Shown: positions 1 to 64,000 of the stretch, piece by piece | How positions within the stretch are numbered: position 1 is the first letter of the stretch | Layout: every line of letters starts with the position of its first letter | Assembly (NCBI GenBank): GCA_002496015.1 | Contig: DAIF01000014.1 | Span: 891-64,890 of the forward strand | DNA from: Candidatus Pacearchaeota archaeon UBA73 | Lineage (GTDB): Archaea > Nanobdellota > Nanobdellia > Pacearchaeales > GW2011-AR1 | Reading direction: 5' to 3' | Length of the DNA stretch: 64,000 nucleotides | The notes under the pieces: model-generated | The model's input: the letters and a program-made list of their open reading frames with translations, nothing else | What the model was told of the DNA's origin: nothing | Databases searched by the model: none | Made by a program: the position numbers and the translations under genes

Positions 1-122
1 AGAAAGATTAAGAGAAAGATTATACACAGGTTCGCAAAAACCTCCTGCCCCTGAAAAAAAAGCTGAAGAAGAATTCACGCCCTCAATGAACACTCGTTCA
101 AGACCTATGCCGAGATTCTAAA

Positions 123-821
123 ATGCCCGAGACCGAAGAAAGGCACAAGTTAAGAGAACACTTCCTTGAGATGTTTATCAGAGAGCTACTCACGAATTCC
201 TACGATCCGCAAAAAGACAAAGAACTGCAACAGGAGATTATGAAGGAGAAACTCGCGGACATGACCACGGACCTGAAAAAAAACCAGGCCGTATCTGTCA
301 AAGAAATGAGCGGTCCGGCATACACAAGCGGGATGCCCCTTCCAAAACCACAAGAATCTATTTCTCCCGCAGGCAGTCCCCAATTCCCCCAAAATTACAG
401 TTTAGTCGAACCACCGAGATCATACCCTGCAAGCCATATTCAAGCCATCCCAAGATACAGCCCGATTCCATTGCCTGCGTATCAACCTACAAAGTATCAT
501 CCAGGCCAAAAGGTTGAGACGATTAACCTCGGAAAACTGGCAAGCATCTTGCAAGACCCTGCTGTCATCGGCGTAGAATGCCCCGGCCCATATAAGAACC
601 TCATCGTAAATCGCGGCGGCTCAATCCAAACCTCGTCAGTAACCCTTACCCCTGAAGAAATAAATACTGTAATGCATAACATCTCAGAACACACTCGCAT
701 CCCAATAACTCCCGGAGTTTTCAGGGCAGCAGTCCAGGACCTATTAGTGACTGCAGTCGTCTCAGACTTCGTCGGCACAAGATTCCTGCTTCAGAAAAGA
801 AACCCCTTCCAAAGATATTAA
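123..821 (+). CDS. Hypothetical protein resembling only the N-terminal domain of type II/IV secretion (GspE/FlaI/PilB-type) ATPases. Possible truncated gene.
   Basis: The segment DPAVIGVECPGPYKNLIVNRGGSIQTSSVTLTPEEINTVMHNISEHTRIPIT resembles the T2SSE_N region that precedes the Walker A box. The ORF stops before any P-loop and an in-frame stop lies upstream at 87-89. Confidence 0.3.
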   Translation: MPETEERHKLREHFLEMFIRELLTNSYDPQKDKELQQEIMKEKLADMTTDLKKNQAVSVKEMSGPAYTSGMPLPKPQESISPAGSPQFPQNYSLVEPPRSYPASHIQAIPRYSPIPLPAYQPTKYHPGQKVETINLGKLASILQDPAVIGVECPGPYKNLIVNRGGSIQTSSVTLTPEEINTVMHNISEHTRIPITPGVFRAAVQDLLVTAVVSDFVGTRFLLQKRNPFQRY

Positions 822-844
822 TATCTCAACATATAATAATCCCG

Positions 845-1420
845 ATGAACAAATTAAAAAACATTCGCGCGCGCCTCGATCAATTCAAATCTCTCTCTGA
901 AAAACAAAAATTCCAAGAGTTCCAATTCTGTCTCCTCACCCCGCAGTCTAACGCGCAGAGATGCTGGCAGGCAGTAGAAGAAATATCAAAATTACCCACA
1001 CTGGAACACAAAAAAGTTCTCGACATACTCTCAAAAAAGACAAGATTCCATCACACCAAAACAAAAAGGATTTTAGAGTCTGAAAAAATCTGGAAAGAAA
1101 TCAAGCCGCTTCTCGACGCCAAAGACGCTCTCACTCTAAGAAACATTCTCGCAAAAAAAGTCAACGGCTACGGTTTGAAGGAAGCAGCACATTTCCTGAG
1201 GAACATCGGTCTCTCGAATAATAAAATAGCGATTCTCGATCGTCACATTCTAAAAAATCTCCACGAACTAAATCTGATTCCAAACGCAAAGATAAAATCT
1301 CAAAAGAACTATCTGGAAATAGAACAGATATTCATTTCTTTCGCAGACAGAATGCGCATCTCAGCCGACGAACTTGATTTGCATTGGTGGTCACAGGAAA
1401 ACGGGGAAATTTTCAAATAG
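845..1420 (+). CDS. HhH-GPD family N-glycosylase/DNA lyase (archaeal Ogg-like)
   Basis: The helix-hairpin-helix motif GYGLKEAAHFLRNIG is followed by a conserved D, and the roughly 190 aa size fits archaeal Ogg2-type enzymes. Confidence 0.5.
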   Translation: MNKLKNIRARLDQFKSLSEKQKFQEFQFCLLTPQSNAQRCWQAVEEISKLPTLEHKKVLDILSKKTRFHHTKTKRILESEKIWKEIKPLLDAKDALTLRNILAKKVNGYGLKEAAHFLRNIGLSNNKIAILDRHILKNLHELNLIPNAKIKSQKNYLEIEQIFISFADRMRISADELDLHWWSQENGEIFK

Positions 1421-1958
1421 AACTGCCCGTCCTTTTGAACAAGTCGTAAACCAAACCCCTTGCGGGTCGGGCAATCCCCCGCTCAGCATAAACAAAAAGC
1501 TTCTCTGAAAGATGATTTTCTCGACCTAACGGGACAGCAGCCACTGGAGCATCAACGCAAAGCCCGGTGTACACTTGGTCCCCGAATGGAACGCAATGGG
1601 TCCTTACATTAACTCCTCGAAATATCCTATTAAGAACTGCATACTCTCCTAGTAATCGAGAAGCGTGGCTCTCATTCAAATCAGGAGTTAGAACATGAAA
1701 CGAAAAAGAACCCAACGCTCTTTGCGCATTAACTCTGGAGATATCCACGCTCTGCTCCCACCACATCAACTGGTCAATGCCGCCCACCCTAACATATAAT
1801 TGCAATCCTTCTCTTTGAAGATAATGGCTCCCGTTCACCTTTATTTGCGCTCCTGCCATCGGCGAACTGCCTCCGGGATTAACATTACCAAGCCATCCCA
1901 CAAACCTTTCAGTCACCTGATGAACATCATATTTCGGCAAATCTCCTTTCTTCCGCAT
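1413..1958 (-). CDS. Hypothetical protein
   Basis: A 181-aa ORF with no motif I can assign. It overlaps the Ogg gene by 8 nt. Confidence 0.35.
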   Translation of the reverse strand: MRKKGDLPKYDVHQVTERFVGWLGNVNPGGSSPMAGAQIKVNGSHYLQREGLQLYVRVGGIDQLMWWEQSVDISRVNAQRALGSFSFHVLTPDLNESHASRLLGEYAVLNRIFRGVNVRTHCVPFGDQVYTGLCVDAPVAAVPLGRENHLSEKLFVYAERGIARPARGLVYDLFKRTGSSI

Positions 1959-2067
1959 ATACTTAGTTTACATCTCAGCTTATAAACGATTGTTATTCTC
2001 CAAGACATACATTATTTCGCCCTTCCAAAGTAAAAAAATTAATAAACTTCCCCGACCATGCCTATTA

Positions 2068-2757
2068 ATGAAAGAAACCATAGTCATCTCCTTAGGCGGC
2101 TCGCTCATAGTCCCGGAAAAAATGAACGCACCATTTCTGATTAAATTCGTCAAGACCTTGAGAAAACATTACAAGACGCACAAATTTGTAGTTGTCTGCG
2201 GCGGCGGAGTCATCGCAAGAAAATACATCTCAGCCCTGAAAGCCAAAGGGCGGCCGACAAGAGAGCTTGCCAACGCAGGCATCAGAGCAACTAGGATGAA
2301 CGCGCAATTCGTGATGCAACTCTTCGAAAGAAAAGAAGCAAACGACACTCTTCCGTTAAACATGAAACAGGTCAGATATTCTCTAAGAAAAAATAACGTC
2401 GTCATCTGCGGCGCCCTGAGGTTTGCCCCAGACTCAACTTCAGACAGCACCGCAGCCAAATTAGCCAAATATCTAAAGACTCATTTCATAAACATCACCA
2501 ATGTTCCGGGTCTTTTCGACAAAGATCCTAAAAAATACAAAAAAACAAAGTTCATCCCAAAGATTGCATGGAAAGATTTTTACAAAATGGCAATCAAAAC
2601 AAAATTCCAACCAGGCCAAAACTTCATACTAGATCAGAATTCTTCAGAAATAATAATGAATAACAAAACGCCGGCTTACATAATCGGTCCCGACCTGTCA
2701 AATCTCTCAAAGATACTAAATAATAAAGATTTTCACGGAACACTAATCTGTGGTTAG
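2068..2757 (+). CDS. pyrH: Uridylate (UMP) kinase
   Basis: Motifs ISLGGS and VVVCGGG and the AGIRATRMNAQ region are typical of archaeal UMP kinase. I chose the internal ATG at 2068 (MKETIV) as start. Confidence 0.75.
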   Translation: MKETIVISLGGSLIVPEKMNAPFLIKFVKTLRKHYKTHKFVVVCGGGVIARKYISALKAKGRPTRELANAGIRATRMNAQFVMQLFERKEANDTLPLNMKQVRYSLRKNNVVICGALRFAPDSTSDSTAAKLAKYLKTHFINITNVPGLFDKDPKKYKKTKFIPKIAWKDFYKMAIKTKFQPGQNFILDQNSSEIIMNNKTPAYIIGPDLSNLSKILNNKDFHGTLICG

Positions 2758-2876
2758 TCCGATCCCTAAAACTTCTGAATTCACTCCAACTGACTGCGAT
2801 TAACTTTCATGTTCAAATTTTATCCTGCCATATGACTAAACAAAACCCATAAAAACACTATTGCCTTAATACTCGA

Positions 2877-3311
2877 ATGATTAATACCTCAAACATCCAG
2901 CAAGCAAAAGAACAGATAAAGAAAGAAAAACACCCTGCGGTAGTCAAATCGCAAAATCCGGATTTTGACAGAAAGATTCTTGAATACGGCAAAGCAGACA
3001 TCCTGCTTTTTGACAAATTGGGATATAGACAAGACCGCTTAAAACAGATAGATTCCGGGCTAAACCACGTCTTAGCAAAGATAGCTGCAAAGAACAACAC
3101 ATCCATTGGATTCGACCTCGCAGGACTGCGCAAAAGCAGCCGTAAAACAAAGGCCCTCATTCTGTTAAAGTTAATAGAAAACATAAAGATCTGCAAAAAA
3201 GCGAACTGCCGCATCGTCCTAATCTCCCAAAAAAACAAAAAAGACGCGCAAAACCTTATGCTCTCGCTAGGCGCTTCAACACAACAGGCAAAACAAGCAA
3301 TAACTTTTTAA
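2877..3311 (+). CDS. RNase P protein component 3 (Rpp30-like), short form
   Basis: The DSGLNHVLAKIAAKNNTSIGFDLAGL...IVLISQ pattern resembles the C-terminal half of Rpp30. It sits just upstream of the pheS/pheT translation cluster. Confidence 0.35.
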   Translation: MINTSNIQQAKEQIKKEKHPAVVKSQNPDFDRKILEYGKADILLFDKLGYRQDRLKQIDSGLNHVLAKIAAKNNTSIGFDLAGLRKSSRKTKALILLKLIENIKICKKANCRIVLISQKNKKDAQNLMLSLGASTQQAKQAITF

Positions 3312-3333
3312 CCTTGTAGAACATATTCCTAAA

Positions 3334-4842
3334 ATGAAATCTATCCAAGAAATCATCGAAAAACTCTCACCGTTGGAAAGGAAAATCGTTCCTTTTCTAA
3401 ACCTGCCCCTAAATGAGATTCAGACAAAAACAAGACTTGACAGCACATCTCTTCTTAGAGCACTCAAATTTCTGGAAGCTAAAAATATCATAAAACTCCA
3501 GACAAAAAAATCAAAAGTCGTAGGTCTAGGAACAAACGGAATATACTACAAAAAGACACACCTTCCTGAAAGGAACCTGCTCATGCTGGTAGAGAGCAAA
3601 AAAGTCGTATCTCTAGAAGAAGCAAAAAGAATCTCGCGGCTCTCCGACAACGAATTCAAAGTTTCCCTAGGCGTGCTAAAAAGCAAAGCAATGATCGAAC
3701 TTAAAAATGGAAAGATTATGCTTTCCGCCTCAAAAGAAGAAATCGCTAAAAAATCTCTGGAAGAGCAACTCCTCGAAGCCCTTCCGATCGAAGAAAGCTC
3801 TCTCCTCCCCGAACAGCAATTCGCTCTTCAAAACCTTAAAAAAAGAAAAGAGATTATCGAGATGCAGGAAAAAACTGAGACCACATTCACGCTGACCGAA
3901 CTCGGAAAAAAGATAGCTGGAAAAGAAATTGTCTCCGACCTCATAGAAGAAGTCACGCCGGAAGTGATAAAAAACTGGAAACGGGGCAAAAAATTCAGAA
4001 AATATGACATACAATCAGAAGTTCCAAAAATTTATGGCGGCAAAAAACACTTCGTGAATGAATCTATCGAAAAAGGCAGAAGAATCTGGCTAGACATGGG
4101 ATTCAGAGAAATGCGCTCCACATTCACCCAGACTTCCTTCTGGAACTTCGATGCATTGTTCACCGCCCAAGACCACCCGGTCAGGGAACTCCAGGACACA
4201 TTCTACATAAAAGACATAAAGGGCAGGCTTCCAGACAGGAGACTAATTGAAAAAGTAAAACAATCGCACGAGACCGGCGTGAAGGGAAGCAAGGGCTGGC
4301 AATATTCGTGGTCTGAAGAAGATTCAAAGAGTGTTGTCCTGCGCACCCACACCACCTGCCTGTCTGCAAAAACACTTGCCTCACTCGACATAAAAACTCA
4401 GCTTCCGGCAAAATTCTTCTCGATCGGCAAATGCTTCAGAAACGAAACTCTCGACTGGTCTCACGGCTTCGAGTTCAATCAAACTGAAGGGATTGTCGTC
4501 GACAGAAATGCAAACTTCAGCCACCTTCTCGGTTACCTTCAGGAATTCGTGAAAAAAATGGGCTTTGAAAAAATAAGAATCCAACCCGCCTATTTCCCTT
4601 ACACTGAACCCAGTGTTGAAGGCGCGGTCTGGCACGAAGAGAAACAGCGATGGGTTGAAGTCCTCGCCGCGGGAATTTTCCGCCCGGAGGTCACCGAACC
4701 TCTACTCGGCGAACCAATTCCCGTCCTTGCTTGGGGACCCGGCTTCGACCGTCTCATGATGCTAGCTTACGAAATAAAAGACTTCAGACAAATTTACGAA
4801 AATGATATAAAAAACCTGCGACAAAGGAAGGTGCTGATATAA
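3334..4842 (+). CDS. pheS: Phenylalanine--tRNA ligase alpha subunit (archaeal type)
   Basis: Class II aaRS core motifs FREMRSTFTQTSFWNFDALFTAQDHPVRELQDTFYI, plus an N-terminal winged-helix extension. It overlaps pheT by 1 nt. Confidence 0.9.
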   Translation: MKSIQEIIEKLSPLERKIVPFLNLPLNEIQTKTRLDSTSLLRALKFLEAKNIIKLQTKKSKVVGLGTNGIYYKKTHLPERNLLMLVESKKVVSLEEAKRISRLSDNEFKVSLGVLKSKAMIELKNGKIMLSASKEEIAKKSLEEQLLEALPIEESSLLPEQQFALQNLKKRKEIIEMQEKTETTFTLTELGKKIAGKEIVSDLIEEVTPEVIKNWKRGKKFRKYDIQSEVPKIYGGKKHFVNESIEKGRRIWLDMGFREMRSTFTQTSFWNFDALFTAQDHPVRELQDTFYIKDIKGRLPDRRLIEKVKQSHETGVKGSKGWQYSWSEEDSKSVVLRTHTTCLSAKTLASLDIKTQLPAKFFSIGKCFRNETLDWSHGFEFNQTEGIVVDRNANFSHLLGYLQEFVKKMGFEKIRIQPAYFPYTEPSVEGAVWHEEKQRWVEVLAAGIFRPEVTEPLLGEPIPVLAWGPGFDRLMMLAYEIKDFRQIYENDIKNLRQRKVLI

Positions 4843-6470
4843 TGTCAAACGTAACTTTCCTCCGCAAGGAACTTGAATCCTTAATCGGAAAGATAACAAA
4901 AGATGTAGAAGAAAAAATCTCACTATTCGGCACACCATTAGAACGCATCAGTGACGATGAACTTGAAGTCGAAATTTTCCCAAACCGCCCGGACCTGCTC
5001 TCACTTCAGGGCTATGCCCGCAGCTTTAATGCATTTCTTGGCAAATCCCCCGGACTAGCAAGATACACAATCCACAAGCCGGAAGACAATTATACAATTA
5101 AAATATTTAATTCCGTAAAAGACGTTCGACCATTTACAGTCTGCGCGATAGTAAAAAACATAAAATTCACAGACGAGAAAATTAAGTCGATAATAGATTT
5201 ACAGGAGAAACTACACTTCACCGTCGGCAGAAATAGGAAGAAGCTGGCAATAGGAGTTTACCCATTGGAAAAAATAACTCTCCCCATTAGATATGAAGCA
5301 AGAAAACCGAAAGACATCAGATTTATCCCGTTGGAAGCAGACAGAGAAATGGATGCCATCCAGATTTTAACAAGCCACCCCACAGGAAGAGACTACGCTC
5401 ACCTTCTTGAAGGCAAAGAACTCTTCCCAGTTTTCGTCGATGCGAAAAACAAAATACTTTCAATGCCCCCCATAATAAACAGTCACGATACCGGAAAAGT
5501 CTCCCTCAACACAACAGACGTGTTCGTAGAATGTTCTGGCTTTGACTTGCTTGTCCTGCAAAAAACTCTTGCAATCATCTGTACAACGCTCGCCGATATG
5601 GACGGAAAAATATATCAAATGATTTTAGATTATACAAATAGAAAAATCATCACCCCGGACTTCACCCCGGAAAAAATGAAAATTTCCATAAACAATGTAA
5701 ACAAACTCCTCGGCTTGGACATTAAGGAAAAAGACTTAGAAAAGCTTTTACCGAAAATGGGTTACGAATACAAGAACAAAACCGTTTCCATCCCCGCGTG
5801 GAGGACAGACATTCTCCACGAAGTAGACATCATAGAAGATATCGCGATTGCGTACGGGTATGACAAAATTTCCCCTGCAATTCCTAATGTCTCAACAATC
5901 GGTGAAGAATCTAAAGAATCCAAGATGAAATCATTTATATCCGAACTGCTCATCGGACTCGGCTTATTGGAAATCTCAACATATCACTTGATAAAAAAAC
6001 AAGACGCCGAACAGAACAATTTACAGGACATGATAGAATTAGAAAACTCCAAAACAGAATACAAATATCTCCGCCAAGACCTCGTAACTCCCGGACTAAG
6101 AGTGCTATCTGAAAACAAGGACAACGAATATCCTCAAGAACTTTTCGAAATCGGCACGGTCTTCTCATTAGACAAGAAGAACAAATTCGAAACAGGCATA
6201 AAAGAAACGGAAAACCTCTGCATCTTGGCTTGCCCGGGAAACTTCACGAAAATCAAACAGGTCTTAGACAGCCTGACAAAAAACCTCGGGCAGGCTTACT
6301 CGCTGGAAGAATCAACGCACCATCTGCTTATTGACGGCAGAACCGCAGTGATAAAAATCGGAGAGCATCGTGCGGGAATCATGGGCGAGCTGCACCCTGA
6401 AACCCTGAAAGCATGGGGGATTAAAATGCCGACATCCTACCTTGAGCTTCCTGTAAAAAGTCTCTTCTAA
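4842..6470 (+). CDS. pheT: Phenylalanine--tRNA ligase beta subunit (archaeal type)
   Basis: Archaeal PheT B3/4 and B5 regions (EVEIFPNRPDLLSLQGYARSF). It is translationally coupled to pheS. Confidence 0.9.
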   Translation: MSNVTFLRKELESLIGKITKDVEEKISLFGTPLERISDDELEVEIFPNRPDLLSLQGYARSFNAFLGKSPGLARYTIHKPEDNYTIKIFNSVKDVRPFTVCAIVKNIKFTDEKIKSIIDLQEKLHFTVGRNRKKLAIGVYPLEKITLPIRYEARKPKDIRFIPLEADREMDAIQILTSHPTGRDYAHLLEGKELFPVFVDAKNKILSMPPIINSHDTGKVSLNTTDVFVECSGFDLLVLQKTLAIICTTLADMDGKIYQMILDYTNRKIITPDFTPEKMKISINNVNKLLGLDIKEKDLEKLLPKMGYEYKNKTVSIPAWRTDILHEVDIIEDIAIAYGYDKISPAIPNVSTIGEESKESKMKSFISELLIGLGLLEISTYHLIKKQDAEQNNLQDMIELENSKTEYKYLRQDLVTPGLRVLSENKDNEYPQELFEIGTVFSLDKKNKFETGIKETENLCILACPGNFTKIKQVLDSLTKNLGQAYSLEESTHHLLIDGRTAVIKIGEHRAGIMGELHPETLKAWGIKMPTSYLELPVKSLF

Positions 6471-6601
6471 AACAAAGCGTTGTCTGGATTGATTTTACGA
6501 TTCCCACAGACCCGAACAAATCTCCCATTAGTTAAAATCAACAAACTCCGAATAACACCTGAAACGAACAAATCTATTTAAACCACAAAAATTCAAAATG
6601 T

Positions 6602-7552
6602 TTGATGAAGAAGAAAACTCGACCTAGACAACACGCAAGAAAAGCAGCAAGATTTTGCAGCATAAGGAGAGACCGTAACACTTATGTTGCCCGAGAAGAA
6701 TTCAAAGACCCCCTGCGGGGAGGCAAGCGTCCGGAAGACTTCCAAAAAGTAATTCCCGGAGAACAAATTTTCAGTGTGATTAGAGGAATTTTACGGGAAG
6801 GAAGAAACTATCTAATAGACACGTGCGCGCTGGAAGTCCCCAGAAAAAGTCTGTTTAAAGACTGCTCGGAACTAACGAATTACGCGGACAATGAAGCATA
6901 CCGAGCCGCAGCAGACCAGATGTGTCAGGAAATGAGAAAGTGTTCAGATTTTTGGGGAGAATTACTAACAAGAAAAGATGTGTTTATTCTCCCGGAGGTC
7001 GCTGAAGAAACAAGAAGATACCAAAGGATACTAAACTCCCATGCAAAGAAACTAAGAACTCGTGGCCTAAGACGAAAGCTTCTGGAGCCTGTCCACAGTT
7101 TAGTTAATAGTTTGGACTCTAATTCTTCCAGATTAGTCGACACAGGATTGCTGTCCGATCCCGTGATACCCAGAATAATGGAAATCCTAAGAGCCACTTC
7201 ACCTAGATACAGAAAACCTTTACCCTACACTGGCCAGAAGATAATCAGCTTCGCGATAGCATACGGCTTATCAAATGGTGGGACCCAAATCATAATAACC
7301 AGGAACCGCGCGATAAGAGAAGCGATGATTAATTTAAACGAAGACCTCGCGTCGGGAAGAAGGCATATCGATCTCTCAGATTTATGCCAAAGCTTTGAAC
7401 AGTTTAAAGTAATCCATAAAGTACTTCGCGCATTTCCTCCTTTCATATCAGATTATACTTTATGCATTGATGGGAATGATTTTCTCCGCGACTCGCCCTA
7501 CCAAAGAGATAGAAACACTCTACCTGCAACGACAAGTGCGGCAGCAGGATAG
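6602..7552 (+). CDS. Hypothetical protein
   Basis: A 316-aa ORF with a basic N-terminus and no assignable motif. Confidence 0.4.
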   Translation: MMKKKTRPRQHARKAARFCSIRRDRNTYVAREEFKDPLRGGKRPEDFQKVIPGEQIFSVIRGILREGRNYLIDTCALEVPRKSLFKDCSELTNYADNEAYRAAADQMCQEMRKCSDFWGELLTRKDVFILPEVAEETRRYQRILNSHAKKLRTRGLRRKLLEPVHSLVNSLDSNSSRLVDTGLLSDPVIPRIMEILRATSPRYRKPLPYTGQKIISFAIAYGLSNGGTQIIITRNRAIREAMINLNEDLASGRRHIDLSDLCQSFEQFKVIHKVLRAFPPFISDYTLCIDGNDFLRDSPYQRDRNTLPATTSAAAG

Positions 7553-7574
7553 ATTCTCAACGACCAAAACAATC

Positions 7575-8462
7575 TTACTGCTGCCTGGCATCAAGCAAAA
7601 CATTAATGATGCGAGTCATCTCTCCCAAAAAATCTTCAGCAGCCTCTTGCCACTGGTCAATCTCAGTGCCCTCAAGACGCACAACCTGCCGATGATTAAT
7701 TGATTTATGTAACGAATACAGCTCAGCCAGACTCTTCACATAGCTCATCTTAAGCATCCCAGCATCGACAAAAACATCTTTTAGCATCTCAGGAATATGT
7801 TCTGGAGAAGGAGGCATTCTGCCTGCAGTCATAAGGGCGGCCTGCGCAGAATCAACCATAGTCCAATAAACTCCCTCAATTGCGCTCATTGCAGCAATCC
7901 TGCTCCTCAACAAATGCATTGGAGCGCGCTGCAACGCCGCATTAACTGCCTCAGGTGTAGATTTTACTTTGCCCTTCAACAATAACGCTTTAAGAGGATT
8001 AAAGAAACCACCGTAATCTATTAACGCTTCACCATATCTCAAAATGTTTATCACAACCGGATCTCCATTGAGCATATCCTCCCACCACGTCGTAAGCTTA
8101 ACAGTATTTATATGAAGCTCAGCACTGTACTTTTGCTGAGAAACCAGCTTCGCCAATTCTTCTCGATACCACGCAACCAACTCTAAATCCCATTCAATTG
8201 CAGCATCATCAACAATAAGGATTATATCTATATCAGACCCTATAACTCCATCGCCCTTCGCCTGACTCCCAAAGAGAACTGAAGCCCTCACAACCCTGTC
8301 AAACTTCTTATGAACCTTCTCGGCAAAATCCATCGCCATATCTTTCTCTGTGACAAGTTTCCTCTCAGAAACCGACGAAGACGCCTGAACCTTCTCTACA
8401 GACTCCACTCGCTTCACATGCTTCACAGAAACTTTCTTCTTCACTCTCTTTTTTCTTGCCAT
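7575..8462 (-). CDS. Nucleotidyltransferase-domain protein with a C-terminal helical (HEPN-like) domain. Fused MNT-HEPN-type protein.
   Basis: The minimal nucleotidyltransferase signature LFGSQAKGDGVIGSDIDIILIV is followed by an all-helical C-terminal region of about 150 aa. Confidence 0.55.
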   Translation of the reverse strand: MARKKRVKKKVSVKHVKRVESVEKVQASSSVSERKLVTEKDMAMDFAEKVHKKFDRVVRASVLFGSQAKGDGVIGSDIDIILIVDDAAIEWDLELVAWYREELAKLVSQQKYSAELHINTVKLTTWWEDMLNGDPVVINILRYGEALIDYGGFFNPLKALLLKGKVKSTPEAVNAALQRAPMHLLRSRIAAMSAIEGVYWTMVDSAQAALMTAGRMPPSPEHIPEMLKDVFVDAGMLKMSYVKSLAELYSLHKSINHRQVVRLEGTEIDQWQEAAEDFLGEMTRIINVLLDARQQ

Positions 8463-8514
8463 ATTTTTACCACTTAAACTAAGTAGATTTTGTTTTTAAA
8501 TCTTCCCGCTCACT

Positions 8515-8648
8515 AGCTCTGTCCGAAGTTTTGATTTTTTCTAAAATTTGGATGGTGGGGGTGGAGTGGCTGCGAGTCGGGTTTTTCCTCGTAGAGGAAA
8601 TGTTAGTGGGGATTTGAAAAATCAAAACATACTAACTACGGACAGAGC
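8515..8648. mobile_element. MITE-like repeat, family A copy 1 (about 134 bp), with terminal inverted repeats AGCTCTGTCCG.../...CGGACAGAGC
   Basis: It is about 90% identical to 14698-14883 apart from an internal indel. The ends are inverted repeats, each containing TTTTGATTTTT / AAAAATCAAAA. Confidence 0.7.
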
Positions 8649-8652
8649 CCGC

Positions 8653-10569
8653 TCACTCCATCGGCGTCCCGCCAACCCGCGACCGCCCCGACATCTGCCC
8701 GCCCAATTCCTTTGGCATCCCGCTGAATCCTCCACCATACATAGAGAAATGCTGCTCGGGCAGCATCGTGCCATATCCATAAAAATAACCGCCGGAAGTC
8801 GCATACGCCTGATTCCAATACGGAGACATCTTCATCGAATATATCGGGCTGCCGAAAGATTTCAATGACTGCGCAAAAGGCGTTTGATTCCCAAAAGCCT
8901 GCGGTCCAAACCAATTTCCAGTTTCAATAATCTGCTTTATTTCTCCCATTCGTTTATTGTATTTCGCAATCGCTTCGTATTGTTTCTTCATATTAACATT
9001 TCCCATCCCCATAGGCAGCTCTGTATGTTCCATTCCAAAGTTATCAGAAAGATGTATCTTGTTCACAAACTTCCCGACCGTCTCCGCTTCCTTAGCCAAT
9101 TGCTCGTCTTCATATCCAAATTTACGAAGCATATTTATATGCCCCACATCCCACGTGACGCCAATCAGTTTCTCGGCTTGCCTTTTCGCATCACCCTCGG
9201 ACAAGTGTTCTTCCTTCATCAATTTCTCCTGTAGCTTCTTCTGTGATTTCTCGACAATCTCTCTCAAATCTTCCGCCCTGGCCAATCCGCTCCCCGCAGG
9301 AGGATTCTCAACACTGACAATCGGAGCAGAATCCTTAAATTTTTTATAAGAATTAAACGCAACATTCGCAAAAGTTTCCGAAGACTTTTCTATTCCAAAG
9401 TTCCTCAACGGAGTTAGCGTGCTGGGAGCATCAATTGATCTCAAGACATTAACCCCTTTAACCAAAGTATCTGACAGATTAGCAAGATTGACAGGATCCT
9501 CAATATTCGGAACAAGATTTTTTATTTCGTGCTTGAATTTCTTAAGTTTATCCAGGTCATCTTCTCGCCCGCTCTTCTCGGCAGCAATATAAGCTTGATT
9601 ATATAATCTCTGAAACGCCTGATAAGCATCCCTCAGATAAATATCCCCGTGCGCGAGTTCTTGCAACTGTTTCTCTACAACGAGCTTAAACGGCGCGCCA
9701 ACCGCCTCCAGCACCTTCTGCACATCCCGCCCCTTAAGATAATTTTTATACAACTCAAGCCACTGTTCTTCATTTGTATTCTCTTTCAGCCCCCTATCAA
9801 GCTTCTCTCCTTTAAGCACGCCACTCACTATTGATTGTCCTTGGTACGCATGAAAGGCACAGTTCTGCAACTGGTTAAACCATGTATCCTTGTTTTGCTT
9901 CTCAATCGCCGCCTTTATCGTGTCCCTCTGTTGATCAATACTACCAATCTTGCCATTGCTCTCCATTAAAAGATTCGGCGTCAGAGGCAAAGATTGGAAT
10001 TGGCCGTCATTTGAAACAACCCAAAATTCTTTAATTATTTCCTTCTTCTCCTTTTTCCCGGTCTCAGGATTCACAACCTCATCCAGAATTTTTGTTTCAG
10101 GATTCGGCAAGCCATTGCTTGAATGAAATGTCACAACAAGATTTCCCTTCGGATCCATCTTGTGCGCTCGCTCAACTGCCTGCCACATCTGCCTTTCTGA
10201 TTCTTCCCTATGGGCTTCGTTCCAACCCTGTCTCGTAACTCCGGTTGGCTCAACCAGTGGCCCGTGAAAAGTCAAATCAATCCCAACTAATTTTTTCAAT
10301 CGATGTATCTCTTCCAGATGCGGATCGGGAACGGTCTCCCAAGTCGCAGCAGTAACGCCGGAAACTTCAATTGTTTTAGCCCCAGTATTCAATTTGTCAG
10401 AAATGGCTTTTAGCTGATTAGCCGTTCGAGGATCCGACGGCAACCCGAAGTTCGAAGTCGAAACCCTGTACTGCGGAAACAACCCCGTAGAAAACTCGCT
10501 GGCATAATCCGGATTCAACCCATAATCCGCTCCAGCATAAAATGTATTTCCGTAACCATCTTTTCCCAT
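8653..10569 (-). CDS. Large hypothetical protein: xylose-isomerase/AP-endonuclease-2-like TIM barrel split by a helical insertion of about 280 aa, with a G/Y/S/M-rich C-terminal tail
   Basis: The N-terminal part (TIEVSGVTAATW...LTFHGPL...VVTFHSSNG) and the distal part (VTWDVGHINM...KIHLSDNFGMEHTELPMGMGNVN) together resemble one TIM barrel. The middle is coiled-coil-like, and the final 80 aa is low-complexity GGYFYGYG...GGGFSG. Confidence 0.45.
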   Translation of the reverse strand: MGKDGYGNTFYAGADYGLNPDYASEFSTGLFPQYRVSTSNFGLPSDPRTANQLKAISDKLNTGAKTIEVSGVTAATWETVPDPHLEEIHRLKKLVGIDLTFHGPLVEPTGVTRQGWNEAHREESERQMWQAVERAHKMDPKGNLVVTFHSSNGLPNPETKILDEVVNPETGKKEKKEIIKEFWVVSNDGQFQSLPLTPNLLMESNGKIGSIDQQRDTIKAAIEKQNKDTWFNQLQNCAFHAYQGQSIVSGVLKGEKLDRGLKENTNEEQWLELYKNYLKGRDVQKVLEAVGAPFKLVVEKQLQELAHGDIYLRDAYQAFQRLYNQAYIAAEKSGREDDLDKLKKFKHEIKNLVPNIEDPVNLANLSDTLVKGVNVLRSIDAPSTLTPLRNFGIEKSSETFANVAFNSYKKFKDSAPIVSVENPPAGSGLARAEDLREIVEKSQKKLQEKLMKEEHLSEGDAKRQAEKLIGVTWDVGHINMLRKFGYEDEQLAKEAETVGKFVNKIHLSDNFGMEHTELPMGMGNVNMKKQYEAIAKYNKRMGEIKQIIETGNWFGPQAFGNQTPFAQSLKSFGSPIYSMKMSPYWNQAYATSGGYFYGYGTMLPEQHFSMYGGGFSGMPKELGGQMSGRSRVGGTPME

Positions 10570-10641
10570 TCATAAAATAAGAAAAACCTTTATTTAAAGT
10601 CTGCGATAAATAAGTTCTGTTGAAGAATCAGAAACAAACAG

Positions 10642-11145
10642 TTAAATTTCCCAAGCATATCTCTTCGTCTTCCTGTGCCCGTCGGCAGATTCCATTCCGG
10701 TAGAATATTTCTTCTCGTCTTCCTGTCTCAACGAAGATTCTATCCGATTTGCCTCAGGATAACCGTTGGCTTGCGCACCCGTCGCAAAATCTCTTCCTAC
10801 TCCAACCGAACGAAGAGTCTGACCAGATTCGATATTCTCTGAGAGTTTATATTTCGGTCTGTTAGCATCATCCCCCATCCTTCTGCCAACATCATAAAGA
10901 TGAGCCGTAGGCGCTTCAGTTGTTGCCTCTTCGCGGGACGTTCTTCTAACAGGCACATCCGCAACAGCCCTCATTGGTCTGATGCCGTTTTCCACGGGTT
11001 GAAACCCTGTTCCCGCAGAGACCATCTCTGCTGCAGACTCGCTCTTAGTCAGCTCGCGGATTTCCTTGTCACCTTCAGATTCTCGCTTTATCTCTCGGAT
11101 TATCTTAACCTTATCCTTAATCTCCTTTATCTTCACATTTTTCAT
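10642..11145 (-). CDS. Hypothetical protein, charged and probably disordered
   Basis: A 167-aa ORF rich in E/K/R with no motif. It lies in the same orientation between two large unknown genes. Confidence 0.3.
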   Translation of the reverse strand: MKNVKIKEIKDKVKIIREIKRESEGDKEIRELTKSESAAEMVSAGTGFQPVENGIRPMRAVADVPVRRTSREEATTEAPTAHLYDVGRRMGDDANRPKYKLSENIESGQTLRSVGVGRDFATGAQANGYPEANRIESSLRQEDEKKYSTGMESADGHRKTKRYAWEI

Positions 11146-11175
11146 ATCAGAAAGAGGTCAAACAACTATATAAAT

Positions 11176-12726
11176 TTAAAGATTTATCGTCGGAGGAAAG
11201 GCAGGCATATCGTGCGCCTTCTTGTAAGTATCATAAATCTTCCTGCAATTCAACTTTGCCACAAGTATTGCCTGAGAACGAATTACTTCCTCCCAGAAAC
11301 TATCCTTCTTCAATCCCTTTGATTTATCAACCTTCTCCTCTTTCTTAGCAAATTCAAACAACGCAGAGAATGGATTCACATCATCACTGGGCTTAGAGGG
11401 TTCATTTGCCTTGCTCCCGCTCCAATTTATCTCTTTAGCATCACTCAGAAACTCGTCAATATCGTTCTTCATTTGCTCGATACTTTCAGTTGTCGCCCCT
11501 TCTATCATAGCAAAAACATCCCCGAAGTCGTCCTTGTCTATTTCAGCTTTCAAAACCGCAAGTTCATCCTTATTCAATGCAAACCCGGTAAAAGTCACTT
11601 CAACTCGTCCCCTAAAAGAATAACCTCCCTTCTGATCGCTCCTATCAGGAATACTCCTAAACTTAAATTCTATCAAAGTCATCGGAATGTACTCTCGAAG
11701 ATTCATCGACAAAACGCTCTTTGGCAACTCTCCCGTCGCAACATCTCTCTTAGGATCATATTTCCCTTGAGCCAGAATAACAAGTTCAAACACAGCAGTA
11801 TTGAAAGCATTAACTATATCTGGGTTCCATCTCGTGTCTCCTCCCGCGTTTTGCTCCAAGAACTTGGCTGCTCTGAAATACGGCTTCGCCCATCGCGCAT
11901 ACACCTTTAACGAATTTACCTGGCTCCTTAAATAAGCCCTTTCAATCTCATATCTCTTGATTAACTCTCTCTCAGATTCCTCAACCCACTTCAAATATTC
12001 CGAAACTCTCTGCTCAAGGATTCTCTTGACCCTATCGTTTAAATCCAGATTCTTCACATCTTCAAGTGAGTTAACGACAAAAAACGCATCCCTAAGTGTC
12101 ACATAATCGAAATTCTGGCTTAAACCCGCGATACTGGCGTTTCCCCTCCTCAAATCCACATTATCTATCCATATCTGTTTCAACGAAAGGACAGCAGCAT
12201 TACGCGTCCTTGGATCGCCCGAACGCAGTTCTTCATACTGCCTCAATCTCAACTTGAACTCCTTCAAATCATAAATTATCTGTATTATTGATTTCGTCAA
12301 GACTCCCGCGGTCTGCATCATCTTCATCGCTTCCTCCTGCATTCTCGTAGCTCTTCCTTGCATTTCAGCAAAGAACCCGCTCCCGGCAGAAGAAACAAAA
12401 TTATCAACAAGCTTCTCTGCCTTCCCATACAGATAATTTACATAGTCAAGTATCCAAAAATAAACTGGCTCAAGCGACTGCGAAAACGCATCATAAACCA
12501 ATGTATGCTGCTCAATAGGTGATTTTATGCCTTCTTTCTTAAGCGCGCCCTTTGTAGCCATAACATGAAGAACGTCGTGATAGCTAACTTCCTTAAGCTT
12601 CGCAACCTCCGCCGCCTTCAAATATCCTCCGCTCTTAAGGGCTTTATTCACATCGCCAACTTTCTCAGGATCGCAATAAACTTTAGGATTTATCGCTGCG
12701 ATTAAATTCTTTACGTCAACTGCCAT
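11176..12726 (-). CDS. Large hypothetical protein (516 aa), mostly alpha-helical
   Basis: A long ORF with uniform coding statistics and no signal peptide, TM segment, P-loop or other recognisable motif. Confidence 0.45.
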   Translation of the reverse strand: MAVDVKNLIAAINPKVYCDPEKVGDVNKALKSGGYLKAAEVAKLKEVSYHDVLHVMATKGALKKEGIKSPIEQHTLVYDAFSQSLEPVYFWILDYVNYLYGKAEKLVDNFVSSAGSGFFAEMQGRATRMQEEAMKMMQTAGVLTKSIIQIIYDLKEFKLRLRQYEELRSGDPRTRNAAVLSLKQIWIDNVDLRRGNASIAGLSQNFDYVTLRDAFFVVNSLEDVKNLDLNDRVKRILEQRVSEYLKWVEESERELIKRYEIERAYLRSQVNSLKVYARWAKPYFRAAKFLEQNAGGDTRWNPDIVNAFNTAVFELVILAQGKYDPKRDVATGELPKSVLSMNLREYIPMTLIEFKFRSIPDRSDQKGGYSFRGRVEVTFTGFALNKDELAVLKAEIDKDDFGDVFAMIEGATTESIEQMKNDIDEFLSDAKEINWSGSKANEPSKPSDDVNPFSALFEFAKKEEKVDKSKGLKKDSFWEEVIRSQAILVAKLNCRKIYDTYKKAHDMPAFPPTINL

Positions 12727-12799
12727 TTCATTTCACCTCTTTAGATTATATTTTATAAAATACACATCGAAAGTTAATAAAGATTTCGCGTCAAGTGCC

Positions 12800-12915
12800 C
12801 TGTCCAAAGTCTGTTGATTTTTCCAAACTTTGGGGGGATGGAGGGATGGTCGGGGCGAGCATGTTACGCGCCAGTAATGCAAAAGAATCTAGGCGCGTGG
12901 CTGCAAGCAGAGATT
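12800..12915. repeat. Partial or degenerate copy of the family A MITE-like repeat
   Basis: CCTGTCCAAAGTCTGTTGATTTTTCCAAACTTTGGGGGGATGGAGGGATGGTCGGGGCGAGC aligns with the 5' half of copies 8515-8648 and 14698-14883. Confidence 0.5.
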
Positions 12916-13235
12916 CGACGAAAATCGAAAATTGCAAGAAGAAATAAAGCTTACTTAAACTCAAAAGAGATTTACAAATACTTTGGTGATTAGTACAATT
13001 CAGCACTAAACCCCCCCACAAATATCAAACAACAGGTTAAAAATGCCTTCGTTTCTATAATTGAATCTAAATTCCATTTCTTTTAAGTAAAACAGATAAT
13101 TAGCCTTAGATTCCATAATCCTTATGGAATCTTTCTTTAGCATAACCCCAGAACCTTTCGATCCCATAGCAATACATTTTAGAAAATGCATGAACGTTGA
13201 TTGAACACAGATTTATAATCAATTTTCAATTCATC

Positions 13236-13724
13236 CTACCCTGGCGCTGGCGTACCCCCCGGTGGTGCATATTGAGTGCAATCAATTGTCACTGGAGGAC
13301 AAACCGCTCGTTCACCAGCATCACCCGTCACAATACCTGCAACACTAACTCTTCGAGGTGTCCCTGTCCCTGTCACCGTCCCTTCAAAGGTAACTGTTCC
13401 CAATGATGGACCAGCCGACTCTTCCATACTAGCAACACTAGCACCTGCCTCATTAACAACATCTGCAACTATAGACTGTGCTTCCCCACGCATATTTCTA
13501 ACTCGTACAGTCACGCTATCTGGAGACCCTACAGTCCAGATACAAGAAACTGGCTGAACATCAACACTAAAGCACTTCGTCCTCAAGTTAGTCTCCGAAG
13601 CAGCAGTATCAAAAGTAGGTCTCAAGAAACCCCAAACAATAGCAACAGCAGCAAGCGCTAAAAGCACTATAAGCACCGTAGCGACAATGTTACTCAATCC
13701 TCTTTTGTTTTTTCTTGTTATCAT
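13236..13724 (-). CDS. Class III signal peptide (archaeal type IV pilin-like) protein, paralog 2
   Basis: The N-terminus KNKRGLSNIVATVLIVLLALAAVAIVWGF is a basic stretch plus G plus a hydrophobic helix, as in prepilin-peptidase substrates. An SD-like GAGGT lies 6 nt upstream. It starts 10 nt after paralog 1. Confidence 0.7.
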   Translation of the reverse strand: MITRKNKRGLSNIVATVLIVLLALAAVAIVWGFLRPTFDTAASETNLRTKCFSVDVQPVSCIWTVGSPDSVTVRVRNMRGEAQSIVADVVNEAGASVASMEESAGPSLGTVTFEGTVTGTGTPRRVSVAGIVTGDAGERAVCPPVTIDCTQYAPPGGTPAPG

Positions 13725-13734
13725 TTTTTACCTC

Positions 13735-14193
13735 TTAATTGCAAGCCACCGCCACAGACTCTGGGCAAGTCTCTGTATTACCACTACCATCTCTAACCCT
13801 TGCAGCTACTCTTGCTATAAAGGGCGAAGCCGTCCCTATATCATTAACCTGAGTAGCCTGAGACCCTAGAGCTGTCGTTGGAGCAATTCCTTGAGAAACA
13901 TAAGTAATCCCATTATCATCTTCCACTACAGCAGCCACAGAATCCAAGGTAACCTCTGTAGGTACACTCGTCTTTAACTGATAAGCAACATTAGCAGTTG
14001 CTCCAGAAAGACTACACTGTGTTGGCTCAACAGTAACCAAGAAACATGCATTCCTCAATGAAGTTTGGGAAGCGGCATTATCAAAAGTAGGTCTCAAGAA
14101 ACCCCAAACAATAGCAACAGCAGCAAGCGCCAAAAGCACTATAAGCACCGTAGCGACGATGTCACTCAATCCTCTTTTGTTCATCATGTCCAT
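13735..14193 (-). CDS. Class III signal peptide (archaeal type IV pilin-like) protein, paralog 1
   Basis: Its N-terminus NKRGLSDIVATVLIVLLALAAVAIVWGF is nearly identical to paralog 2 at nucleotide level over about 110 nt. The C-terminal domain is unrelated. A TTTATAA element lies about 20 nt upstream of the start. Confidence 0.7.
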   Translation of the reverse strand: MDMMNKRGLSDIVATVLIVLLALAAVAIVWGFLRPTFDNAASQTSLRNACFLVTVEPTQCSLSGATANVAYQLKTSVPTEVTLDSVAAVVEDDNGITYVSQGIAPTTALGSQATQVNDIGTASPFIARVAARVRDGSGNTETCPESVAVACN

Positions 14194-14210
14194 ATCTAAA
14201 AAAGACTTCT

Positions 14211-14217
14211 TTATAAA
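14211..14217 (-). promoter_or_regulatory. Putative TATA box for the pilin pair
   Basis: TTTATAA on the minus strand lies roughly 18-24 nt upstream of the ATG at 14193, which fits leaderless archaeal promoters. Confidence 0.3.
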
Positions 14218-14264
14218 TGTTTCGTTTTTTCAATTTTGAAAAATTACATTCGATTAAATTTTAT

Positions 14265-14345
14265 TTTTCGACGACGACTTTCACCACCCGCCCCGCCCCC
14301 AATCCCCTCCTCTTTTAATCTCCTCGCTCCTCGTCGCCAATCTCT
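14265..14345. repeat. Fragment of the repeat family G-rich core, reverse orientation
   Basis: The reverse complement GGGGATTGGGGGCGGGGCGGGTGG matches the GGGGCGGGATGATTGGGGTGG core found at 62465 and 41445. Confidence 0.35.
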
Positions 14346-14410
14346 TAACTTCCCATACCTTAAAGCTCAAGTTAGATTAACAAATCTCCAAATCTAAGAT
14401 TCATATATCT

Positions 14411-15023
14411 CTAAAGCTCCCGCTCTAAATTAATTATCTCCGTCGTACTCCAAGTCCTGATCGCTCCTTGTTTCTTGAAATGTTCATCATCTGACCAAAT
14501 ACCATCGTTGGGAACAGAAAGAGCCAGCGCAACAAAAGGGACATCTTTCTCATCTACTTCCCCAATTATCTCTTCAGCTTCTTCCATTTTATGAGCATAC
14601 TTCTCTCTGTGAACAACTTCAATACTCTCTATCAATAAACCAAACAATGTCTCAAACTCCTCCTACGTCAATCCGGCTCTTTCAATTATTATTTTTCAGC
14701 TCTGTCCAGAGTTTTGATTTTTTCTAAAATTTGGATGGTGGGGCGGGTTAGCAAGGGCGAGCACGTTACGCGAGTGCAAAAGTTGATTAATTTCGAGCGT
14801 GGCTGCGAGCAGGGTTTTTCCTCGTAGAGGAAATGTTAGTGGGGATTTGAAAAATCAAAACATACTAACTCCGAAACAGAGCTGTTTTTTCATATTTTCT
14901 AATTTCAGAGATAAGTGTTTCAGGAGCATAAAGAATAAATGGCGAGTCAATAAGAAAATTTCGGGTCAGACCTTCCTTAAACATCCCTGAAAAGACAACA
15001 TTAGTATCAATGATAAAAATCAT
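14411..15023 (-). pseudogene. PIN-domain (VapC-like) toxin gene disrupted by a MITE insertion
   Basis: The N-terminal fragment (minus strand from 15023) reads MIFIIDTNVVFSGMFKEGLTRNFLIDSPFILYAPETLISEIRKYEKT and runs into the repeat, where it meets a stop. The C-terminal fragment (14647-14411) EEFETLFGLLIE...VPFVALALSVPNDGIWSDDEHF continues the alignment with the intact paralog at 15626-16033. Confidence 0.7.
14698..14883. mobile_element. MITE-like repeat, family A copy 2 (about 186 bp), inserted inside the PIN gene
   Basis: Its termini AGCTCTGTCC...GAAACAGAGCT are inverted repeats. The internal sequence matches 8515-8648 and 12800-12915, and the interrupted host ORF is visible on both flanks. 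Confidence 0.75.
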
Positions 15024-15035
15024 TTTCTATGATTC

Positions 15036-15254
15036 TCAGCAATCCCCCCCTCTAACAAGCTTATCTAATTCTTCAACATCTTTCTTTGTCAGCTTGGATT
15101 TATTAGCTATAGCATTCGCTATTCTTATCTTTCTGAGATGCTCAAGCAATGCCTTTCTGACGACCCCGCTCCAGTTAACCTCTCCGTGCCTCTTCATCTC
15201 TTCCTTCAAATCTTTCGGCACACTCAAAGTGATATTTTCCATATGTGTATACAC
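15036..15254 (-). CDS. Ribbon-helix-helix/CopG-like antitoxin (VapB-like) upstream of the disrupted PIN gene
   Basis: ENITLSVPKDLKEEMKRH is a typical RHH beta-strand and helix. It ends 12 nt before the PIN start. Confidence 0.55.
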   Translation of the reverse strand: MYTHMENITLSVPKDLKEEMKRHGEVNWSGVVRKALLEHLRKIRIANAIANKSKLTKKDVEELDKLVRGGDC

Positions 15255-15434
15255 ATAATCACACCATTTAATTTTTTCCTTCTCCCGTTAAATATCATAA
15301 ACGACAAACATAATTATCTCAAACCGCAGTTAATTCTATGAATAAAAAGTCCATCAAAACTAACAAAGAACTGCAAGAAAAGGCAGATATTCTCAAATAA
15401 GAAACCTTAAATATCTCAAACGATAACCAATCCT

Positions 15435-15629
15435 ATGAGTGAAATCAAAATAGAAATCCCTGAAGAACTGAAAAGAAAAATAGAAACCAAAATAGGCCTG
15501 ACTCTCTTAGTTAAAAGACTAGTCAAGCACCTCGAAGAAGAACAAGAAATGATAGACTGGTCCGTAAAACTCCAGAGAACTGCAAGAAAAGGCAGATACA
15601 GAAAGCTTAAAGAAAAAGGATTGATATGA
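15435..15629 (+). CDS. Antitoxin-like small protein (VapB-like)
   Basis: A 64-aa ORF (SEIKIEIPEELKRKIE) that overlaps the downstream PIN gene by 4 nt (ATGA). Confidence 0.5.
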   Translation: MSEIKIEIPEELKRKIETKIGLTLLVKRLVKHLEEEQEMIDWSVKLQRTARKGRYRKLKEKGLI

Positions 15630-16033
15630 AAATAGTGGCAGATTCAAACATTTTATTTACTTTCTTTTGGAAAGACTCATTTACAAAGGGCATTCTCGTC
15701 GACCAAAATTTTGAATTTTTCGCTCCAGAAATAGCAATTCACGAAATAAAAAATAACAAACAAGAAATAACCAAAAAAACAAAATCTTCCGAAGAAGAAT
15801 TCAATTCGTTACTTGGAGAGTTAGCTATCTTTGTAGAGTTTATTCCCCTCGACGAATACATTGATAAGGTTAGTGAAGCAGACGTGATATCTGACAAAGA
15901 TGATATCGATTTCATCGCTCTCGCCCTCAAATTAAACTGTGAAATATGGTCAAACGATCCTCATCTAAAAGAACAAAACAAGGTAAAGGTTTATACCACT
16001 TCAGAATTTATCCAACACATCGAACAATCTTAA
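15626..16033 (+). CDS. PIN-domain ribonuclease (VapC-like toxin)
   Basis: It has the MKIVADSNIL acidic start, a conserved D in DIDFIALAL, and an ATGA overlap with the upstream small gene. Confidence 0.7.
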   Translation: MKIVADSNILFTFFWKDSFTKGILVDQNFEFFAPEIAIHEIKNNKQEITKKTKSSEEEFNSLLGELAIFVEFIPLDEYIDKVSEADVISDKDDIDFIALALKLNCEIWSNDPHLKEQNKVKVYTTSEFIQHIEQS

Positions 16034-16037
16034 AAAA

Positions 16038-16343
16038 TCATTTATGCAAAAACCAAAACGAAAACAACTTTTCATTTTTATCGTCGAATTTTGCAAAACC
16101 AAATCTCTCGAACTGCACAACCGAATTTTCAGAAATTTGTTTCAGAGCCGGCTCACCCAACCCCGAAATCCATCTCCCATCCTCCATCAAAATCCGGACT
16201 TTCAAATTTTTATCTTCGGCAGGAAGCCAATGAATCATTTTCGCACCAAGTCTTGCATCAACTTCCTTAGAAAAAAACTTTTCGTTGTGATTTCCCATAT
16301 CGGCATTCTTGATATTTAATAAACATATATAAGAAACCTTCAA
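16038..16343 (-). other. Stand-alone paralog or gene fragment of the GluRS C-terminal (anticodon-binding) domain
   Basis: NLKVRILMEDGRWISGLGEPALKQISENSVVQFERFGFAKF...FWFLHK aligns with the C-terminus of the gltX product in this window (YVDVRIFMPNGNFINGFGDIGLKSLSVGELIQFERFGFCRL...FWFTHK). Confidence 0.5.
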
Positions 16344-16417
16344 TAGACAAGTTAAACAGAATACTTATCAAATACGTCCCATTTAGACAGAAGGTCATCA
16401 TAAATTATAAATCTAAA

Positions 16418-17422
16418 CTACTGTTTATCTAAGAACTTGTCTATTTCCTCACTTAAGACCCCTACAGAATAAGATTTACGTTTATTGTCTTTAAGGATCT
16501 CCTGATCCATATCAGACATATCGTATATAGCAACACTCAAGCTATCCCCTATACCTTCTTCTATATTTTTCGGCACGCCTAGATCTAAAATTAAAACATT
16601 TCTTCTCATAGAAGATAAGTCTTCTCGTTTAATCGTTTTCTCATTTGAAGCAATACAAGTCAATATAATGTCTGCTTCTGAGATGATATGTTTAATATCA
16701 ACAAGATCAACCGCTACAATATCGAACATTTCGGCAAGCTGTTCTACTTTCGTCCTACTTCTTCCTGCAACAAAAATCTTTAAGGGAAATAGGCGAGAAA
16801 TCCTTTTGATCAGTTTTCTAGCCAGCATACCTGTGCCTATGATAAGAAAAGATGCATCATGAATAATATTAATCTTGTTCTTCGAGATTATTTCAATAGC
16901 CACATCTGCATAAGAAAAGAAACTTCCTCTCAGAGGATACTTTCTCTTTAAAGACGCGCTTTTCGTTATTACAACATCAAAGAATAAATCTAACTCTTTA
17001 TCTGTAAAGTTTCTTTCCTTGCAAGATTTGTAAGCAGATTTAACTTGCATAAAAATATCTCTCTCGCCCAATATAAAAGAGTCTAAACCGCAACAAAGTC
17101 GAATCAAATGCTTAGTTAAAGACTTCCCCGTAAATACTTCTACATTCAACTCCGTGACTTCATTAGGAATGGTTTCTTGGATTATCTCTCTGAGTAGTTC
17201 AGCGGAAAAAGAAATGCTTGGAAGATGAGAAACATAAAGTTCAAACCTATGACACGTAGCTATCAAAATAAAATTACTTCCTTTATATGCTTTTAATTTA
17301 GATAGAATTATTTCATAAAATAATTCCTCATTATCCCTAAACCACCCGTAGAGGTTATCTAATAAAAGCTTCGAAGTAATTCTATGATTAATGGACAAAC
17401 CAGTCAGCCTTCTACAACTCAT
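16418..17422 (-). CDS. hemA: Glutamyl-tRNA reductase-like protein (HemA family)
   Basis: The catalytic-Cys motif ATCHRFELY (canonical TCNRxEIY), ILGERDIFMQVK (canonical ILGExQI..QVK) and a Rossmann IIGTGMLARKL are present. The region is strongly AT-rich. Confidence 0.55.
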   Translation of the reverse strand: MSCRRLTGLSINHRITSKLLLDNLYGWFRDNEELFYEIILSKLKAYKGSNFILIATCHRFELYVSHLPSISFSAELLREIIQETIPNEVTELNVEVFTGKSLTKHLIRLCCGLDSFILGERDIFMQVKSAYKSCKERNFTDKELDLFFDVVITKSASLKRKYPLRGSFFSYADVAIEIISKNKINIIHDASFLIIGTGMLARKLIKRISRLFPLKIFVAGRSRTKVEQLAEMFDIVAVDLVDIKHIISEADIILTCIASNEKTIKREDLSSMRRNVLILDLGVPKNIEEGIGDSLSVAIYDMSDMDQEILKDNKRKSYSVGVLSEEIDKFLDKQ

Positions 17423-18159
17423 ATTATGGTAGTTTGATCAGACTTAGCAGGAACAAACTCTAAGGAAAATTTAGAATCCCATAAAAACCTCTTCTTGATA
17501 AACCTCAACATAACGAGTGTGGCTGCCGTTACTTCTTCAACAAGAGCAGTATTAACTAATATTTCCTCAAGATAGTGCTCAGTAATATCCGGTTTTATCT
17601 TGAGTTTTTTTACTTCACGTATCCAATATTGAACTGAAGGAGTAGTTTTACCATTTATGAAAAATAAGGCTTTCAATATGAAGGGCAATGCATAATAAAC
17701 CAGCCACTTTTTTGTAATATTATCATCTTGCTCGACAGAAGATATCTTCTTTTCTATCATGTCTACTCTATAAGAGAGCTTAGATTTAGTAAGATCACTT
17801 ATCTTAAACGACTTAAACCTTTTCTGTACTCTCCTCAAGAGGGTTTTACAATATTCGGAATCTTGTTCGTACACTATCTTCCCAGTTGCTAGAGCCCTTA
17901 TTAGAATTGGATCGTCATTACGCAAGCAATTCTCAAATCTTTCTTGAGAATAATAAAAACATTCCACTCTCTCCGATTTTTCCGTAGTCCAGATTTTAAC
18001 CTTGTCTGTTCCAAAAGTAATGATAAAAAAGTCATAGTCTGCATAATTCTCTTTGATAGTCTCTTCTGTTCCCGACCTACTTCCAGAGAAAAATATAGCT
18101 CTTGTATCGGATGTTTTTATTAAGTCCAGAATCCCTTCTATAAATTTAGAGTATTTCAT
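17419..18159 (-). CDS. Hypothetical protein, possible nucleotidyltransferase fold
   Basis: FFSGSRSGTEETIKENYADYDFFII resembles a GS...D.D nucleotidyltransferase motif. It overlaps hemA by 4 nt. Confidence 0.3.
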   Translation of the reverse strand: MKYSKFIEGILDLIKTSDTRAIFFSGSRSGTEETIKENYADYDFFIITFGTDKVKIWTTEKSERVECFYYSQERFENCLRNDDPILIRALATGKIVYEQDSEYCKTLLRRVQKRFKSFKISDLTKSKLSYRVDMIEKKISSVEQDDNITKKWLVYYALPFILKALFFINGKTTPSVQYWIREVKKLKIKPDITEHYLEEILVNTALVEEVTAATLVMLRFIKKRFLWDSKFSLEFVPAKSDQTTII

Positions 18160-18223
18160 AATAATATTTATTATATCATTATGTATAAAAAATTAACTTT
18201 CCTCAAGGCAGCAAGAAAATGTA

Positions 18224-19558
18224 ATGAAAAATTTATCTCAACTCGCTATTTTCAAGAATAAAGAAAATAATATATACTCTCTTAGAACTTTAATCAATAT
18301 GCAAATAAGGGATTATATAATAAAAGATTCGGCTATTACAAAAAGATTCAACAGAGATTTTTTGAATAACGAGATAAATAAAGAATATATCAAGAGAATA
18401 GATATTTATGATGGATTTTTACCAAAAATGCTATCAGAGAGATTATTCAAATACGGCGGCTATATCAAATTAAGTAAAATACAGAATAAGGAAGAAGTAT
18501 TTTACTCAGAAAAGAAGAGAACTCTTGCTGTTGCCTGTTATGCTGGAAGAGCTCGCAAAAATCACCTTATCTGGTTGATAAAGAGATTTATGAGAATAAA
18601 TGGAATGCGCTACAAAATTTCTGTCTTGAATAATGGAGGCAAATCGCAAGAACAGATAGCTAAAGAATGGATTAGCAGGCTTCCGAGACCAATACCTACA
18701 AAAATAATATTTGGATCACTACAAGGCATAAGCACATTACTTCATAGTTACGACCTACCGTCCGAAATAATAACTAACAAGAATGATTTTTCTTACTTTA
18801 TCAATTATTATAATGCCCGATTCATAGAATATTCTTCAGAGCAACACATTAAAAGTTTATTTGGAAAATTCGATAGAAAGTCTGCCTTTGATTTAGTCGA
18901 ATCCCTTCGCAAAGACCCGTTGTTTTTAGTAGATTCTAAGATACTTTGGGCAATAAGAAAAAGAAAAGATATATTTGAAAGAGGATTCCCCAAGAGTCTA
19001 AATTATATACGAGATGAATATTTAGATTATGCTTATCTTAAGATTAAAGGAAAACGCTTTTTAGTTACTGGTTATCCCTACGGGGATCAAATGGATACTG
19101 TATTGAAAATGCTAAGGAAAAAGTCTAGAATTACAGCAGTTTATTTTATAGGAAGCTGTGGTTCTCTAAAGAAAAATATCAAATTAAACGACTTAATAGT
19201 GCCAAATGCAATCTCTTACAAAGGGAGAACATTGAGCTTTAAGAATGACCTAAAAGAACTGATCGGCAGAAAATTTTGTTATGGACCATTAAAACTGTTT
19301 TGTTTTGACGGAAAATCTAAGGTAGTTGACAGCCCATTAACAGAAATGGTTACGCAATTAGAGTCTTTTGCTAAAGAAGGGTTTGTAAGCGTTGATGTGG
19401 AAGCATATCACTTGATAAGTGCAAGTAAAGGCATACCTAAGATAGGCGTGATATATTACATCTCAGACATGCCATTACATGGAAGTAATCTAACAAACTC
19501 GCCACCGAGCTATGTTGGATGGAAAACAGCAGCTACAAATTTAATCAAGATAATATAG
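18224..19558 (+). CDS. Hypothetical protein with a C-terminal PNP/UDP-type nucleoside phosphorylase-like domain
   Basis: The C-terminal 170 aa (VTGYPYGDQMD...FIGSCGSL...VSVDVEAYHL) resembles the phosphorylase-1 superfamily. The N-terminal 270 aa is unassigned. Confidence 0.35.
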   Translation: MKNLSQLAIFKNKENNIYSLRTLINMQIRDYIIKDSAITKRFNRDFLNNEINKEYIKRIDIYDGFLPKMLSERLFKYGGYIKLSKIQNKEEVFYSEKKRTLAVACYAGRARKNHLIWLIKRFMRINGMRYKISVLNNGGKSQEQIAKEWISRLPRPIPTKIIFGSLQGISTLLHSYDLPSEIITNKNDFSYFINYYNARFIEYSSEQHIKSLFGKFDRKSAFDLVESLRKDPLFLVDSKILWAIRKRKDIFERGFPKSLNYIRDEYLDYAYLKIKGKRFLVTGYPYGDQMDTVLKMLRKKSRITAVYFIGSCGSLKKNIKLNDLIVPNAISYKGRTLSFKNDLKELIGRKFCYGPLKLFCFDGKSKVVDSPLTEMVTQLESFAKEGFVSVDVEAYHLISASKGIPKIGVIYYISDMPLHGSNLTNSPPSYVGWKTAATNLIKII

Positions 19559-19613
19559 CCAAGGCAAACGCATGCAGTAAACAGAACCTAGAAACCTTTA
19601 GACAATCCCCCCC

Positions 19614-21272
19614 TTATTTATGAGTAAACCAAAATTCATAAACAACTTTTTTATTTTCTTTCTCTTTTTTATCAAGTCTACAAAAACCAAATCTCTCAAA
19701 TTGAATTAATTCTCCAACAGAAAGACTTTTCAGACCAATATCCCCAAACCCATTAATAAAATTTCCATTTGGCATAAATATTCGTACATCTACATAATCG
19801 GAAACCCATTGAATTCTCGGAACATCTTTGTTATCCACTGTAGTAAAAGTTGCATTTGGCAATCGATTTAATTGGATGTTAAAAAGATGCAAGAGCCTTA
19901 TTTCCTTGCCAGAGAATTCTTCAAAATCCTCACGGGATATATAAATCTGACCAACTTTAAGTTTTCTGGTATCATCAAAGTCCGGATGAACTTTAAGTTC
20001 AACTTCAGATACATTAGGACGATTATTAACTATTAATCCTATGGGATTCTGAACAAAAAAGTACCTCTTTGCCCGCGCATCGATTATTTTTCGGTTAATA
20101 GACGCGATCATATCGAAATCAAGATTTACTTGATGTCTAGACAGTCCAACTTGCTCAACAAGTCCGTAAATTGCTTCTTTCGTTATTCCCCTCCTCCTTA
20201 ACGCTCTCAGAGTGATAAGCCTCGGATCATCCCATCCGACTAGCTCACCAGATTCGACTAGCTCCCGAATTTCTCTGCCCTGAGTAGTAAAATCAATGAC
20301 ATTAAATCGACCATACTGAATAATCTTTTGCTTTCGAAGTCCAAGCAAATCTTTAATTTTATCCTGAAGTTCAATTCTCAGATCAAATTCATTACTTCGT
20401 AAAATAAGAGTCACACCCATCAAACTATCCTCGATAGGATTATAAAAATCATACATGGGCCAAACTTTATATTTATCCCCTTGTCTGTAATGCTTAACAG
20501 GTATTGCGCGAAACAAAACCGAATCCCTCATAACATGATTCTTGCTTTTCATATTTCCTTTTATCCTCAAAACCGCTTCACCCTTAGTATATTTTCCATC
20601 AACAAACTTTTTCCATTCATCTAAATTATTCTTCCTCGAATTTCTTCTACAGTCACAAGCTTGTCCCTTGTGTCGTAAATCCTGCATTTTATTCCTATCA
20701 CAAAAGCACATATACGCACGATTCATCCCGATAAGCTTCCTTGCATAATCATATAAAATTTCCATATCATCAGAGATAAACTTTACTCCGTCAACTTTTA
20801 TACCTAAATAATTTAAAACATCTTCTTTCATTGCATCAACATACTCCTGCGAAACCTTTTCAGGATTTGTGTCTTCGAATCTCAAAAAACACTTCCCATT
20901 ATATTTTCGAGCATATTGATAATTCAAGAGAAATGAAATAGCATGTCCTATATGGGCGTACTTAGAAGGCTCCGGTGCAATTCTGGTCACCACTTCATTT
21001 AACCCAGAAATATCGATGTCGGGCAGCATCTTATCCACAACTTCTCTTTCTTTGACAAATCCCTTAAACTTTTCAAATTCCTTTTCTCTTGCAGAAACAG
21101 ACATCTTATTTACTTCATCAACAATCTTCTGCAGCGAAGGCATTATCTTACCAATGTCTTTCTTATCCAACCCGTGATTAAACAACTTAGGCAAAACCTT
21201 ACCGACAACCGCTCTTCCATATTCAATCGCGTTCTTCAAAGCGTACGCCCACATTTCATTTTCCAGTTTCAT
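19614..21272 (-). CDS. gltX: Glutamyl-tRNA synthetase (archaeal GluRS/GlxRS type)
   Basis: Class I HIGH motif (PSKYAHIGHAISFLLN), an MKSKN (KMSKS-like) loop, and a C-terminal beta-barrel anticodon-binding domain. Confidence 0.85.
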   Translation of the reverse strand: MKLENEMWAYALKNAIEYGRAVVGKVLPKLFNHGLDKKDIGKIMPSLQKIVDEVNKMSVSAREKEFEKFKGFVKEREVVDKMLPDIDISGLNEVVTRIAPEPSKYAHIGHAISFLLNYQYARKYNGKCFLRFEDTNPEKVSQEYVDAMKEDVLNYLGIKVDGVKFISDDMEILYDYARKLIGMNRAYMCFCDRNKMQDLRHKGQACDCRRNSRKNNLDEWKKFVDGKYTKGEAVLRIKGNMKSKNHVMRDSVLFRAIPVKHYRQGDKYKVWPMYDFYNPIEDSLMGVTLILRSNEFDLRIELQDKIKDLLGLRKQKIIQYGRFNVIDFTTQGREIRELVESGELVGWDDPRLITLRALRRRGITKEAIYGLVEQVGLSRHQVNLDFDMIASINRKIIDARAKRYFFVQNPIGLIVNNRPNVSEVELKVHPDFDDTRKLKVGQIYISREDFEEFSGKEIRLLHLFNIQLNRLPNATFTTVDNKDVPRIQWVSDYVDVRIFMPNGNFINGFGDIGLKSLSVGELIQFERFGFCRLDKKEKENKKVVYEFWFTHK

Positions 21273-21346
21273 AAAATCACCAAGAAAAGGAGTTATTTAA
21301 TCCTTACCACAGCAATCTTTATATAGAAACGCAGAGAAAATAAACA

Positions 21347-22849
21347 ATGCGTGAAAAAGGAGTTCTAGAGTTAGCGGCTCAAAACGGCGAAGCCCTGACT
21401 TTCGATGATGTGCGATTAAAAACAGATTTCAGCGGAGTGATGCCTGATGACGTTTCTCTTCATTCAAGATTTTCCAGAAACGTAGGACTAAAGATTCCAA
21501 TCGTAAGCGCTGCAATGGACACCGTTACAGAATACAAACTAGCAATAACTCTCGCAGAACTCGGAGGCATTGGAGTGATACACCGAAGTCTCTCTCCGGA
21601 TGAACAAGCTTCCCAAGTTGCAAGAGCAAAACATTACTTAAACGGCAAGATTGGAGCCCCCATCACTGTCCGCACAAGCGACACAATAGAACAAATTCTA
21701 AATATGAAAGCAAGAAGAGGTTTCAGCTTCAACAGTTTCCCGGTAACAGATAATGAAGGGCGGTTAGTGGGGATATTGACCGGAAACGACTTCACATTCT
21801 GTATTAATTCTGCACTTACCGCAGAACAAGTCATGACTCGTAATCCTCTAACAGCAAACCCCGATACGACAGTAGAGCAAGCCTACGCATTAATGACCGG
21901 GCAAAAAAAGAAAGCTCTCCCGCTAATAGACGAAAAAGGACAAATAAAAGGAATGTATGTTTTCAATGATGTAAGAAGAATAATCCATGGCGAAGCCACG
22001 CATTTCAACATAGATTCGAGGGGACAGTTAAGAGTGGGCGCAGCGATAGGCGTCGGAGAAGAAGCTCTCCTCCGAGCAGAAAAACTTGTAGCAAGAAACG
22101 TTGACGTTTTGGTAATTGACACTGCTCACGCAGATTCTCGCCCGGTTTATGAAACTTTAAAAGAACTCAAGAAAACCTACCCTTCCTTAGACGTAGTAGT
22201 CGGTAATGTTTCAGAACCAGAATCTGTAAAAAGATTAGCCGATGCAGGAGCTGATGGAATTAAGATAGGACAAGGTCCCGGCTCAATATGCACTACAAGA
22301 ATTATCGCAGGAGTCGGCTGTCCACAAGTGTCCGCGATTTATCAATGCGCAAAAATAGCAGACGACTTTGGAATTCCTCTTTGTGCTGACGGCGGACTAA
22401 AATATTCCGGTGATATCCCAATCGCAATTGCTGCGGGCGCCCATTCTGTTATGATGGGAAGTATGCTTGCAGGAGTTGACGAAGCTCCGGGAGAAATTGT
22501 TTTTGTAGACGGGGGACAATACAAAAGCTACCGAGGCATGGGTTCTTTGGGAGCAATGGCTGAAAGCCCAAGTGCAAGAGAAAGATATTCACAAACCGAA
22601 AGCGGCAAAGACAGGTTAGTTCCTGAAGGAGTGGAGGGCTTAGTTCCTTACAAAGGAAAACTCGCACTCGTAATACATCAATACATCGGCGGCCTGCGCA
22701 GAGGTATGGGCTACGTCGGAGCAGAAAACATTGAAGAACTAAGAGAAAAGGGAGAGTTCATGAGAATAACACAATCTGGAATGAGAGAATCTCGCCCCCA
22801 CGATATAAAACTAACAAAGGAGCCGCCAAACTATCCGGTAGGAAGGTAA
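21347..22849 (+). CDS. guaB: IMP dehydrogenase
   Basis: [12 protein letters not shown] region, a tandem CBS insert, and the catalytic loop [21 protein letters not shown]. Confidence 0.9.
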
Positions 22850-24345
22850 TGGGAATAGACAAATTACTTGATGGTGTAAAAACCATTGCAGTCGTCTGCA
22901 ACCAATGGGGCGACACTGGCAAAGGCAAATTCACAGATTATCTTACTGCGGACTGGGCAGACGTTATCGCTCGCGGAACAGGCGGCAATAATGCAGGTCA
23001 TACAGTAGTAGTCAATGGCAAAGAAAAAGTATTTCATCTCCTTCCTACAGGAATCGCCCACGACTCAGCCGGAAAAATAACTATCCTTGGCAACGGCATG
23101 GTAATAGACCCGCTGGCACTCGTAGCAGAAATAGATGAACTGAACAGAGAATGTGCAACATACAATAACTTGATGATAAGCAAAGACGCTCACGCCATCA
23201 TGCCATGGCACATTGCAACAGACCGAGCAAAATACCAGAGCCAGTCAGATGGCGGCATCGGCTCAACAGGAAAGGGCATCGGCCCATGCTACGAAGACAA
23301 AATCGGAAGAAGAGGAATAACTATCGGCCATCTCCTGAACCGCGACGTCCTAGCAGAAAAAATAAAAAGAGCTAAAGAAACCCATCCGGAGCAACAAATA
23401 GATGTAGAAAAAGTTATCTCCGATTTAACTCCGGCAATAGAAAGAATAACACCTTTCGTAAGAGACACCGTCAACGAAATGCATGATTTCATAAGAGCAG
23501 GAAGACACGTTTTGCTCGAAGGAGCGCAGGGACTGCTCCTCAGCATAGAACATGGAACAGATCGTTACGTTACCTCCTCAGACTGCTCCTTAAACGGAAC
23601 TGCCTCTGGCGTTGGAATTTCTGCCAAAGCAATAGACCTCCCGTTAGGAATAGTAAAATTTCCTTTTATGACTCGGGTTGGAGCCGGGCCATTCCCGACA
23701 GAATTCGCAGGACGCGATCAGGAAGACTACTGCGCAGAGGGGCTGAAGCACGACATTTTCTACGAAGCAAAAGTATATCTTGGAATGCCTCTCGACCTGG
23801 CAGAAGTCAGAGGAGCCCAACAAAAAAGAAACCGCACCTTCCTCGAATCACTAGAAAGAGAAGTAAAGTCTTATATTGCTCAACACAGAGATAAAATTGT
23901 TGACTTATTCAACAACGGATCTGAATTTGAACAGGGAGTAGCAATCCGCCTTGCCGCAGGCGAATATGGCACCACAACAGGACGTCCAAGAAGAACTGGC
24001 TGGACAGATGCCGTAGCCGCAAGATACGCAGTCGGCATAAACGGACCGAAGTTAATACTTACAAAAGTTGATGCCTTAGCAGGCATGCGCGAATTCAACA
24101 TAACTTGCGAATACGCGATAGGAGAACATGTGACTTCTGAATTCTCAAGAGAAAGCGGGTCCTTACGACAAGTACAACCGGTTAACATCACATACAATGG
24201 TTATGGAGAAATTAGAGACATCAGAGATTATGATAACCTGCCAAGAAGTTTAAGACGGGCAATATCTGATTTCGAGCACCTAACCGGAGGCGAAGTAGTA
24301 ATAGTCTCGGTCGGCCCGGACCGCGATGAGACGATAGTCCGCTAA
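22849..24345 (+). CDS. purA: Adenylosuccinate synthetase
   Basis: GDTGKGKFTDYL P-loop, GTTGRPRRTGW, and a 1-nt overlap with guaB. Confidence 0.9.
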   Translation: MGIDKLLDGVKTIAVVCNQWGDTGKGKFTDYLTADWADVIARGTGGNNAGHTVVVNGKEKVFHLLPTGIAHDSAGKITILGNGMVIDPLALVAEIDELNRECATYNNLMISKDAHAIMPWHIATDRAKYQSQSDGGIGSTGKGIGPCYEDKIGRRGITIGHLLNRDVLAEKIKRAKETHPEQQIDVEKVISDLTPAIERITPFVRDTVNEMHDFIRAGRHVLLEGAQGLLLSIEHGTDRYVTSSDCSLNGTASGVGISAKAIDLPLGIVKFPFMTRVGAGPFPTEFAGRDQEDYCAEGLKHDIFYEAKVYLGMPLDLAEVRGAQQKRNRTFLESLEREVKSYIAQHRDKIVDLFNNGSEFEQGVAIRLAAGEYGTTTGRPRRTGWTDAVAARYAVGINGPKLILTKVDALAGMREFNITCEYAIGEHVTSEFSRESGSLRQVQPVNITYNGYGEIRDIRDYDNLPRSLRRAISDFEHLTGGEVVIVSVGPDRDETIVR

Positions 24346-24716
24346 CCAAGCCGGGAAATTTTATCTTCCAAAACTCTTATTTTATATTCCAAATCTTCTA
24401 TCTTATTTTTCAAACCCTGAATCTCAAGATTATCTCCTGAAACGCTGACAGGTTCACTCGACGACGCAGCAGCCGACGAAGCCAGCGAATCCAAAAAACC
24501 TAATGCACTCACCCCGCCCCCCGAAGAGTAACTGGGTATCCCTTCCGAAGCAACAGAAGGCGAAGGCGCAGCCGAAACACCCAAATCAACGTATCCTTGA
24601 GAATTAACTCTCACAGGCATTTCAACATTCTTTTCAGGAATGTTCAGAATCCCTTTCTTCTGCAATGTCGTAAAATCCAAAACATCAACACCCTTCTCTT
24701 TTTTAAAAATAGGCAT
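24342..24716 (-). CDS. Hypothetical protein with an S/A-rich linker and a C-terminal coiled coil
   Basis: A 124-aa ORF in which an SSGGGVSALGF...SSAAASSS linker is followed by the heptad region LEIQGLKNKIEDLEYKIRVLEDKISRL. Confidence 0.35.
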   Translation of the reverse strand: MPIFKKEKGVDVLDFTTLQKKGILNIPEKNVEMPVRVNSQGYVDLGVSAAPSPSVASEGIPSYSSGGGVSALGFLDSLASSAAASSSEPVSVSGDNLEIQGLKNKIEDLEYKIRVLEDKISRLG

Positions 24717-24767
24717 ATCAAATTAAAATAACAATTTTATTTAAACCTTCTGAAAACAACAGCAACC

Positions 24768-24775
24768 TTTAAAAA
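24768..24775 (+). promoter_or_regulatory. Putative TATA box for rps10
   Basis: TTTAAAAA lies about 22 nt upstream of the ATG at 24797. Confidence 0.3.
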
Positions 24776-24796
24776 CCAACTTTTTCTCATCTCGCA

Positions 24797-25105
24797 ATGG
24801 CAAAAGTAAGAATCAAACTCAATAGTATAGAAATCGCCCCGATTAATCAAGTTATAGAATCAATTAGAGAAATCACTCAAAGAGCCGGAGTCGTCATGAG
24901 AGGTCCGATTCCCTTGCCGACGAGAAAACTCAAAGTCACGACGAGAAAATCTCCTTGTGGTGCAGGAACTGCAACATTCGACCGATTCGAAATGCGAGTC
25001 CATCGCCGAATAATTGACATCCCTGCCGAAGACCGAATTCTCCACCCAATAATGAAACTCCAAATTCCGCGTTCTGTCCAAATCAAAATCGAGATGAAGG
25101 ATTAA
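24797..25105 (+). CDS. rps10: 30S ribosomal protein S10 (uS10)
   Basis: RIKLNSIEIAPINQVIE...GPIPLPTRKLKVTTRKSPCG is a hallmark uS10 sequence. Confidence 0.9.
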   Translation: MAKVRIKLNSIEIAPINQVIESIREITQRAGVVMRGPIPLPTRKLKVTTRKSPCGAGTATFDRFEMRVHRRIIDIPAEDRILHPIMKLQIPRSVQIKIEMKD

Positions 25106-25140
25106 ATTAAGAACAGCAAATTTGATATTATTTTAAATAT

Positions 25141-25587
25141 TTAATAGATTACAGTAACTATCGAAGGCATTTCTTGTTTTCTCGCAAGAACATCGCGGCA
25201 AGCGAGATAAAAATCCCCACCTGTGCTGCCTTGTTCAAGTTGCGCGGCTATGTCTAATATCTCTCTGGCTTTTGTTGGGTCGCGGGTGACATCTGCTTCT
25301 GCATACGGTTGATCATGAAGCATTTCTTCAAGATGCCGGACGGCCAACACCCCCCCAGATTGTCTGAGTTCTACACGATACAGTCTCGGCTGTGAAAATA
25401 TTTGTAAAGCAGCCATTCCACCAACATCAACTGTCTCTGCTCCGTTGTTTTGTAAATTAGCACGTAGGCGTTCGTGATATGTAAGCAAAACTCTTCCGGG
25501 AGAAGGATCTACCTTGACTAAAACATAATCTGTTTTAGTTCCGCCAAGAAGAATTTCTCTTTCCTGTTCTGCCGTTAATTGTTCCAT
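25141..25587 (-). CDS. Hypothetical protein in a GC-rich segment
   Basis: A 148-aa ORF with no assignable motif. Its composition matches the adjacent ThyX-like/tmk block. Confidence 0.35.
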   Translation of the reverse strand: MEQLTAEQEREILLGGTKTDYVLVKVDPSPGRVLLTYHERLRANLQNNGAETVDVGGMAALQIFSQPRLYRVELRQSGGVLAVRHLEEMLHDQPYAEADVTRDPTKAREILDIAAQLEQGSTGGDFYLACRDVLARKQEMPSIVTVIY

Positions 25588-25606
25588 GATTTTATGAATA
25601 CATCCT

Positions 25607-25665
25607 GTTTAAAAATTTAACCATTATCGGGTTTTGTTGAAAAAGTTCGAACTGCACAGAAAAAA
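25607..25665. repeat. Minimal palindromic family B element (about 50 bp)
   Basis: TTGTTGAAAAAGTTCGAACTGCACAG...AAAAATTTCAACAAG. The 5' arm matches the family B 5' consensus (GCTCTGTTGAAAAAGTAGGAACTGCAGG) and the 3' arm is its inverted repeat. Confidence 0.45.
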
Positions 25666-25721
25666 TTTCAACAAGTCGAAATCAGCTAAATCTTTAAATA
25701 ACTTAATAACAATAAAGATTA

Positions 25722-26171
25722 ATGGAAAAAGAGGAAACCAGATTTTTTCAAGATATTAACAAGTTCAATGAAATATACAAACTTCCAATCAACGAAAAAC
25801 CAACTCTTCTCGGAATCGAACGACTTGAAAATTTCAAAAATGTCTTTCAGGAAGAAGTAAACGAAATAGATGAAATCATAGCGCAATACAAAGAAAAAGA
25901 AAATTCCCTATCTGAAGAAGACAAAATCCAGCTCCTTACCGAATTATCAGACTGGCTCGGCGACATGGTAGTTTACATCGCATCCGAATGCAAAAAGCAC
26001 GGAATAGACCTCAACAAAACTCTCGAAATAATCATGCAGTCCAATTTCAGCAAACTCGATACAAACGGCAACCCAATCTACGACGAACGGGGCAAAGTTA
26101 TGAAAGGTCCAAATTACTGGAAACCCGAACCAAAAATATCCGAACACATTAAAGAAAAGCTATCTATTTAA
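25722..26171 (+). CDS. MazG-like all-alpha nucleoside triphosphate pyrophosphohydrolase
   Basis: The EEVNEIDE...EEDKIQLLTELSDWLGDMVVYIASECKKHGIDL pattern shows the metal-binding E..E...E/D arrangement of the MazG/HisE fold. Confidence 0.45.
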   Translation: MEKEETRFFQDINKFNEIYKLPINEKPTLLGIERLENFKNVFQEEVNEIDEIIAQYKEKENSLSEEDKIQLLTELSDWLGDMVVYIASECKKHGIDLNKTLEIIMQSNFSKLDTNGNPIYDERGKVMKGPNYWKPEPKISEHIKEKLSI

Positions 26172-27954
26172 CAGCCCGCTTAGCTTTCTCTCTTCTAATA
26201 AAACCATTAACCTGTTCAGGCAACCTATTCAATGGATAATGCTCTCCATCGTATGGAATCAATCCCCTAAAAGAAGGCATTACTCCCAAAACTTGCTCGA
26301 TTTCTTGTCTGGCAATTTCTCTGTAAGAATCAGCTCCAGCAGGCTGCGTTCTCAAACCAGCTTCATAAAAACACTGCGTCGGATCTTTCGTCACAACATG
26401 CCTTATCGTATTTGCCATAACAGGAACATATTCCGCAGCCTCGTGATAACCCGCAAGTTTCAAATCGTCTGACAATGCTCTTACTCTTTCCATCAAACTC
26501 CTGAACATATCACCCAACTCCATCTCCCCAATTTCCGACCTCATGTGAAAACCGGTTACAGTATACGGTCCTAGCTGTTGTCTATCTCCCCTCTGCCTCT
26601 GCAAATCTCTCATCGCCCCAATATCATAATTCCTCTCGAAAGTAAATGTCCCCACTTCCGCAACTTTCGAAAACAAGTCATGACTTCTCATCCCGGCAAC
26701 ATACCCCTCCGCAATTTTTCTGCGTTCAGAAAAATCAAGCCCCCTGACACGTTTCCTCAAATTCTCAAAAGAAACACTGCCGTCAGAACCATGGAACAAA
26801 ATACTCGCTAAAATTAAATCCTCAATGTCTGGAGTATGCGCAATCAGTTTAGACTCTAACGACATCTCTCCATAAGGAACAGATGGATTGTGAGGTTCCC
26901 CGATAAATTTTTCAAACAAAACTCTCTGCCTTTCAGATTCGGAAGCAACAAACTCGCTCGGCCCGCCATACTTCATCAGCGTCGGAGAAATCTTCATCGC
27001 TTCAATCTGCGCAGCCTTCCCCAAAACTCTCAGTTCAGCTAATTCAGATGACTGCCACTCAGTCAGCATATCCTGAAATCTCCTTGTGTTCAAAGTTATC
27101 CCAAGAGAAGTCGTCATATTCTGCGGTAGCAAAGACCTCGCCAAATCAAACGCTTTCTCGGCTATCGCTTTCTCCCAAGCCCCGCCAGGCAATCTTGCAT
27201 AAGGGTCTTCTAATTCCCTTTGTATTTGCCTGTCTGCCTCATCACGCAAATGCGCATACTTCAAAGCAAGAAATCTCTTGCCTTTTTCAAAAACCTCGTC
27301 GTAAAGTGCAAATAATTCTCTATCAAGCGCAAGCATCTTTTCTTCATACCCCGTTCCCCGAATCTCAAAGGGCACTCCAACGCTATTAACCGAAGCCACC
27401 GTTGCCCTAGTTGAAATTTCTTGATAAGCTCCTTCCCGCGCTTTCTCTAAGGGTTTTGTAGCTCTCTGACTAACTCCTTCCATACAAATTCTAATGACTC
27501 CGGAATCCCTCAAAGAAGCGTGTCCATAATCAACGCCATACTCTTTTATCCATTTTCCGGCTCTAGCAAGATGTGCCTCGAGCGCTCCCCGAATGTCTCC
27601 TTGTCGCCGAATCATTTCAGCAAATTCTTCTAAATCCAAAACCCTGCCGCTTTCGTCTTTTTCCTTAACATCCCTAAAAAGCTGCAGCAATCTATCCCGT
27701 GCAGTTACATTGCTCCGCGCATACTGCCCCATCAACAACGCCCACAATTCTCCAGGCATGTTATCAGTCGCGCAATAAACATTCGACTCCGTATTGGTAA
27801 AGAAATACCCTAAAACAGTTCTCTCGTCGTCACTATAATCCCTTCTTCCCCGAAACTTCCCAATCCCGCTAAATCCGGGTCTCACACTGTCGCCGTCAAA
27901 AAACCGCGCAAACAATTTATTATCACCATCTCTTAACAAAACCATTCCGAACAA
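26164..27954 (-). CDS. Tandem-domain ThyX-like (flavin-dependent thymidylate synthase family) protein with altered motifs
   Basis: AFDLARSLLPQNMTTSLGITLNTRRFQDMLTEW matches the ThyX C-terminal AR..LP...T...T.N.R consensus. EKAREGAYQEISTRA aligns with RHRIASYNELSGRY, with RHR replaced by KAR. A second weaker copy (LQRQRGDRQQ; ANTIRHVVTKD) lies in the C-terminal half. The protein is 596 aa and GC-rich. Confidence 0.4.
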   Translation of the reverse strand: MFGMVLLRDGDNKLFARFFDGDSVRPGFSGIGKFRGRRDYSDDERTVLGYFFTNTESNVYCATDNMPGELWALLMGQYARSNVTARDRLLQLFRDVKEKDESGRVLDLEEFAEMIRRQGDIRGALEAHLARAGKWIKEYGVDYGHASLRDSGVIRICMEGVSQRATKPLEKAREGAYQEISTRATVASVNSVGVPFEIRGTGYEEKMLALDRELFALYDEVFEKGKRFLALKYAHLRDEADRQIQRELEDPYARLPGGAWEKAIAEKAFDLARSLLPQNMTTSLGITLNTRRFQDMLTEWQSSELAELRVLGKAAQIEAMKISPTLMKYGGPSEFVASESERQRVLFEKFIGEPHNPSVPYGEMSLESKLIAHTPDIEDLILASILFHGSDGSVSFENLRKRVRGLDFSERRKIAEGYVAGMRSHDLFSKVAEVGTFTFERNYDIGAMRDLQRQRGDRQQLGPYTVTGFHMRSEIGEMELGDMFRSLMERVRALSDDLKLAGYHEAAEYVPVMANTIRHVVTKDPTQCFYEAGLRTQPAGADSYREIARQEIEQVLGVMPSFRGLIPYDGEHYPLNRLPEQVNGFIRREKAKRAVK

Positions 27955-28043
27955 AAAATAAAATACTATTTAAACATCATTCCGAACAAAACCATATTTC
28001 CAATTATCATAATCTTTTATAATCTCCAAAATAAAACCTTACG

Positions 28044-28721
28044 ATGAGGAAAAGAGGACACCAATACAAAGGATTTCTTGCACACTTCGACGGCCCAGAC
28101 GGAGGCGGCAAAGGAACTCAAATGGACTGGGCAGAAAAATATCTTAGAAACAATGGATACGTGGTCAGTAGATTCCGCGATCCCGGTGGAACGGAAGTTG
28201 GAGATCAAATTAGAAGAGTTCTACTTCACCTCGACACCAAAGAAATGAAACCTGAAACTGAAGTATTCTTATTCATGGCTTCAAGAGTTCAATTGGTCAG
28301 AGAAAAAATCCAGCCAGCGCTAGAAAGAGGCGAAGTAGTCTTATTAGACCGATTCGTAGACGCCACGCGCGCATATCAAGGAACTGCAGGCAAGGTCCCT
28401 GTGAAATACATAGACCAGCTCGCAAAACTCGCAACAAACCACCTCTCACCAGATAGATCTTATTTCCTAGACGTTCCTGCAGAAACGGGGCTAAAGAGAA
28501 TTGATAGAGAAAAAGATAGGATAGAGAGTAAGGCGTTAGAATACCATCAAGCAGTTAGACAAGGATTCCTTAAGATTGCAGCAAGAGAACATGGAAGAGT
28601 CCTAGTCTTAGACGGAACACAAGATCCTAAGGTTATCCACCAACAAATCGTTAACGACTTAGAAACTCGCCTAACAAAACACCAGCAAGTATACCGGCTG
28701 CTCAGGACAAGCCAAGATTAA
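28044..28721 (+). CDS. tmk: Thymidylate kinase
   Basis: P-loop [12 protein letters not shown], the [12 protein letters not shown] (DRY-like) motif and a LID region. Confidence 0.9.
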
Positions 28722-29266
28722 TCCTCCAACAACACAGCAACCGCAACCACCGTCGTCCACATTCCATCCTTGTTCCCTTCAGCAGACTGCGTAAGCTCCA
28801 TCGTCCTAAGAATTTGCCCGCTGGTTTTGTAAACCTGTTCGCGCTCGTCCCACGCCTTATCAGAATCAAACTCAATTCCCAAGGTCGTCGCAAGCATCGT
28901 CGCAGCCAAATCCTCCGCATACTCCCCGGATTTTTTAGCAGTCTCTCCAAAAGCATGATGCTCCGATAGATAACCATAATGATTCGCCCTGTCCTTCGGA
29001 ATTGCAACCCCAATTGCCGCGCTCACCAACCTATTTGGTTCATTTGTCTCGCTCCTTGCCATAACACAAAATGTAATCTGCCCTGCTTTCAAACACCTCA
29101 ACCCTTCCTCCTTAGAAATAATCTTGCAGTCTGGAGGCAAAATCGAAGATACATAAACCAAATTGCACTTTTCAATTCCCGCATTCCGCAAAGCCAGTTC
29201 AAAAGCCTGAAGTTTGTTCTTATGCACCCCAACGCCTTTCGTCAGAAACATTCGTTTTGGAACCAT
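28718..29266 (-). CDS. pdaD: Pyruvoyl-dependent arginine decarboxylase
   Basis: [38 protein letters not shown] is the PdaD signature. It converges on tmk with a 4-nt overlap. Confidence 0.8.
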
Positions 29267-29319
29267 CGAATCTTGAATAAAAAATAAATCTTTTTAAAAC
29301 TTTCCACACTTAAAACAAG

Positions 29320-30093
29320 ATGGAACACCAGTATCTAAAAAACATCAAACCCGGAATAAAAGTAGAAATACTCACAAGCCAACATCGAATCTCGACTGGG
29401 ATCGTGGAGGAAATAGCGGCAAGGAACCATTTCCACAAGGACGGCATAATGGTCCGCCTCAAAAACGGCGACGTGGGACGCGTCCAAAAAATCCTGCTGA
29501 CAGAACAACAGCAAAACGACATCGCCGCGCACGAACTAAAAGAAATAATCAAAAAAGGAGAAAACTTCAGCACCGAGTTCAAGTCAGAAGCACTCTGGAG
29601 TATAACTCTCAATCCCCAACAACTAAAAGAAACAAAATCATTTGAAATCCGAGAGTATGGCACACGTGCCTCAAAAATCATCATCGCAAAATCAATCGCC
29701 GCATTCATGAACTCTGAAGGAGGCAGCCTCGTAATCGGAGTCAAGGAAAAAAAAGAAAAAGAAATATTTGAGCTTCACGGTCTGGAAGAAGACTTCAAAA
29801 AACTTCGAATAAACACAAAAGATGAATATCGCAGAATTGTCATCGACGAAATAATCCGCACTTTCTTCCCGCCCAAAATATTCAACCATCTAAACAATCA
29901 CCTTGAAATGAAATTCGTCGAAATAGAAAACAAAACACTCTTTTGGATAAAGATAAAACCCTCCGATTCAAGGGTATTCCTTAACATAAACAACAAAGAT
30001 ATCTTTATGATTCGCGTTGATTCAGAAAACAGAACTCTCGAAGGGGAAAAACTAGTCGACTACTGCATAAAAAAATGGGGCAATCGCAATTAG
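29320..30093 (+). CDS. DUF2196/YwbE-like N-domain fused to a Schlafen/AlbA_2-type domain protein
   Basis: The N-terminal part is KVEILTSQHRISTGIVEEI...GIMVRLKNGDVGRVQKI. The middle part ENFSTEFKSEALW...ASKIIIAKSIAAFMNSEGGSLVIGVKE matches the AlbA_2 pattern. Confidence 0.45.
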   Translation: MEHQYLKNIKPGIKVEILTSQHRISTGIVEEIAARNHFHKDGIMVRLKNGDVGRVQKILLTEQQQNDIAAHELKEIIKKGENFSTEFKSEALWSITLNPQQLKETKSFEIREYGTRASKIIIAKSIAAFMNSEGGSLVIGVKEKKEKEIFELHGLEEDFKKLRINTKDEYRRIVIDEIIRTFFPPKIFNHLNNHLEMKFVEIENKTLFWIKIKPSDSRVFLNINNKDIFMIRVDSENRTLEGEKLVDYCIKKWGNRN

Positions 30094-30141
30094 ATTCCAT
30101 TGAGAAAATTTTGTATCAGGCGAAGCCGGGGTTCAGTCATA

Positions 30142-30213
30142 TGCGCCGTGCGGGAATTGAACCCGCATCGCCAGCTTGGGAAGCTAGAATCATAACCACT
30201 AGACCAACGGCGC
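30142..30213 (-). tRNA. tRNA-Gly (anticodon CCC)
   Basis: The reverse complement is GCGCCGTTGGTCTAGTGGTTATGATTCTAGCTTCCCAAGCTGGCGATGCGGGTTCAATTCCCGCACGGCGCA. It has a 7-bp acceptor stem, anticodon loop TTCCCAA and T-loop TTCAATT. Confidence 0.85.
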
Positions 30214-30627
30214 GTTTTTCCTTCCAACAAAACTCGTTAAGAATATTAATATTGCGGTTCCATCAGCGACCATGCAAGTCGTGCAGATTTCCCCAAGGAT
30301 AAAAATCTGGACATAAATCAGGTAAAATGCAAAGACTGCTCCCGCGAAAGCAAGCCCCCTAAAAAGCCCGGAAACTCTTCGTCGGCGCAAGTCCCTGACA
30401 AAAACCGAAGATAACACCAAAAAAGAGACAAAACCAAGATAACTAAGTTTTACTCCGAAGATATTCCCATAAATGGAATTCTGGACATTGTCACAATTAT
30501 TGGTATCTCCCACAACGCAAAATCCTGAAAGAGAATTCAGATTGCCATACGACAGGTAGCCAGTCAAAACCAACTCTAAGAAAACTAAACCTGCCAAAAT
30601 TCCAAATACAATTTTCCTATTCGCCAT
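30199..30627 (-). CDS. VKOR (vitamin K epoxide reductase) family membrane protein
   Basis: Multiple TM helices, a CVVGDTNNC pair and a CTTC (CxxC) pair in a TM helix. The last about 15 nt overlap the 5' end of tRNA-Gly on the same strand. Confidence 0.55.
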   Translation of the reverse strand: MANRKIVFGILAGLVFLELVLTGYLSYGNLNSLSGFCVVGDTNNCDNVQNSIYGNIFGVKLSYLGFVSFLVLSSVFVRDLRRRRVSGLFRGLAFAGAVFAFYLIYVQIFILGEICTTCMVADGTAILIFLTSFVGRKNAPLV

Positions 30628-30680
30628 TTTTTATCTTAGGACAACGTTTATAAAAGCCTTATCTTTTTCTGATAGAGCAG

Positions 30681-30755
30681 GATTCCGTAGCTCAGCATGG
30701 TTAGAGCGCTGCTCTGATAAGGCAGAGGTCCTGGGTTCAAATCCCAGCGGGATCA
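30681..30755 (+). tRNA. tRNA-Ile (anticodon GAT)
   Basis: GATTCCGTAGCTCAGCATGGTTAGAGCGCTGCTCTGATAAGGCAGAGGTCCTGGGTTCAAATCCCAGCGGGATCA. Clean cloverleaf with anticodon loop CTGATAA. Confidence 0.9.
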
Positions 30756-30827
30756 TATTTGCCCAGCACGTTTACGCCCTGTAAATTCGACTAAAAGATA
30801 TAAATAGTCTCCTCTTCTGTTCTCTGC

Positions 30828-31811
30828 ATGGAAAAAAAGGTTAAGTTGCCCAAGGACGAATTGGCTCACGACTGGCCGGCGATAGAATGGTGGTACTTCA
30901 ACGGATTTTTGGAAGGAAAGAAAAAATATGCATTCATGACTTGTTTGTTTAAGGCAGACAAGAATAAGGTAAATCTTTCGTTCCTTAGAGTGCCGTTCAG
31001 GACGATTTATTTTGCACACACGTTACTCTATAATCTTTCCAAGAGGACGGTTGAGAAAGAGATTCTGCCGGTGGTCATTGTTTCTGAGGATAGCTTTACG
31101 AAGGAAAAATTGTTTATCAACTATACTTATCTGCTGCGCAAGAAATTCTTCAATTATGAAATAGCGAGGAAGGATTCGGGGATTCATATAAAAACGAGGT
31201 TTTTTGATTTAACCGCGAAAGAAAAGAAGAAACCTCTTCTGGAGGGCGGAAATGGCTATATTGATCTTGGCACGAAGACGACTTATTATTATACTTATCC
31301 GCGTTTGGATGTTGCCGGAACTATTCGGGGCGAGAAGGTTAAGGGTTTAGCCTGGCATGATAAACAGTGGTCTAAGGAAGGGTTTATGCAGGATCATTGG
31401 CTTTGGTTCTCTCTTCAGCTCCCGAATAATCTGGACATCGTTTGTTTTGATTACAAAGGTGTCAGGATGGCTACGATATCTTACGGGAATAACAAGCAGG
31501 AGACAGTACCTGTAGAATTTGTCCAGATTGGGGAAGATTGGAAAAGTCCACATACAAAGATAAATTATTCTCTTTCTTGGAGAATAAAAGTTAAGGATAT
31601 GGTTATAGAAACAAAACCGCTGATTGAAGATTGCGAGATGAATCACGGGTTTATTAGTTATTGGGAGGGTCCGGTGCAGGTGAGTCTTAACGGAAAAAAT
31701 TCTTTTGGATTTATGGAACTTCTTTCTAAGCAGCCGAAGCGGTCGATTACGAAGAAACTTTCTCAACTCGAGGGTTCTGCCAGGCAGACTATCGCTCTCT
31801 GGAGTGGATGA
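30828..31811 (+). CDS. AttH/CrtC-like lipocalin-fold protein
   Basis: HDWPAIEWWYFNGFLEG is the hallmark of the CrtC/AttH N-domain. Confidence 0.45.
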   Translation: MEKKVKLPKDELAHDWPAIEWWYFNGFLEGKKKYAFMTCLFKADKNKVNLSFLRVPFRTIYFAHTLLYNLSKRTVEKEILPVVIVSEDSFTKEKLFINYTYLLRKKFFNYEIARKDSGIHIKTRFFDLTAKEKKKPLLEGGNGYIDLGTKTTYYYTYPRLDVAGTIRGEKVKGLAWHDKQWSKEGFMQDHWLWFSLQLPNNLDIVCFDYKGVRMATISYGNNKQETVPVEFVQIGEDWKSPHTKINYSLSWRIKVKDMVIETKPLIEDCEMNHGFISYWEGPVQVSLNGKNSFGFMELLSKQPKRSITKKLSQLEGSARQTIALWSG

Positions 31812-31833
31812 TAACTTAAGAATTTGTTAGCTC

Positions 31834-32574
31834 TCATTGGATCGTCCAGCCGCCATCAACGACAAGGACTTGTCCAGTTACATAAGAAGCGCCGTCTGAA
31901 GCAAGATATGCTGCTGCGTGTGCGATGTCCCGTGGCGAGCCCCATCTTTTTATCGGCAAGCTCGAGATTAATGCCTGTGAAGATTTTTCATCCATAGAAG
32001 TTGTGCCGGGAGTTTCGATTGCACCGGGAGCGATTGCATTTACAGTTATCCCATTACCTGCTAGTTCGAGTGCAGACGCCCTGACCAATCCATTAACTCC
32101 TGATTTGGAAGCGCAATAGTGCGCCAGATTTGGGAATCCAATAAGAGAAGCAATTGATGAAATTACCACAATCCTTCCGCCTTGCCTCATAACTTTTGCA
32201 GATTCCTGAATCGTGTAGAAAGAACCTTTAAGATTTACGTTAAGCACTTTGTCCCAATCTGCGTCTGACATTTCCAGAAACGGCTTGTAAGGGAAAATCC
32301 CTGCATTGTTTATGAAAATATCCAATGAAGTGAATTTTTTTAGAGTTTTGTCAATCATTGATTTCACATGTTTGCGGTTTGAGACGTCGCAGGCGAGCGA
32401 GAGGATTTTTTCCTTTGGGAATTTTTGTGAGAGCTCTTTTGCGGTTTCGTCGCATTCTGACTGATGGAGGCCGTTGATGACGACGTTTGCGCCGAGTTCA
32501 AGAAAATGTTCTGCGATGCCCTTGCCTATGCCTTGGTTAGAGCCAGTTACGATGGCTGTTTTGTTTGTCAGCAT
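31834..32574 (-). CDS. Short-chain dehydrogenase/reductase (FabG-like)
   Basis: TGSNQGIGKGIA cofactor-binding motif, NNAG, and the S...YCASKSGV (YxxxK) catalytic motif. Confidence 0.85.
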   Translation of the reverse strand: MLTNKTAIVTGSNQGIGKGIAEHFLELGANVVINGLHQSECDETAKELSQKFPKEKILSLACDVSNRKHVKSMIDKTLKKFTSLDIFINNAGIFPYKPFLEMSDADWDKVLNVNLKGSFYTIQESAKVMRQGGRIVVISSIASLIGFPNLAHYCASKSGVNGLVRASALELAGNGITVNAIAPGAIETPGTTSMDEKSSQALISSLPIKRWGSPRDIAHAAAYLASDGASYVTGQVLVVDGGWTIQ

Positions 32575-32621
32575 TTTTCACCTCTTTGTAAACTGTTTTA
32601 AAAGAATAACTAAATTTATAA

Positions 32622-32993
32622 ATGTATCATTTCACAGAGTTTCAAAAGAAGATAGAGAGATTTATTGGTCAAAATGTTGAACGTATAGAGGTATTACGTG
32701 AGGAATCCAGAAGCTATTTAAGAGATGTACACGGGATTAAAATGGACACTAATAAAGTTTATGTACATTTTATCGACGCAAATTACAGGACTGGCGTGGC
32801 GACTATAAGGGACAATTTTTCAAAAGTTATTAATGTGTCTTATCGGGGTATGGATGATCAAGATCGGACTTATGTTTTGCCTCTTGCGGCTGTCTTTAAT
32901 ACTGCCGGTCCCGTTAGGGAATATCTGTCGTCTGCTGAGCAAATGTGTCAAATCCAAACGCCGCCGCCAGGATTTGAACCTGGGGATCCGTGA
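32622..32993 (+). CDS. Hypothetical small protein. The 3' end overlaps tRNA-Ser on the opposite strand.
   Basis: A 123-aa ORF. The last about 35 nt are antisense to the tRNA, so the true C-terminus or the ORF's reality is uncertain. Confidence 0.3.
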   Translation: MYHFTEFQKKIERFIGQNVERIEVLREESRSYLRDVHGIKMDTNKVYVHFIDANYRTGVATIRDNFSKVINVSYRGMDDQDRTYVLPLAAVFNTAGPVREYLSSAEQMCQIQTPPPGFEPGDP

Positions 32994-33041
32994 GGAAACG
33001 AGTTCTCCAAACTCGCGCGGTAACCACTGCGCCACGGCGGC
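32959..33041 (-). tRNA. tRNA-Ser (anticodon GGA), long variable arm
   Basis: The reverse complement is GCCGCCGTGGCGCAGTGGTTACCGCGCGAGTTTGGAGAACTCGTTTCCTCACGGATCCCCAGGTTCAAATCCTGGCGGCGGCG. Anticodon stem CGAGT/ACTCG, loop TTGGAGA, and a type II variable arm. Confidence 0.8.
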
Positions 33042-33226
33042 TTGTCACGCGTGGTGCTTGAGCATTTGCGATTGCGCCACGGCGGCCTATCGAAGTTAGT
33101 TAAGAAGGGTTTTAAAGATTTGTGAAGGCGAAGCATTTATCAATAATATTTGAATAAAGAAGCCTGGTCGTGCTACGACCTCTATTTTTCCAGCGAGGAT
33201 AAGGCTGTGAGCTTTGTAGCAAATAA

Positions 33227-33340
33227 TAATCCAAAGCTCTGTTGAAAAAGTCTGAAACTCGCGTGGCAACAAGCGAGCGCAGCGAGCCGCTATTACCAAA
33301 ACGCCGGCCGCCAAGTCGGGCGTCCAATTTATCTAGACGC
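33227..33340. repeat. Family B MITE-like repeat copy
   Basis: It starts AAGCTCTGTTGAAAAAGTCTGAAACTCGCG, and this 5' portion (about 30 nt) is shared with copies at 41407 and 61721. Confidence 0.55.
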
Positions 33341-33447
33341 GCGCTTCCGACCAATTAAAAAATAGAACTATATTTACAATCTGAAGAGGTTCCCCTAGTT
33401 AATACTAATAAAGGTAAATTTATAAATTTGCATTTTTTCTTTAATAA

Positions 33448-34365
33448 ATGAAGCTCTTGGATTTCATAGTTTTAGCTTTGCTATTTGCGCTGCTAGTCCT
33501 CGGCATGTATATTTTGTGGCTGAACTTTCCAAGCCAGCCAACGGAGTTTGATAGGTATGCCGCAAATTTTTCTTTTGACTTGCCTGAGAGGAGTTCGCAG
33601 TTTCACCTGAATATGAGGTATCCTGACAGGACAATAACTTATTTTATCTCTCAGAATTGCAGCATCAGAAAAACAAACGATTTTATTACGGCGACAAAGT
33701 TTCTCGAAGAGCGAACTATTTTGAGATTTAGGCAATCGGACAGGCCAGATATTCTCGTTACATGTTCGAACATCGCGCCGCAGCCGAATGAAGAAGGACA
33801 TTTTGTCGCGGGAGAGGGAGGACCCTCGGTAATTGTGAATACGACGAGATTTGCAGTAATAATGCTTGGTAGAATCGCGCTTTATCGCACAGAAACGTGC
33901 GACACTCCACAAGTAGCTATACACGAACTTCTACACGCTCTCGGGTTTGACCACAATAACAATAAATCCAGCATAATGTATCCTGTAACAGATTGCAGCC
34001 AAGTGCTGGATAATTATATCCTAGAAGAAATACGCGACTTGTATTTGATACCTTCAGCAGGAGATCTCGTGATAGAAAGGGTGAATGCGAATAAGACTGG
34101 GAGGTATCTCAATTTTGAAGCAGTGATAACGAATTATGGGCTAAAGGATATTGAAAAGTCTCGGCTTAAGGTGATTGTCAAAGGATCAGTCATTGAAGAG
34201 TTTGACACTAATAGTTTGAACATGGGTTCGAGAAAGAGTCTGACTATATCCAACTTGAGAATTCCGGGAGACACTACGAGAGTTACGCTGGCAGTCGAAA
34301 CAGATGAGAATGAAATAGACAAGACTAATAATGTTGCAGAAATAAGACTAGCTGGGGAAAGCTAA
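33448..34365 (+). CDS. Membrane-anchored zinc metalloprotease (HExxHxxGxxH metzincin-like) with a C-terminal CARDB-like domain
   Basis: N-terminal TM helix, HELLHALGFDH zinc motif, and a C-terminal beta-rich repeat (ITNYGLKDIEKSRLKVIV...NVAEI). Confidence 0.65.
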   Translation: MKLLDFIVLALLFALLVLGMYILWLNFPSQPTEFDRYAANFSFDLPERSSQFHLNMRYPDRTITYFISQNCSIRKTNDFITATKFLEERTILRFRQSDRPDILVTCSNIAPQPNEEGHFVAGEGGPSVIVNTTRFAVIMLGRIALYRTETCDTPQVAIHELLHALGFDHNNNKSSIMYPVTDCSQVLDNYILEEIRDLYLIPSAGDLVIERVNANKTGRYLNFEAVITNYGLKDIEKSRLKVIVKGSVIEEFDTNSLNMGSRKSLTISNLRIPGDTTRVTLAVETDENEIDKTNNVAEIRLAGES

Positions 34366-34539
34366 TTTTTCAACCCTTCTTGGATTGGTGTACCTATGTG
34401 CCATAAGTATAACTTCCTGCGCCCAGTTATCCTCGCGTAACGCGGTTCCACTCAAGATAATTGATATAATCTCAGTTTTGACAAAACCGACATGTTAGGA
34501 ATCTTTAAATATGAATTTTACTCAAGATTAAGATAAAAG

Positions 34540-35040
34540 ATGAGTGAAAAAGACCAGGTTTCGAAAGAGAAGTTGGAGCATACAGGAATCTTTGACTTCA
34601 AAGCAATGTATTCTTACGCGCATAGATGGTTTGCTGAGCAGGGATACGGAGTAACTGAAGAGAAATATTCAGAAAAGTCTAAGGGCGATTCCAGAGATTT
34701 AATTATAGAGTGGAAGGTGACAAAAGATTTGTCCGACTATTTCAGGTTTGAATACAAAATCAAATTCGAAATAGAAGGGCTGTCTGATGTCGAGGTCGAG
34801 ATAGATGGGCAGAGAAAACAGATGAACAAAGGCAAGGTAGTTGTAGAGATAACATCTACTCTGGTGATGGATAAGGATGCAAAATGGGAGACTACTCCAT
34901 TTAGCAGGTTCATGAGAGATATTTATAATAAGTATATTGTTCCTTCAAGAGTCGAAGCAATGAGACAGCTTCTTTTAAGCAAAGGTAATGGATTTAAGGA
35001 TGACCTAAAGTCTTTCATGAACCTGGCGGCAAGACGGTAG
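34540..35040 (+). CDS. Hypothetical protein
   Basis: A 166-aa ORF with no recognisable motif. Confidence 0.35.
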   Translation: MSEKDQVSKEKLEHTGIFDFKAMYSYAHRWFAEQGYGVTEEKYSEKSKGDSRDLIIEWKVTKDLSDYFRFEYKIKFEIEGLSDVEVEIDGQRKQMNKGKVVVEITSTLVMDKDAKWETTPFSRFMRDIYNKYIVPSRVEAMRQLLLSKGNGFKDDLKSFMNLAARR

Positions 35041-35098
35041 TTTTGGTCTTGAAACGTTCCATACAAATCTTTATATAATTCTACCAAAGTGTCTTAGC

Positions 35099-36466
35099 AT
35101 GAAAAAAGCAGGCTTGTTGTTGCTTTGCATAGTGTTGTTTTCTGTGAGCACTTTAGCCAGTCCTGACCTCGAGGTGGAAAAGGTGAATCTGAGGAATGTC
35201 GCGGTCACGGAGATTGGCAATCCAGTTTATTATGACCTTCTAATAAAAAATCTTGGTGGGGAAGATCAGTTCAGGATATTCACTTTGGTTGGAGTCCAGA
35301 TTGAACCGAGCGAATATGTAACTTTGCCGCCGGGAGAGACGAAGATAAAGATAGAAGCTAATCTGGGGAATAAGATTCTTAAAGAAAGGAAAGGTCTTCT
35401 TTCTTTTGAATATCAGATAAAGGGGCTAGAACGCGAGCTTTACAAGGACAAGCTACTTGTCAATATTGTTTCTTTGAAGGACATCCTTAATATTAATTAC
35501 CGCGATTTTCATCCAGCAGATAATCTGATAGAGGTCCACATCAACAATTCCGCGAATGTCGAGCTTAACAACTTAACTCTTATTCTTGATTCGGTTTTTT
35601 TCCGTGAATCTATTCCATTGGAGTTAGCACCATACGAGAACAAGTCTTTTTCAGTTTCGGTCAATCTGGACGGCAATGAGAAACTTGTCGCGGGCCCATA
35701 CATTGTTTCTGCAACGATTGTGACTGGCAGGGAAAACGTCAATCTCGATGGAATAATAAATTTCCTTGAGCGTGAAGGGACTTCGGTTGATGAGTCAACA
35801 CAGGGGTTAATAATCAGGACGAAGATTGTAACTAAGACAAACAAGGGCAATACGCCCGTGACGGCAGAGGTTAGTCTTACGAAAGATGCTATATCCAGAT
35901 TATTCACAACTCATTCTATTGAGCCAGTGTCGACGAGTCGCGAGGGTTTTTTTGTCGAGTATGTCTGGCGAAAGAGCCTGAATCCGGGCGAATCACTTAT
36001 CGTGACCTCGAGGACGAATTATACAGTGCCTTTCTTTGTAGCACTTTTTATAGTGGCAGTCGGAGTGCTTGTTAAGTTCTATTATTTAAAAGCAGTATAT
36101 ATCAGGAAGAGGGTCTCGCTTGTCAGGACGAAGGGCGGCGAGTTTGCGTTGAGGGTTGTTCTAAAAGTGAAGGCGAGAAAGAGTGTTGAGGGCTTGCAGT
36201 TGATAGATTCTCTACCTGGGATGACCAAGCTTTATGAAAACTTCGGGAAACAGCCGGATAAAATAGAGAAAGATGCCCGAAGATTAGTCTGGAACGTGGG
36301 GCATTTACGAAGAGGAGAGGAGAGAGTCTATTCTTATGTGATGTATTCAAAGCTTAAAGTTGTCGGGCGGCTTGAGCTGCCGCAGGCGTTTGCTATATTC
36401 AAGAAGGAAGGGAAGGTGGGAGAGGTTTATTCCAACCGTACGTATTTTGCGATTGAGGGGAGTTAG
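35099..36466 (+). CDS. Secreted or surface protein with an N-terminal signal peptide and a C-terminal TM anchor
   Basis: MKKAGLLLLCIVLFSVSTLA signal, a beta-rich ectodomain with CARDB-like segments, and TM VPFFVALFIVAVGVLV near residue 300. Confidence 0.45.
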   Translation: MKKAGLLLLCIVLFSVSTLASPDLEVEKVNLRNVAVTEIGNPVYYDLLIKNLGGEDQFRIFTLVGVQIEPSEYVTLPPGETKIKIEANLGNKILKERKGLLSFEYQIKGLERELYKDKLLVNIVSLKDILNINYRDFHPADNLIEVHINNSANVELNNLTLILDSVFFRESIPLELAPYENKSFSVSVNLDGNEKLVAGPYIVSATIVTGRENVNLDGIINFLEREGTSVDESTQGLIIRTKIVTKTNKGNTPVTAEVSLTKDAISRLFTTHSIEPVSTSREGFFVEYVWRKSLNPGESLIVTSRTNYTVPFFVALFIVAVGVLVKFYYLKAVYIRKRVSLVRTKGGEFALRVVLKVKARKSVEGLQLIDSLPGMTKLYENFGKQPDKIEKDARRLVWNVGHLRRGEERVYSYVMYSKLKVVGRLELPQAFAIFKKEGKVGEVYSNRTYFAIEGS

Positions 36467-37068
36467 GATTTGGAGACTATTAATATGTCTTCATCTGTTC
36501 CGATTGATTTTCTAGCCTTATCAAAAATATCTTTTCTTATTGCTTGGAATGGAATGAGTTTATCAAAACTGGGGTTGTGAACATAAATGTTTTCTTGGTC
36601 ATATCCGACGATTGGCAGAAAATGGCCGCGATATTGTCCAGTGTTTTTATTTTCAATTACATTCCAATCTATTAGCACAATCGGCAGACTGTTTTCAGTT
36701 ACGAATTTTAGGATTCCATTTAATTCTAATGAAACTTGCTTCATCTTTACCTTAAGTTCTTCTGCTCTTTTGAGCCAGTTGTCAAACTTGTTTTGGTCCA
36801 TAGAGTCGTGTTCTTTATAATAATCAAGTTCGCTATTTTCTTCATTGTAAGCCAGAGTTTTTGTGAATAGTTTTGTGTTATAACCCAGCGCTGCGGAAGA
36901 GACTGCTAGTTGGATAGTGTTAGTTCCTTCTTTTCCAGTTCTCCCTGTTTCTTTTTCAAAAATTTCTATTCCCAAGTCTTTATCTAAGAAAGCTACAGCC
37001 ATTCTCAGTGCGGACGGTCCGCAATTGTAAAAGGTTGTTTGTTTAAAAAAAGGCACGTCTAATTTCAT
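36463..37068 (-). CDS. C39-like papain-fold cysteine peptidase
   Basis: FFKQTTFYNCGPSALRMAVAFL (Q...CG catalytic Cys region) and HFLPIVGYD (His). I chose the start at MKLDVPFF, 2 nt after the cdc48 stop. Confidence 0.55.
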   Translation of the reverse strand: MKLDVPFFKQTTFYNCGPSALRMAVAFLDKDLGIEIFEKETGRTGKEGTNTIQLAVSSAALGYNTKLFTKTLAYNEENSELDYYKEHDSMDQNKFDNWLKRAEELKVKMKQVSLELNGILKFVTENSLPIVLIDWNVIENKNTGQYRGHFLPIVGYDQENIYVHNPSFDKLIPFQAIRKDIFDKARKSIGTDEDILIVSKS

Positions 37069-37069
37069 T

Positions 37070-39364
37070 TTATCCTGCGTAGAGTGGACCTGTCTCGAGA
37101 CCTGCTTTTGCGCGTTTGAGATAGTAATCTTCAATCTTCTTATAACGCTGAGCTGTCTCAGTCGAGACCGACGGCTTGACTTTTCTGAACGCCTCGTCGA
37201 TATCTTCCTTGGATACTTCTTTGGCTTCTTTGTCTTTTCGGAGTGCATTAAGCGCAGCCTCTCTAATAAGAGCTTCTATATCGGCTCCCACGTAACCTTC
37301 AGTTTGTTTTACCATGTCAAAAAGTTTCACATCCTTAGCCAATGGTGTGTTTTTTGTGTGGATTTTGAAGATTTCCATCCTCGATTCTTCGTCAGGGACA
37401 TCTGCCAAGATTATCCTGTCGAACCGGCCTGGACGCAAGAGCGCCGGGTCGAGCATGTCAGGGCGGTTGGTCGCGCCGATTATCGTGACGTCTTTTAGAC
37501 CTTCCAATCCATCGATTTCTGCAAGCAATTGGTTTAGAACTCTTTCAGTAACTTTGCTACCCTGCTCAATTCCGCGCTTTCCTGCGAGCGCATCTATTTC
37601 GTCGAAGAAAATCACACAAGGAGCAACTTGTCTTGCCCGCTCGAAAACTTTTCTTACACCTTCTTCTGATTTTCCGACCCACATGCTTAACAACGAAGGA
37701 CCTTTGACCTGAATGAAGTTTGCTTCTGATTCCTTAGCGACGGCTTTTGCGAGCAGAGTCTTTCCTGTTCCGGGAGGACCGTAAAGCAAAATGCCTCTTG
37801 GAGCGCGGATTCCGAGTCTTGCAAATGCTTCTGGTCTTTGTATTGGCCATTCCACAGCTTCCTTAAGTTCCTGTTTTGTTCTTTCCATTCCGCCGATGTC
37901 GTTCCAGCCGATGTTTGGCGCCTCGACGAAGACTTCTCTCATCGCACTTGGGCGGACTACCTTGAGCGCTTCTTCAAAATCTTCCAGCCGGATTATTGCC
38001 TTGTCCAGAACTTCCGGAGGAATTGGTTCCTCTTCTTCAAGCTTTAAAGAAGGAAGCATTTTTCTTAGGACGTTCATAGCAGCTTCTTTTGTCAGAGCTG
38101 AGAGGTCCGCGCCGACGAAGCCATGCGTGCGCGCTGCGAGATCTTCAAGATTTACATTTCTAGCGAGAGGCATATTTCTTGTATGAATTTTTAAGATGTC
38201 TAATCTGCCTTTTTTATCTGGAACAGAAATTTCAATCTCCCGATCAAACCTTCCCGGTCTGCGGAGTGCGGGATCAACCGAATTCACGCGATTCGTCGCG
38301 CCGATAACAATCACTTTTCCGCGGGATTTCAGACCGTCCATCATCGTCAATAATTGTGAGACAACTCTTCGTTCCACTTCGCCCTGAACATCTTCACGTT
38401 TCGGGGCTATCGCATCTATTTCGTCGAAGAAAATTATTGAAGGAGCATTTTTTTCAGCGTCTTCGAAAATGTCCCTGATCTTTTTTTCAGATTCGCCGTA
38501 GAATTTTGACATTACTTCCGGACCGTTAAGCAGGATGAAGTTTGCTTCTGATTCATTGGCTACGGCTTTTGCGAGCAGAGTCTTTCCTGTTCCGGGAGGA
38601 CCGTGGAGAAGAACACCTTTTGGAGGATCTATTCCCAGCTTCTGGAAAATCTCTGGGTGTTTGAGGGGAAGCTCGACCATTTCTCTTATTTTCTTAATCT
38701 CATCTTCCATGCCTCCGACGTCTTCGTAAGCGATGTCTGGGATAGCGTCGTCAGACACTTCAACAGATTTTGGATTGAGAATTATTTCAGTATCTTCATT
38801 GATGAAACAATGCTGTGCAGGGGTGGTGTTCACTACGACGAATCTTATCTGCTGGAAACTGCCTGGAAAACCATGGTTGAACAGGTCTTGGAGGTCTCCA
38901 AAGAAGTCCGGTAATCCTTCTCCGCCCATGAGGTCTTTTCGCCTCTGGACTCCGCCCAAAGAAATTATGTCCCCTTTAGTTATTGGTCTGCCGAGTAATC
39001 CGTTTCTAAGCATTTCGGGATCTGCCTGGACAGTAATGCCCTGCTGAGCTGGAGCAATAGCTACCTTTGTGGCGGGTTTGACTCCTGCTTTTTTTACCTC
39101 GACTTGTTCACCCACACTGACGCGCGCGTTTTTTCTTATAAGGCCGTCAATTCTGATTATGTTCTCGCCTACATCTGCAGGATAAGCGCGATCGACAATC
39201 GCGAGTGTTTCTCTTTGTCCCTTGATTGAGATTATGTCTCCTCTCGCCAGGCCCATTTCCCTCATTAGTTGAGGATCGATTCTTGCAACGCCCTTGTAAA
39301 CGTCGTCTTGTAAAGATTCAACTACCTTCAATCTTATTTGCGGGATGTTATTTAGTTTTACCAT
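37070..39364 (-). CDS. cdc48: CDC48/VCP-like AAA+ ATPase
   Basis: N-terminal CDC48 domain plus two AAA modules, each with [15 protein letters not shown] Walker A, DEID Walker B and second region of homology (SRH) motifs. Confidence 0.95.
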
Positions 39365-39729
39365 CTTTCTTTTCTCTCCTGGTCAGTAAATGATAAGCTG
39401 ACTCTGCCGAAATCCTCAAGACATAGTTTTACCATGTCATTAACATGAGTAGACATACTTTTATTCATGTCATTGATGAAATCGATAATTTCCTTTGGGA
39501 TGCTTATCGCGTGACTGTTACCTACGACTCTCAGTTTGACATTATAAGTCTTTTGTTTCAGATTATTGAAGCTTTCTAACTTGTGGAGGTCGGTTGGATG
39601 GATGATTTTTTCATTACATTCCGGACATTTGATTGCTCTTAATCTGAAGCCCCCTCTAAATACTTCGGATGGTTGCATTTGGACGTTACAGTGTTCACAT
39701 AAAATTTTAGCATCGAATATATCTTTCAT
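39358..39729 (-). CDS. Zinc-ribbon plus AbrB/SpoVT (swapped-hairpin)-like DNA-binding protein
   Basis: CEHCN...CPECN Zn ribbon, and VKLRVVGNSHAISIPKEIIDF resembling AbrB/MazE-type motifs. I chose the start at MKDIFD (39729). The 3' end overlaps the cdc48 start by 7 nt. Confidence 0.4.
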   Translation of the reverse strand: MKDIFDAKILCEHCNVQMQPSEVFRGGFRLRAIKCPECNEKIIHPTDLHKLESFNNLKQKTYNVKLRVVGNSHAISIPKEIIDFINDMNKSMSTHVNDMVKLCLEDFGRVSLSFTDQERKERW

Positions 39730-39750
39730 GGATATACATGAAGTATATAC

Positions 39751-39758
39751 TATATAAA
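39751..39758 (-). promoter_or_regulatory. Putative TATA box for the AbrB-like/cdc48/C39 operon
   Basis: The minus-strand TTTATATA lies about 22-29 nt upstream of the ATG at 39729. Confidence 0.3.
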
Positions 39759-39975
39759 TGTTTTGTTTGGTTGGGTTGTTGAAATCTTTCTTGCGCAGTT
39801 TCAGATTCCCACTTTGGATTTCTCTTACAAAGAAAAACTCTCTTAATCCCCTCTCCCTAGATTTAAGTAAAACAAACTCCGGACAGAGCCTTCTAATACA
39901 AAAGTTTAAATCTTTTGAGACATGAGTTATCACGAAGAGGGCATACGAAACGTTTAAAAAAAGTCGGTTCGTAAG

Positions 39976-40695
39976 ATGAAAATGTTTTTTGGCAAGAAAA
40001 ATAATCTGAAGATGAGAAAGTGTGAAGAATGTGGTAGTCGCAGCGAGGAGAAGTTCAGTTTTTGTCCATTCTGTGGGAATAGTTTTTTTGATTCTAAAAA
40101 AGAAAGAGCAGATTACGGTCTATTAGGCAGAGATGATTTTGTAGAAAATGACGATTCACCTTTTGAGAATATGGGTATGATGGACAAGCTTGTTAATTCG
40201 ATGGTAAACAGCATGATGAAAAATCTTGACCGACAGTTCAAAGAACAGTTCAAGGACATCGAGAAAGATCTGAGCAGGGCGGAAGTTAAGACGTTTCCGA
40301 ATGGGATCAGGATAAAGATTTCCGGACCTTTTCCGGGTGCGATGCCGCAGCCAATGGTAAAGCCGAAGCCAAAGAAAGTCGTGAGGGCTGAGAAACACGA
40401 AGTGAATGAAACGCAACTGAAGAAAATGGGAAATTTGCCTCGGGCAAAGGCAAAGACTTCTGTGAGAAGATTTGGCAACAAAATTGTTTACGAACTATCG
40501 ACGCCGGGAGTTATCTCCGTTGAAGATGTTTTTGTTTCAAGGCTTGAAAGTGGATATGAAATCAAAGCAATCGGAGACAAGAAAATTTATGTGAACTCCG
40601 TGCCAATAAATCTACCATTAAAGAAGTTTTCAATAATGAACAACAAGTTGCTTGTTGAATTCCTTGCAGAACATCCACAGCAGGGTTTTGAATAA
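39976..40695 (+). CDS. Zinc-ribbon protein with a C-terminal Hsp20/alpha-crystallin-like domain
   Basis: CEECG...CPFCG at the N-terminus. The C-terminal KIVYELSTPGVISVEDVFVSRLESGYEIKAIGDKKIYVNSVPIN resembles an alpha-crystallin domain beta-sandwich. Confidence 0.3.
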   Translation: MKMFFGKKNNLKMRKCEECGSRSEEKFSFCPFCGNSFFDSKKERADYGLLGRDDFVENDDSPFENMGMMDKLVNSMVNSMMKNLDRQFKEQFKDIEKDLSRAEVKTFPNGIRIKISGPFPGAMPQPMVKPKPKKVVRAEKHEVNETQLKKMGNLPRAKAKTSVRRFGNKIVYELSTPGVISVEDVFVSRLESGYEIKAIGDKKIYVNSVPINLPLKKFSIMNNKLLVEFLAEHPQQGFE

Positions 40696-40732
40696 TAGGC
40701 TGTTGGAGTCTTTTTAGAACGTATTCATTTTA

Positions 40733-41260
40733 TTAAATTTGTGAGACCGCTTTTTCTACTATGTTTTTGAAATTATCTTTTGCTCCTTTTTTTGAGAAAT
40801 ATTCTATGACCTGAATGTCTCTACCATTATTTTTTGTGCCATACTCTTTTTGTTTTTCTAATGGCAAGTCATCGGGAATTACAGACACAGTCACAGAGCT
40901 GGCTACCTTGCGCAGCGAAGCAGAAAAACCTTTTAGATTGATTATTGTAATGATTGGAGAAGAATCTAACTGCTTGGAGAAATTCCATGTAGAAGAATTT
41001 GTAAAGGTCTTATTAATATCGTAGATAAATGTTTCAATCTCCTCTTTTGGAAGAAGGTCTATTCTCAAATAAACCTCATTGGCTTGGCTTGAAAACTTCA
41101 TCTCGCCTTTTTTCCCAGGTTGGACGTGAACGATTTGGGTTTGAGGAGAAATGATTATTCTATCAGGATTAGAAATGAAATATCTTTCTTTCGCTTTTAT
41201 GAAACAATATGTTTTAACACCATAGTGGAAAACAAAATTGTAGTACTCGCCTTTTTTCAT
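40733..41260 (-). CDS. Hypothetical protein
   Basis: A 175-aa ORF with no motif. Confidence 0.35.
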   Translation of the reverse strand: MKKGEYYNFVFHYGVKTYCFIKAKERYFISNPDRIIISPQTQIVHVQPGKKGEMKFSSQANEVYLRIDLLPKEEIETFIYDINKTFTNSSTWNFSKQLDSSPIITIINLKGFSASLRKVASSVTVSVIPDDLPLEKQKEYGTKNNGRDIQVIEYFSKKGAKDNFKNIVEKAVSQI

Positions 41261-41406
41261 GCTATTTAAAATGCCTGATTGTTTTTATTTCTTGCTAAAG
41301 ATAATAGCTTGTTGAAAATTGTGCGAGTTATAATAAACCTCTTGCTCTAGGACTCGCGTAGAATAATTCATGTGAAGTACATCAACTCTGGACACGCATC
41401 TGAATA

Positions 41407-41565
41407 AGCTCTGTTGAAAAAGTAGGAACTGCAGGTTTATTAAAATTTGGGGCGAAGGGATTAGGAGGGACAGGGAGGGTTTTCGACTTGAGCAATACGA
41501 AAGTCGAATCCAAAGTGGGAATCTGAAACCTGCGCAAGAGAGATTTTCAACAGAACCCGCTGAAT
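41407..41565. mobile_element. Family B MITE-like repeat, complete copy with TIRs (GCTCTGTTGAAAA ... TTTTCAACAGAAC)
   Basis: The 5' end AAGCTCTGTTGAAAAAGTAGGAACTGCAGG is followed by the internal core AAAATTTGGGGCGAAGGGATTAGGAGGGACAGGGAGGGTTTTCGAC, which matches 62462-62510. The 3' end is an inverted copy. Confidence 0.65.
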
Positions 41566-41788
41566 AATAAGGTTTATTAAGGATAATTTTAAGGTGCGGA
41601 TATGGAAAAAAAGGATGAACTGCAGGAAGAACACGAGAATGACATCTTAGATGTATTCGAAGATGGGGCGCTTGACGAAATTGATGAGAATTAATGTAAT
41701 TACAGAATAGTAACATATAGAAATGTTTAAATAGTGTAATACCATTACAAAGTAGTATAAAATACCCCGATGGGGCAGGAAATCAGAA

Positions 41789-42114
41789 ATGGACAAAACA
41801 ACAGCAGAGTTTAGTGAAGGAGATGTATTTGAAAGTTTGCCAGGACGATTATTTATTTGTAGAGTCACAAGAAAATATCGTGAGCCCGGCTTTTTTTGGA
41901 CGGTCCTCCAAAAAACGTTCTGGAATGTGAATGTTTGGATGTTGAAAAGAGAATGGTTAGATGTGGAGAATTAGAAGTTCCTTCGGAGTGCTATAATTTG
42001 ATTAAAGTCGGCGCTATCATTCCTGTGAGAGATTTTGATAACAATGAGAAAGGTATGTCCATTATGCCCACGCCTTTTGCTTATGCTGGAGTGGAGGAGC
42101 AGTTGCCTAATTAA
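41789..42114 (+). pseudogene. Small gene split by a frameshift at a T7 homopolymer (61-aa plus 72-aa ORFs). The fused product would be about 133 aa with a Cys-rich segment.
   Basis: ORF 41789-41974 and ORF 41896-42114 overlap in different frames around GGCTTTTTTTGGACGG. Adding one T gives a continuous ORF MDKTT...REPGFFLDGPPKNVLECECLDVEKRMVRCGELEVPSEC.... Confidence 0.3.
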
Positions 42115-42115
42115 G

Positions 42116-43078
42116 ATGAAACAAAAAATGAAAAATGCTACAATGGATTTTCCTCATCAAGGAAGGGTTTTGATAGCTGCGCATCCGTTTTATAGTCCTA
42201 AAAGCTCTCTGGCTCTACAAAGAGAAATCAGGAAAGATGGGCTGCTTGAGGCGACTGCTTCGGAAGTAGTTTCATTTGTTAGAAAATATTTTAATGGAAA
42301 AAAATCTCGAGCAAGGGACGTTACATGGATTATGAGAAATGGGGGTTTCAGAGGATTCACAGGAATTTTATATGATCCAGCAACACGACTTGTTTCATTT
42401 TTAGATAGACCAGTCTTCAATGATGCTGGCTTTGTTGATATAGGCAATCTTGTTCAAAGAGTCCGCGACGGAGATTTCTATGCTCAAGTTCCATTTAAGC
42501 ATGCAAAATCAAATGTTATTTCCTGGAATAAAGTTGCAAAGTATCCTTATCTTGTTGCGTGGGCTGGCGGACAAGAAGGTGCTGAAAAACTTGCAGACTT
42601 GGCTTCAAAGCATCCTAAAAAGGCAGTTCAATTATGGGTTCCAGACGTTTCACTACTATCAGAAGAAAACCGCCTCCTAGCAACCATTACCGGCTTGGGC
42701 TCCTACCAGGGCGGTTCTGAGCTCAGCTGCGGGGACTGGTACTTGGACCTCGTTTACCATGCGTTCGGGTTATATCGCGGCGCTGCCGAGGGTAGTGCGC
42801 TCGAAAAACCAAAAGAAACTTTGGTTCCCAAATTTAGGGATGATTCCTTTGGACTAATCGCACAAGTTCGCTCTGCCAGGGAGGAAATATATACCGGAGG
42901 GTTAGGAGAAATTCCCGGTAGGTTGAGAGCGATTGGACGACAATTCTCTACATTAAGAGAAACTGCATCGCAGTATTCGGGAGAAGCGCATCAAGAAGTA
43001 AGAGGATATTTGAAGGCTGTGCAGAATTCTATTGATGCTCTTTATCAGGCATTGGAGGACCTTAATAATAAAAGATGA
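42116..43078 (+). CDS. Hypothetical protein (321 aa)
   Basis: Starts 2 nt after the previous stop. No motif assigned. GRVLIAAHPFY / LVAWAGGQEGAEKLADLA suggests a Rossmann-like nucleotide-binding fold. Confidence 0.4.
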   Translation: MKQKMKNATMDFPHQGRVLIAAHPFYSPKSSLALQREIRKDGLLEATASEVVSFVRKYFNGKKSRARDVTWIMRNGGFRGFTGILYDPATRLVSFLDRPVFNDAGFVDIGNLVQRVRDGDFYAQVPFKHAKSNVISWNKVAKYPYLVAWAGGQEGAEKLADLASKHPKKAVQLWVPDVSLLSEENRLLATITGLGSYQGGSELSCGDWYLDLVYHAFGLYRGAAEGSALEKPKETLVPKFRDDSFGLIAQVRSAREEIYTGGLGEIPGRLRAIGRQFSTLRETASQYSGEAHQEVRGYLKAVQNSIDALYQALEDLNNKR

Positions 43079-43230
43079 AACAAAAAATAAGTATTTCGAT
43101 TGAGGAAGAGAAAGTAAGGAAGTTGGATGAGTTGCTTAAGACGAGCAAGTTTAGAAATAAATCTCATGCTGTTGAAGTTGCACTTGAGAAATTGCTGTCG
43201 CAGGAGGGTGAACATGAGACAAAGCGATGA
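43075..43230 (+). CDS. Ribbon-helix-helix (CopG/Arc-like) small protein, antitoxin-like
   Basis: MKQKISISIEEEKVRKLDELLKTSKFRNKSHAVEVALEKLL has the typical RHH beta-strand plus two helices. An ATGA overlaps the upstream stop, and 17 nt overlap the downstream gene. Confidence 0.5.
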   Translation: MKQKISISIEEEKVRKLDELLKTSKFRNKSHAVEVALEKLLSQEGEHETKR

Positions 43231-43579
43231 GCAGTTTCACGAGAAAGCAGACAACTGTTTTGGGCGTATAATTGAGTATGACTCGGACAAAGGAGTCGGC
43301 GTGCTGGAGTTTGAAAACAACAGGATTAATATTCTCTACGACGATGGAAGGCAGCAAGTTATAGACAAATTAACTCTGCCAAATAAGTATTTAGTGGCAA
43401 TTTCAGTTACTGCAAGAGTTGGCAGAGAAATGGCGAGGGAATTAGGAGGGGTTGATGAAGTTTATTCTTTCAGGAAAGGAGAGAGGTTATATTACAATTC
43501 AAAGTTGATGAGGGCTCTTTTAGCCAAAAGACTTACTGGCGTCAGGTCAATAGACGTAACTGTAGAAACTCCAAAATAA
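43214..43579 (+). CDS. Hypothetical 121-aa protein, putative partner of the RHH protein
   Basis: MRQSDEQFHEKADNCFGRIIEY... with no PIN/RelE/HicA-type motif recognised. It is translationally coupled to the RHH gene. Confidence 0.4.
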   Translation: MRQSDEQFHEKADNCFGRIIEYDSDKGVGVLEFENNRINILYDDGRQQVIDKLTLPNKYLVAISVTARVGREMARELGGVDEVYSFRKGERLYYNSKLMRALLAKRLTGVRSIDVTVETPK

Positions 43580-43621
43580 GATAACAGGTAAAATGATTTT
43601 GCGAAGACAAATGAGAAAATT

Positions 43622-44542
43622 TTAGTGAGAGATTTTTCTTGCAGTTGCCCTTGCCTTTCCGAAGTTCGTTTCACTTTCGTATGATTCGGTATCTCCTTGA
43701 AATATACTCCTTGATGTCCCTTTGCTGTAGAAGTTGTCCCCAGTTATTATTTCTGATTTGCCTATCCAGACACCTGAAGCAGGGCCGTATTTACGAGTTA
43801 TCTCTCCAAATGAGACGATTGGTTTTTCTAATCCATCAGCATATCTTCTCATTATTTGCAGAGTATGATACATTCCGTCTTTTGGACTCCAACCTGTGAT
43901 TGAATGAGTTGTGAGATAAAATTGATTTGGACCAAGTCTGGGCTGTTGTTCGTCCAATGGTCCTCCGCGAAGAAACCAACCATTTTCGATTAATCTGTTC
44001 CTGCCCGTTCCTTTAGTCTTCATTGTTTGACCTGTAGTCAGCATCATCTTGCCTGTGAATTCCCATTTTCCTACTATTTGTTCCAATCTTTTAACTTCAA
44101 TAGGCATTTCTCCGGAAGTGTCCAAGCCCAAATAATGTGCAAATATTTGAGGGTTTTCTATTGCTTCATTCACTCTGTCTCCGAGCTCCCGATAACCAAG
44201 GGGCTCGCCTTCGAATTGCGCGCGGGCTACGGGTTTATCTTTGTTTTTCTCTGCTACGGATGCTAGGGTTCTGCTGAATTGAACTATCTGCATCATTTTT
44301 TGAGCGTCATTACCTCTTGCCGCCGCAGGTATTCCATAGGCATTTGCTGCAACAATGGCGATTGCTCCAATCAAGCTAAGAGTTTTCTCAGAATCAAATT
44401 CTCTGTGATATCCTACAATTCTGTTATGTTCATCATAAGTTGGTTGAAAAGAAGTGCATCCTGTTTGAACGGGCATTAGTAATGCTGATAGACCTGTAAG
44501 CGCCACAACTGTTGTTCTTTGAATTAATCCGGGTTTTCGCAT
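43622..44542 (-). CDS. Hypothetical secreted or lipoprotein-like protein
   Basis: Hydrophobic N-terminus VVALTGLSALLMPVQTGCTS with a Cys after the signal-like segment. Confidence 0.4.
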   Translation of the reverse strand: MRKPGLIQRTTVVALTGLSALLMPVQTGCTSFQPTYDEHNRIVGYHREFDSEKTLSLIGAIAIVAANAYGIPAAARGNDAQKMMQIVQFSRTLASVAEKNKDKPVARAQFEGEPLGYRELGDRVNEAIENPQIFAHYLGLDTSGEMPIEVKRLEQIVGKWEFTGKMMLTTGQTMKTKGTGRNRLIENGWFLRGGPLDEQQPRLGPNQFYLTTHSITGWSPKDGMYHTLQIMRRYADGLEKPIVSFGEITRKYGPASGVWIGKSEIITGDNFYSKGTSRSIFQGDTESYESETNFGKARATARKISH

Positions 44543-44575
44543 AAAATTGTGGAGAATTAAGTTTTATAAAGTTTT

Positions 44576-44926
44576 CTAGAAAGCTTCTTCCTGAATCTCT
44601 TCCTTTTTGGGTTTTGACTTGGGGGAAGAATCCTCTTTTTGTCCGGAAGACAGTTTTGCTTGTTCAGTCATCTCAAGATCTTTTTCGTTAATTGAGTTAA
44701 TTGCCTGTTTAAATGCCTTGAAGTGTTCTGCAGGAATTCGGGTGCCTGCTTTGGTGAACCCGGTGTATCTCTCTGATTTGACAAACTCCCGAATTGTTAA
44801 ACCTATTTTGCCCCCAAAATCATCTATGCGTATAACAATGTCAGTATCAGGATTTTTTGGAATTCTGTCAATGTCTTTCTCCATTTTTTTGTTAAATGAG
44901 TTTTCTATATAAATCTTAGTGTTCAT
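44576..44926 (-). CDS. PC4/Sub1-like single-stranded DNA-binding protein
   Basis: DIVIRIDDFGGKIGLTIREFVKSERYTGFTKAGTRIPAEHFKAFKQAI matches the PC4 C-terminal domain pattern. Confidence 0.5.
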   Translation of the reverse strand: MNTKIYIENSFNKKMEKDIDRIPKNPDTDIVIRIDDFGGKIGLTIREFVKSERYTGFTKAGTRIPAEHFKAFKQAINSINEKDLEMTEQAKLSSGQKEDSSPKSKPKKEEIQEEAF

Positions 44927-44989
44927 TATTCAGTTATATCCTGAAATATACTTTAGAAGAGTTTTTAACGTCAGAAATTATTTTTTTAG

Positions 44990-45994
44990 ATGAACTTGAA
45001 AATCGGAGAACTGAAACTGAAAAATCCCTTGATGTTAGCGCCGATGGTAGATGTGACTGACTTACCTTTTCGGCTTTTATGTCGTCGGGCGGGGGCGGCG
45101 ATGTGTTATACTGAAATGGTTTATGTTGATGCTTTGCTGCATGAGAACGCGTCAACGCTGAGAATGGTTAAAACTTGTGCGGCGGATAAGCCATTGGGTT
45201 TGCAGATTACCGGAAACTCTATTGAGGAGTTTGAGGAATTTGTTTCTCGCAGGAAATTGTGGGAAAAATTTGAGCTGATTGATTTGAATTGCGGGTGTCC
45301 TTCGACGCGGATTGTTGGGACTAAGGCCGGTTCGTATCTTTTGAAAGAGCCGGAGAAGATTGCTATGATTATTCGGATTTTGAAACAAACCGGAAAGCCT
45401 GTGACTGCGAAGATTCGTCTCGGGTATCTGAAAAATAATGTTTTGGAGATTGCGCGAATGATTGAAGGCGCGGGAGCTGACGCTTTGACGGTTCATGCAC
45501 GATTGTCTAATGAGCCGTATGCTAAGAAGGCGGACTGGGATTGGATTGGGCGAGTTAAGCGGGAGGTGGGAATTCCGGTGATTGGGAATGGCGACGTTTT
45601 TTCCGGAAAAGATGCGGAGGAGATTTTGAATATTTGCGACGGGGTGATGGTTGCGCGGGGCGCGATTGGGGATCCTTTGGTTTTTAGAAGGATTTTGAAT
45701 TATTTGACCGACGGGAAAAAGTATGTAACCAACCACCCCGAACCGCGGGGAGCCTCTGTTCGAGAGAATTGGGGGATGGATTGGAAAGAGAATTTGAAAC
45801 AGTTTGAAGAATATTTGAAATTAGAGAAGAAATATTTTGGCTCGAATGTGGATTTAGGGAAGATAAAATATGTCGGCGGGAAGTTTCTTCGTGGTTTTAC
45901 TGGTGCGTCAAAAAAGCGGGACGGGTTTATGAAGTTGAAAAATTGGGGGGAGATTGAGAAGTTTGTCGAGGATCTTCGTAAGAGTCTGGGTTGA
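44990..45994 (+). CDS. dus: tRNA-dihydrouridine synthase
   Basis: LAPMVDVTDLPFRLLCRRAGA start, IDLNCGCPS catalytic Cys region, and a TIM-barrel pattern. Confidence 0.85.
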   Translation: MNLKIGELKLKNPLMLAPMVDVTDLPFRLLCRRAGAAMCYTEMVYVDALLHENASTLRMVKTCAADKPLGLQITGNSIEEFEEFVSRRKLWEKFELIDLNCGCPSTRIVGTKAGSYLLKEPEKIAMIIRILKQTGKPVTAKIRLGYLKNNVLEIARMIEGAGADALTVHARLSNEPYAKKADWDWIGRVKREVGIPVIGNGDVFSGKDAEEILNICDGVMVARGAIGDPLVFRRILNYLTDGKKYVTNHPEPRGASVRENWGMDWKENLKQFEEYLKLEKKYFGSNVDLGKIKYVGGKFLRGFTGASKKRDGFMKLKNWGEIEKFVEDLRKSLG

Positions 45995-46482
45995 TTCCTC
46001 GTGCAATTAAAACTGTTGCCAGAAAATAGCCGGGTGCGGGAGGTCTTCCGTTGTGACCTACAATTCGCACGAATTCTCTTTGATTCATCCCCAAATGAGT
46101 TTCTTCTTCGTCGGCAATGCGTTTTATCAGTCTCGCTTCTTGTGGAGGAAGGGCGTCTAAATAGTTTTCTCTTGGCGACCCGCGAAGTCGCCTATAACGA
46201 GTGTATTCGACAGCTAAACGGGCTAATTGAGAGCCAGAAGTATCCAGAAGAGATGTATAAGTTGAACCCTTTGTTTTCGCGTTGTCATTTAAGCTAGTGG
46301 ATTTGATGGAGTTATAAAGATTTTTGTGGTGTATAGCACAAATAATTAGCCAAAATGAATTAGAGCGCCTTGGACGCGATGCACTTGATATTGGGAAGCT
46401 GGATTGAAAAATTAGTTGGAGGCGGTTAGGTTTTCTTTTTGGAGTGGGAAAGATTTATTAATTAAAATCTTGTGTGTAAAAC

Positions 46483-46701
46483 ATGGAAGAAAACATCACT
46501 TTGGGGAAAATATATGAAAAGCTAGGAAAGATAGAATTAGACATAGAACTGCTCAATGATAAGTTGGATTGGGCCAATGAGTTTAGTGAGGAGGAAAATA
46601 AGGAATTTGAGGAAGGAACAAGGGAAGCATGGAAGGAAATTGAGGAAGGCAGGTATGCAAGATATAATTCTACTGAAGAATTTTTGGAGAGCTTCAAATA
46701 A
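46483..46701 (+). CDS. Antitoxin-like small protein (RelB/ParD-class)
   Basis: An acidic 72-aa ORF. Its stop lies 1 nt before the ATG of the RelE/ParE-like gene. Confidence 0.5.
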   Translation: MEENITLGKIYEKLGKIELDIELLNDKLDWANEFSEEENKEFEEGTREAWKEIEEGRYARYNSTEEFLESFK

Positions 46702-46702
46702 A

Positions 46703-46948
46703 ATGCCTACGGTAAAGGAGAGCGATAGATTTAAGCTTGCAAAGTCTAGGTTGGATAAAAGTTATCTGATGAGGTTGAAGAAATTAGTAGAGAAAATAAT
46801 CGCAAATCCTCAGATTGGAAAACCTATGAAATACGATAGAAAGGATACAAGAGAGGTTTATCTTAAGCCGTTTAGAGTGTCTTATGCTTACGATAAAAAT
46901 GAGGATATATTGATCTTCTTGAATGTTTATCATAAGAAGAAGCAATAA
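46703..46948 (+). CDS. RelE/ParE-family toxin
   Basis: GKPMKYDRKDTREVYLKPFRVSYAYDKNEDILIFLNVYHKK matches the RelE/ParE C-terminal pattern. Confidence 0.6.
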   Translation: MPTVKESDRFKLAKSRLDKSYLMRLKKLVEKIIANPQIGKPMKYDRKDTREVYLKPFRVSYAYDKNEDILIFLNVYHKKKQ

Positions 46949-47066
46949 ATAGCTTAAACGAATTAGACGATGACTAACGAAGTCATTCGCTTAACTTATG
47001 AGGCAGCCAGTGCCGGACGCGCTCGACATTGAAAAGGCTTTTATACCCATTACCTGCTAAATAATT

Positions 47067-47465
47067 ATGGAAATATTTTGTCAAAGATGGTACGGGGATG
47101 GAAGGGAAAGATTTTCAACAGAGCCGCTTTTGAAGAAAGATTTTATAGTGATGAGAAGTGGGATTTTTATGGCAAAATCCTTGAGGCATTATCTGGAAGA
47201 AGGGACAATTGTTGGAAAATATTTTAGGATTCCTTCTGAACAAAGGCCTCTTGAGGGCGTTGGAAGTTCTGGGGTCTATCAAGTTGTAAGCATAACTAAT
47301 CAGGGTAATTTAATGGTTTGTGACGCAGGGGATTATTTATCTGAAAGATTTAGATATTTTGATCTTGAAAAATGTTTAAATGACAGAAGGGCTTCTTTTT
47401 TAGCAGCCTCTTTTGCGTCATTTCGTTTTAAGCCACAAGAACCAAAGTATATTGGCAACATTTGA
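47067..47465 (+). CDS. Hypothetical protein
   Basis: A 132-aa ORF with no motif. Confidence 0.3.
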   Translation: MEIFCQRWYGDGRERFSTEPLLKKDFIVMRSGIFMAKSLRHYLEEGTIVGKYFRIPSEQRPLEGVGSSGVYQVVSITNQGNLMVCDAGDYLSERFRYFDLEKCLNDRRASFLAASFASFRFKPQEPKYIGNI

Positions 47466-47484
47466 AATTTTTGATATGATTAGT

Positions 47485-47494
47485 TTTATATAAT
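47485..47494 (+). promoter_or_regulatory. Putative TATA box for cysS
   Basis: TTTTATATAA lies about 20-29 nt upstream of the ATG at 47514. Confidence 0.3.
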
Positions 47495-47513
47495 CTTTGA
47501 TTTTTAGTTGGAA

Positions 47514-48905
47514 ATGGCAGAATTAAAATTATTCAACACGCTGACGAGTAAAAAGGATGTTTTCAAACCGATAAAAAAAGAGGAGGTAGGAATGTATTCG
47601 TGTGGGCCAACGGTTTATTGGTATCAACATATTGGAAATTTGAGGGCGTATCTTTTTGCGGATACTCTGAGAAGAGTTCTTGAGTATAATGGTTATAAAG
47701 TAAAACATGTGATTAATGTGACCGATGTAGGACATTTGACTTCGGATGCGGACGAGGGTGAGGACAAAATGGAGAAGGCGGCCGCGAAAGAAGGGAAGAG
47801 CGCCGAGGAGATTGCGGACTTTTATTTTAAGGTCTTTCTTGAAGACCTAAAGAAACTAAATGTGAAACAGCCGAGCGCGTGGACGAAGGCGACCGAGCAC
47901 ATAAAAGAACAAATTGATCTGATTAAAAGATTAGAAAAAAAAGGATTTACTTATGAGACGACCGACGGAATTTATTTTGATTCTTCAAAGTTTAAGGATT
48001 ACGGAAAATTGGCGAAGTTAAAAATTGAAGGTTTAACGAGCGGGAAGAGGATTAATATTGGGGAGAAGAAAAATAAGACAGACTTTGCGTTGTGGAAATT
48101 TTCTTCGCCGAGCGAGAAGAGACAGCAAGAGTGGCCTTCGCCGTGGGGAATTGGTTTTCCGGGATGGCATATCGAGTGCAGTGCAATGAGCATGAAGTAT
48201 CTTGGAGAAAGTTTCGATATTCATACTGGCGGAGAGGAACATGTGCCTGTTCATCATACAAATGAAATTGCACAAAGCGAGTGTGCTACCGGAAAGAAGT
48301 TTGTAAATTACTGGCTACATTTCAGATGGCTGTTGAACAAGGGCGAGAAGATGTCGAAGAGCAAAGGTGGAATTTTTACATTGTCTGAATTGGAGGATAA
48401 AGGTTATGATCCGCTTGATTTTAGATATTTGTTTTTGCTTACACACTATCGAAAGTCAATGAATTTTGATTTGGAGACATTGGATGCAGCGCGGAATGCT
48501 CACAAGAAAATGAGGAGGAAAGTTGCTGAGTTGAGAAATGAGAAACATAAGGGGCAGGATAATTCAGAGGAATACGAAGATAAATTTGTCACGGCGATAA
48601 ATGATGATTTGAATATGCCTCGTGCGCTTGAGGTTGTATGGACAATGCTCGACGATTTTAATTTTGAACCGAAGAAAAAGTTGAAACTGCTTGAGAAATT
48701 TGATTTGGTTTTGGGGCTGAATGTCAGAGAAATGAAAGAAGAAAAGATTTCCGCGCCGAAGGAAGTTCTGGAATTAGTTAGGGAGAGGGAGAAGCTAAGA
48801 AAGGCGAAGATGTGGGCTGATTCAGATTTGTTTAGAGAGAGAATAAGAGAGAAAGGGTTTATTATTCAGGACACGCCGAAAGGACCGAAGCTGGAAAAGA
48901 TTTGA
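47514..48905 (+). CDS. cysS: Cysteinyl-tRNA synthetase
   Basis: CGPTVYWYQHIGNLRAY (HIGH), KMSKSKGG, and Zn-binding Cys/His residues. I chose the ATG at 47514. Confidence 0.95.
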   Translation: MAELKLFNTLTSKKDVFKPIKKEEVGMYSCGPTVYWYQHIGNLRAYLFADTLRRVLEYNGYKVKHVINVTDVGHLTSDADEGEDKMEKAAAKEGKSAEEIADFYFKVFLEDLKKLNVKQPSAWTKATEHIKEQIDLIKRLEKKGFTYETTDGIYFDSSKFKDYGKLAKLKIEGLTSGKRINIGEKKNKTDFALWKFSSPSEKRQQEWPSPWGIGFPGWHIECSAMSMKYLGESFDIHTGGEEHVPVHHTNEIAQSECATGKKFVNYWLHFRWLLNKGEKMSKSKGGIFTLSELEDKGYDPLDFRYLFLLTHYRKSMNFDLETLDAARNAHKKMRRKVAELRNEKHKGQDNSEEYEDKFVTAINDDLNMPRALEVVWTMLDDFNFEPKKKLKLLEKFDLVLGLNVREMKEEKISAPKEVLELVREREKLRKAKMWADSDLFRERIREKGFIIQDTPKGPKLEKI

Positions 48906-49161
48906 ATAGAGAAGTTCTGGCTGATTTTTATGGGATATGGTTTAACTGATCTTGGAGAGAAGGTCCTTTCCAGAGAGGACGAACGAGCTTGGCAAAAAAT
49001 AGATTATGGTGCGTTTAAAAAATTAGCCGGGCGTCATAGTGTTGTCAGAACGTTGAGAGAAATAGCTAAAGCAAAGTCTCTTTTTAGTGAAAACTCTGGT
49101 GACTTTTCTGTAAGGGACCTATAATAAGAAGAGATTTTGCGGAATCGGTAAGAGATATTAT

Positions 49162-50019
49162 TTAATAAAATCTTTTTTTGTATCTACTATGCTCTTCTGA
49201 ACGATGATGACTTGGCGAGGAGGTGTGATGTTCTTCTTTCTTTAACCGTTCGAGCATCTTTTTCTTTTCCTCTAATCTTCTCTGTGCATCATCTAAACGG
49301 TTGCGTTTTTTGTATTGTTCGATTTGTCTCTCGACGTCTTCTATCTCTTTTTCTATAACGTCTAGGTCTCTATCTGTGGAGGAGGATGATTTGTATTTTA
49401 CGTTTAATTTTACCGGCTCCATGCCATATTGAATCGTTTTTGGCGCTTTCAGCTTGGAAATGAGGAATACAACAATAGCGGCGATAACGCCTAAGATAAA
49501 AATACCTCCTACAGTGTAATAAACTATCTGGTAATTGCCGTCGTTAAAAACCGAGCCGTTTGAGGCGATTGCACTAGCTAAGATAGTATCTTCCTGATTA
49601 TCTTGGATATCTTCTTGTATTTCTTCAGTCTGGTTTTGGGGTTCTTCCGGCTCTGCGGGGGGCTCCTCGTCATCATACTCAGGGGGAGTATAATCTTCGG
49701 GAAAGAGATTCGGTAGCTGTATTGTTTCCCCGGCAGCATAAGGTCCCGGAAATTGTTCTCGGTATTTTTTGACATCAAACGCTTCTACCACAACCATCAC
49801 ACCGAAACTCGATTGGGTGCCCTCGTAGATGTGAGTCACATCGCCATAAATATCAGAAAGATATTTTTCAGGAGCGCTGTAGATTACTGTGAAATCAGTA
49901 TTCCAGATGGAGATAGATACGTCATGTCCAGGGAGCGTTTTTAGCTTAATCGTCGTTGCACCGGAAACCGCTGGCAGGACCAATAGGAGCGCAATTAGTA
50001 CTAATGTTGCTGGCTTCAT
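49162..50019 (-). CDS. Membrane protein with a signal peptide, an acidic low-complexity ectodomain, one TM helix and a basic coiled-coil tail
   Basis: MKPATLVLIALLLVLPAVSGA; EYDDEEPPAEPEEPQNQTEE; TM GGIFILGVIAAIVVFLI. Confidence 0.45.
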   Translation of the reverse strand: MKPATLVLIALLLVLPAVSGATTIKLKTLPGHDVSISIWNTDFTVIYSAPEKYLSDIYGDVTHIYEGTQSSFGVMVVVEAFDVKKYREQFPGPYAAGETIQLPNLFPEDYTPPEYDDEEPPAEPEEPQNQTEEIQEDIQDNQEDTILASAIASNGSVFNDGNYQIVYYTVGGIFILGVIAAIVVFLISKLKAPKTIQYGMEPVKLNVKYKSSSSTDRDLDVIEKEIEDVERQIEQYKKRNRLDDAQRRLEEKKKMLERLKKEEHHTSSPSHHRSEEHSRYKKRFY

Positions 50020-50315
50020 TAAATCACTTAGCTGAATATGTTTATAAAATTTTCCAGGAAGGGCTCTGTTTAAAATATCTCTGAATATCCGCCTAATAAG
50101 ATCGTTTTACTAATTTACTCTCGATAAAAACAACAACACTCAATTTTGTAAAGCTAAAAAGTTTTTTGAAGCTCCGCCTCAAGACTAGCTCTGTTCAAAG
50201 TTTGTCTATTTTACCTAATAATCCCTCTCGCGTATCCCTCCCAAATTAAATAAAGCCGACAAACTCCGGATAGAACCCAAGGTCGGAAAGATTTATAAAT
50301 AGATGTTTACCAGAA

Positions 50316-50816
50316 TTGTTCATGGCAAGAATGGTTTGGATTGGTGCGATTATTGTTGCATTATTTGTGTTAGTTTCTTTTGGTGCTTATGCTTTGGGTC
50401 AGATGGGTGCAGATGATAGTATAGACCCTACCCAGTTGATATCCTTACAGGAGGAGAATTCTCAGCTTGAAGTTAAAGTGACTGAATTGACTGCTCTGAC
50501 TTCTGAAATGAATCAGCAGATGGTCGTGTTGCGGTCGGAGAATACAAACTTGAAGAATCAGATACAGCAGTTGCAGAACCTACAGTCCGATGAGGATGAC
50601 GTGTGCGAGGATCTTGAGGATGAATGGGATGATCTTGAGAGGGAAATAGAGGATTTGGAGAATGAGATTGAAGAGCTGGAGGCTGAGATTGAAGATGCAG
50701 AAGGTGATGAACTCGATGATCTGGAAGACCAATTAGCCGATTTGGAAGATGAGCTTGAGGATTTGAAACAGGAGTTAGAAGATCTTGAAGACGAAATGGA
50801 TGATGAGGGTTGTTAA
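50316..50816 (+). CDS. N-terminally anchored coiled-coil protein with acidic DLEDE repeats
   Basis: TM VWIGAIIVALFVLVSFGAYAL followed by heptad and acidic repeats (EDLEDEWDDLEREIEDLENEIEELEAEIED...). The DNA shows GAAGAT/TTGGAG repetition. Confidence 0.45.
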   Translation: MFMARMVWIGAIIVALFVLVSFGAYALGQMGADDSIDPTQLISLQEENSQLEVKVTELTALTSEMNQQMVVLRSENTNLKNQIQQLQNLQSDEDDVCEDLEDEWDDLEREIEDLENEIEELEAEIEDAEGDELDDLEDQLADLEDELEDLKQELEDLEDEMDDEGC

Positions 50817-50843
50817 TCCGAAGTCAGTATTTTTCAACAGAGC

Positions 50844-51113
50844 TTATAACCCGTAAGATTCAGACAATATTTTTATTTTGCTATATTCTTGAAGGAACTC
50901 TTCTCCTTTTTTTGTAATTAGGAAATGCTTCTTCCCACCGATTTCAACAGATTCTATCAGTTTGTTCTTCAGCAGTTCCTCTAAGTAAGGTTTAATACTG
51001 TTGTTAGATAAATTCGCCTTGTAAATCAAGTGCGTTATTTTCGCCTGCTTACCTTTTCTTACTACTTCTAGAAGGTCTTTTATTACCTCTAATTTGGTTC
51101 TTTTCTTGGTCAT
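50844..51113 (-). CDS. Winged-helix DNA-binding protein (putative transcription regulator)
   Basis: An 89-aa ORF. ITHLIYKANLSNNSIKPYLEELLKNKLIE is a wHTH-like recognition helix plus wing. Confidence 0.4.
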   Translation of the reverse strand: MTKKRTKLEVIKDLLEVVRKGKQAKITHLIYKANLSNNSIKPYLEELLKNKLIESVEIGGKKHFLITKKGEEFLQEYSKIKILSESYGL

Positions 51114-51780
51114 TTTTAACTTTGGTGTGATTAACTAGAAGGATCAGGAAGCCCATGAATATGAGCAGTTCAGCCAGCAGATAGATTAAAATGTGAATCC
51201 CTAGGAACAAGTCTACGATGTGGCTTATCAGGATAAAGAGGAACGCAACATAGACGCGGTAACTGCTTGGAGATCTCACTCTCTTGTAGTTCCTGTAGAA
51301 GAAAGTCGTGAGGGCTGCGAGGATTATTGCAAGTGTAAGATAGAAAATGAAGTCGAAGTATATACTGAACAGTAGTGTAATCACGCTGAAGTAACCGAAC
51401 AGTATCACATCTCTTTTTTTCTGAGTCCTTGTGGTAATCAGGAATAGGATAAGGAATCCTATTAAGAGGAATATCTTGTAGAATGTGAATCCGAAGAAAT
51501 TGATAAGCTGCATGTTTTGTAGTTCCTGCGTTATCGAGATTATGAAATTGGCGCGTTCAAATATAACGTCGTGGCGAATAGTGAGGTTGGCGAATATTTT
51601 GGCTATGAAAGCAGCACCTATCGACACGAATGCCCACGAAAAATAAGTATATGTTTTTTTGTTCGTCAGAACGTAAACTCTTCGACTTTGATATGCAATC
51701 AATCCGGCAACGAGGGCGATTAGCAAGTCAATTATTGAATCTATACCATAGAAGTAGCCTAAAGAAAAGCTGAGAGCCAT
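51049..51780 (-). CDS. Polytopic membrane protein, hypothetical
   Basis: At least 6 predicted TM helices and a basic C-terminal tail. It overlaps the downstream wHTH gene by about 65 nt in another frame. Confidence 0.4.
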   Translation of the reverse strand: MALSFSLGYFYGIDSIIDLLIALVAGLIAYQSRRVYVLTNKKTYTYFSWAFVSIGAAFIAKIFANLTIRHDVIFERANFIISITQELQNMQLINFFGFTFYKIFLLIGFLILFLITTRTQKKRDVILFGYFSVITLLFSIYFDFIFYLTLAIILAALTTFFYRNYKRVRSPSSYRVYVAFLFILISHIVDLFLGIHILIYLLAELLIFMGFLILLVNHTKVKNDQEKNQIRGNKRPSRSSKKR

Positions 51781-52285
51781 AGTAACTCGAGCGTGGTTTT
51801 GTTTATAAGTCTTGTGAATTTAATTTCTGTATCTTGACTTCTTGACTGATTTAAATAACATCTTACTGGATATTATGGAGGTAACAAATGGCAAACGCGA
51901 CACAACAATTCCTTGAAAATGAGGAGAAAAATCTGTTGAGACAACAGATACTTCGGCCGGAAGAGCTGTTTTTGCTGCAGTATCTGAAGGACTCGAACAG
52001 AAAATCTTCTCAGAGGCTGCAGGAAGCTTATGAATTGGATCTGGCGATCGGAGACTAGTAAACTATGAGGAGTATAAGGAAGATAAGTCCAATCAGAGCT
52101 TCGATCATTCCGATGAGCTTAAACTGACTTTCTTTTTTTATTAATTTTTTGACGAACTTTGCAGTCTGCCGGGGGAGTATGAGTATGAGCATCCCTTCTA
52201 GAAGGAGTATTGCTGCGAATATGATGACGATGGTTTCCCAGAACATATTTTCTGGAACAGGTCGGGGTATAAAGATTTGTCGGTT

Positions 52286-52816
52286 TTAACCCATGTGAAT
52301 CGGCTTTGAGGAATTATAAAGGGGCTTTTTTCCGTAAACTGCAACGCCTAAATTATAATGCATTTTTCCGGTGTTACTCTCTATGTCATGCCATCTTTTT
52401 TTTAGTTCTCTGAATGTAAGATATGTTCTTCTTATTGAGGACGGGTCTTCGAAATACATTTTATTTTTGCTGTATCCTATCGCGACCACATAATGTCCGT
52501 CGTCCCAGTTATTCTCCCAATCAACATTATTCTTATTTGCCCAAGCTTGAATAAGGAGGATTACTGGAATGTCTTTATCTAAATATTTTTTTACTTCAGA
52601 GACTGTCATATATTGGGCGGTGCATTTTAAGCCGTATTTTCTTAACACTTTCAGGATTCCTTTTATGGGTGTGCCCGAGTTAGTTGTTTTCGCAATTTTC
52701 ATTATCCTATCACCGCGGACGTCGATTCCATAATAAACAAGGATAGATTGGGTTGCTGTTGAACCGCAGTCATGATCGAATACTTGCCTCAACTTCGGAA
52801 AGTTTAGCATCTTCAT
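52286..52816 (-). CDS. C39-like papain-fold cysteine peptidase (second copy)
   Basis: QVFDHDCGSTATQSILVYYG (Q..CG), HYVVAIGY (His). The start overlaps the infB stop. Confidence 0.55.
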   Translation of the reverse strand: MKMLNFPKLRQVFDHDCGSTATQSILVYYGIDVRGDRIMKIAKTTNSGTPIKGILKVLRKYGLKCTAQYMTVSEVKKYLDKDIPVILLIQAWANKNNVDWENNWDDGHYVVAIGYSKNKMYFEDPSSIRRTYLTFRELKKRWHDIESNTGKMHYNLGVAVYGKKPLYNSSKPIHMG

Positions 52817-52818
52817 TT

Positions 52819-54555
52819 TTACATCCCCCAGTTGTCTTTGACTTTTCTTTTTATTTCAGCTATTTCTTGAAGTATTCTTACTTCGTTCTGTGAGAGAAGG
52901 TCTTTGTTGGATTTAAATTTTTTGAACTGGCTTTCGCTGATGTCCGAATAGAGGAAGCGTGTTTCTTTAAGTTTTCTTTCGAAGTTCACTCCAGGTAGGG
53001 CAATGGCTACTTCTTGTCCCTCTGATGCTTCGTTGACCGAGGAGCGTTCTAGTTGGATTGATTTTACTCTTGCGACTTTGTCATTTGATTCGTCTATCAA
53101 GGGTTGTCCGACTGCTAATTTCCCACCAAGAACTCTGACTCCGAAAATTGCCGGGTTTAAATTTCTAAAAACATATTGATGTAAAATTTCTAGTTTACAG
53201 ATTTGCGCGAGTTCCATTAATCGAGCTTTTTCTATTTCTGCAGACTTGTTCTTTCTCCATTCTTGCAGGTCTTCGATTAGTTTGTACACTACGTCGTTAG
53301 TCAGGATTTTTATGCTCCCTGAGGGGACATCTTCTTCAATACCCACATTAAATCCAACTATTATTGCATCTAACGGATTGATTTCTTCGTTTGCCCGCGC
53401 TGAAATGATGTCTGTTTTTTTAATTGGGCCGATGCCGGCTTTAACGACCTGGACGTTTTCCTGTTTAAGCAAAGTTAAGAGAGCCTCCAGGCTTCCCAAT
53501 GAATCTGCTTTTGCGATGATTCCTTTTTTGTCCAGTTTAATTGTTGAGGAGAGTTCTTTTTTGAAGTTCTCTTCAATAACGCTGAGGTTATTGTTGACTT
53601 TTTGGAAGGGCATTCCCGAAAGGATTCCTTCTTTATTTGTTAAATGTAAACGTAATCCTGTCGCGGCTGTTACTTTTTCTTTTGGTCTGTACCTGAAAGA
53701 CAGGGATTCAATTTCTTCTATTGCTCTGATTTTTGAGACGATTGTTTCATGGAACGAGGCGATCGCTATCTCATCTCCTTCCCGCAGCTCTCCATCGTAA
53801 AGTATTGCTTCTATGTTGTCAATTGATTTCTCTTTTTTGATTTCTATAATGACTCCTTTAGCTTCATCTGAAATTTTGAGACGCTGTTTGAGGAATCTTT
53901 GTGAGAGTCCGCAGAGTGTCAGGAGCAGCTCGGGTATTCCTTCTTTTGTTCGTGCAGAGCAGGGAACTATTGCTACACTTTTTGTAAAATCTTCTATGTC
54001 ATAGTATAAGTCAGATTCGAATCCATGTTGGGAGAGAGCGCCCTGGAATATGAGGAGGGATTCCTGGAACTCTTGTGTTACGTTCATTGACTGGGACACG
54101 ATGGATTCTTTTAAAGGGAGATTATTTTGGGTGCGCCAGCCGGATATTGTATCTACTTTGTTGAGTGCGATTAGGAAAGGCGTTTTATTGGCTCTGAGTA
54201 TTTGTAATACTTCCGCAGTCTGAGGTTTGATACCTTCTTTGATTGCGACAACGACAATTGCCAAGTCTGCAAGAGAGCCCCCGCGTTTTCTTAAATTTGT
54301 GAAGGCTGCGTGACCGGGTGTGTCAATAAAAAGGAAACCCGGGATTTCGAGTCGAATGTTGTGCTTATCGATTAACGGGCATGCGCACTTCACTTGAGCG
54401 AGAGGATATTTTGTGAAAGAAATTTTTTGAGTGATGCCGCCGGCTTCGCCTTCTTGAACGGAAGTTCCTCTAAAACAATCTAATATGGATGTTTTCCCAT
54501 GGTCTACATGTCCTGCAATCGTAACTATCGGCTGGCGAATTTTTTCGAGTGTCAT
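52819..54555 (-). CDS. infB: Translation initiation factor aIF5B (IF2 homolog)
   Basis: G1 motif GHVDHGKTSILD, DTPGH, NKVD, and beta-barrel domains II-IV. Confidence 0.95.
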   Translation of the reverse strand: MTLEKIRQPIVTIAGHVDHGKTSILDCFRGTSVQEGEAGGITQKISFTKYPLAQVKCACPLIDKHNIRLEIPGFLFIDTPGHAAFTNLRKRGGSLADLAIVVVAIKEGIKPQTAEVLQILRANKTPFLIALNKVDTISGWRTQNNLPLKESIVSQSMNVTQEFQESLLIFQGALSQHGFESDLYYDIEDFTKSVAIVPCSARTKEGIPELLLTLCGLSQRFLKQRLKISDEAKGVIIEIKKEKSIDNIEAILYDGELREGDEIAIASFHETIVSKIRAIEEIESLSFRYRPKEKVTAATGLRLHLTNKEGILSGMPFQKVNNNLSVIEENFKKELSSTIKLDKKGIIAKADSLGSLEALLTLLKQENVQVVKAGIGPIKKTDIISARANEEINPLDAIIVGFNVGIEEDVPSGSIKILTNDVVYKLIEDLQEWRKNKSAEIEKARLMELAQICKLEILHQYVFRNLNPAIFGVRVLGGKLAVGQPLIDESNDKVARVKSIQLERSSVNEASEGQEVAIALPGVNFERKLKETRFLYSDISESQFKKFKSNKDLLSQNEVRILQEIAEIKRKVKDNWGM

Positions 54556-54688
54556 GGTTTATTGAGTTTTTGAGCGGTTTTAAAGGTTTTTGGTAAGAAG
54601 GGGATATGTTAAAATCTCTTTTGCGCGGGTTTGGACTTCCAATTAGTCTGATTTCAGCTGAGAACCGTCAGGGTAACTGAATAGGACT

Positions 54689-54762
54689 ATGGGATCGCCG
54701 GGATTCGCACCCGGGTCACATGCCCCCGAAGCATGAAGGCTAACTAAACTACCCCACGACCC
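54689..54762 (-). tRNA. tRNA-Pro (anticodon CGG)
   Basis: The reverse complement is GGGGTCGTGGGGTAGTTTAGTTAGCCTTCATGCTTCGGGGGCATGTGACCCGGGTGCGAATCCCGGCGATCCCA. Anticodon stem CATGC/GCATG, loop TTCGGGG, T-stem CCGGG/CCCGG. Confidence 0.8.
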
Positions 54763-54810
54763 CATTAAATAGAGTCTAATTCCTTGGAGTTGCAAGCTAC
54801 TCGCGCAGAC

Positions 54811-55251
54811 CTATTCTAGGACAATTTCCAGAGCATAAATATCTTTGCATGGTCTGAGATAAACTCCTCCCTCGAGGTCTTCTCCCTCAACTCTTGGAAC
54901 TATTAAATATCTCCCTGGACTGAAATCGTGCTCCAATACCCAACGGTCGCTTAAACCTGGCGGCACGGACCGAACGATTTCTTCATACATATATAACTCC
55001 CCTTCGCCAAACCGTTTTATGTAAAAACCTTCGATCGGTAGATTGCCGAGATTGACGACCTCAAAATAATCGACACCTGGCTCTCGGATTATGTCGACGA
55101 CAAAATCAATCCCAAAACAGTCCAACTCAGGCTCAGGAGAGAATCTTATCACTTCATATCTCATGTTATTATAGATGACTCCCGCAAGAACGATTGCTAA
55201 TAATGTAAGTAAAACACTTGCGACTACCAGACTGACACCTCTTTTTTCCAT
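54811..55251 (-). CDS. Class III signal peptide (pilin-like) protein, third copy
   Basis: MEKRGVSLVVASVLLTLLAIVLAGVIY shows the same KRG plus hydrophobic helix architecture as the 13.2-14.2 kb pilin pair. Confidence 0.45.
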   Translation of the reverse strand: MEKRGVSLVVASVLLTLLAIVLAGVIYNNMRYEVIRFSPEPELDCFGIDFVVDIIREPGVDYFEVVNLGNLPIEGFYIKRFGEGELYMYEEIVRSVPPGLSDRWVLEHDFSPGRYLIVPRVEGEDLEGGVYLRPCKDIYALEIVLE

Positions 55252-55257
55252 AGTCAG

Positions 55258-55455
55258 TTATCTCTCCTGTAAAACTCGGGTAAGTTCTCGAACATAATCA
55301 AAATGCTCGCCAACCTGCTCTCGCGTGATTCCATTCCTTGAAACTTCAAGGAACGCTGCGTATCTAGCAGACGCAAGTTCGCTGGTTTTGGGATGGCAAC
55401 AAAAGATTTGATATTCATTGTCCAGAACTATTTTTAGATATACTAAATCCTCCAT
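55258..55455 (-). CDS. Hypothetical small protein
   Basis: A 65-aa ORF with no motif. Confidence 0.25.
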   Translation of the reverse strand: MEDLVYLKIVLDNEYQIFCCHPKTSELASARYAAFLEVSRNGITREQVGEHFDYVRELTRVLQER

Positions 55456-55498
55456 TAAAATAATGTAAGCATAGTTTTCTATTTAAGCTTTTGCATCA

Positions 55499-55774
55499 TT
55501 ACTTCTTTTTCTTTCTATCGTATCTTCTCCAAGCGGCAGAAACTTTCTTCGCTTTTCTGTCCAGTCTGCCAAGAAGGGATCTCCTTAAGTCGGCTGCTTT
55601 TACGACTTTCTTCTTGCGATAAAGCTCGATCACAGGTTCAGCAACCTCTTCAACCAATTCCTTGGTTTTCTTGGGGTTAAGACCTGCTTCCTTCGCAGCT
55701 CTCTCAACAGAAGTCCTTATCTTCCTAGGAAGAAAAGTCTGTTTTTTACCGCTTTTTTTCACCACTTTTGCCAT
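55499..55774 (-). CDS. ATP-cone domain protein
   Basis: MAKVVKKSGKKQTFLPRKIRTSVERAAKEAG matches the ATP-cone N-terminal pattern (VIKR.G..E.F...KI). Basic tail. Confidence 0.5.
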   Translation of the reverse strand: MAKVVKKSGKKQTFLPRKIRTSVERAAKEAGLNPKKTKELVEEVAEPVIELYRKKKVVKAADLRRSLLGRLDRKAKKVSAAWRRYDRKKKK

Positions 55775-55924
55775 GTGAAAATTAAGCATAAGAAGTATAT
55801 AAATCTTCGGATGCTTTCGTTTTGTCCGAAGCTGATTTTATGATTCCACAGACTTCGAATGCAACAAGAACCTTATCTGTTCCTCTAGTTATAATGTTCT
55901 CAGGGCTGTGCAAATCCCTCCCCA

Positions 55925-55985
55925 AATTTAGGTAAAACCAACAGACTCCGGACAAAGCCCTCGCCCCAAACATTTTATAAACTTT
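55925..55985. repeat. Repeat family fragment, reverse orientation
   Basis: The reverse complement AAAATGTTTGGGGCGAGGGCTTTGTCCGGAGTCTGTTGGTTTTACCTAAATTTGGGG matches 62445-62490 nearly base for base. Confidence 0.6.
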
Positions 55986-56002
55986 ATCGCCTCCCCGTCA
56001 AC

Positions 56003-56413
56003 ATGGAAAAATTTGAATTCCTCCCTCACACTTCAGAAATAAAATTTCGGGCTTACGGCTCAACCCTCAATGAAGTCTACGAAAACGCAGTTCTCGCAGT
56101 AGCGTCCGTCATCGCAAAAGACAACTCACTCAAACCGGCAAAAGCGAAAACGCTCCAAATCGCCGGAACAGACAAAGAAAACCTTTTATACAAATTAATC
56201 GAAGAACAAATTTCTCTGATTGACTCAGAAAATTTCGTCACAGCAAAAGCGGAAATCCAAGTTCTAGGCAACAACCTCAAAATCACATTCTACGGCGATG
56301 ACGCAAAAAATTACTCTGGCTTGGATGAAATAAAATCCCCGACTTACGCGGAAATTTATGTCAAAGAAACTCCCGAACACCGCTGGGAATTACAGATGGT
56401 GCTTGACGTATGA
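56003..56413 (+). CDS. Archease
   Basis: FLPHTSEIKFRAYGSTLNEVYENAVLA is an archease N-terminal signature. It is in an operon with rtcB. Confidence 0.85.
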   Translation: MEKFEFLPHTSEIKFRAYGSTLNEVYENAVLAVASVIAKDNSLKPAKAKTLQIAGTDKENLLYKLIEEQISLIDSENFVTAKAEIQVLGNNLKITFYGDDAKNYSGLDEIKSPTYAEIYVKETPEHRWELQMVLDV

Positions 56414-57006
56414 GAATTAAAACAATAATCTTCGACTGGGGAGGAGTTTTAATAGACAACCCTTCTGACGACCTTTTCAATTTCCTTGCGATTCAGCTTG
56501 AAACCTCAGTTGAAGAAATAAGAAAACACACAACGAATTATATAGAATCGTTTCAAAAAGGAGAAATAGAAGAAAGAAAAATATTCGAAAAATTCCTTAA
56601 ATCCCCCTTGGAAAAAAGTATGTGGAAAAAAGCAGTTCAGACAACATTCAAAAACCGCCCCGCGATGTGGGAACTAGTCTCAGATCTCAGAAAAAAAGGT
56701 TTCAAAACTGCTCTGCTTTCAAACACAGAAAACCCTACAGTAGAACATTTCATCGAACAACAATACGACAAATATTTCGACACAATGATTTTCTCCTGCC
56801 ACGAAGGCATAACAAAACCCTCTCCTGAAATATATAAAATAGCCCTAGAAAAAACGAACTCTCTCCCTAAAGAAACCATCTTCATCGACGACCTGAAAGA
56901 AAACACTGACGCAGCCGAAAAACTCGGCATGAAAACCGTTCTCTTCACTTCTGAACAGGAATGCATCGATTCCCTCAACAGAATTCTAAAAAATCAAAAC
57001 CCTTAA
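56410..57006 (+). CDS. HAD-superfamily hydrolase (subfamily IA)
   Basis: Motif I IIFDWGGVL, S/T motif II and a K...DD motif (FIDDLKEN). Confidence 0.75.
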   Translation: MRIKTIIFDWGGVLIDNPSDDLFNFLAIQLETSVEEIRKHTTNYIESFQKGEIEERKIFEKFLKSPLEKSMWKKAVQTTFKNRPAMWELVSDLRKKGFKTALLSNTENPTVEHFIEQQYDKYFDTMIFSCHEGITKPSPEIYKIALEKTNSLPKETIFIDDLKENTDAAEKLGMKTVLFTSEQECIDSLNRILKNQNP

Positions 57007-57030
57007 AACTTCCTTCTCCCAGTTAATCAT

Positions 57031-58428
57031 ATGACAAACACCCACATCATAGAAAAAAAAGGCAAGATGCTCGTTCCCGGAGTAGTCTTCGCCTCCCCGG
57101 AATTATTCGAAAAAATCTCGCAGGATAAAACTCTCGAGCAAGTAAAAAACGTAGCCTGCCTTCCGGGAATCGTAGAAAAATCTATCGCAATGCCCGACGC
57201 TCACCAAGGTTACGGCTTCCCGGTCGGAGGCGTTGCAGCCTTCGATATCAAAGAAGGAATAATCTCTCCAGGCGGGATAGGTTATGATATAAATTGTGGC
57301 GTCCGCCTCCTTCGCACAAATCTCGACAAAAAAGAATTCCTCAAAAAAAGAACTTTCATCCTTAAAGAACTCGACGACAACATTCCAAGTGGAGTAGGCC
57401 GCGGCTCAGAGTTAAAACTTTCAGAAAAAGACCTTAATGATATCCTACTCGAGGGCGCCAACTGGTGTCTCGAAAAAGGGTATGCAACAGAAGAAGATAT
57501 CTCTCACACTGAAGATTCCGGATGTATAAAAAACGCCAATCCAAAAAAAGTTTCTCAAAAAGCAAAAGCGAGAGGGAAATCACAACTAGGAACGCTCGGC
57601 GCAGGCAACCACTTCCTCGAAATCCAGTTCGTAGAAGATATCAAAAACGAAAATGTTGCAAAAACGTTCGGGCTCAAAAAAGACCAAATCGTAATCCTAA
57701 TTCATACCGGCTCCCGCGGCTTAGGTCATCAGACTGCCTCAGATTATATCCAAAAAATGGAACGCCTTTACGGGTACGAACATCTGCCAGACAGAGAACT
57801 CGCCTGCGCACCACTCGAATCCGAGCTAGGTAAAGAATACCTCGAAGCAATGGCTGCCGTCGCGAACTTCGCCTTTGCAAATCGTCAAATCATAACTCAC
57901 AACGTCAGACAATCTTTCAAAAAATATTTTGAAAAAATAAAAATCGAAGTCCTCTACGACGTAGCGCACAATATCGCAAAATTTGAAGAATTCGAAATCG
58001 AAGGAAAAAAACAAACGTTCTGCGTCCACAGAAAAGGCGCAACCCGCTCATTCGGTCCCGGAAGAAAAGAACTTCCTGAAGATTATCAAGAAGTAGGTCA
58101 ACCAATTTTAATCCCTGGCTCGATGGGAACATCCTCTTACGTTTTATCCGGAACAAAAGAAGCGGAAAAAATTTCATTTGCTTCAACTGCCCACGGCGCC
58201 GGCCGCGTCCTCTCGCGAACAAAAGCAAAACAATCCATTATCCCAGAACAAGTCAGAAACCAACTAAAACAGAATAACATTGAAATCCGCGCCGGCTCCC
58301 AAAAAGGTCTCGTCGAAGAAGCCCCGCAGGCTTACAAGGACGTAGATGAAGTCGTAAAAGTTTCAGACGAATTAGGCATTGGAAAAATCGTAGCCAAACT
58401 CAAACCTCTTGCGGTTATCAAAGGATGA
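57031..58428 (+). CDS. rtcB: RNA-splicing ligase RtcB
   Basis: GYDINCGVRLL, GAGNHFLE, and His-rich metal sites (VAHNI, HRKGA). Confidence 0.9.
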   Translation: MTNTHIIEKKGKMLVPGVVFASPELFEKISQDKTLEQVKNVACLPGIVEKSIAMPDAHQGYGFPVGGVAAFDIKEGIISPGGIGYDINCGVRLLRTNLDKKEFLKKRTFILKELDDNIPSGVGRGSELKLSEKDLNDILLEGANWCLEKGYATEEDISHTEDSGCIKNANPKKVSQKAKARGKSQLGTLGAGNHFLEIQFVEDIKNENVAKTFGLKKDQIVILIHTGSRGLGHQTASDYIQKMERLYGYEHLPDRELACAPLESELGKEYLEAMAAVANFAFANRQIITHNVRQSFKKYFEKIKIEVLYDVAHNIAKFEEFEIEGKKQTFCVHRKGATRSFGPGRKELPEDYQEVGQPILIPGSMGTSSYVLSGTKEAEKISFASTAHGAGRVLSRTKAKQSIIPEQVRNQLKQNNIEIRAGSQKGLVEEAPQAYKDVDEVVKVSDELGIGKIVAKLKPLAVIKG

Positions 58429-58512
58429 ATCACCCAAAAAATAATGAGGAAGCAAGAAATTCTGTAACTATGAAAGGCGCGTTTCTAGCGCAAATCACGA
58501 AGACAAAAAGGG

Positions 58513-59124
58513 CTAACCTTCCAATAACACTGAAATTTCTTCCCAAGTATAAACTCTTCTGACTCCTTCAGGCATAATTTCCAAAGGTCCTAATTGATTC
58601 CAAAGATGCATTCCATTGTAATCATAAAGCAGAACCTGTGTTCTGGGCGAAGCCGTTCTAATTTCCCGAGCGTGTTCCAAAGAATCTTCTACCATATAAT
58701 CAACACCAATATCTCTACACAAAGTTCCTTTCGTTCTGCCATGCCTGATTTTCGTGTCAAAACTTTGTCCAGTCAGATAGAGTTCTGAAAAAACTTCTGG
58801 GAAAGTTCGTTCAATACTTTGCAAGGTCGTATCTCGCAAATTTACCGGTCTGGAACTAATTGCAACAATATTGTAAATTTCAGCAAGTCTCTGAAGAACT
58901 TCCCTCGCGCCAGGCATCGGCTGCAACGAAATTAAATTTGTAGTGTTAAACTCTTCAAACCTCTTTTGTAACTCGTCGGCAGAACAACCTATCAACCCAG
59001 GGAGGTCATAACGAACAACATCCGCTCGACTTAATGTCGTGCCATGCCTCTTGTTATGCCATTCAAAAAAAGGACCAATTAAATCAAAACTTGTCTCATC
59101 TAAATCAACTCCTATTATTCCCAT
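58513..59124 (-). CDS. HAD-like 5'(3')-deoxyribonucleotidase-family protein
   Basis: DxDxT motif IGVDLDET and the NT5C-like size of about 200 aa. Confidence 0.5.
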   Translation of the reverse strand: MGIIGVDLDETSFDLIGPFFEWHNKRHGTTLSRADVVRYDLPGLIGCSADELQKRFEEFNTTNLISLQPMPGAREVLQRLAEIYNIVAISSRPVNLRDTTLQSIERTFPEVFSELYLTGQSFDTKIRHGRTKGTLCRDIGVDYMVEDSLEHAREIRTASPRTQVLLYDYNGMHLWNQLGPLEIMPEGVRRVYTWEEISVLLEG

Positions 59125-59215
59125 AAACTGAGTCTATAAAGATCCTTTATAACTATTTATATTCAAAACAACAATTTTAAAAACATACAATTACTTATTA
59201 ACATAAGTAAGCGAC

Positions 59216-59986
59216 ATGAAACCTAAAGTTATCATCTTTGAAGATGCTCAGGAAATTTCTAAATACGCAGTAGAACTAATCAAAAATGAGCTCGATAAAA
59301 AATCAAATCTCGTTCTTGGACTTCCGACCGGCAAGACCGTTATCCCGATTTACAGTGAACTTGTCAAAGCCCACGAAGAAAAAATGGTGAATCTCTCCAA
59401 AACGAAAGTTTTCGACCTCGACGAATACATAGGACTAAAACCTGAGCAAAAAGAAAGCTTTGAATACTTCCTGAATAAAAATCTGTTCACTCGGATAAAA
59501 ATCCCTGAAAAAAACCTGAACTTCATCAAAGGCACAGCAATAAACCTGACAAAAGAATGTGAAGAATATGAACAGAAAATAAAAAAAGCCGGCGGAATAG
59601 ATTTAATGATTCTTGGCATTGGCGCCAACGGCCACATCGCGTTCAACGAACCTGGCTCTCCGTTCGACAGCAGAACTCGTGAAATTATACTTACATACAG
59701 CACCAAAGCAGCCAACTTCGGCAAGATTTATTCTCTCATCAAAGCGCCAAAACGCGCCCTCACCATCGGCATCGCAACAATTATTGAATCAAAAAAGATA
59801 ATACTTATCGCAACAGGAAAACGCAAAGCTAAAGCAGTCAAAGAGACGTTAGAATCCCCTCCAAACACAAAATGCCCCGCTTCAGCCCTCCAAAATCACT
59901 CAGACGTTACGATTCTGCTGGACAAAGCCGCCGCAAACTTACTAAAGGAAAAAAAAGATGGTATCCCTAAACAAAATCTTAACTAA
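59216..59986 (+). CDS. nagB: Glucosamine-6-phosphate deaminase/isomerase (NagB family)
   Basis: GLPTGKT and ILGIGANGHIAFNEPGS motifs. Confidence 0.8.
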   Translation: MKPKVIIFEDAQEISKYAVELIKNELDKKSNLVLGLPTGKTVIPIYSELVKAHEEKMVNLSKTKVFDLDEYIGLKPEQKESFEYFLNKNLFTRIKIPEKNLNFIKGTAINLTKECEEYEQKIKKAGGIDLMILGIGANGHIAFNEPGSPFDSRTREIILTYSTKAANFGKIYSLIKAPKRALTIGIATIIESKKIILIATGKRKAKAVKETLESPPNTKCPASALQNHSDVTILLDKAAANLLKEKKDGIPKQNLN

Positions 59987-60710
59987 AGGCAAAGCTCTCT
60001 ACTTAGCTTACGATCAGGGCATGGAGCACGGCCCAGTTGACTTCAACGACAAAAACGTCAACCCAAACTATATAATCCAAATCGCAAAAGAAGGAAAATA
60101 CAACGCCATGATTTTCCAAAAGGGTATAGCCGAAAAATACCAAAAAGAAATCCGCGCTTCAAAAATTCCATTAATACTCAAGTTAAACGGCAAGACAAGT
60201 TTAAGAAAAGGTGAACCCATCTCGACTCAGCTATGCACCGTGCAGGAAGCCATAAATCTCGGCGCGAAAGCAGTCGGCTACACTATCTACATCGGTAGCG
60301 AGCACGAGGATATGATGTTCAAGGAATTCGAAAAAATCCAAATCAACGCCCACGCCCGCAACCTCCCGGTCATCGCCTGGATATATCCGAGAGGAAAAGG
60401 CACAGAAAAAAAATCCCACTCCGAACTTCTCGCTTACGCCTGTCGCGTCGGTCTGGAAATAGGCGCAGACATTGTCAAAGTCCATTGGGACGGTAAAAAT
60501 TCCAAAGAACTTATTTGGGCAGTCAAGGCAGCAGGAAGAACAAAAGTCGTAATTGCCGGCGGTTCTAAAAAAACAGAAACCGAACTCCTCAAAGAGACGC
60601 ATGAAGCCATGCAATCAGGTTGCATCGGTCTCGCGATAGGCAGAAACATCTGGCAATCTGAAACCCCAATAGAACTCACAAAAAAACTCAAGAAAGTTAT
60701 CTGGAACTAA
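59958..60710 (+). CDS. fba: Class I fructose-bisphosphate aldolase, archaeal DhnA/FbaB type
   Basis: ALYLAYDQGMEHGP, a Schiff-base lysine region (ADIVKVHW) and a TIM-barrel pattern. It overlaps nagB by 29 nt. Confidence 0.75.
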   Translation: MVSLNKILTKGKALYLAYDQGMEHGPVDFNDKNVNPNYIIQIAKEGKYNAMIFQKGIAEKYQKEIRASKIPLILKLNGKTSLRKGEPISTQLCTVQEAINLGAKAVGYTIYIGSEHEDMMFKEFEKIQINAHARNLPVIAWIYPRGKGTEKKSHSELLAYACRVGLEIGADIVKVHWDGKNSKELIWAVKAAGRTKVVIAGGSKKTETELLKETHEAMQSGCIGLAIGRNIWQSETPIELTKKLKKVIWN

Positions 60711-60905
60711 TCAATCAGAAAACATTCAATACCTCTTTCCAACCCTGCTTATCATCATAATTGAACTCAAACTTCTTCCCCGCAAAAACCACAATAACAT
60801 TCCTCCTACCCCAAAAATTTGCATACCACCATTTGATGCTCTCAGATAGCTTTTCAATATCTCGCTCAGAAATCAAAACCGTATAAAAGACTCCCTTGAA
60901 TTCAG

Positions 60906-61649
60906 TTATCCCTTCTTAGCCCGCAAGATTATCCCGACGACAAAAAGCACAAGCCCCAAAACGAAAAGCGAAGTAACCCCGAAAGCCGAACCCACAACCG
61001 CGGCAGTCATAGTAAAACCGGAAAGTAACATTAAAACCGCCCCAACCGCCATAAGCAACCAAACCGCCGCGACTCTCGTCTCAAGCTCGCTCAGATGTTT
61101 TCTTGCATGCTTCACCATTCTTTCTTGTCTCTCCCCAACCCTTCCCCTAATAGTCTTATACTCGTGCTCATTAAGAATCCCCTCTTCATATGCGTCCTCT
61201 ATGACTCGCCCATACTTTCTGTCTAACTCCATCAGCTTAGACCCTGCCGCAACAAGATACGCTCCAATGCTCGGGTTCTTGCCTTCAGCCAACCGCTCCG
61301 CACTATACGCCAAAGTTGTACCTATAACATCCTCTGGAACACCATCCTCCTTCAGCTGATTATAAAACATCACTGCATTTCTTTCATGAAGTATCCGCAG
61401 CATCGGCTCCTTGGCTTCATCGGGCACCCTTGAAAGAGAATGCCTCACCACTTGCTTATAGCTGTGGGGGTCAACAGGTTCGACAACCCCCAACCTTTCC
61501 CTCTTTATCAACAGCTCGTTCATAATGCCCTCTCCTCCGGGGACTGTTGTCATACATCCCATTATCCTCAAGATCCTCCGAACTCGCGACCCTAAGATGA
61601 GGAACATCCTCACTTCCCGGACCACGACGTCCTCTTCTCGAGCCCGCAC
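60906..61649 (-). CDS. Hypothetical membrane protein with a C-terminal two-TM anchor
   Basis: A soluble helical N-domain followed by VAAVWLLMAVGAVLMLL and LFVLGLVLFVVGIIL. The start may be the internal MNELLIK. Confidence 0.35.
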   Translation of the reverse strand: MRAREEDVVVREVRMFLILGSRVRRILRIMGCMTTVPGGEGIMNELLIKRERLGVVEPVDPHSYKQVVRHSLSRVPDEAKEPMLRILHERNAVMFYNQLKEDGVPEDVIGTTLAYSAERLAEGKNPSIGAYLVAAGSKLMELDRKYGRVIEDAYEEGILNEHEYKTIRGRVGERQERMVKHARKHLSELETRVAAVWLLMAVGAVLMLLSGFTMTAAVVGSAFGVTSLFVLGLVLFVVGIILRAKKG

Positions 61650-61720
61650 CTTCTTTTACACTAGGCATAGCTTTAATAATCAAACCTCGTTTAAATATTT
61701 ATCCATAAAAAAGCTCTGTT

Positions 61721-61800
61721 GAAAAAATCGGAAATACGCAGCCCAATCTGGATGTGGTCGGGGCGCTGAAAAGTGGGGCGCAAAAAGATTTTAAGAGCCA
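61721..61800. repeat. Family B MITE-like repeat copy (5' portion)
   Basis: AAGCTCTGTTGAAAAAATCGGAAATACGCAG... shares the 5' module with 33227 and 41407. Confidence 0.5.
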
Positions 61801-62465
61801 ATAAAAAGAGCATGATAATCATAAACTTCAAAAATTACGTTGCAGGGAAAAAATCCCTCGCTCTCGCAAAACTTATTGAAAAGCATTTCTCAAGGGCAAT
61901 CATCGCAGTTCCCGCGGTAGACATAAAAGAACTCCATGAAAAAACAAAACTCCGCATATTTGCCCAACACTTAGATGCAATTGACGGTCGCGCGACCGGC
62001 TTCCTCCTGCCTGAAACCGCAAGAGCTGTCGGAGCTTCCGGCACACTTCTAAACCATTCAGAACACCCACTGCCCTTCAGGATTCTAAAAACCGCGGTCT
62101 CAAGAACGCACAAAGCCGGACTAAAGATTGTAATCTGCGCACCTTCAATAAAAGAAGCAAAAAAACTCGCATCCCTCAAACCGGAAGCCATCGCATTTGA
62201 AGACCCAAAACTCATCGGCTCCGGCAAATCAATAACTGAATACCGCGCTGACGAAGTAAAAAAATTCGCCCAACTTTTCCGGCACTCAAAAATCGTCCCA
62301 CTATGCGGCGCAGGCATTAATAAAATTGAAGACGTCAAAGCTGCACACGACTTGGGCTGTCACGGCGTCTTGATCGCAAGCGCAATCGCCGCAGCTCCGC
62401 CAAAAAAAACAAAAGATTTTTTGAGAGAACTCGGGCTTTGTCCGGAGTCTGTTGGTTTTACCTAA
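61773..62465 (+). CDS. tpiA: Triosephosphate isomerase (archaeal short type)
   Basis: IIINFKNY start, catalytic His in LLNHSEH, catalytic Glu in AFEDPKLIGSG, and GAGI near the C-terminus. Confidence 0.9.
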   Translation: MGRKKILRANKKSMIIINFKNYVAGKKSLALAKLIEKHFSRAIIAVPAVDIKELHEKTKLRIFAQHLDAIDGRATGFLLPETARAVGASGTLLNHSEHPLPFRILKTAVSRTHKAGLKIVICAPSIKEAKKLASLKPEAIAFEDPKLIGSGKSITEYRADEVKKFAQLFRHSKIVPLCGAGINKIEDVKAAHDLGCHGVLIASAIAAAPPKKTKDFLRELGLCPESVGFT

Positions 62466-62580
62466 ATTTGGGGCGGGATGATTGGGGTGGACAGGGTGGG
62501 ATTCGACGACAGTCGAAGTCTGTGGGAATCGTAAAATCAACCGAAAAATCAACTCCGGACAAAGCCAGAACTCGCTAAAA
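62440..62580. repeat. Composite copy of the repeat family (GGCTTTGTCCGGAGTCTGTTGG... core plus GTCTGTGGGAATCGTAAAATCAA module)
   Basis: It contains modules that recur at 55925-55985 (reverse complement), 41445-41510, 6480-6510 (reverse complement) and 39875-39900. Confidence 0.6.
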
Positions 62581-62609
62581 TATAAAAACCTTCCACTCCT
62601 TTCCAAACC

Positions 62610-63245
62610 ATGAAATTACGGGGCGATTTTAAGAAAGAGCTGGAAAGAAAACGTTTCAGAGTGAGCATCTTCGGTTCTGCAAGAATTAAAAAGAACGACA
62701 AGAACTACAAGTTAGTCCACGAACTCGCAAAAATGCTCGGCGCAAGAGGAATCGACGTAATCACGGGCGGCGGTCCAGGCATCATGGAAGCTGCAAACAC
62801 AGGCCATAATGCCGGCTCTCAAAAAACGCACGCAAAATCGTTCGGCCTCAACATTTATCTCCCGCACGAACAAAAACTCAACGAAGGCGTCCAAGTCGAA
62901 AAAAGATTCAGAAGATTCTCTCAACGGCTCGACAACTTCATGCTCCTTTCTAATGCTGTCGTAGTAGCAGAAGGCGGCGTCGGAACCCTCCTCGAACTTC
63001 TTTACACATGGCAGGTTCTCCAAGTAAAACACATCCAATACATTCCAATAATCCTCGTAGGTAAACAATGGGTCGGCTTGCTCGAATGGCTCCGCGACGA
63101 ACCCCTCCGGAGAGGCTACTTCGACAAACGCGACTTCCAGCTGCTCTTCCACGCCGAAAACCTTAAAGAAGTCCTAAAAATAATTGACGCCGCCCATGAC
63201 CAGTATAGATCAGGAAATGGCCACGATTTCGTGCTGAGATACTAA
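62610..63245 (+). CDS. LOG-family (lysine-decarboxylase-like / TIGR00730) protein
   Basis: VSIFGSARI...VITGGGPGIMEAAN and VVAEGGVGTLLEL (GGxGTxxE) motifs. Confidence 0.8.
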   Translation: MKLRGDFKKELERKRFRVSIFGSARIKKNDKNYKLVHELAKMLGARGIDVITGGGPGIMEAANTGHNAGSQKTHAKSFGLNIYLPHEQKLNEGVQVEKRFRRFSQRLDNFMLLSNAVVVAEGGVGTLLELLYTWQVLQVKHIQYIPIILVGKQWVGLLEWLRDEPLRRGYFDKRDFQLLFHAENLKEVLKIIDAAHDQYRSGNGHDFVLRY

Positions 63246-63434
63246 TTATTTAAGTATGACTCTATTAAAATCGCCTGCAATTTTTGCAAAGGCATATAAC
63301 AATTTGCTCTGCACTTCGTCTCTGTCTGCCGGGCTGGCAGTTAGCCCCTGGCTAGCAGCTTCACCAATGACTCTCAAAGTTTGAACAGCATAATTACAAT
63401 AGCCCTCAAGTCCACCAACTGGCGCAAAAAAGGC

Positions 63435-63854
63435 CTATCTGACTTGATCATCCGCGAGTTCGTCCGGAAAAACTTCATTGGCCTTAGCCCTTACAGAATT
63501 TACTATACCCCTAAGAGTGCGAAAGGATTCGAGAAATGGCTCAACATACTCGTTGCGGACATCTTCGGGAAGGGTAAGGAAATACAACGCTTCGTCACCA
63601 ATATATCCCTCAAAAGCATTCCAAGCTGTCGAAAAAAACCGCCCCATAGACTCGCTAAGCATCTCGGGTGAAAAAGGATCCGTTCCGGAAACATCCACCA
63701 TCTCTAAATACTCTTCCAGGATTCCTGCTTCATCCAACCTCTCAGAAATCTTCTGCTTAAATTGAAAAGCTACCTCAGGTGTATAGTTTCTTCTAATCTG
63801 ATCAGCATACCATCTATCTAGTCTATTCAATGCATATTCTCTTGAAACTGCCAT
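63435..63854 (-). CDS. Hypothetical acidic protein
   Basis: A 139-aa ORF. I preferred it over the overlapping plus-strand ORF 63381-63671 on composition grounds only. Confidence 0.35.
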   Translation of the reverse strand: MAVSREYALNRLDRWYADQIRRNYTPEVAFQFKQKISERLDEAGILEEYLEMVDVSGTDPFSPEMLSESMGRFFSTAWNAFEGYIGDEALYFLTLPEDVRNEYVEPFLESFRTLRGIVNSVRAKANEVFPDELADDQVR

Positions 63855-64000
63855 AAAAATATCAAGGATGACAAGTTTTAAACCCTACGGCACAATCTCC
63901 GGCCCAAAATATTTCTCATACTCAAAATCCCTTTCACTAACCCTCCCGTCAGCAATCAACCCCTTAATCTCCGGCAACCTCGCTTTAAGCAGCTCAATCA

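What the first reader, a model, noticed from the sequence alone, without database searches (positions are those of the whole stretch)
8515..62580. A family of short MITE-like intergenic repeats with terminal inverted repeats, at least 10 copies
Two related modules recur almost exclusively in intergenic DNA. Family A has ends AGCTCTGTCCGAAGTTTTGATTTTTT...AAAAATCAAAAC...CGGACAGAGC; its copies are 8515-8648, 12800-12915 (partial) and 14698-14883. Family B has ends AAGCTCTGTTGAAAAAGT.. / ..TTTTCAACAGAGC; its copies are 33227-33340, 41407-41565, 61721-61800, a solo end at 50815-50845, a 50-bp mini-copy at 25607-25665 and a degenerate copy at 50155-50290. Both share an internal core AAATTTGGGGCG(A/G)GG...GGACAGGG...CGAC, seen at 8541, 14730, 41445 and 62462, at 14265-14345 in reverse, and as reverse-complement copies at 55925-55985 and 6480-6510. 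Within this window the copies sit next to accessory genes (pilins, TA modules, large orphan genes), and adjacency elsewhere is unknown. Their size of 50-190 bp, the inverted-repeat ends and the lack of coding capacity fit non-autonomous transposable elements (MITEs). Alternatively they could be a dispersed structured small RNA or a regulatory motif. I do not recognise this family as a described one.
Basis: seen in the sequence. Interest (0 to 1): 0.72.

Follow-up and report, generated by a model that had tools for sequence, protein, structure and literature searches.

The report
IS5-type MITEs in a DPANN archaeon
The short intergenic repeats are real miniature transposons (MITEs) that have recently jumped in a small-genome Pacearchaeota-like archaeon, and one subtype carries the ends of an IS5-family insertion sequence found in a related genome; this is an ordinary kind of element in an under-studied lineage.

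Summary
The window is from a DPANN (Nanoarchaeota/Pacearchaeota-like) archaeon. It carries about 15 copies or fragments of one repeat superfamily, 1,480 bp or 2.3% of the window, in intergenic DNA or overlapping only the ends of real genes or implausible mechanical ORFs. All copies share the tip GGCTCTGT. Type A ends are GGCTCTGTCCGGAGT. Type B ends are GGCTCTGTTGAAAAAGT on the left and GAGATTTTCAACAGAGCC on the right.

The MITE reading is supported.
- A related strain (about 91-95% nucleotide identity) has a precise empty site where the window has the 133-bp copy 62434-62566. That copy has perfect 15-bp inverted ends and an 8-bp target duplication (AGAACTCG).
- The same strain carries elements at two sites that are empty in the window.
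- A more distant relative (GCA_043821585.1) holds an 873-bp insertion sequence with both type B ends and a 9-bp duplication. Its 264-aa transposase passes NCBI's IS5-family model NF033579, the model that IS903B also hits.
- The type B end matches the IS903B end at 15 of 18 bases.

No transposase lies in the window, and no autonomous partner was found for type A. My first lead, IS6/IS26, was rejected.

A conserved G-rich core with a compensated hairpin remains unexplained.

Verdict: new member of a known kind; modest interest.

The parts
62434..62566 (+). Complete type A MITE, 133 bp. It has perfect 15-bp inverted ends (GGCTTTGTCCGGAGT / ACTCCGGACAAAGCC). It is inserted a few codons (about four) before the stop of the triosephosphate isomerase gene, so the new C-terminus and stop codon are encoded by the element.
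   Evidence: (I6). It is absent from the orthologous site of L029.
62426..62433 (.). Left copy of the 8-bp target-site duplication AGAACTCG. The right copy lies at 62567-62574.
   Evidence: L029 9722-9729 aligns to both sides of the insertion.
8515..8649 (+). Complete type A MITE, 135 bp. It is flanked by CGCTCACT (8507-8514 and 8650-8657). It sits between the stop codon of the 638-aa gene and the TATA box of the nucleotidyltransferase gene.
14698..14883 (+). Type A MITE, about 96% identical to 8515-8649 over the shared parts. It also carries a 50-bp internal GC-rich module. Its right end is slightly degenerate. It lies in an islet (14243-16038) that is absent from the related strain.
   Evidence: (D4, D11).
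12796..12925 (+). Degenerate type A copy. The left end is GCCCTGTCCAAAGT. It contains the same GC-rich module as 14698-14883. No right end is present.
6480..6556 (-). Degenerate type A copy. It shares a 23-nt exact match with 62518-62540 and has mutated ends. The same copy is present in the related strain.
   Evidence: (I7).
55819..55959 (-). Type A copy with an intact left end, a replaced middle and a degenerate right end. It lies 14 nt upstream of the archease TATA box. An orthologous copy is present in L029 462-589.
   Evidence: (I1).
50187..50277 (-). Short 91-bp copy with A-like ends (GGTTCTATCCGGAGTTTGTC / GACAAACTTTGAACAGAGCT).
   Evidence: (D3, D10).
39770..39890 (-). Hybrid copy. It has a perfect A left end (GGCTCTGTCCGGAGT), the shared core, and a degenerate B right end (GATTTCAACAAC).
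   Evidence: (D3, I9).
41407..41557 (+). Complete type B MITE, 151 bp. Ends are AGCTCTGTTGAAAAAGT ... AGATTTTCAACAGAACC. It is flanked by an imperfect duplication, (T/G)CTGAATA.
61712..61801 (+). Type B copy of 90 bp, with an intact left end, a short G-rich middle and a degenerate right end (GATTTTAAGAGCC). It ends about 10 nt before the ATG of the triosephosphate isomerase gene.
   Evidence: (D9).
33235..33360 (+). B left end followed by one GC-rich hairpin unit. No right end is recognisable. The orthologous site in L033 holds at least three such units.
   Evidence: (D9).
25630..25675 (+). Mini type B copy of about 46 bp (GGTTTTGTTGAAAAAGT ... AATTTCAACAAG).
47107..47125 (+). Solo B right end, AAGATTTTCAACAGAGCC, preceded by a G-rich stretch.
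50062..50078 (+). Solo B-like end, GGCTCTGTTTAAAATAT.
50828..50844 (-). Solo B end (the plus strand reads TATTTTTCAACAGAGCT). It lies just after the stop codon of the coiled-coil gene 50316-50816.

Best explanation

**Anatomy.** Each full copy has four parts:
- An outer inverted repeat. All copies share the tip GGCTCTGT, and the next 7-10 bases define type A or type B.
- A second, inner inverted repeat.
- A shared non-coding core of roughly 70-90 nt: a TATA-like AAATTT box, a G-rich tract, a short hairpin, and GTGGGAATC.
- A duplication of 8 bp (type A) or 9 bp (type B) of target DNA on either side.

**How it moves.** The elements encode nothing. A DDE transposase supplied in trans binds the two ends, cuts the element out (or copies it), and joins it into a staggered cut in the target. 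Repair of the stagger creates the duplication.

**The helper for type B.** It is an IS5-family transposase of the NF033579 branch, the branch that contains IS903B and the haloarchaeal ISHvo2. An 873-bp insertion sequence in a related genome carries both type B ends, in their distinct left and right versions, plus a 9-bp duplication.

**The helper for type A.** Type A is most likely moved by a second, related transposase that was not seen. Less likely, the type B enzyme moves it, since the first 8 bases are identical.

**Shown versus inferred.**
- Shown: inverted ends, duplications, empty and filled sites between strains, the insertion sequence with matching ends, and its IS5-family transposase.
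- Inferred: that this or a similar transposase is present in the window's own genome, that it acts in trans on the MITEs, and the cut-and-paste chemistry (by analogy with IS903).

**Hybrids.** A/B hybrids, and copies at the same site with different contents in two strains, are best explained by recombination or gene conversion between copies through the shared core.
For: **1. Copy number above chance.** 7 matches against 0.32 expected, and 8 against 0.11.

**2. Precise empty site.** The window reads GAGAGAACTCG[GGCTTTGTCCGGAGT...ACTCCGGACAAAGCC]AGAACTCGCTAAAATATAA. L029 reads GAGAGAACTCGCTAAAATATAA. The flanks are 80% and 96% identical.

**3. Reciprocal polymorphism.** L031 carries elements at sites that are empty in the window, at about 21299-21311 and about 3284-3299.

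**4. Duplications flank other copies.**
- 8515-8649: CGCTCACT
- L029 18945-19131: CTATTGCTG
- L031 2802-3074: CTTACCACA or longer

**5. Autonomous element.** L037:2048-2920 reads GGCTCTGTTGAAAATCT...ACTTTTTCAACAGAGCC, with the duplication GATCACCTC. Its 264-aa protein gives these results:
- 149.1 bits on NF033579, 'IS5 family transposase' (cut-off 140).
- A match to Pfam DDE_Tnp_1.
- The NCBI name 'IS5 family transposase'.
- 30% identity over 258 aa to ISHvo2.

**6. Both end versions are kept.** The MITE B left end equals the element's transposase-proximal end (...GAAAAAGTC). The MITE B right end equals its distal end (GAGATTTTC...). Each matches over 18 nt and then diverges.

**7. Resemblance to IS903B.** IS903B ends are GGCTTTGTTGAATAAATC(G/A) with a 9-bp direct repeat (PMC10569121), checked on plasmid Rts1. 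They match the B end at 15 of 18 bases. The IS903B transposase hits the same NCBIfam model.

**8. Assemblies break in the repeats.** Two independent assemblies do so.

**9. No coding capacity and no transposase in the window.**
Against: - No transposase is present in the 64-kb window or in about 48 kb of the closest related strain.
- The only matching insertion sequence is in a genome about 71% identical at the nucleotide level. That genome has no MITE copies in the 22 kb seen.
- No autonomous element with type A ends was found.
- Duplication length is not uniform. It is 8 for A and 9 for B. One element has up to 13 bp of flanking repeat, and several old copies have none.
- Two orthologous sites hold elements with different interiors or one different end in the two strains. 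Simple insertion does not explain this.
- The core is not derived from the insertion sequence, and it keeps a hairpin through compensatory changes. This suggests some constraint beyond transposase binding.
Confidence: 0.85

Rival explanations
1. The elements are primarily genes for a small structured RNA, or a regulatory DNA motif, held in place by selection. On this view the inverted ends are RNA stems rather than transposase sites.
For: - Full copies fold into long hairpins with z-scores of -2.5 to -5.5.
- The outer stem co-varies between types A and B.
- The internal hairpin is kept in 8 of 10 copies with three compensated stems: TTCGAC/GTCGAA, TTCCTC/GAGGAA and TTCTCC/GGAGAA. The single-sided changes seen in three copies are G.U-compatible on the G-rich strand only, which folds better in those copies.
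- A TATA-like box (TTTAYTAAAATTT) lies upstream of the G-rich tract (read from the sequence).
Against: - There are precise empty sites with target duplications, and filled/empty differences in both directions.
- An insertion sequence with identical ends encodes a transposase.
- Many copies are truncated, hybrid or solo ends.
- No Rfam family matches, even at E up to 1.
- Co-variation of inverted ends is expected for any transposon, because both ends bind the same protein.
- Both strands fold about equally well for the whole element.
Confidence: 0.05
2. The elements are MITEs of the IS6/IS26 family. That family has ends GGTTCTGTTGCAAA, an 8-bp duplication and a replicative cointegrate mechanism.
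For: - The type B end GGCTCTGTTGAAAA matches the published IS6/IS26 consensus GGTTCTGTTGCAAA at 12 of 14 positions, including G1, G2, G7 and G10 (PMC6807381; PMC7986276).
- Type A makes an 8-bp duplication.
- IS6 elements are common in archaea.
Against: - The only element found with these exact ends encodes an IS5-family DDE_Tnp_1 transposase, not an IS6 (DDE_Tnp_IS240) one.
- Type B and that element make 9-bp duplications.
- The match to IS903B ends is better and longer, 15 of 18.
- Harmer and Hall note that the conserved IS6 end bases also occur in other IS families.
Confidence: 0.03
3. The copies spread or are replaced mainly by recombination at the conserved tips or the shared core, rather than by transposition. 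This could be site-specific recombination or gene conversion between dispersed copies.
For: - At the site of window 8515-8649, the related strain has an element with a 70%-similar A left end, an array of hairpin units and a B right end, between the same flanks.
- The copy at 39770-39890 and its orthologue in L033 share the right part and differ in the left part.
- A/B hybrids exist.
- The hairpin-unit number differs between strains.
Against: - Recombination does not create new target-site duplications or fill previously empty sites.
- No recombinase was seen next to any copy.
- Gene conversion between MITE copies is a known secondary process and fits as an add-on to transposition.
Confidence: 0.05

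Closest known systems
IS903 / IS903B and other NF033579-type IS5-family insertion sequences (for example the haloarchaeal ISHvo2), together with their MITE derivatives
   Same: - The ends begin with GGC. The type B end matches the IS903B end at 15 of 18 bases (GGCTCTGTTGAAAAAGTC against GGCTTTGTTGAATAAATC).
- The target duplication is 9 bp.
- The partner insertion sequence in L037 encodes a single DDE_Tnp_1 transposase. It passes the same NCBIfam model as IS903B and ISHvo2.
   Different: - The transposase is only 23% identical to IS903B over 90 aa, and 30% identical to ISHvo2.
- The insertion sequence is shorter: 873 bp and 264 aa, against 1,057 bp and 322 aa.
- The host is a DPANN archaeon.
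- Type A ends diverge after base 8 and make an 8-bp duplication.
- The MITE core is unrelated to the interior of the insertion sequence.
Classical prokaryotic MITEs, such as Neisseria Correia elements, enterobacterial ERIC/IRU, pneumococcal RUP, and archaeal MITEs of Sulfolobus and haloarchaea (named from general knowledge)
   Same: - Size of 45-190 bp, with inverted ends and target duplications.
- Intergenic location close to promoters and stop codons.
- Many degenerate copies and variation between strains.
- A long-hairpin fold.
   Different: - Two end types share one core.
- There is an internally compensated hairpin and a G-rich tract.
- Some copies carry arrays of GC-rich hairpin units.
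- The density in this window, about 230 copies or fragments per Mb if extrapolated, exceeds the highest archaeal densities in a published census (105-146 per Mb, PMC11602168). That figure comes from a single window.
IS6/IS26 family ends
   Same: GG tip, the cTGTt motif and an A-run; an 8-bp duplication for type A.
   Different: The cognate transposase found is IS5-type. Type B makes a 9-bp duplication. See the rival explanation.

Membership tests
MITE (non-autonomous DNA transposon) | Small size and no coding capacity | tested here: met
   Copies are 46-186 bp. They overlap only spurious mechanical ORFs, and those ORFs have no Pfam hits.
MITE (non-autonomous DNA transposon) | Terminal inverted repeats | tested here: met
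   62434-62566 has 15 of 15 complementary bases. 8515-8649 has 13 of 14. 41407-41557 has 13-nt ends with one mismatch.
MITE (non-autonomous DNA transposon) | Target-site duplication flanking the element | tested here: met
   An 8-bp duplication was verified against an empty site. Duplications of 8-9 bp occur at three further copies. Old copies lack them.
MITE (non-autonomous DNA transposon) | Multiple dispersed copies | tested here: met
   About 15 copies or fragments in 64 kb. There are more in L029, L030, L031 and L033.
MITE (non-autonomous DNA transposon) | Insertion polymorphism between related genomes | tested here: met
   One site is filled in the window and empty in the relative. Two sites show the reverse.
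MITE (non-autonomous DNA transposon) | An autonomous element with the same ends exists | tested here: inconclusive
   Met for type B, but in a genome only about 71% identical (L037:2048-2920). Not found for type A. Not found in the window or in the closest strain. The rest of the source genome could not be searched.
IS5 family (NF033579 branch, IS903-like) | The cognate transposase is an IS5-family DDE enzyme | tested here: met
   NF033579 scores 149.1 bits against a cut-off of 140, with E = 1.8e-43. PF01609 DDE_Tnp_1 gives E = 1.1e-13. This applies to the L037 insertion sequence, not to a gene in the window.
IS5 family (NF033579 branch, IS903-like) | Ends begin with GGC and resemble the IS903 inverted repeats | tested here: met
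   15 of 18 bases are identical to the IS903B ends (PMC10569121). The IS903B sequence was checked in L050.
IS5 family (NF033579 branch, IS903-like) | 9-bp target duplication | tested here: inconclusive
   9 bp for the L037 insertion sequence and for the type B copy in L029. 8 bp for type A. One type B copy has up to 13 bp.
IS5 family (NF033579 branch, IS903-like) | The transposase binds and moves these ends | not testable with these tools
   This needs biochemistry or genetics.
IS6/IS26 family | IS6-type transposase (DDE_Tnp_IS240) bounded by the ends | tested here: not met
   The element with identical ends encodes an IS5-type enzyme. No IS6 transposase was seen in any locus.
IS6/IS26 family | 14-bp end consensus GGTTCTGTTGCAAA and an 8-bp duplication | tested here: inconclusive
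   Type B matches at 12 of 14 positions but has a 9-bp duplication. Type A has an 8-bp duplication but matches at only 8 of 14.
Known structured RNA family (Rfam) | Match to a curated covariance model | tested here: not met
   Only four tRNAs reach gathering score in the window. With the permissive E-value threshold applied to two copies, the only result is a 16-bit chance hit to a plant miRNA hairpin.

The most novel reading that the evidence does not exclude
The shared core of roughly 70-90 nt is not inert filler. It may be a functional passenger that the MITE spreads next to genes in a very compact DPANN genome.

The core consists of a TATA-like box, a tract of four or more G-runs that could form a G-quadruplex, a hairpin kept through compensatory changes with G.U-type wobbles only on the G-rich strand, and the conserved GTGGGAATC.

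It could act as a portable promoter, as a small structured RNA, or as a DNA or RNA structure that affects neighbouring gene expression.

The same core sits inside two different sets of transposon ends, and the hairpin-unit arrays vary in number between strains. Both would then reflect selection on the cargo.
Probability: 0.15. Interest if true: 0.55.

Novelty: new member of a known kind. Interest (0 to 1): 0.3.

Why it matters
- **Activity in a small genome.** DPANN archaea have small, streamlined genomes and are known almost only from metagenomes. This window shows that one such lineage carries an active, dense MITE population, with copies gained and lost between strains about 91-95% identical.
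- **Effects on genes.** Insertions sit exactly at stop codons and promoter edges. One insertion rewrote the C-terminus of triosephosphate isomerase.
- **Assembly fragmentation.** Two independent assemblies break exactly in these repeats. That is a practical reason why such genomes assemble poorly.
- **A testable pair.** Linking type B to an IS5-family element gives a transposase and substrate pair for an uncultured archaeal group.
- **No new biology required.** None of this needs a new kind of element or mechanism.

Tried and rejected
1. **Genome and metagenome scans.** Exact 20-mer scans of the GTDB species genomes and the JGI metagenomes gave 15 and 11 single hits. None extended beyond the pattern. 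All are chance, so the family is absent from those collections or too divergent for those exact 20-mers.
2. **Viral contig scans.** The B end gave 10 chance hits in coding DNA with no inverted partner. The A end gave none.
3. **IS6/IS26 lead.** It came from memory and was supported at first by published consensus ends. It was dropped when the matching element proved to be IS5-type.
4. **Rfam.** Nothing.
5. **Transposase remnants.** tblastn of the L037 transposase against the window and ten related loci found none.
6. **Relatives at 70-80% nucleotide identity.** L028, L032, L034, L035, L036, L051 and L052 hold no family copies. L030 has a few B-like copies.
7. **Ends of ISHvo2 and of a Methanomethylovorans IS5 element.** They could not be defined with simple inverted-repeat searches. 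Subgroup placement within IS5 therefore rests on the NCBIfam model and the IS903B comparison only.
8. **Tandem Repeats Finder.** It does not detect the hairpin-unit arrays of about 60-70 nt, because the units are too divergent.
9. **The left junction of the composite insertion in L031 17486-17765.** It does not give a clean duplication. It was not used as evidence for duplication length.
10. **Supplementary MITE lists of the 2024 census.** They are not held. A full-text search for the end sequences found no paper.

Full report
**What the window is.** The gene content is archaeal:
- CDC48
- archease with RtcB
- archaeal-type PheRS alpha and beta
- a short triosephosphate isomerase
- pyruvoyl arginine decarboxylase
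- four tRNAs

The closest homologues of three proteins are named Nanoarchaeota, Candidatus Pacearchaeota or Woesearchaeota archaeon by their sources. G+C is 41%. The source is therefore a DPANN archaeon of the Pacearchaeota type.

- The type B end GCTCTGTTGAAAA (up to 1 mismatch) occurs 7 times against 0.32 expected. The type A end GCTCTGTCCGGAGT (up to 2 mismatches) occurs 8 times against 0.11 expected. No shuffle reaches either count.
- A profile built from aligned copies recovers eight copies at E values from 4e-27 to 0.004.
- Motif searches add short copies and solo ends.
- In total I count about 15 copies or fragments, 1,480 bp or 2.3% of the window. The window is about 87% coding by a crude ORF measure.
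- Where copies overlap a mechanical ORF, it is either the last codons or first bases of a real gene (TIM) or an ORF with no family match. In some cases the homologues of that ORF in relatives are shorter.
One item (14265-14345) is not supported. Three copies were missed: 39770-39890, 47107-47125 and 50062-50078.

**Anatomy.** Aligned full copies show these parts, from the outside in:
- An outer inverted repeat whose first eight bases, GGCTCTGT, are common to all copies.
- A type-specific continuation. Type A reads CCGGAGT(C/T)TGTTG(G/A)TTTTA. Type B reads TGAAAAAGT on the left and GAGATTTTCA on the right.
- In type B, a second inner inverted repeat, CTGCAGGTTT / AAACCTGCGC.
- A core of roughly 70-90 nt shared by both types:
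  - (T)TTAC(C/T)TAAA(A)TTTGGGG
  - a tract of G-runs
  - a 6-8-bp hairpin
  - (AATCC)AAAGTGGGAATC

Some copies carry an extra GC-rich module, GGGCGAGCACGTTACGCG...CGCGTGGCTGCGAGCA (12796-12925, 14698-14883, L029 18945-19131). Hybrids with an A left end and a B right end exist (39770-39890; L031 11922-12290). Whole elements fold into long hairpins on either strand, with z-scores of -2.5 to -5.5.

**Evidence for mobility.** Proteins flanking the repeats led to contigs of a closely related strain from a biogas-fermenter metagenome (ENA ERZ925065; L029, L031, L033). Mean nucleotide identity to the window over long alignments is 91-95%.

Site 1: filled in the window, empty in the relative.
- Between the TIM and LOG-family genes the relative reads GAGAGAACTCGCTAAAATATAA.
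- The window reads GAGAGAACTCG-[133-bp element]-AGAACTCGCTAAAATATAA.
- The two BLAST segments overlap by exactly the eight bases AGAACTCG.
- This is a textbook filled and empty pair: a perfect 15-bp inverted repeat and an 8-bp target duplication.
- The insertion lies inside the last codons of TIM. The window protein ends ...RELGLCPESVGFT* instead of ...RELAKI*. The NCBI protein is 217 aa against 210 aa in all relatives.

Sites 2 and 3: filled in the relative, empty in the window.
- At window position about 21299-21311, between the divergent GluRS and IMPDH promoters, L031 has a 273-bp type B composite flanked by CTTACCACA. Up to 13 bp of flanking repeat are shared.
- At window position about 3284-3299, L031 has a type B copy joined to a partial type A copy.

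Other copies.
- Copies at 6480-6556, 55819-55959 and 33235-33360 are shared by both strains. These are the degenerate ones, as expected for older insertions.
- Assemblies break in the repeats. The Logan contig of the same organism is identical to the window from 55931 to 62462, both positions inside copies. The L033 contig ends within the element near 39890.

**The helper element.** Neither the window nor the related-strain contigs encode a transposase. A more distant relative does. This is NCBI MAG GCA_043821585.1, locus L037. Its CDC48 is 88% identical at the protein level, and the DNA is about 71% identical.
- L037:2048-2920 is an 873-bp element.
- Its ends are GGCTCTGTTGAAAATCT ... ACTTTTTCAACAGAGCC, with 16 bases perfectly complementary.
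- It is flanked by the 9-bp duplication GATCACCTC.
- It encodes one 264-aa protein. That protein scores 149.1 bits (E = 1.8e-43) on NCBIfam NF033579, 'IS5 family transposase', above the curated cut-off of 140.
- The protein also matches Pfam DDE_Tnp_1. NCBI names it an IS5 family transposase.

Read in the direction of the transposase gene, the left end of the element is GGCTCTGTTGAAAAAGTC and its right end is GAGATTTTCAACAGAGCC. [quoted passage not shown] The similarity stops after 18 nt on each side. Type B is therefore the non-autonomous partner of this lineage of insertion sequences. The core is foreign to the element and is not a deletion remnant.

**Which family?** My first lead, from memory, was IS6/IS26.
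- The literature gives its end consensus as GGTTCTGTTGCAAA with 8-bp duplications (PMC6807381, PMC7986276).
- Type B matches that consensus at 12 of 14 positions.
- The transposase result overrules the lead.
- The better comparison is IS903B of the IS5 family. Its ends are GGCTTTGTTGAATAAATC(G/A) and its direct repeat is 9 bp (PMC10569121). I checked this on plasmid Rts1.
- IS903B matches the B end at 15 of 18 bases and makes the same 9-bp duplication.
- IS903B, the haloarchaeal ISHvo2 and a Methanomethylovorans element all hit the same NCBIfam model, at 356, 229 and 234 bits.
- The L037 protein is 30% identical to ISHvo2 over 258 aa, but only 23% identical over 90 aa to IS903B.
- In a tblastn search of plasmid records, the best 25 matches listed are all archaeal IS5 elements. 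Acinetobacter and Roseomonas records also appear among the 180 matching records.

Membership of the IS5 family is therefore tested and met for the partner of type B. Placement next to IS903 rests on the ends, the duplication length and the shared model, not on close protein similarity.

Type A shares only the 8-base tip and makes an 8-bp duplication. Its helper was not found. From memory, ISfinder lists an ISH1 subgroup of IS5 with 8-bp repeats. That is a lead, not a test.

**Distribution.**
- Family copies occur in the window strain, in the biogas strain (about a dozen in 48 kb) and, as B-like copies, in L030 (about 76% nucleotide identity).
- None occur in seven other related loci at 70-80% identity.
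- Exact-pattern scans of species genomes, JGI metagenomes and viral contigs returned only chance hits.
- No paper in the held library contains the end sequences.
- A 2024 census reported high MITE densities in DPANN genomes, including a Woesearchaeon at 105 per Mb (PMC11602168). MITE-rich DPANN genomes are therefore known in general.

**What remains unexplained.**
1. The same core sits inside two different sets of ends.
2. The inner hairpin is kept in 8 of 10 copies through paired changes: TTCGAC/GTCGAA, TTCCTC/GAGGAA and TTCTCC/GGAGAA. Three copies carry single-sided changes that are wobble-compatible only on the G-rich strand. That strand folds 1.8-6 kcal/mol better than its complement in those copies.
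3. Some B-ended elements contain arrays of hairpin units of about 60-70 nt whose stems differ but stay complementary. The unit number differs between strains: one at window 33255-33335, and at least three at the same site in L033.
4. Two orthologous sites hold elements with different interiors in the two strains.

Recombination between copies through the shared core explains points 1 and 4 most simply. Points 2 and 3 leave room for a function of the cargo, which I rate at about 15%.

**Placement relative to genes.** Many copies lie 15-25 nt from an archaeal TATA-like box of a neighbouring gene, or directly at a stop codon. In intergenic spacers of 25-100 nt this may simply be where insertions are tolerated.

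**Verdict.** The elements are a previously undescribed family of an ordinary kind. They are IS5-family-type MITEs, recently active, in a Pacearchaeota-like DPANN archaeon. Interest is modest at 0.3.

Noticed in passing
window 33255-33335; L033 6380-6600; L031 11960-12230; L029 17426-17800 and 13613-13900: Arrays of hairpin units of about 60-70 nt lie inside B-ended or A-like-ended elements. Each unit reads ...GCTATTAYYAAGAC, then a 6-7-bp stem, a 13-nt loop, the returning stem, then C(A/T)ATTTAAGA. Stems differ between units but stay complementary (GACTTGC/GCAAGTC against GACGCC/GGCGTC). The number of units differs between strains at the same site. Tandem Repeats Finder does not detect them.
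   Followed up: partly
window 62370-62465 versus L029 9681-9740: The MITE insertion replaced the last residues of triosephosphate isomerase. The protein now ends ...RELGLCPESVGFT* instead of ...RELAKI*. It is 7 aa longer than every relative listed.
   Followed up: yes
L029 1659-4466 versus window 57031-58428: RtcB of the related strain is 935 aa and carries an intein with LAGLIDADG/Intein_splicing domains. The window's RtcB is 465 aa and has none. Several CDC48 homologues of about 1,220-1,260 aa also carry inteins.
   Followed up: no
window 14243-16038: This islet of about 1.8 kb is absent from the related strain (L031 joins 14243 directly to 16038). It holds a truncated PIN_2 gene (14411-14647), the MITE 14698-14883 and several small ORFs.
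   Followed up: partly
window 16038-16343 (minus strand): This ORF aligns at 91% to the 3' end of the GluRS gene of the related strain (L031 4534-4769). The window's full GluRS gene lies at 19614-21272. Between the two lie three genes, one of them glutamyl-tRNA reductase-like. This looks like a rearrangement or insertion that split or duplicated the 3' end of the gene.
   Followed up: no
window 61806-62433 versus L029 9103-9729: The TIM gene is only 80% identical between the two strains, whereas the flanking genes are 91-96% identical. The genes upstream also differ (L029 has ABC transporter genes). This suggests a recombination or replacement tract.
   Followed up: no
window 13551-13709 and 14023-14181: A 159-nt direct repeat at 85% identity lies within two adjacent small genes (13236-13724 and 13735-14193) that have no Pfam match.
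   Followed up: no
flanks of many copies, for example window 55960-55985, 50278-50300, 8490-8514, 39891-39915: A TATA-like box (TTTATAAA or TTTAAATC) lies 14-25 nt outside the element's left end in most copies. The elements are wedged between a stop codon or a divergent promoter and the next gene's promoter. This could be a target preference or could reflect selection.
   Followed up: partly
window 34375-34494 versus L033 5441-5464: The window has about 96 bp more than the related strain in the spacer between the metalloprotease gene and the next gene. The extra DNA is not a member of the MITE family.
   Followed up: no

What the first reader, a model, noticed from the sequence alone, without database searches (positions are those of the whole stretch)
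8653..12726. Co-oriented cluster of three orphan proteins, including a split TIM barrel with a G/Y-rich tail and a 516-aa all-helical protein
Three consecutive minus-strand genes (638, 167 and 516 aa) have no family I can name. The 638-aa protein appears to contain a xylose-isomerase-like TIM barrel. Its two halves (TIEVSGVTA...FHGPL...VTFHSSNG and VTWDVGHINM...KIHLSDNFGMEHTELPMGMG) are separated by a coiled-coil-like insertion of about 280 aa, and it ends in a low-complexity aromatic/glycine tail (GGYFYGYG...GGGFSGMP). The middle gene is highly charged and probably disordered. The cluster is bracketed by MITE copies at 8515-8648 and 12800-12915. Large lineage-specific proteins like these are where genuinely new biology tends to sit (structural, host-interaction or viral-origin modules). 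I cannot assign function from sequence.
Basis: inference. Interest (0 to 1): 0.6.

Follow-up and report, generated by a model that had tools for sequence, protein, structure and literature searches.

The report
Conserved four-gene operon of Nanoarchaeia
The three "orphan" genes are really the first three genes of a four-gene operon kept in hundreds of ultra-small Pacearchaeota/Woesearchaeota genomes, pairing a split metal-binding TIM-barrel enzyme and a nucleotidyltransferase with two proteins that match nothing known, so it is a real, testable piece of unknown archaeal biology rather than a viral or genome-specific oddity.

Summary
The three minus-strand ORFs exist exactly as described. They are not orphans. 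The 638-aa protein (A) has at least 1158 homologue clusters and the 516-aa protein (C) at least 1990. All named hits come from Pacearchaeota, Woesearchaeota or Nanoarchaeota. The flanks are housekeeping genes. I found no relatives in IMG/VR or GenBank phages.

- **A** is a xylose-isomerase-like TIM barrel split after strand 4 by about 267 aa. It keeps ligand-type residues at all nine positions I matched, by motif, to the endonuclease IV metal ligands. Its Gly/Tyr tail is conserved.
- **B** is disordered but has conserved termini and three near-invariant tyrosines.
- **C** is alpha+beta, not all-helical. It has no Pfam, PDB or BFVD match.
- **The MITE at 8515-8648** is real (inverted repeats plus a 9-bp target duplication). 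It is a recent insertion between A and NT, not a cassette boundary.

My inferred reading is a cytoplasmic complex that combines nucleotidyl transfer with phosphodiester hydrolysis on a polymer, probably nucleic-acid ends. Function is unproven.

The parts
11176..12726 (-). Gene C, 516 aa. A Nanoarchaeia-wide family with no Pfam, PDB or viral-structure match. Predicted alpha+beta: strands at 72-81, 102-112, 311-320, 346-362 and 369-385; helices of 51-64 residues at 117-167 and 231-294; a disordered linker at 430-467 holding the conserved NPFSALF motif.
   Evidence: ORF. At least 1990 homologue clusters. 742 clusters at 50% identity. Relatives in at least 546 species-representative genomes. AF2 model with pLDDT 74 and pTM 0.57. 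No Foldseek hit in PDB below E 0.069, or in BFVD above TM 0.22. No Pfam family among 51 members beyond noise.
10642..11145 (-). Gene B, 167 aa. A basic, disordered protein whose position and length are conserved. It has an N-terminal K-I-K-E-I repeat motif (aa 1-22), three near-invariant tyrosines (Y84, Y99, Y147) and a C-terminal KKRR + [Y/M]PWE[A/I] motif (aa 158-167).
   Evidence: An ORF of about 160-200 aa lies between C and A in nearly all loci. Alignment. Motif counts are 45/51, 50/51 and 27/51. The Tyr columns hold 48, 47 and 44 of 48 sequences, against at most 11 in the shuffled middle region of six shuffle-and-realign controls. pI 9.0, GRAVY -1.0, no Cys.
8653..10569 (-). Gene A, 638 aa. 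A xylose-isomerase-like TIM barrel split into two half-barrels, with conserved disordered Gly/aromatic tails at both ends.
10123..10449 (-). A, first half-barrel (aa 41-149, strands 1-4). Carries the conserved E68, H102 and H149.
   Evidence: AF2 strands. Conservation.
9322..10122 (-). A, insertion between barrel strands 4 and 5 (aa 150-416): a three-strand beta meander (158-195) plus a helical domain of about 200 aa (211-414).
   Evidence: AF2 secondary structure with pLDDT mostly 80-95. A weak function-unknown PHROG hit on aa 272-340. No homology to C.
8902..9321 (-). A, second half-barrel (aa 417-556, strands 5-8). Carries E421 (VENPP), D474/H477 (WDVGH), H506/D509 (IHLSDN), H515/E517 and E549 (IIETG).
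   Evidence: Motif comparison with E. coli Nfo. Conservation in 64 orthologues.
8656..8901 (-). A, C-terminal tail (aa 557-638). Gly/Tyr/Phe-rich, predicted disordered, but conserved in sequence (consensus GGYFxGYGxxLPxxHFSxYGAGFSNLPxELGGQMxGRSRxSGxPME).
   Evidence: pLDDT below 50 from residue 575. Invariant W585, Y595, G598, G600, P604, G612, P619, L622-G624, G628 and G634. Conservation track.
7575..8462 (-). Gene NT, 295 aa. It has a Pol-beta-type (MNT-like) nucleotidyltransferase domain with a conserved GS...SDIDI motif, a Lys-rich N-terminal tail, and a helical C-terminal half that JGI names UPF0332/HEPN-like.
   Evidence: PF01909 scores 29.7 bits against a cutoff of 21. At least 2997 homologues, with JGI names. 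It follows A on the same strand in 48 of 54 informative loci. Conservation. The best PDB sequence matches are MNT-type nucleotidyltransferases.
8515..8648 (.). MITE, 134 bp. Terminal inverted repeats at 8516-8540 and 8624-8648. A 9-bp target-site duplication CCGCTCACT at 8506-8514 and 8649-8657; the right copy overlaps A's stop codon. It is inserted between A and NT.
   Evidence: Sequence. Inverted repeats. A 96% identical copy at 14698-14884. Family alignment.
12797..12935 (.). A related MITE-like element upstream of C. It shares the left end (CTGTCC..AGT.TGTTGATTTTT..AAA.TTTGG) with copies at 55921-55955 (-) and 62438-62472. No right-hand inverted repeat was found.
12727..12790 (-). Upstream region of C. 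It holds AT-rich TATA-like boxes (TTTATAAAA, CTTTATTAAC) and a GAGGTGA Shine-Dalgarno-like sequence directly before the ATG. This is the probable operon promoter.
   Evidence: Read directly from the sequence. Not tested further.

Best explanation
Shown: the three genes are the first three of a four-gene chromosomal operon, C-B-A-NT. Its sequence and order are conserved across Pacearchaeota/Woesearchaeota (the GTDB Nanoarchaeia). All four products look like soluble cytoplasmic proteins.

Inferred: they act as one complex.
- A is the catalytic core. It is a xylose-isomerase-like TIM barrel whose conserved residues at the strand ends fill the same nine positions as the three-metal site of endonuclease IV. 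That points to metal-dependent phosphodiester chemistry. Its inserted helical domain and its conserved Gly/Tyr tails would serve as docking surfaces.
- NT is an MNT/kanamycin-nucleotidyltransferase-like enzyme with a Lys-rich tail. It would supply nucleotidyl transfer.
- B is a basic disordered protein with conserved ends and three invariant tyrosines. It would be a flexible tether or a substrate.
- C is a lineage-specific protein of unrecognised fold. It would be the scaffold or effector.

Most likely substrate, the weakest step: ends of nucleic acids (processing, repair or salvage of RNA or DNA ends).
For: **Not orphan, not mobile**
- Homologue clusters number at least 1158 for A, 1990 for C and 2997 for NT. 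All named ones are Pacearchaeota, Woesearchaeota or Nanoarchaeota.
- C relatives occur in at least 546 species-representative genomes.

**Synteny**
- Of 68 loci with at least 3 kb downstream of C, 61 contain A. In 57 of them A is on the same strand within 2.6 kb (median gap 725 bp), and the gap holds a B-like ORF.
- NT follows A on the same strand in 48 of 54 loci.
- Even very divergent C relatives (181 and 375 bits) keep the C-B-A-NT order, and in the most divergent locus (L082) the gaps between genes are only 2-6 bp, which suggests co-translation.
- Removing the MITE and one copy of its target duplication leaves A and NT about 47 bp apart in this window.

**A looks like an active metalloenzyme**
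- The fold is confirmed.
- H102, H149, E421, D474, H477, H506, H515, E517 and E549 sit at the C-terminal ends of strands 3-8 or in the following loop.
- Motif by motif they line up with E. coli Nfo H69, H109, E145, D179, H182, H216, D229, H231 and E261.
- They are conserved in 64 orthologues. Position 515 is H in 55 and D in 9. Position 517 is E in 58, D in 3 and H in 3, so some orthologues approach Nfo's D-x-H.
- Kiyonari et al. 2009 (PMC2770678, Table 1) list the closest solved relative, MJ1311, as a predicted EndoIV homologue.

**NT**
- PF01909 scores above its cutoff, and the GS...SDID motif is invariant.

**Hints of a nucleic-acid substrate**
- NT has Lys-rich N-terminal tails, which are much longer in some orthologues.
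- B is basic with KIKEI and KKRR ends.
- A's tail contains a GRSR segment.

**Location**
- None of the four proteins has a transmembrane or signal segment.
Against: - Nothing here shows physical interaction, metal binding or any activity.
- The closest structural neighbours of A are sugar 3-epimerases as much as endonuclease IV.
- hhalign of the A family against E. coli Nfo gives no signal. No NCBIfam model, including any for nfo, matches A.
- The nine-ligand correspondence rests on motif and strand order, not on a superposition. The Nfo ligand numbering is from my own knowledge.
- No nucleic-acid-binding domain is detected by Pfam in any of the four proteins.
- In one subclade C lies away from A and NT (loci L006, L007, L010, L011, L085). 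Co-transcription is therefore not obligatory.
- The model does not explain the three invariant tyrosines of B.
Confidence: 0.35

Rival explanations
1. A tyrosine nucleotidylation cycle on protein B. NT, an MNT-like enzyme, attaches AMP or UMP to the three invariant tyrosines of B, and perhaps to the Tyr-rich tails of A. A, with a phosphodiesterase-type metal site, removes it. C is the regulated partner. The analogues are MntA acting on a HepT tyrosine, and GlnD/GlnE acting on PII and glutamine synthetase.
For: - Three Tyr columns hold 48, 47 and 44 of 48 sequences in an otherwise unconserved disordered protein. Shuffled controls give at most 11 in the shuffled region.
- NT's best characterised matches are MNT/MntA-type adenylyltransferases: NCBIfam MntA at 23 bits, and PDB 9xbd and 8xeh.
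- A-NT is the most stable adjacency in the block.
- A's disordered tails carry conserved Tyr at Y11, Y16, Y595 and Y611.
- The MntA and GlnD/GlnE precedents are from my own knowledge.
Against: - The MntA model score is far below its cutoff (23 against 60).
- The region that would hold the HEPN Rx4-6H motif is not conserved.
- No TIM-barrel enzyme is known to me that removes nucleotides from protein tyrosines.
- The residues flanking the tyrosines are variable.
- Conserved tyrosines could equally be docking anchors.
Confidence: 0.15
2. Small-molecule (sugar or nucleotide-sugar-like) metabolism. A is a ketose or sugar-phosphate isomerase or epimerase. NT is a kanamycin-nucleotidyltransferase-like enzyme that nucleotidylates a hydroxyl group of a small molecule. 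C and B are unrelated neighbours or regulators.
For: - The top Foldseek hits are MJ1311 ('D-tagatose 3-epimerase-like'), D-psicose/tagatose 3-epimerases, UlaE and UxuA.
- JGI names family members 'sugar phosphate isomerase/epimerase'.
- NT has weak NCBIfam hits to ANT(4')-I and Lnu(G), both two-domain small-molecule nucleotidyltransferases.
Against: - The two extra conserved histidines in the first half-barrel (H102, H149), together with H477 and H515, exceed the E-D-H-E set that sugar epimerases need. That point is my own knowledge of D-psicose and D-tagatose 3-epimerases.
- This reading does not explain the tight, order-wide linkage to a 516-aa non-enzyme-like protein and a disordered protein, the 267-aa insertion, or the conserved disordered tails.
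- Pacearchaeota genomes are reported to lack most biosynthesis (PMC11537232).
Confidence: 0.15
3. An MNIO-like peptide- or protein-modifying system. A acts as a multinuclear iron oxidase, like DUF692 enzymes such as MbnB and TglH. B is its ribosomal substrate and C is the partner protein.
For: - To my knowledge, MNIOs are xylose-isomerase-like TIM barrels with a ligand pattern like endonuclease IV. They are encoded next to a precursor and a partner protein.
- TglHI appears among the Foldseek hits (8hci_B, probability 0.96, partial).
- The gene order partner-substrate-enzyme fits.
- B has conserved aromatic residues.
Against: - Pfam DUF692 is not matched even at E up to 1.
- B has no cysteine, the usual MNIO target.
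- B is 160-200 aa long and universally conserved, which is unlike natural-product clusters.
- MNIOs need O2, and many of these archaea live in anoxic groundwater.
- The model has no role for NT.
Confidence: 0.07
4. A structural, cytoskeletal or condensate-forming assembly. C polymerises through its long helices. B and the Gly/Tyr tails of A supply multivalent aromatic 'stickers'. The barrel has become mainly a structural module.
For: - Conservation is very high for proteins of unknown function: mean column identity 58% for C and 50% for A.
- C has helices of 51-64 residues.
- A and B have conserved disordered regions rich in aromatic residues.
Against: - The conserved metal-ligand residues in A argue that it is a working enzyme.
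- No similarity to any known cytoskeletal or shell protein turned up in PDB or BFVD.
- This reading gives no role to a conserved, apparently active nucleotidyltransferase.
Confidence: 0.1
5. A mobile, viral or defence cassette bracketed by MITEs.
For: - MITE-like elements lie on both sides of the three genes.
- There is a weak function-unknown PHROG hit on A (E 2e-4).
- The NT domain alone resembles candidate defence nucleotidyltransferases in PADLOC.
Against: - The same gene block sits at the same chromosomal place, next to tRNA synthetases, ribosomal proteins and PPDK, in dozens of species that lack these MITEs.
- No relatives occur in IMG/VR or in GenBank phages.
- PADLOC gives no hit for A, B or C.
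- The 8515-8648 MITE carries its own target duplication and splits the conserved A-NT pair.
- The two flanking elements belong to different subfamilies.
Confidence: 0.02

Closest known systems
MJ1311 of Methanocaldococcus jannaschii (PDB 3wqo, 'D-tagatose 3-epimerase-like protein'; listed as a predicted EndoIV homologue in PMC2770678)
   Same: It is the best sequence match (E 0.011 with one sequence, 2.3e-4 with a profile) and the best structural match (Foldseek E 4.8e-4, target TM 0.69). The D-x-G-H, H-x-H-D-N and D/E-H...G-x-G-N motifs of the second half-barrel are shared.
   Different: MJ1311 is a compact barrel of 293 aa. A carries a 267-aa insertion after strand 4, conserved disordered tails of about 40 and 80 aa, and a fixed operon context. 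Only the second half of the barrel aligns by sequence.
Endonuclease IV (Nfo/Apn1), a three-metal AP endonuclease and 3'-repair diesterase
   Same: It has the same TIM-barrel superfamily fold (Foldseek 8edd, 1xp3 and 3aal at target TM 0.60-0.62). Ligand-type residues fill all nine positions matched by motif to the Nfo ligands, and they are conserved.
   Different: There is no sequence-profile relationship (hhalign probability 1%; no NCBIfam hit). The D229/H231 pair is mostly H/E here. The loop after strand 7 is shorter. The insertion and tails are absent from Nfo. DNA-binding features could not be assessed.
Ketose 3-epimerases, UlaE and UxuA (xylose-isomerase-like sugar enzymes)
   Same: They share the fold and the E-D-H-E core. 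Their Foldseek E-values fall in the same range as the endonuclease IV hits. To my knowledge UxuA also carries an inserted domain.
   Different: A has additional conserved histidines in strands 3 and 4 and in the loops after strands 6 and 7. It lies in no sugar-pathway context. It is linked to non-metabolic proteins.
MNT / kanamycin-nucleotidyltransferase-like two-domain nucleotidyltransferases and MNT-HEPN pairs (type VII toxin-antitoxin MntA/HepT)
   Same: NT has the minimal Pol-beta nucleotidyltransferase motif and a helical second half that JGI calls UPF0332/HEPN-like.
   Different: NT is a fused single chain, 53-83% identical across the lineage, and fixed next to A. It does not show the patchy distribution of toxin-antitoxin genes. 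It scores below the MntA cutoff. The expected HEPN catalytic region is not conserved.
Lineage-specific DPANN protein-family modules (Castelle et al. 2021, PMC8204110), including module 98 shared by Woesearchaeota and Pacearchaeota
   Same: The taxonomic restriction is the same, and so is the lack of annotation. That paper reports that most such families have poor or no functional prediction.
   Different: The paper describes presence and absence of families. It does not describe this operon, its architecture, the metal site or the features of B. I could not find these families in its held supplements.

Membership tests
Xylose isomerase-like TIM barrel (Pfam PF01261, AP_endonuc_2) | An eight-stranded (beta/alpha)8 barrel of this superfamily | tested here: met
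   AF2 places eight barrel strands with pLDDT mostly above 90. Foldseek gives probability 1.00 and target TM 0.6-0.69 to many members.
Xylose isomerase-like TIM barrel (Pfam PF01261, AP_endonuc_2) | A score above Pfam's gathering threshold | tested here: inconclusive
   The window protein scores 31.0 bits against a cutoff of 31.1, on residues 467-537 only. Most family members carry a precomputed PF01261 hit.
Xylose isomerase-like TIM barrel (Pfam PF01261, AP_endonuc_2) | The Glu-Asp-His-Glu metal site at strands 5-8 | tested here: met
   E421, D474, H506 and E549 are identical in all 64 orthologues and sit at strand ends.
Endonuclease IV (Nfo) family | Nine ligands of a three-metal site (H, H, E, D, H, H, D, H, E in strand order) | tested here: inconclusive
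   All nine positions hold conserved ligand-type residues by motif and strand order. The match rests on no structural superposition or metal analysis, and two positions are swapped (D to H, H to E).
Endonuclease IV (Nfo) family | Recognisable by family sequence models | tested here: not met
   No NCBIfam family matches at E up to 1. hhalign of the family against E. coli Nfo gives probability 1%.
Endonuclease IV (Nfo) family | AP-endonuclease or 3'-diesterase activity on DNA | not testable with these tools
   This needs a biochemical assay.
MNIO / DUF692 peptide-modifying iron enzymes | A match to the DUF692 family model | tested here: not met
   DUF692 is not among the Pfam hits at E up to 1.
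MNIO / DUF692 peptide-modifying iron enzymes | An adjacent precursor peptide with a target residue (usually Cys) | tested here: not met
   B is adjacent, but it is 160-200 aa long and has no Cys.
MNT-HEPN (type VII toxin-antitoxin) | A minimal nucleotidyltransferase with the GS...DxD motif | tested here: met
   PF01909 scores 29.7 bits against a cutoff of 21. G65, S66, S76, D77 and D79 are invariant.
MNT-HEPN (type VII toxin-antitoxin) | A match to the MntA equivalog model | tested here: not met
   The NCBIfam MntA model scores 23.2 bits against a cutoff of 60.
MNT-HEPN (type VII toxin-antitoxin) | A HEPN partner with a conserved Rx4-6H motif | tested here: not met
   The last 60 residues of NT, where the motif would lie, are poorly conserved.
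MNT-HEPN (type VII toxin-antitoxin) | A patchy, mobile distribution | tested here: not met
   The gene is fixed next to A in 48 of 54 loci, at 53-83% identity.
MITE (the element at 8515-8648) | Short, non-coding, with terminal inverted repeats, a target-site duplication and several copies | tested here: met
   The element is 134 bp. It has 25-nt inverted repeats that are 80% complementary and a 9-bp target duplication. A 96% identical copy exists, and related copies lie at four more sites. One copy splits a PIN gene.
Provirus or viral module | Relatives on viral contigs | tested here: not met
   IMG/VR scans for A and C found no relative. GenBank phage tblastn gave no match.
Provirus or viral module | Viral hallmark genes in the flanks | tested here: not met
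   The flanks are housekeeping genes.
Orphan (ORFan) genes | No homologues outside the genome or its close relatives | tested here: not met
   Thousands of homologue clusters at 40-97% identity, spread across hundreds of species.

The most novel reading that the evidence does not exclude
C-B-A-NT encodes a previously undescribed cytoplasmic machine of Nanoarchaeia. A novel-fold protein (C) and a disordered tyrosine-bearing protein (B) organise a three-metal TIM-barrel phosphodiesterase and a nucleotidyltransferase into a write-and-erase cycle. The cycle would act either as reversible nucleotidylation of B's three invariant tyrosines or as protein-linked processing of nucleic-acid ends. Such a system would have no counterpart in other archaea or in bacteria.
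Probability: 0.25. Interest if true: 0.8.

Novelty: new variant of a known kind. Interest (0 to 1): 0.58.

Why it matters
Pacearchaeota and Woesearchaeota are uncultivated archaea with genomes below about 1 Mb that have shed most biosynthesis. A 4.3-kb operon kept at 45-80% identity and in fixed order across hundreds of such species is therefore very likely important to them. Yet two of its four products match nothing known.

The work turns a vague group of "hypothetical proteins" into a defined object with testable parts:
- a split barrel with a specific set of nine candidate metal ligands;
- a nucleotidyltransferase;
- a disordered protein with three exact tyrosines to mutate;
- a candidate novel fold.

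All four are soluble and could be expressed heterologously. The insertion sits exactly at the half-barrel boundary, which also makes it a useful natural case for studies of TIM-barrel evolution.

Tried and rejected
**Family and structure searches**
- Pfam, PHROGs, NCBIfam and PADLOC scans of A, B and C gave only the borderline barrel hit and noise.
- Scanning all 51 members of the C alignment against Pfam gave only a weak PilN hit in 6 of 51 (best E 0.03). I treat that as noise.
- A PDB sequence search with the C profile found nothing.
- Foldseek of the C model against PDB and BFVD found no credible match. The START-like, Cyt-toxin, STAT and levivirus maturation-protein hits all have TM at or below 0.22.

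**Profile comparisons**
- hhalign of A against E. coli Nfo gave no signal.
- hhalign of A against C showed no shared domain.
- tblastn of Nfo against the 1.27 Mb of held Nanoarchaeia DNA gave nothing. This is uninformative.

**Context and distribution**
- Viral origin is rejected.
- I looked for a fifth conserved gene downstream of NT. The opposite-strand genes there are not homologous to each other.
- Longer NT variants have only Lys-rich low-complexity extensions and no informative fused domain.
- The Rfam scan of the region and the MITEs gave nothing.

**Literature**
- The DPANN protein-family paper and a Pacearchaeota metaproteome paper carry no information on these genes. The relevant supplementary tables were not held.
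- I found no paper linking DPANN to endonuclease IV.

Full report
**1. The observation**

All the overlapping plus-strand ORFs are shorter, and the conservation described below supports only the minus-strand frames.

The window comes from an archaeon of the Pacearchaeota/Woesearchaeota group. The nearest contigs carry proteins 96-97% identical (P0001, P0121, P0403). The nearest named genome is a Pacearchaeota MAG with 78% identity for A and C.

**2. They are not orphans**

- A has at least 1158 homologue clusters, full length, at 45-96% identity.
- C has at least 1990. It also has 742 clusters at the 50% level in an exhaustive HMMER search and relatives in at least 546 species-representative genomes.
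- Every named hit is Pacearchaeota, Woesearchaeota, Nanoarchaeota or Nanoarchaeia.
- Mean column identity across 51 diverse members is 50% for A and 58% for C.

**3. The unit is a four-gene operon**

I ran tblastn on 82 loci fetched around C relatives.
- Of 68 loci with at least 3 kb downstream of C, 61 contain A. In 57 of them A is on the same strand within 2.6 kb (median gap 725 bp).
- That gap almost always holds one ORF of 160-200 aa.
- Downstream of A, 48 of 54 informative loci have a homologue of window gene 7575-8462 (NT) on the same strand.
- Very divergent C relatives (181 and 375 bits) still sit in C-B-A-NT blocks, and in the most divergent one (L082) the gaps between genes are only 2-6 bp. 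Their neighbours are GluRS/GlnRS, ribosomal proteins L16 and L35Ae, PPDK and FtsZ.
- In one subclade C has become unlinked from A and NT, yet the genome keeps both.
- No fifth conserved gene was found.

**4. The MITEs**

The element at 8515-8648 is a genuine MITE.
- It has 25-nt terminal inverted repeats and a 9-bp target-site duplication (CCGCTCACT at 8506-8514 and 8649-8657). The right copy overlaps A's stop codon.
- A 96% identical but longer copy lies at 14698-14884. That copy splits a PIN-domain gene.
- The element at about 12797-12935 shares only the left end with this family and lacks a right inverted repeat.

Removing the MITE and one copy of its target duplication leaves A and NT about 47 bp apart, as in other genomes. 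The MITEs are therefore recent insertions into an old operon, not cassette boundaries.

**5. No viral signal**

- IMG/VR scans with the A and C profiles found no relative.
- tblastn against GenBank phages found none.
- PADLOC matched none of A, B or C.
- The only PHROG hit is one weak function-unknown family on A's insertion.

**6. Protein A**

*Fold.*
- Pfam AP_endonuc_2 is borderline, at 31.0 against 31.1 bits.
- The family profile finds MJ1311 (3wqo) at E 2.3e-4.
- The AF2 model (pLDDT 79, pTM 0.77) has strands 1-4 at residues 41-149 and strands 5-8 at 417-548. The insertion between them is a beta meander (158-195) followed by about 200 aa of helices (211-414). Both termini are disordered (1-25 and 575-638).
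- Foldseek matches 3wqo, D-psicose/tagatose 3-epimerases, UlaE, UxuA and endonuclease IV at probability 1.00 and target TM 0.6-0.69.

*Metal site.* I compared local motifs with E. coli Nfo. The Nfo ligand numbers come from my own knowledge, which agrees with the 'nine residues' mentioned in PMC2770678.

| Nfo motif | Nfo ligand(s) | A motif | A residue(s) |
|---|---|---|---|
| ILPH | H69 | LTFH | H102 |
| NFHPG | H109 | TFHSS | H149 |
| IENT | E145 | VENPP | E421 |
| IDTCH | D179, H182 | WDVGH | D474, H477 |
| MHLND | H216 | IHLSDN | H506 |
| DRHHSLGEGNI | D229, H231 | EHTELPMGMGNV | H515, E517 |
| LILET | E261 | IIETG | E549 |

All nine A residues sit at strand ends or in the loop after strand 7. 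In 64 orthologues they are invariant or vary only among ligand-type residues, with single exceptions: one N at position 149; position 515 is H in 55 and D in 9; position 517 is E in 58, D in 3 and H in 3.

To my knowledge, sugar epimerases need only the E-D-H-E subset. This suggests a two- or three-metal site, but it rests on motif-level inference. Profile methods do not link A to Nfo.

*Tail.* The Gly/Tyr tail is predicted disordered yet conserved in sequence, as is the N-terminal tail. That pattern is typical of docking segments.

**7. Protein B**

B is basic (pI 9.0), very hydrophilic and has no Cys. Its middle varies in sequence and length. It is not featureless, however.
- 45 of 51 positional orthologues start with K-I-K-E-I-type repeats.
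- 50 of 51 end with a KKRR run.
- 27 of 51 end with [Y/M]PWE[A/I].
- Three tyrosine columns (Y84, Y99, Y147) hold 48, 47 and 44 of 48 sequences. After shuffling the middle region and realigning, no column in that region exceeds 11 of 48.

I cannot explain these tyrosines with certainty.

**8. Protein C**

The AF2 model (pLDDT 74, pTM 0.57) is alpha+beta. It has five long strands, helices of 51 and 64 residues, and a disordered linker carrying a conserved NPFSALF motif before a basic C-terminal helix. It is not 'all-helical'.

**9. Protein NT**

NT is a Pol-beta-type nucleotidyltransferase. PF01909 scores above its cutoff and the GS...SDIDI motif is invariant. JGI calls its helical second half UPF0332/HEPN-like, but the expected catalytic region is not conserved. 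It has a Lys-rich N-terminal tail, which extends to 150-200 aa in some orthologues. At 53-83% identity it is the best-conserved gene of the block.

**10. Interpretation**

All four proteins lack membrane or signal segments. The short or near-absent gaps between genes, the strict order and the conserved disordered docking-type segments lead me to infer a stoichiometric cytoplasmic complex.

Its chemistry is most simply read from the two enzymes: nucleotidyl transfer by NT and metal-dependent phosphodiester hydrolysis by A. The basic tails point to nucleic acid as the substrate. I give this reading about 0.35.

The main alternatives are:
- a tyrosine nucleotidylation cycle on B (0.15), which best explains the invariant tyrosines;
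- small-molecule sugar chemistry (0.15);
- a structural or condensate role (0.10);
- an MNIO-like protein modification (0.07);
- a mobile or viral cassette (0.02), which is effectively excluded.

**11. Novelty**

A DPANN protein-family survey noted Woesearchaeota/Pacearchaeota-specific modules without functional prediction (PMC8204110). I found no description of this operon, the split barrel, B's features or C.

A and NT are new variants of known superfamilies. C and B have no known relatives. As a system it has no described counterpart, but without a demonstrated mechanism I classify it conservatively.

Noticed in passing
window 14411-15035 (minus strand) with the MITE at 14698-14884: A PIN_2 (VapC-like) toxin gene is split by a MITE copy. 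Its N-terminal part lies at 15023-14898. Its C-terminal part lies at 14689-14432 and contains an internal stop. An RHH-like antitoxin ORF lies upstream at 15036-15254. This shows the MITE family has been active in this genome.
   Followed up: yes
window 41436-41482, 55820-55960 (-), 62433-62560, 12797-12935, 8515-8648, 14698-14884: At least six copies of a family of 110-190-bp elements share the ends GCTCTGTCCGRAGT...ACTYCGGACARAGC and G-rich internal tracts. Two subfamilies are visible. There is no Rfam match.
   Followed up: partly
window 6602-7552 (+): A 316-aa ORF with a TTG start lies between NT and pheT. It has no Pfam or NCBIfam hit and no homologue in any of the 80+ related loci. In the closest relative (L002) NT and pheT are only 125 bp apart. 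This roughly 1.1-kb segment therefore looks like a genome-specific insertion and is a truer 'orphan' than the three flagged genes.
   Followed up: partly
window 13236-13724 and 13735-14193 (-): Two tandem paralogous genes encode archaeal type IV pilin-like proteins with class III signal peptides (TIGR02537 N-terminal domain, weak UpsA hits). They share a 159-nt repeat at 85% identity. Similar genes lie 3-5 kb upstream of C in most related genomes, probably through general genome collinearity.
   Followed up: partly
P0439, P0490 (NT orthologues from other genomes): Some NT orthologues carry N-terminal extensions of 150-200 aa that are Lys-rich. These include a segment (S-x-Y-N-x-F-V-K-x-Q-M-D-x-G-K-T-M...W-K-x-H-K) that looks to me like half of an HMG-box or YABBY-type DNA-binding helix. 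Pfam does not call it.
   Followed up: no
window 15435-16033 (+): An intact small toxin-antitoxin-like pair: a 64-aa ORF overlapping the start of a 135-aa PIN_2 domain protein (E 1.6e-20).
   Followed up: partly
window 37070-39364 (-): A 764-aa ORF contains an internal 119-nt direct repeat at 82% identity, with copies 822 nt apart. I did not examine it.
   Followed up: no

Follow-up and report, generated by a model that had tools for sequence, protein, structure and literature searches.

A conserved DPANN operon of two type IV pilin-like genes with a signature of segmental gene conversion

Antigenic variation in the pilE/pilS system of Neisseria relies on silent copies, truncated at the 5' end, as donors of variable 3' segments. 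Among the archaea, the adhesion pilins PilA1–PilA6 of Haloferax volcanii have a conserved H-domain in common (Esquivel et al. 2013, as cited in PMC4371748), and the part of PMC4371748 that deals with these pilins describes the domain as needed for pilus assembly. The same source tabulates archaeal processing motifs, KGIS, RALS and KGQI being among those given in its table. Segmental concerted evolution has been described in prokaryotic tandem duplicates, namely the archaeal mtrA-1/mtrA-2 genes and bacterial tandem flagellin genes, and a survey of concerted evolution includes only seven archaeal genes, all of them from methanogens and none encoding a pilin (PMC4632066, PMC6053082).

The locus described here lies in a 64-kb stretch of DNA, referred to as the window. 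With a probability of roughly 80%, we read it as a conserved DPANN two-pilin operon of ancient paralogues in which a 5' segment was recently converted from gene B onto gene A, and not as a variation cassette. Gene B, the first of the operon, occupies positions 13735–14193 of the minus strand (152-aa ORF), and gene A, the second, positions 13236–13724 of the same strand (162-aa ORF). The ORF of B begins at ATG 14193; start-codon conservation across loci places the conserved start at ATG 14187, which is probably a leaderless start giving MMNKRG↓LSD... (the arrow marks the predicted cleavage site). The predicted N-termini are MMNKRG↓LSDIVATVLIVLLALAAVAIVWGFL for B and MITRKNKRG↓LSN... for A. Upstream of B, at 14210–14224 on the minus strand, is the BRE/TATA element cGAAACATTTATAAA, whose 3' end is 22 nt upstream of ATG 14187 and which is near-identical 5' of gene B in nine related loci; from the archaeal BRE/TATA consensus it is predicted to act as a promoter. 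The B–A intergenic spacer measures 10 nt (13725–13734, minus strand) and has a GAGGT Shine-Dalgarno-like motif at 13734–13730, while in all A/B-type loci the spacer is 0–20 nt long. A short spacer with such a motif indicates that B and A are co-transcribed. Judged from these sequence elements, B followed by A forms a single operon behind a conserved archaeal promoter.

The results of profile searches place both products near known archaeal pilins. The TIGR02537 profile (archaellin/type IV pilin N-terminal domain) gave 21.7 bits for A and 18 bits for B, that is, one above and one just below its cut-off of 20 bits. For B and A the UpsA profile (NF046073) gave 26.7 and 19.9 bits, both far below its equivalog cut-off of 130 bits, so that neither is assigned to the UpsA pilins. 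Apart from two unrelated marginal matches, Pfam holds no family for A or B at E ≤ 10, and no Pfam match was obtained for any of the three pilin-like proteins (A, B and the product of 54811–55251). PF07790/DUF1628, the Pfam archaeal pilin N-terminal family of H. volcanii PilA1–6, was likewise unmatched. As in class III signal peptides, both proteins begin with a short charged leader that ends in K or R and then G or A before the cleavage site, and continue with some 20 or more hydrophobic residues that include no charged ones. The RG↓LS site agrees with the processing motifs in the table of PMC4371748. A simple FlaFind-like regular expression matched neither A nor B because of the N or D at +3 and was excluded from the evidence. 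The ORFs, the TIGR02537 scores and the motif thus bear out the two adjoining minus-strand genes with class-III-signal N-termini that a sequence-only reading of this DNA had proposed.

That reading had also asked for structure prediction of the mature domains, and AF2 gave the same fold for both. In A (pLDDT 92.4) a helix at residues 10–53 is followed by a β-sandwich, and in B (pLDDT 91.7) the helix spans residues 8–52, again followed by a β-sandwich; both models have the "lollipop" shape of a long N-terminal α-helix and a β-rich globular domain. Foldseek matched B to 8fk7_A, the archaeal type IV pilus subunit of Pyrobaculum calidifontis (E = 6.5e-4 over 148 columns), and also to FlaF, and it matched A to the P. 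arsenaticum pilus 6w8u. When the family profile was compared with solved structures, the best sequence match was 8fk7_A (E = 0.017). The structural matches of A and B to solved pilins are weak (TM 0.44–0.48), generic Ig/FN3 domains being equal or better. Taken together, these data support A and B as archaeal class-III-signal (type IV pilin-like) proteins. A scan of about 40 window proteins found no prepilin peptidase (Peptidase_A24), no PilB-type ATPase (T2SSE) and no PilC-type platform (T2SSF), and the flanks of the relatives' loci L001, L002, L003, L005, L007 and L008 contained neither the ATPase nor the platform. A separate pilin-like gene is located at 54811–55251 on the minus strand, with the class-III-type N-terminus MEKRG↓VSLVVASVLL... 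Its product reached an hhalign probability of 92.8, confined to the first 50 residues, and 14.9 bits with TIGR02537, under the cut-off. This gene, previously noted for its similar N-terminus, does begin in a class-III-like way; it has no copy of the 102-nt DNA module described below and stands outside the converted pair.

BLASTP aligned A with B over nearly their full length (E = 3e-32), mostly owing to the module, and outside the module the two are 29% identical. Across 53 family members, four cysteines are invariant or nearly so and the hydrophobic helix is extremely conserved throughout the clade. The mature domains had been described as lacking detectable similarity, a description that does not survive the 29% identity, the four shared cysteines and the common predicted fold. 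At least nine related genomes of Pacearchaeota, Woesearchaeota and Nanoarchaeota have the B–A pair with its order and synteny preserved. Orthologues of A were found in L001, L002, L003, L005, L007, L008, L010 and L024, and L001, L002, L003, L005, L007 and L008 have all or part of one gene order: GluRS, B and A, followed by genes for proteins of about 515, 165 and 640 aa. In a tree of the mature domains, A and B are split with a bootstrap of 200/200. Each mature domain groups with its own A or B orthologues, so the duplication is ancient and involved no exchange of domains; of the earlier proposal of recent gene conversion, or duplication with domain swapping, the conversion stands and the swapping falls. 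The downstream 516-, 167- and 638-aa proteins were considered as pilus components and gave no informative family or structure match. GluRS and PheRS are just as syntenic, so the linkage of these downstream proteins is not evidence of function.

The near-identical 5' ends of A and B were confirmed, with coordinates about 7 nt away from those first given: positions 13608–13709 and 14080–14181, both read on the minus strand, are mismatched at 3 of 102 nt. The copy in B (14080–14181, minus strand) comprises 34 codons, NKRG↓LSDIVATVLIVLLALAAVAIVWGFLRPTFD, and would be the donor. The copy in A (13608–13709, minus strand) carries B-type residues and, from its position in the tree of module DNA, would be the recipient. 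Class III cleavage is predicted in B between codon GGA (14172–14170) and codon TTG (14169–14167), and in A between 13698 and 13697. The module has two copies within the 64-kb window, with none expected from 100 shuffles, and an exact-match scan of metagenome contigs with its 41-nt core returned no matches and hence no variants at the population level. DNA identity begins within the coding region, at AACAAAAGAGG; the roughly 10 nt upstream that had been thought identical are not, since the upstream sequence is the promoter in B and the intergenic spacer in A. At fourfold-degenerate sites, A and B differ at 0 of 18 positions in the module versus 14 of 23 in the remaining gene (Fisher p = 2.9e-5), which means that the N-terminal identity is indeed above that of the rest of the genes, a point on which the sequence-only reading had staked itself.

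We then have the modules of the relatives for comparison. Per 102 nt, the paralogous modules are mismatched at 3 positions in the window, 2 in L001, 4 in L024 and 12 in L008, and at 17 in L002, 21 in L005, 23 in L003, 24 in L007 and 28 in L010. Most relatives have the same module protein sequence in both paralogues despite 17–28 nt differences, and where the amino acid is the same, the codon differs in 2 of 33 cases in the window versus 49 of 119 in the genomes without conversion (p = 6e-5). The A module of the window shows R3 and T32 (RPTFD), both B-type residues; the corresponding residues of other A orthologues are K and M/A/V. The tree of module DNA places window A and L001 A inside the B clade, in disagreement with the mature-domain tree. 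The orthologous modules of the window and L024 are 23–24 nt apart, whereas the paralogues within each genome are 3–4 nt apart, and both L024 paralogues carry the derived residues LLSLAAVV...RPVFDTTSS. Within the tract, paralogues are thus closer than orthologues, synonymous sites included, and the trees are incongruent, as in concerted evolution. The 2–3 differences in the window and L001, together with the B-type residues in A, point to a recent B-to-A conversion confined to the signal-peptide/assembly-helix segment. L024 and L008 show independent homogenisations of the module. Conversion may still have continued after the window and L001 split, for which a single site speaks: module position 69 is T in both window copies and G in both L001 copies.

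Evolutionary rates differ sharply between the module and the exposed domains. Between the window and L001, dN/dS is 0.72 in the mature domain of A and 0.95 in that of B; for the module, dN is 0. Of six neighbouring genes that could be compared, five have dN/dS of 0.04–0.26, and the sixth, a gene of unknown function at 6602–7552, has 0.57; the pooled nonsynonymous:synonymous contrast between the mature domains and those five neighbours gives p = 2e-11. The dS values are 0.08–0.13 for the module and 0.12–0.24 for the rest of the A and B genes, and those of the mature domains are on par with neighbouring genes. Hence the suggestion of a variable surface holds in the form of fast point substitution in the exposed domains, and fails in the form of cassette variation. 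The high dN/dS could reflect relaxed constraint instead of diversifying selection.

The sequence-only reading had taken the pair for a pilin variation cassette of the Neisseria pilE/pilS type, in which antigenic or phase variation arises by shuffling variable mature domains onto a constant 5' module. The constant 5' end with diverging 3' parts, the fast evolution of the mature domains and the repeats and toxin-antitoxin insertions around the pair all suit such a system. Two of the three MITE-like flanking copies reported earlier were confirmed, at 12797–12910 (70% identity) and 14698–14883, while for the claimed copy at 14265–14345 shuffled sequence gave alignments just as good. L001, a close relative, has the pair at the same place with no MITE-like repeats in its flanks, so the repeats do not define a mobile or cassette unit, and a pilin unit bracketed by them is ruled out. 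Moreover, A and B are both complete, belong to one operon with one conserved promoter, and A has its own Shine-Dalgarno-like motif; the module search of the window, which detects module-bearing copies, returned these two complete genes and no silent, promoterless or 5'-truncated donor. The mature domains are stable orthologues in a fixed order in at least nine genomes, and their separate A and B clades (200/200) and neighbour-like dS give no sign of cassette replacement or of mosaics from segment exchange. The converted tract, finally, is the constant end and not the variable one. A cassette is therefore extremely improbable here. A recent whole-gene tandem duplication followed by extremely rapid divergence outside the N-terminus would also yield tandem paralogues with high mature-domain dN/dS, and the pairs of L021 and L022, in which identity reaches about 140–180 nt and in L022 extends into the upstream region, could be such lineage-specific duplications and not conversions. 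For the window this history is scarcely credible, as its A and B group with their respective orthologues of distant genomes (200/200) and saturation is seen at fourfold sites outside the module, where 14 of 23 differ.

Selection on the nucleotide sequence itself, acting through mRNA structure, a translation-initiation ramp or a regulatory site and involving no recombination, would be in keeping with an identity that spans the region near translation initiation and with modules that are near-identical between the window and L001 as well (2–3 of 102 nt). The same peptide is encoded in L002, L003, L005, L007 and L010 with the paralogue differences given above, however, and 41% of same-amino-acid codons differ in those genomes, so synonymous sites are free to vary. 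The module dS between the window and L001 is in line with that of the rest of the genes, and the module of L024 has 23–24 differences from the window and yet is common to both L024 paralogues, which makes such selection very improbable as the cause. A different doubt concerns the products, which might be class-III-signal surface proteins that do not form pili, such as bindosome-like, FlaF/FlaG-like or membrane-anchored Ig-domain adhesins. Pointing that way are one homologue named "FlaG/FlaF family" by JGI, weak matches to BasC and the soluble domain of FlaF, and a window free of pilus machinery. We consider it unlikely, since the best full-length structural and sequence matches are to the filament-forming archaeal pilins 8fk7 and 6w8u, and the helix is extremely conserved across the clade, as expected of a packing element in a filament core. 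Pilin genes unlinked to the machinery also have a precedent in H. volcanii pilA1–6, as described in the part of PMC4371748 on these genes.

We therefore favour a conserved two-gene operon for two paralogous archaeal type IV pilins of a Pacearchaeota/Woesearchaeota/Nanoarchaeota type. Each precursor begins with a leader that is very short and positively charged, followed by a class III signal-peptidase site (K-R-G↓L-S). The next part, a hydrophobic helix about 45 residues long, would form the filament core, and an Ig-like β-sandwich with four conserved cysteines would form the exposed surface. In the lineage of the window and L001, a short non-reciprocal recombination from B onto A has probably overwritten, in recent times, about 100–120 nt of A, exactly the cleavage site and the assembly helix, and so wiped out the synonymous differences that separate A and B in other genomes; homogenisation of the same kind has arisen independently in other lineages. 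The constancy of the helix at the protein level probably keeps the copies similar enough to recombine. With one shared processing and assembly module, both products could be served by one peptidase and one assembly platform and be packed into one filament, while their exposed domains diverge fast. On the broader proposition, that this segment of about 100 nt has been repeatedly re-homogenised across the DPANN clade and is maintained by selection for co-assembly, while diversifying selection where the host is met drives the exposed domains apart, we are evenly divided.

A and B define a previously unannotated pilin family, for which Pfam has no model and almost all members of which are labelled "hypothetical". 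Pacearchaeota, Woesearchaeota and Nanoarchaeota have kept it as a two-gene operon whose promoter is strongly conserved. These uncultivated archaea presumably live in attachment to hosts, which makes A and B good candidates for an attachment filament and concrete targets for cryo-EM, antibodies and metaproteomics. The pair may also serve as a clean case, provided by nature, in which conversion keeps two filament subunits matched at their assembly interface even as they diverge on the surface.

Compared with known systems, A and B resemble H. volcanii PilA1–PilA6 in being paralogues with an almost fully conserved hydrophobic N-terminal domain and divergent exposed domains, and in being unlinked to assembly genes, here within the window (PMC4371748, in its part on these pilins). 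That part makes no mention of DNA-level homogenisation by gene conversion for PilA1–PilA6. Unlike the H. volcanii pilins, A and B have no PF07790/DUF1628 match, and they form two genes in one tight operon instead of six dispersed ones. With the UpsA/UpsB and AapA/AapB pilins of Sulfolobales they share adjoining paralogous genes and sites of K or R, then G or A, cleaved before a hydrophobic residue and S, as given in the relevant part of PMC4371748, and B has the weak NCBIfam match to UpsA, far under its cut-off. The A/B pair is not embedded in a pilus-assembly operon, however, and the four-cysteine β-sandwich is specific to its DPANN family. As in mtrA-1/mtrA-2 and the tandem flagellins, paralogues within a genome are closer than orthologues between genomes, conversion is recurrent and affects part of the gene, and the products join homo- or heteropolymers (PMC4632066, PMC6053082), which for A and B is a prediction. 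In the limited literature consulted, neither an archaeal pilin nor any DPANN gene is reported to evolve in concert. The A/B tract differs from the mtrA and flagellin cases in being only about 100 nt long, and its conversion is episodic, being missing in about half of the sampled lineages. Type IV pilin genes and gene conversion are common to this locus and to Neisseria pilE/pilS, but the arrangement is reversed: neither copy is truncated, conversion affects the constant 5' segment, and the variable parts are stable orthologues. No new mechanism is indicated, and with the variation cassette removed the A/B locus is a two-pilin operon of the ordinary archaeal kind that shows segmental concerted evolution.

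Two adjacent minus-strand genes in the window encode pilin-like proteins, namely gene B (13735-14193, 152 aa) and, downstream of it, gene A (13236-13724, 162 aa). They share a 102-nt module (34 codons), located at 13608-13709 in A and 14080-14181 in B, both on the minus strand, with mismatches at 3 of the 102 positions. The sequence-only reading had thus correctly noticed the near-identical 5' ends, placing them about 7 nt away. The near-identical stretch lies within the coding region, running from AACAAAAGAGG (N-K-R-G) to the GAT of ...RPTFD, and the sequences upstream of the module differ between A and B. No third copy was found across the 64-kb window, nor is any expected by chance. The same reading regarded the mature domains as unrelated, which proved wrong. 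In fact, the BLASTP alignment of A and B spans almost the entire protein length, with 29% protein identity outside the module, and four cysteines (C51, C61, C142 and C149, numbered as in A) are fully or almost fully conserved among 53 aligned family members. Moreover, AlphaFold2 predicts with high confidence (pLDDT 92.4 and 91.7) a common architecture, in which a single long helix at the N-terminus (about residues 10-53) leads into a β-sandwich.

Upstream of gene B lies a putative BRE/TATA promoter, cGAAACATTTATAAA (14224-14210, minus), whose sequence is nearly unchanged across nine related loci. The 3' end of this element is 22 nt upstream of the conserved ATG (14187 in the window), the arrangement expected where an archaeal BRE/TATA promoter drives a leaderless or near-leaderless mRNA. 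Because this geometry points to 14187, the annotated start of B at 14193 is probably two codons too long. The spacer between B and A is 10 nt, containing GAGGT, and measures 0-20 nt in the relatives; both genes would be co-transcribed from this putative promoter.

The N-termini of the two proteins, MMNKRG followed by LSDIVATVLIVLLALAAVAIVWGFL in B and MITRKNKRG followed by LSN... in A, begin with a short basic leader, have glycine at -1 and continue as an uncharged hydrophobic stretch. The presumed cleavage site is similar to the experimentally characterised archaeal processing sites KGIS, RALS and KGQI tabulated in PMC4371748. NCBIfam model TIGR02537 (archaellin/type IV pilin N-terminal domain; cut-off 20 bits) gave 21.7 bits for A and 18 bits for B, UpsA and BasC were matched weakly below threshold, and no Pfam model matched either protein. 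When the family profile was compared with solved structures, the top sequence match was 8fk7_A (E = 0.017), a chain of the archaeal type IV pilus of Pyrobaculum calidifontis, and Foldseek recovered the same chain with the B model (148 columns, E = 6.5e-4, TM 0.44-0.48) as well as the soluble domain of FlaF. Taken together, the N-termini, the TIGR02537 scores, the processing site and the sequence and structure matches to 8fk7_A identify A and B, as proposed before, as archaeal type IV pilin-like subunits; no curated model exists for their family. Homologues are confined to MAGs named Pacearchaeota, Woesearchaeota, Nanoarchaeota or "archaeon", and the window carries the archaeal markers archease, RtcB, aIF5B-like GTPase and CDC48, which supports a DPANN origin. 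No prepilin peptidase, PilB-type ATPase or PilC-type platform protein was found among the approximately 40 window proteins scanned or in the fetched flanks of relatives, and thus we can only infer that A and B are processed and assembled into filaments. There is precedent for pilin genes unlinked to their machinery in pilA1-6 of Haloferax volcanii (PMC4371748).

We obtained related loci via the homologue list and by scanning genome and metagenome collections. All six loci from the homologue list (L001, from a close relative, L002, L003, L005, L007 and L008) show a B-type gene and then an A-type gene; glutamyl-tRNA synthetase precedes the pair, immediately or separated by a small insertion, and genes for conserved proteins of about 515, 165 and 640 aa come after it if the contig is long enough. 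The same order was seen in L010 and L024, for which the pair itself was viewed. Signatures are visible by eye in the A type (...VRARNMAGEA...LLGTVTF...VAGIVSD) and the B type (...VAYQL...VVVVEDD...ARVAARV.DG), and a neighbour-joining tree of mature domains separates every A from every B with bootstrap support of 200/200. The conserved order, the signatures and this split all indicate that the A/B duplication is old and that the mature domains are stable orthologues, not swapped cassettes. The domain swapping and pilin variation cassette proposed from the sequence were therefore rejected: both genes are complete, and the homogenised segment is the constant part, the opposite of the Neisseria-type pilE/pilS scheme.

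As a protein, the module (34 residues) hardly varies from gene to gene or from genome to genome, and its DNA is usually free to drift between paralogues, with mismatches of 17 (L002), 21 (L005), 23 (L003), 24 (L007) and 28 (L010) per 102 nt. The window (3), L001 (2) and L024 (4) are far more uniform, and L008 has 12 mismatches and a 57-nt identical run. Codons for the same amino acid differ in 2 of 33 cases in the window versus 49 of 119 in the unconverted L002, L003, L005 and L007 (p = 6e-5), and at fourfold sites of the window pair 0 of 18 differ in the module versus 14 of 23 outside it (p = 2.9e-5). The window and L024 modules differ at 23-24 positions between orthologues but at 3-4 between the paralogues of each genome, and both L024 copies carry derived residues absent elsewhere (LLSLAAVV...RPVFDTTSS). 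Judged from these comparisons, the pattern is what concerted evolution through interlocus gene conversion classically produces, as had been suggested for the 5' ends, and conversion has taken place independently in several lineages.

Selection at the nucleotide level could likewise keep two copies identical; we rejected it in view of the free synonymous variation seen in the other genomes. Nor is the pattern likely to be an assembly artefact, as the independent assemblies of the window and L001 both show it, with residual mismatches that differ. The direction of the conversion was B onto A, in an ancestor of the window and L001, because their A copies nest in the B clade of the module DNA tree and bear B-type residues (R at position 3 and T in RPTFD; other A genes have K and M/A/V). 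Module position 69, where the two window copies have T and the two L001 copies have G, is a single-site hint that conversion continued past their split. The pairs of L021 and L022 (7 and 3 mismatches), whose identity reaches 140-180 nt and in L022 also extends into the upstream region, may be younger lineage-specific duplications.

Regarding the surroundings, the pair had been described as flanked by MITE-like repeats; these are present at 12797-12910 and 14698-14883 and absent at 14265-14345, and in L001 the pair occupies the same place with no such repeats beside it. The 186-bp copy at 14698-14883 interrupts a PIN_2 toxin gene (14411-15023, minus), splitting it into the N-terminal 52 codons (14865-15023, minus) and a C-terminal part (14411-14647, minus; Pfam PIN_2 positions 63-128), and a second PIN_2 gene, intact and preceded by a small partner, is found at 15435-16033. 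A further copy at 8515-8648, with 94-96% identity to 14698-14883 and an internal deletion, adjoins the downstream side of the 638-aa gene described below; fragments are present in L001, L005 and L007. The intergenic positions directly before and after the pair are insertion hot spots whose content varies from genome to genome (window, L001, L002, L003, L007); among the insertions are toxin-antitoxin genes (PIN_2, PemK, VapB and ParE), small nucleotidyltransferases and a DUF4143/AAA_14 ATPase. Genes of about 516, 165 and 638 aa follow the pair wherever related contigs reach that far (window 8653-12726, minus; L001 10366-14427; also L002, L005, L007 and L008). Their proteins have no informative family match; the 516-aa protein shows marginal Zeta-toxin similarity (E = 0.023) and strong purifying selection (dN/dS 0.04, window versus L001), and the 638-aa protein a faint AP_endonuc_2 match.

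The glutamyl-tRNA synthetase (GluRS) locus is mosaic (window 16038-16273, 19614-21272 and 21099-21311 versus L001 5585-7279). Full-length window GluRS (tRNA-synt_1c) shares 43% protein identity with that of L001, versus 85-97% for flanking genes; its initial 170 or so coding nt and upstream sequence match L001 at 92%, and 16038-16273 is a 236-nt leftover of the L001-type 3' end (91% identity). The internal part of the original gene was apparently exchanged for a segment of about 4.8 kb, on which a glutamyl-tRNA reductase-like gene (16418-17422) is also located. The IMPDH gene (21347-22849; L001 3761-5263) has dS of about 1.0, versus 0.1-0.4 for most neighbours, a further sign of mosaic ancestry or recombination between otherwise close genomes. 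Two Peptidase_C39-like papain-fold proteins are encoded at 52286-52816 and 36463-37248, one immediately downstream of the aIF5B-like GTPase, near a third pilin-like gene.

Between the window and L001, neighbouring genes show 87-97% protein identity (dS about 0.1-0.4), versus 74% for the mature part of A and 82.5% for that of B. The dN/dS values of these mature parts are 0.72 (A) and 0.95 (B), against 0.04-0.26 in five neighbouring genes and 0.57 in an unknown gene at 6602-7552; in the module, dN = 0. With these ratios and the pooled nonsynonymous:synonymous contrast between the pilins and the five neighbours (p = 2e-11), the pilin surface changes fast by point substitution, consistent with an exposed, possibly host-facing structure; relaxed constraint and diversifying selection are both compatible with high dN/dS from two genomes. 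The second pilin of the tandem pair in L022 (3605-4792), from a distantly related Nanoarchaeota genome, matches its neighbour exactly over the N-terminal 57 residues and ends in a Laminin_G_3 (concanavalin-like lectin) domain (E = 1.9e-21). This pilin-adhesin fusion supports an adhesive role for the family. Some A-type orthologues (L002 10001-10594, L003 5992-6666, L007 4993-5679) bear C-terminal cysteine-rich extensions of 40-80 aa, e.g. CSPNLCGLCADSIDCGLASCAWSAGVCS, with no match in Pfam.

The closest functional parallel to the pair is PilA1-6 of H. volcanii, several pilins with a near-identical H-domain required for assembly (PMC4371748), and in gene organisation the pairs UpsA/B and AapA/B, of two pilins each, come closest. 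The mode of evolution matches that of tandem mtrA copies and tandem flagellin genes, where conversion is segmental and recurrent; the concertedly evolving archaeal genes reported in that survey number only seven, all from methanogens and none a pilin (PMC4632066, PMC6053082). The locus thus adds a new family to the archaeal pilins and a new example to the known cases of concerted evolution; the mechanism itself is already known.
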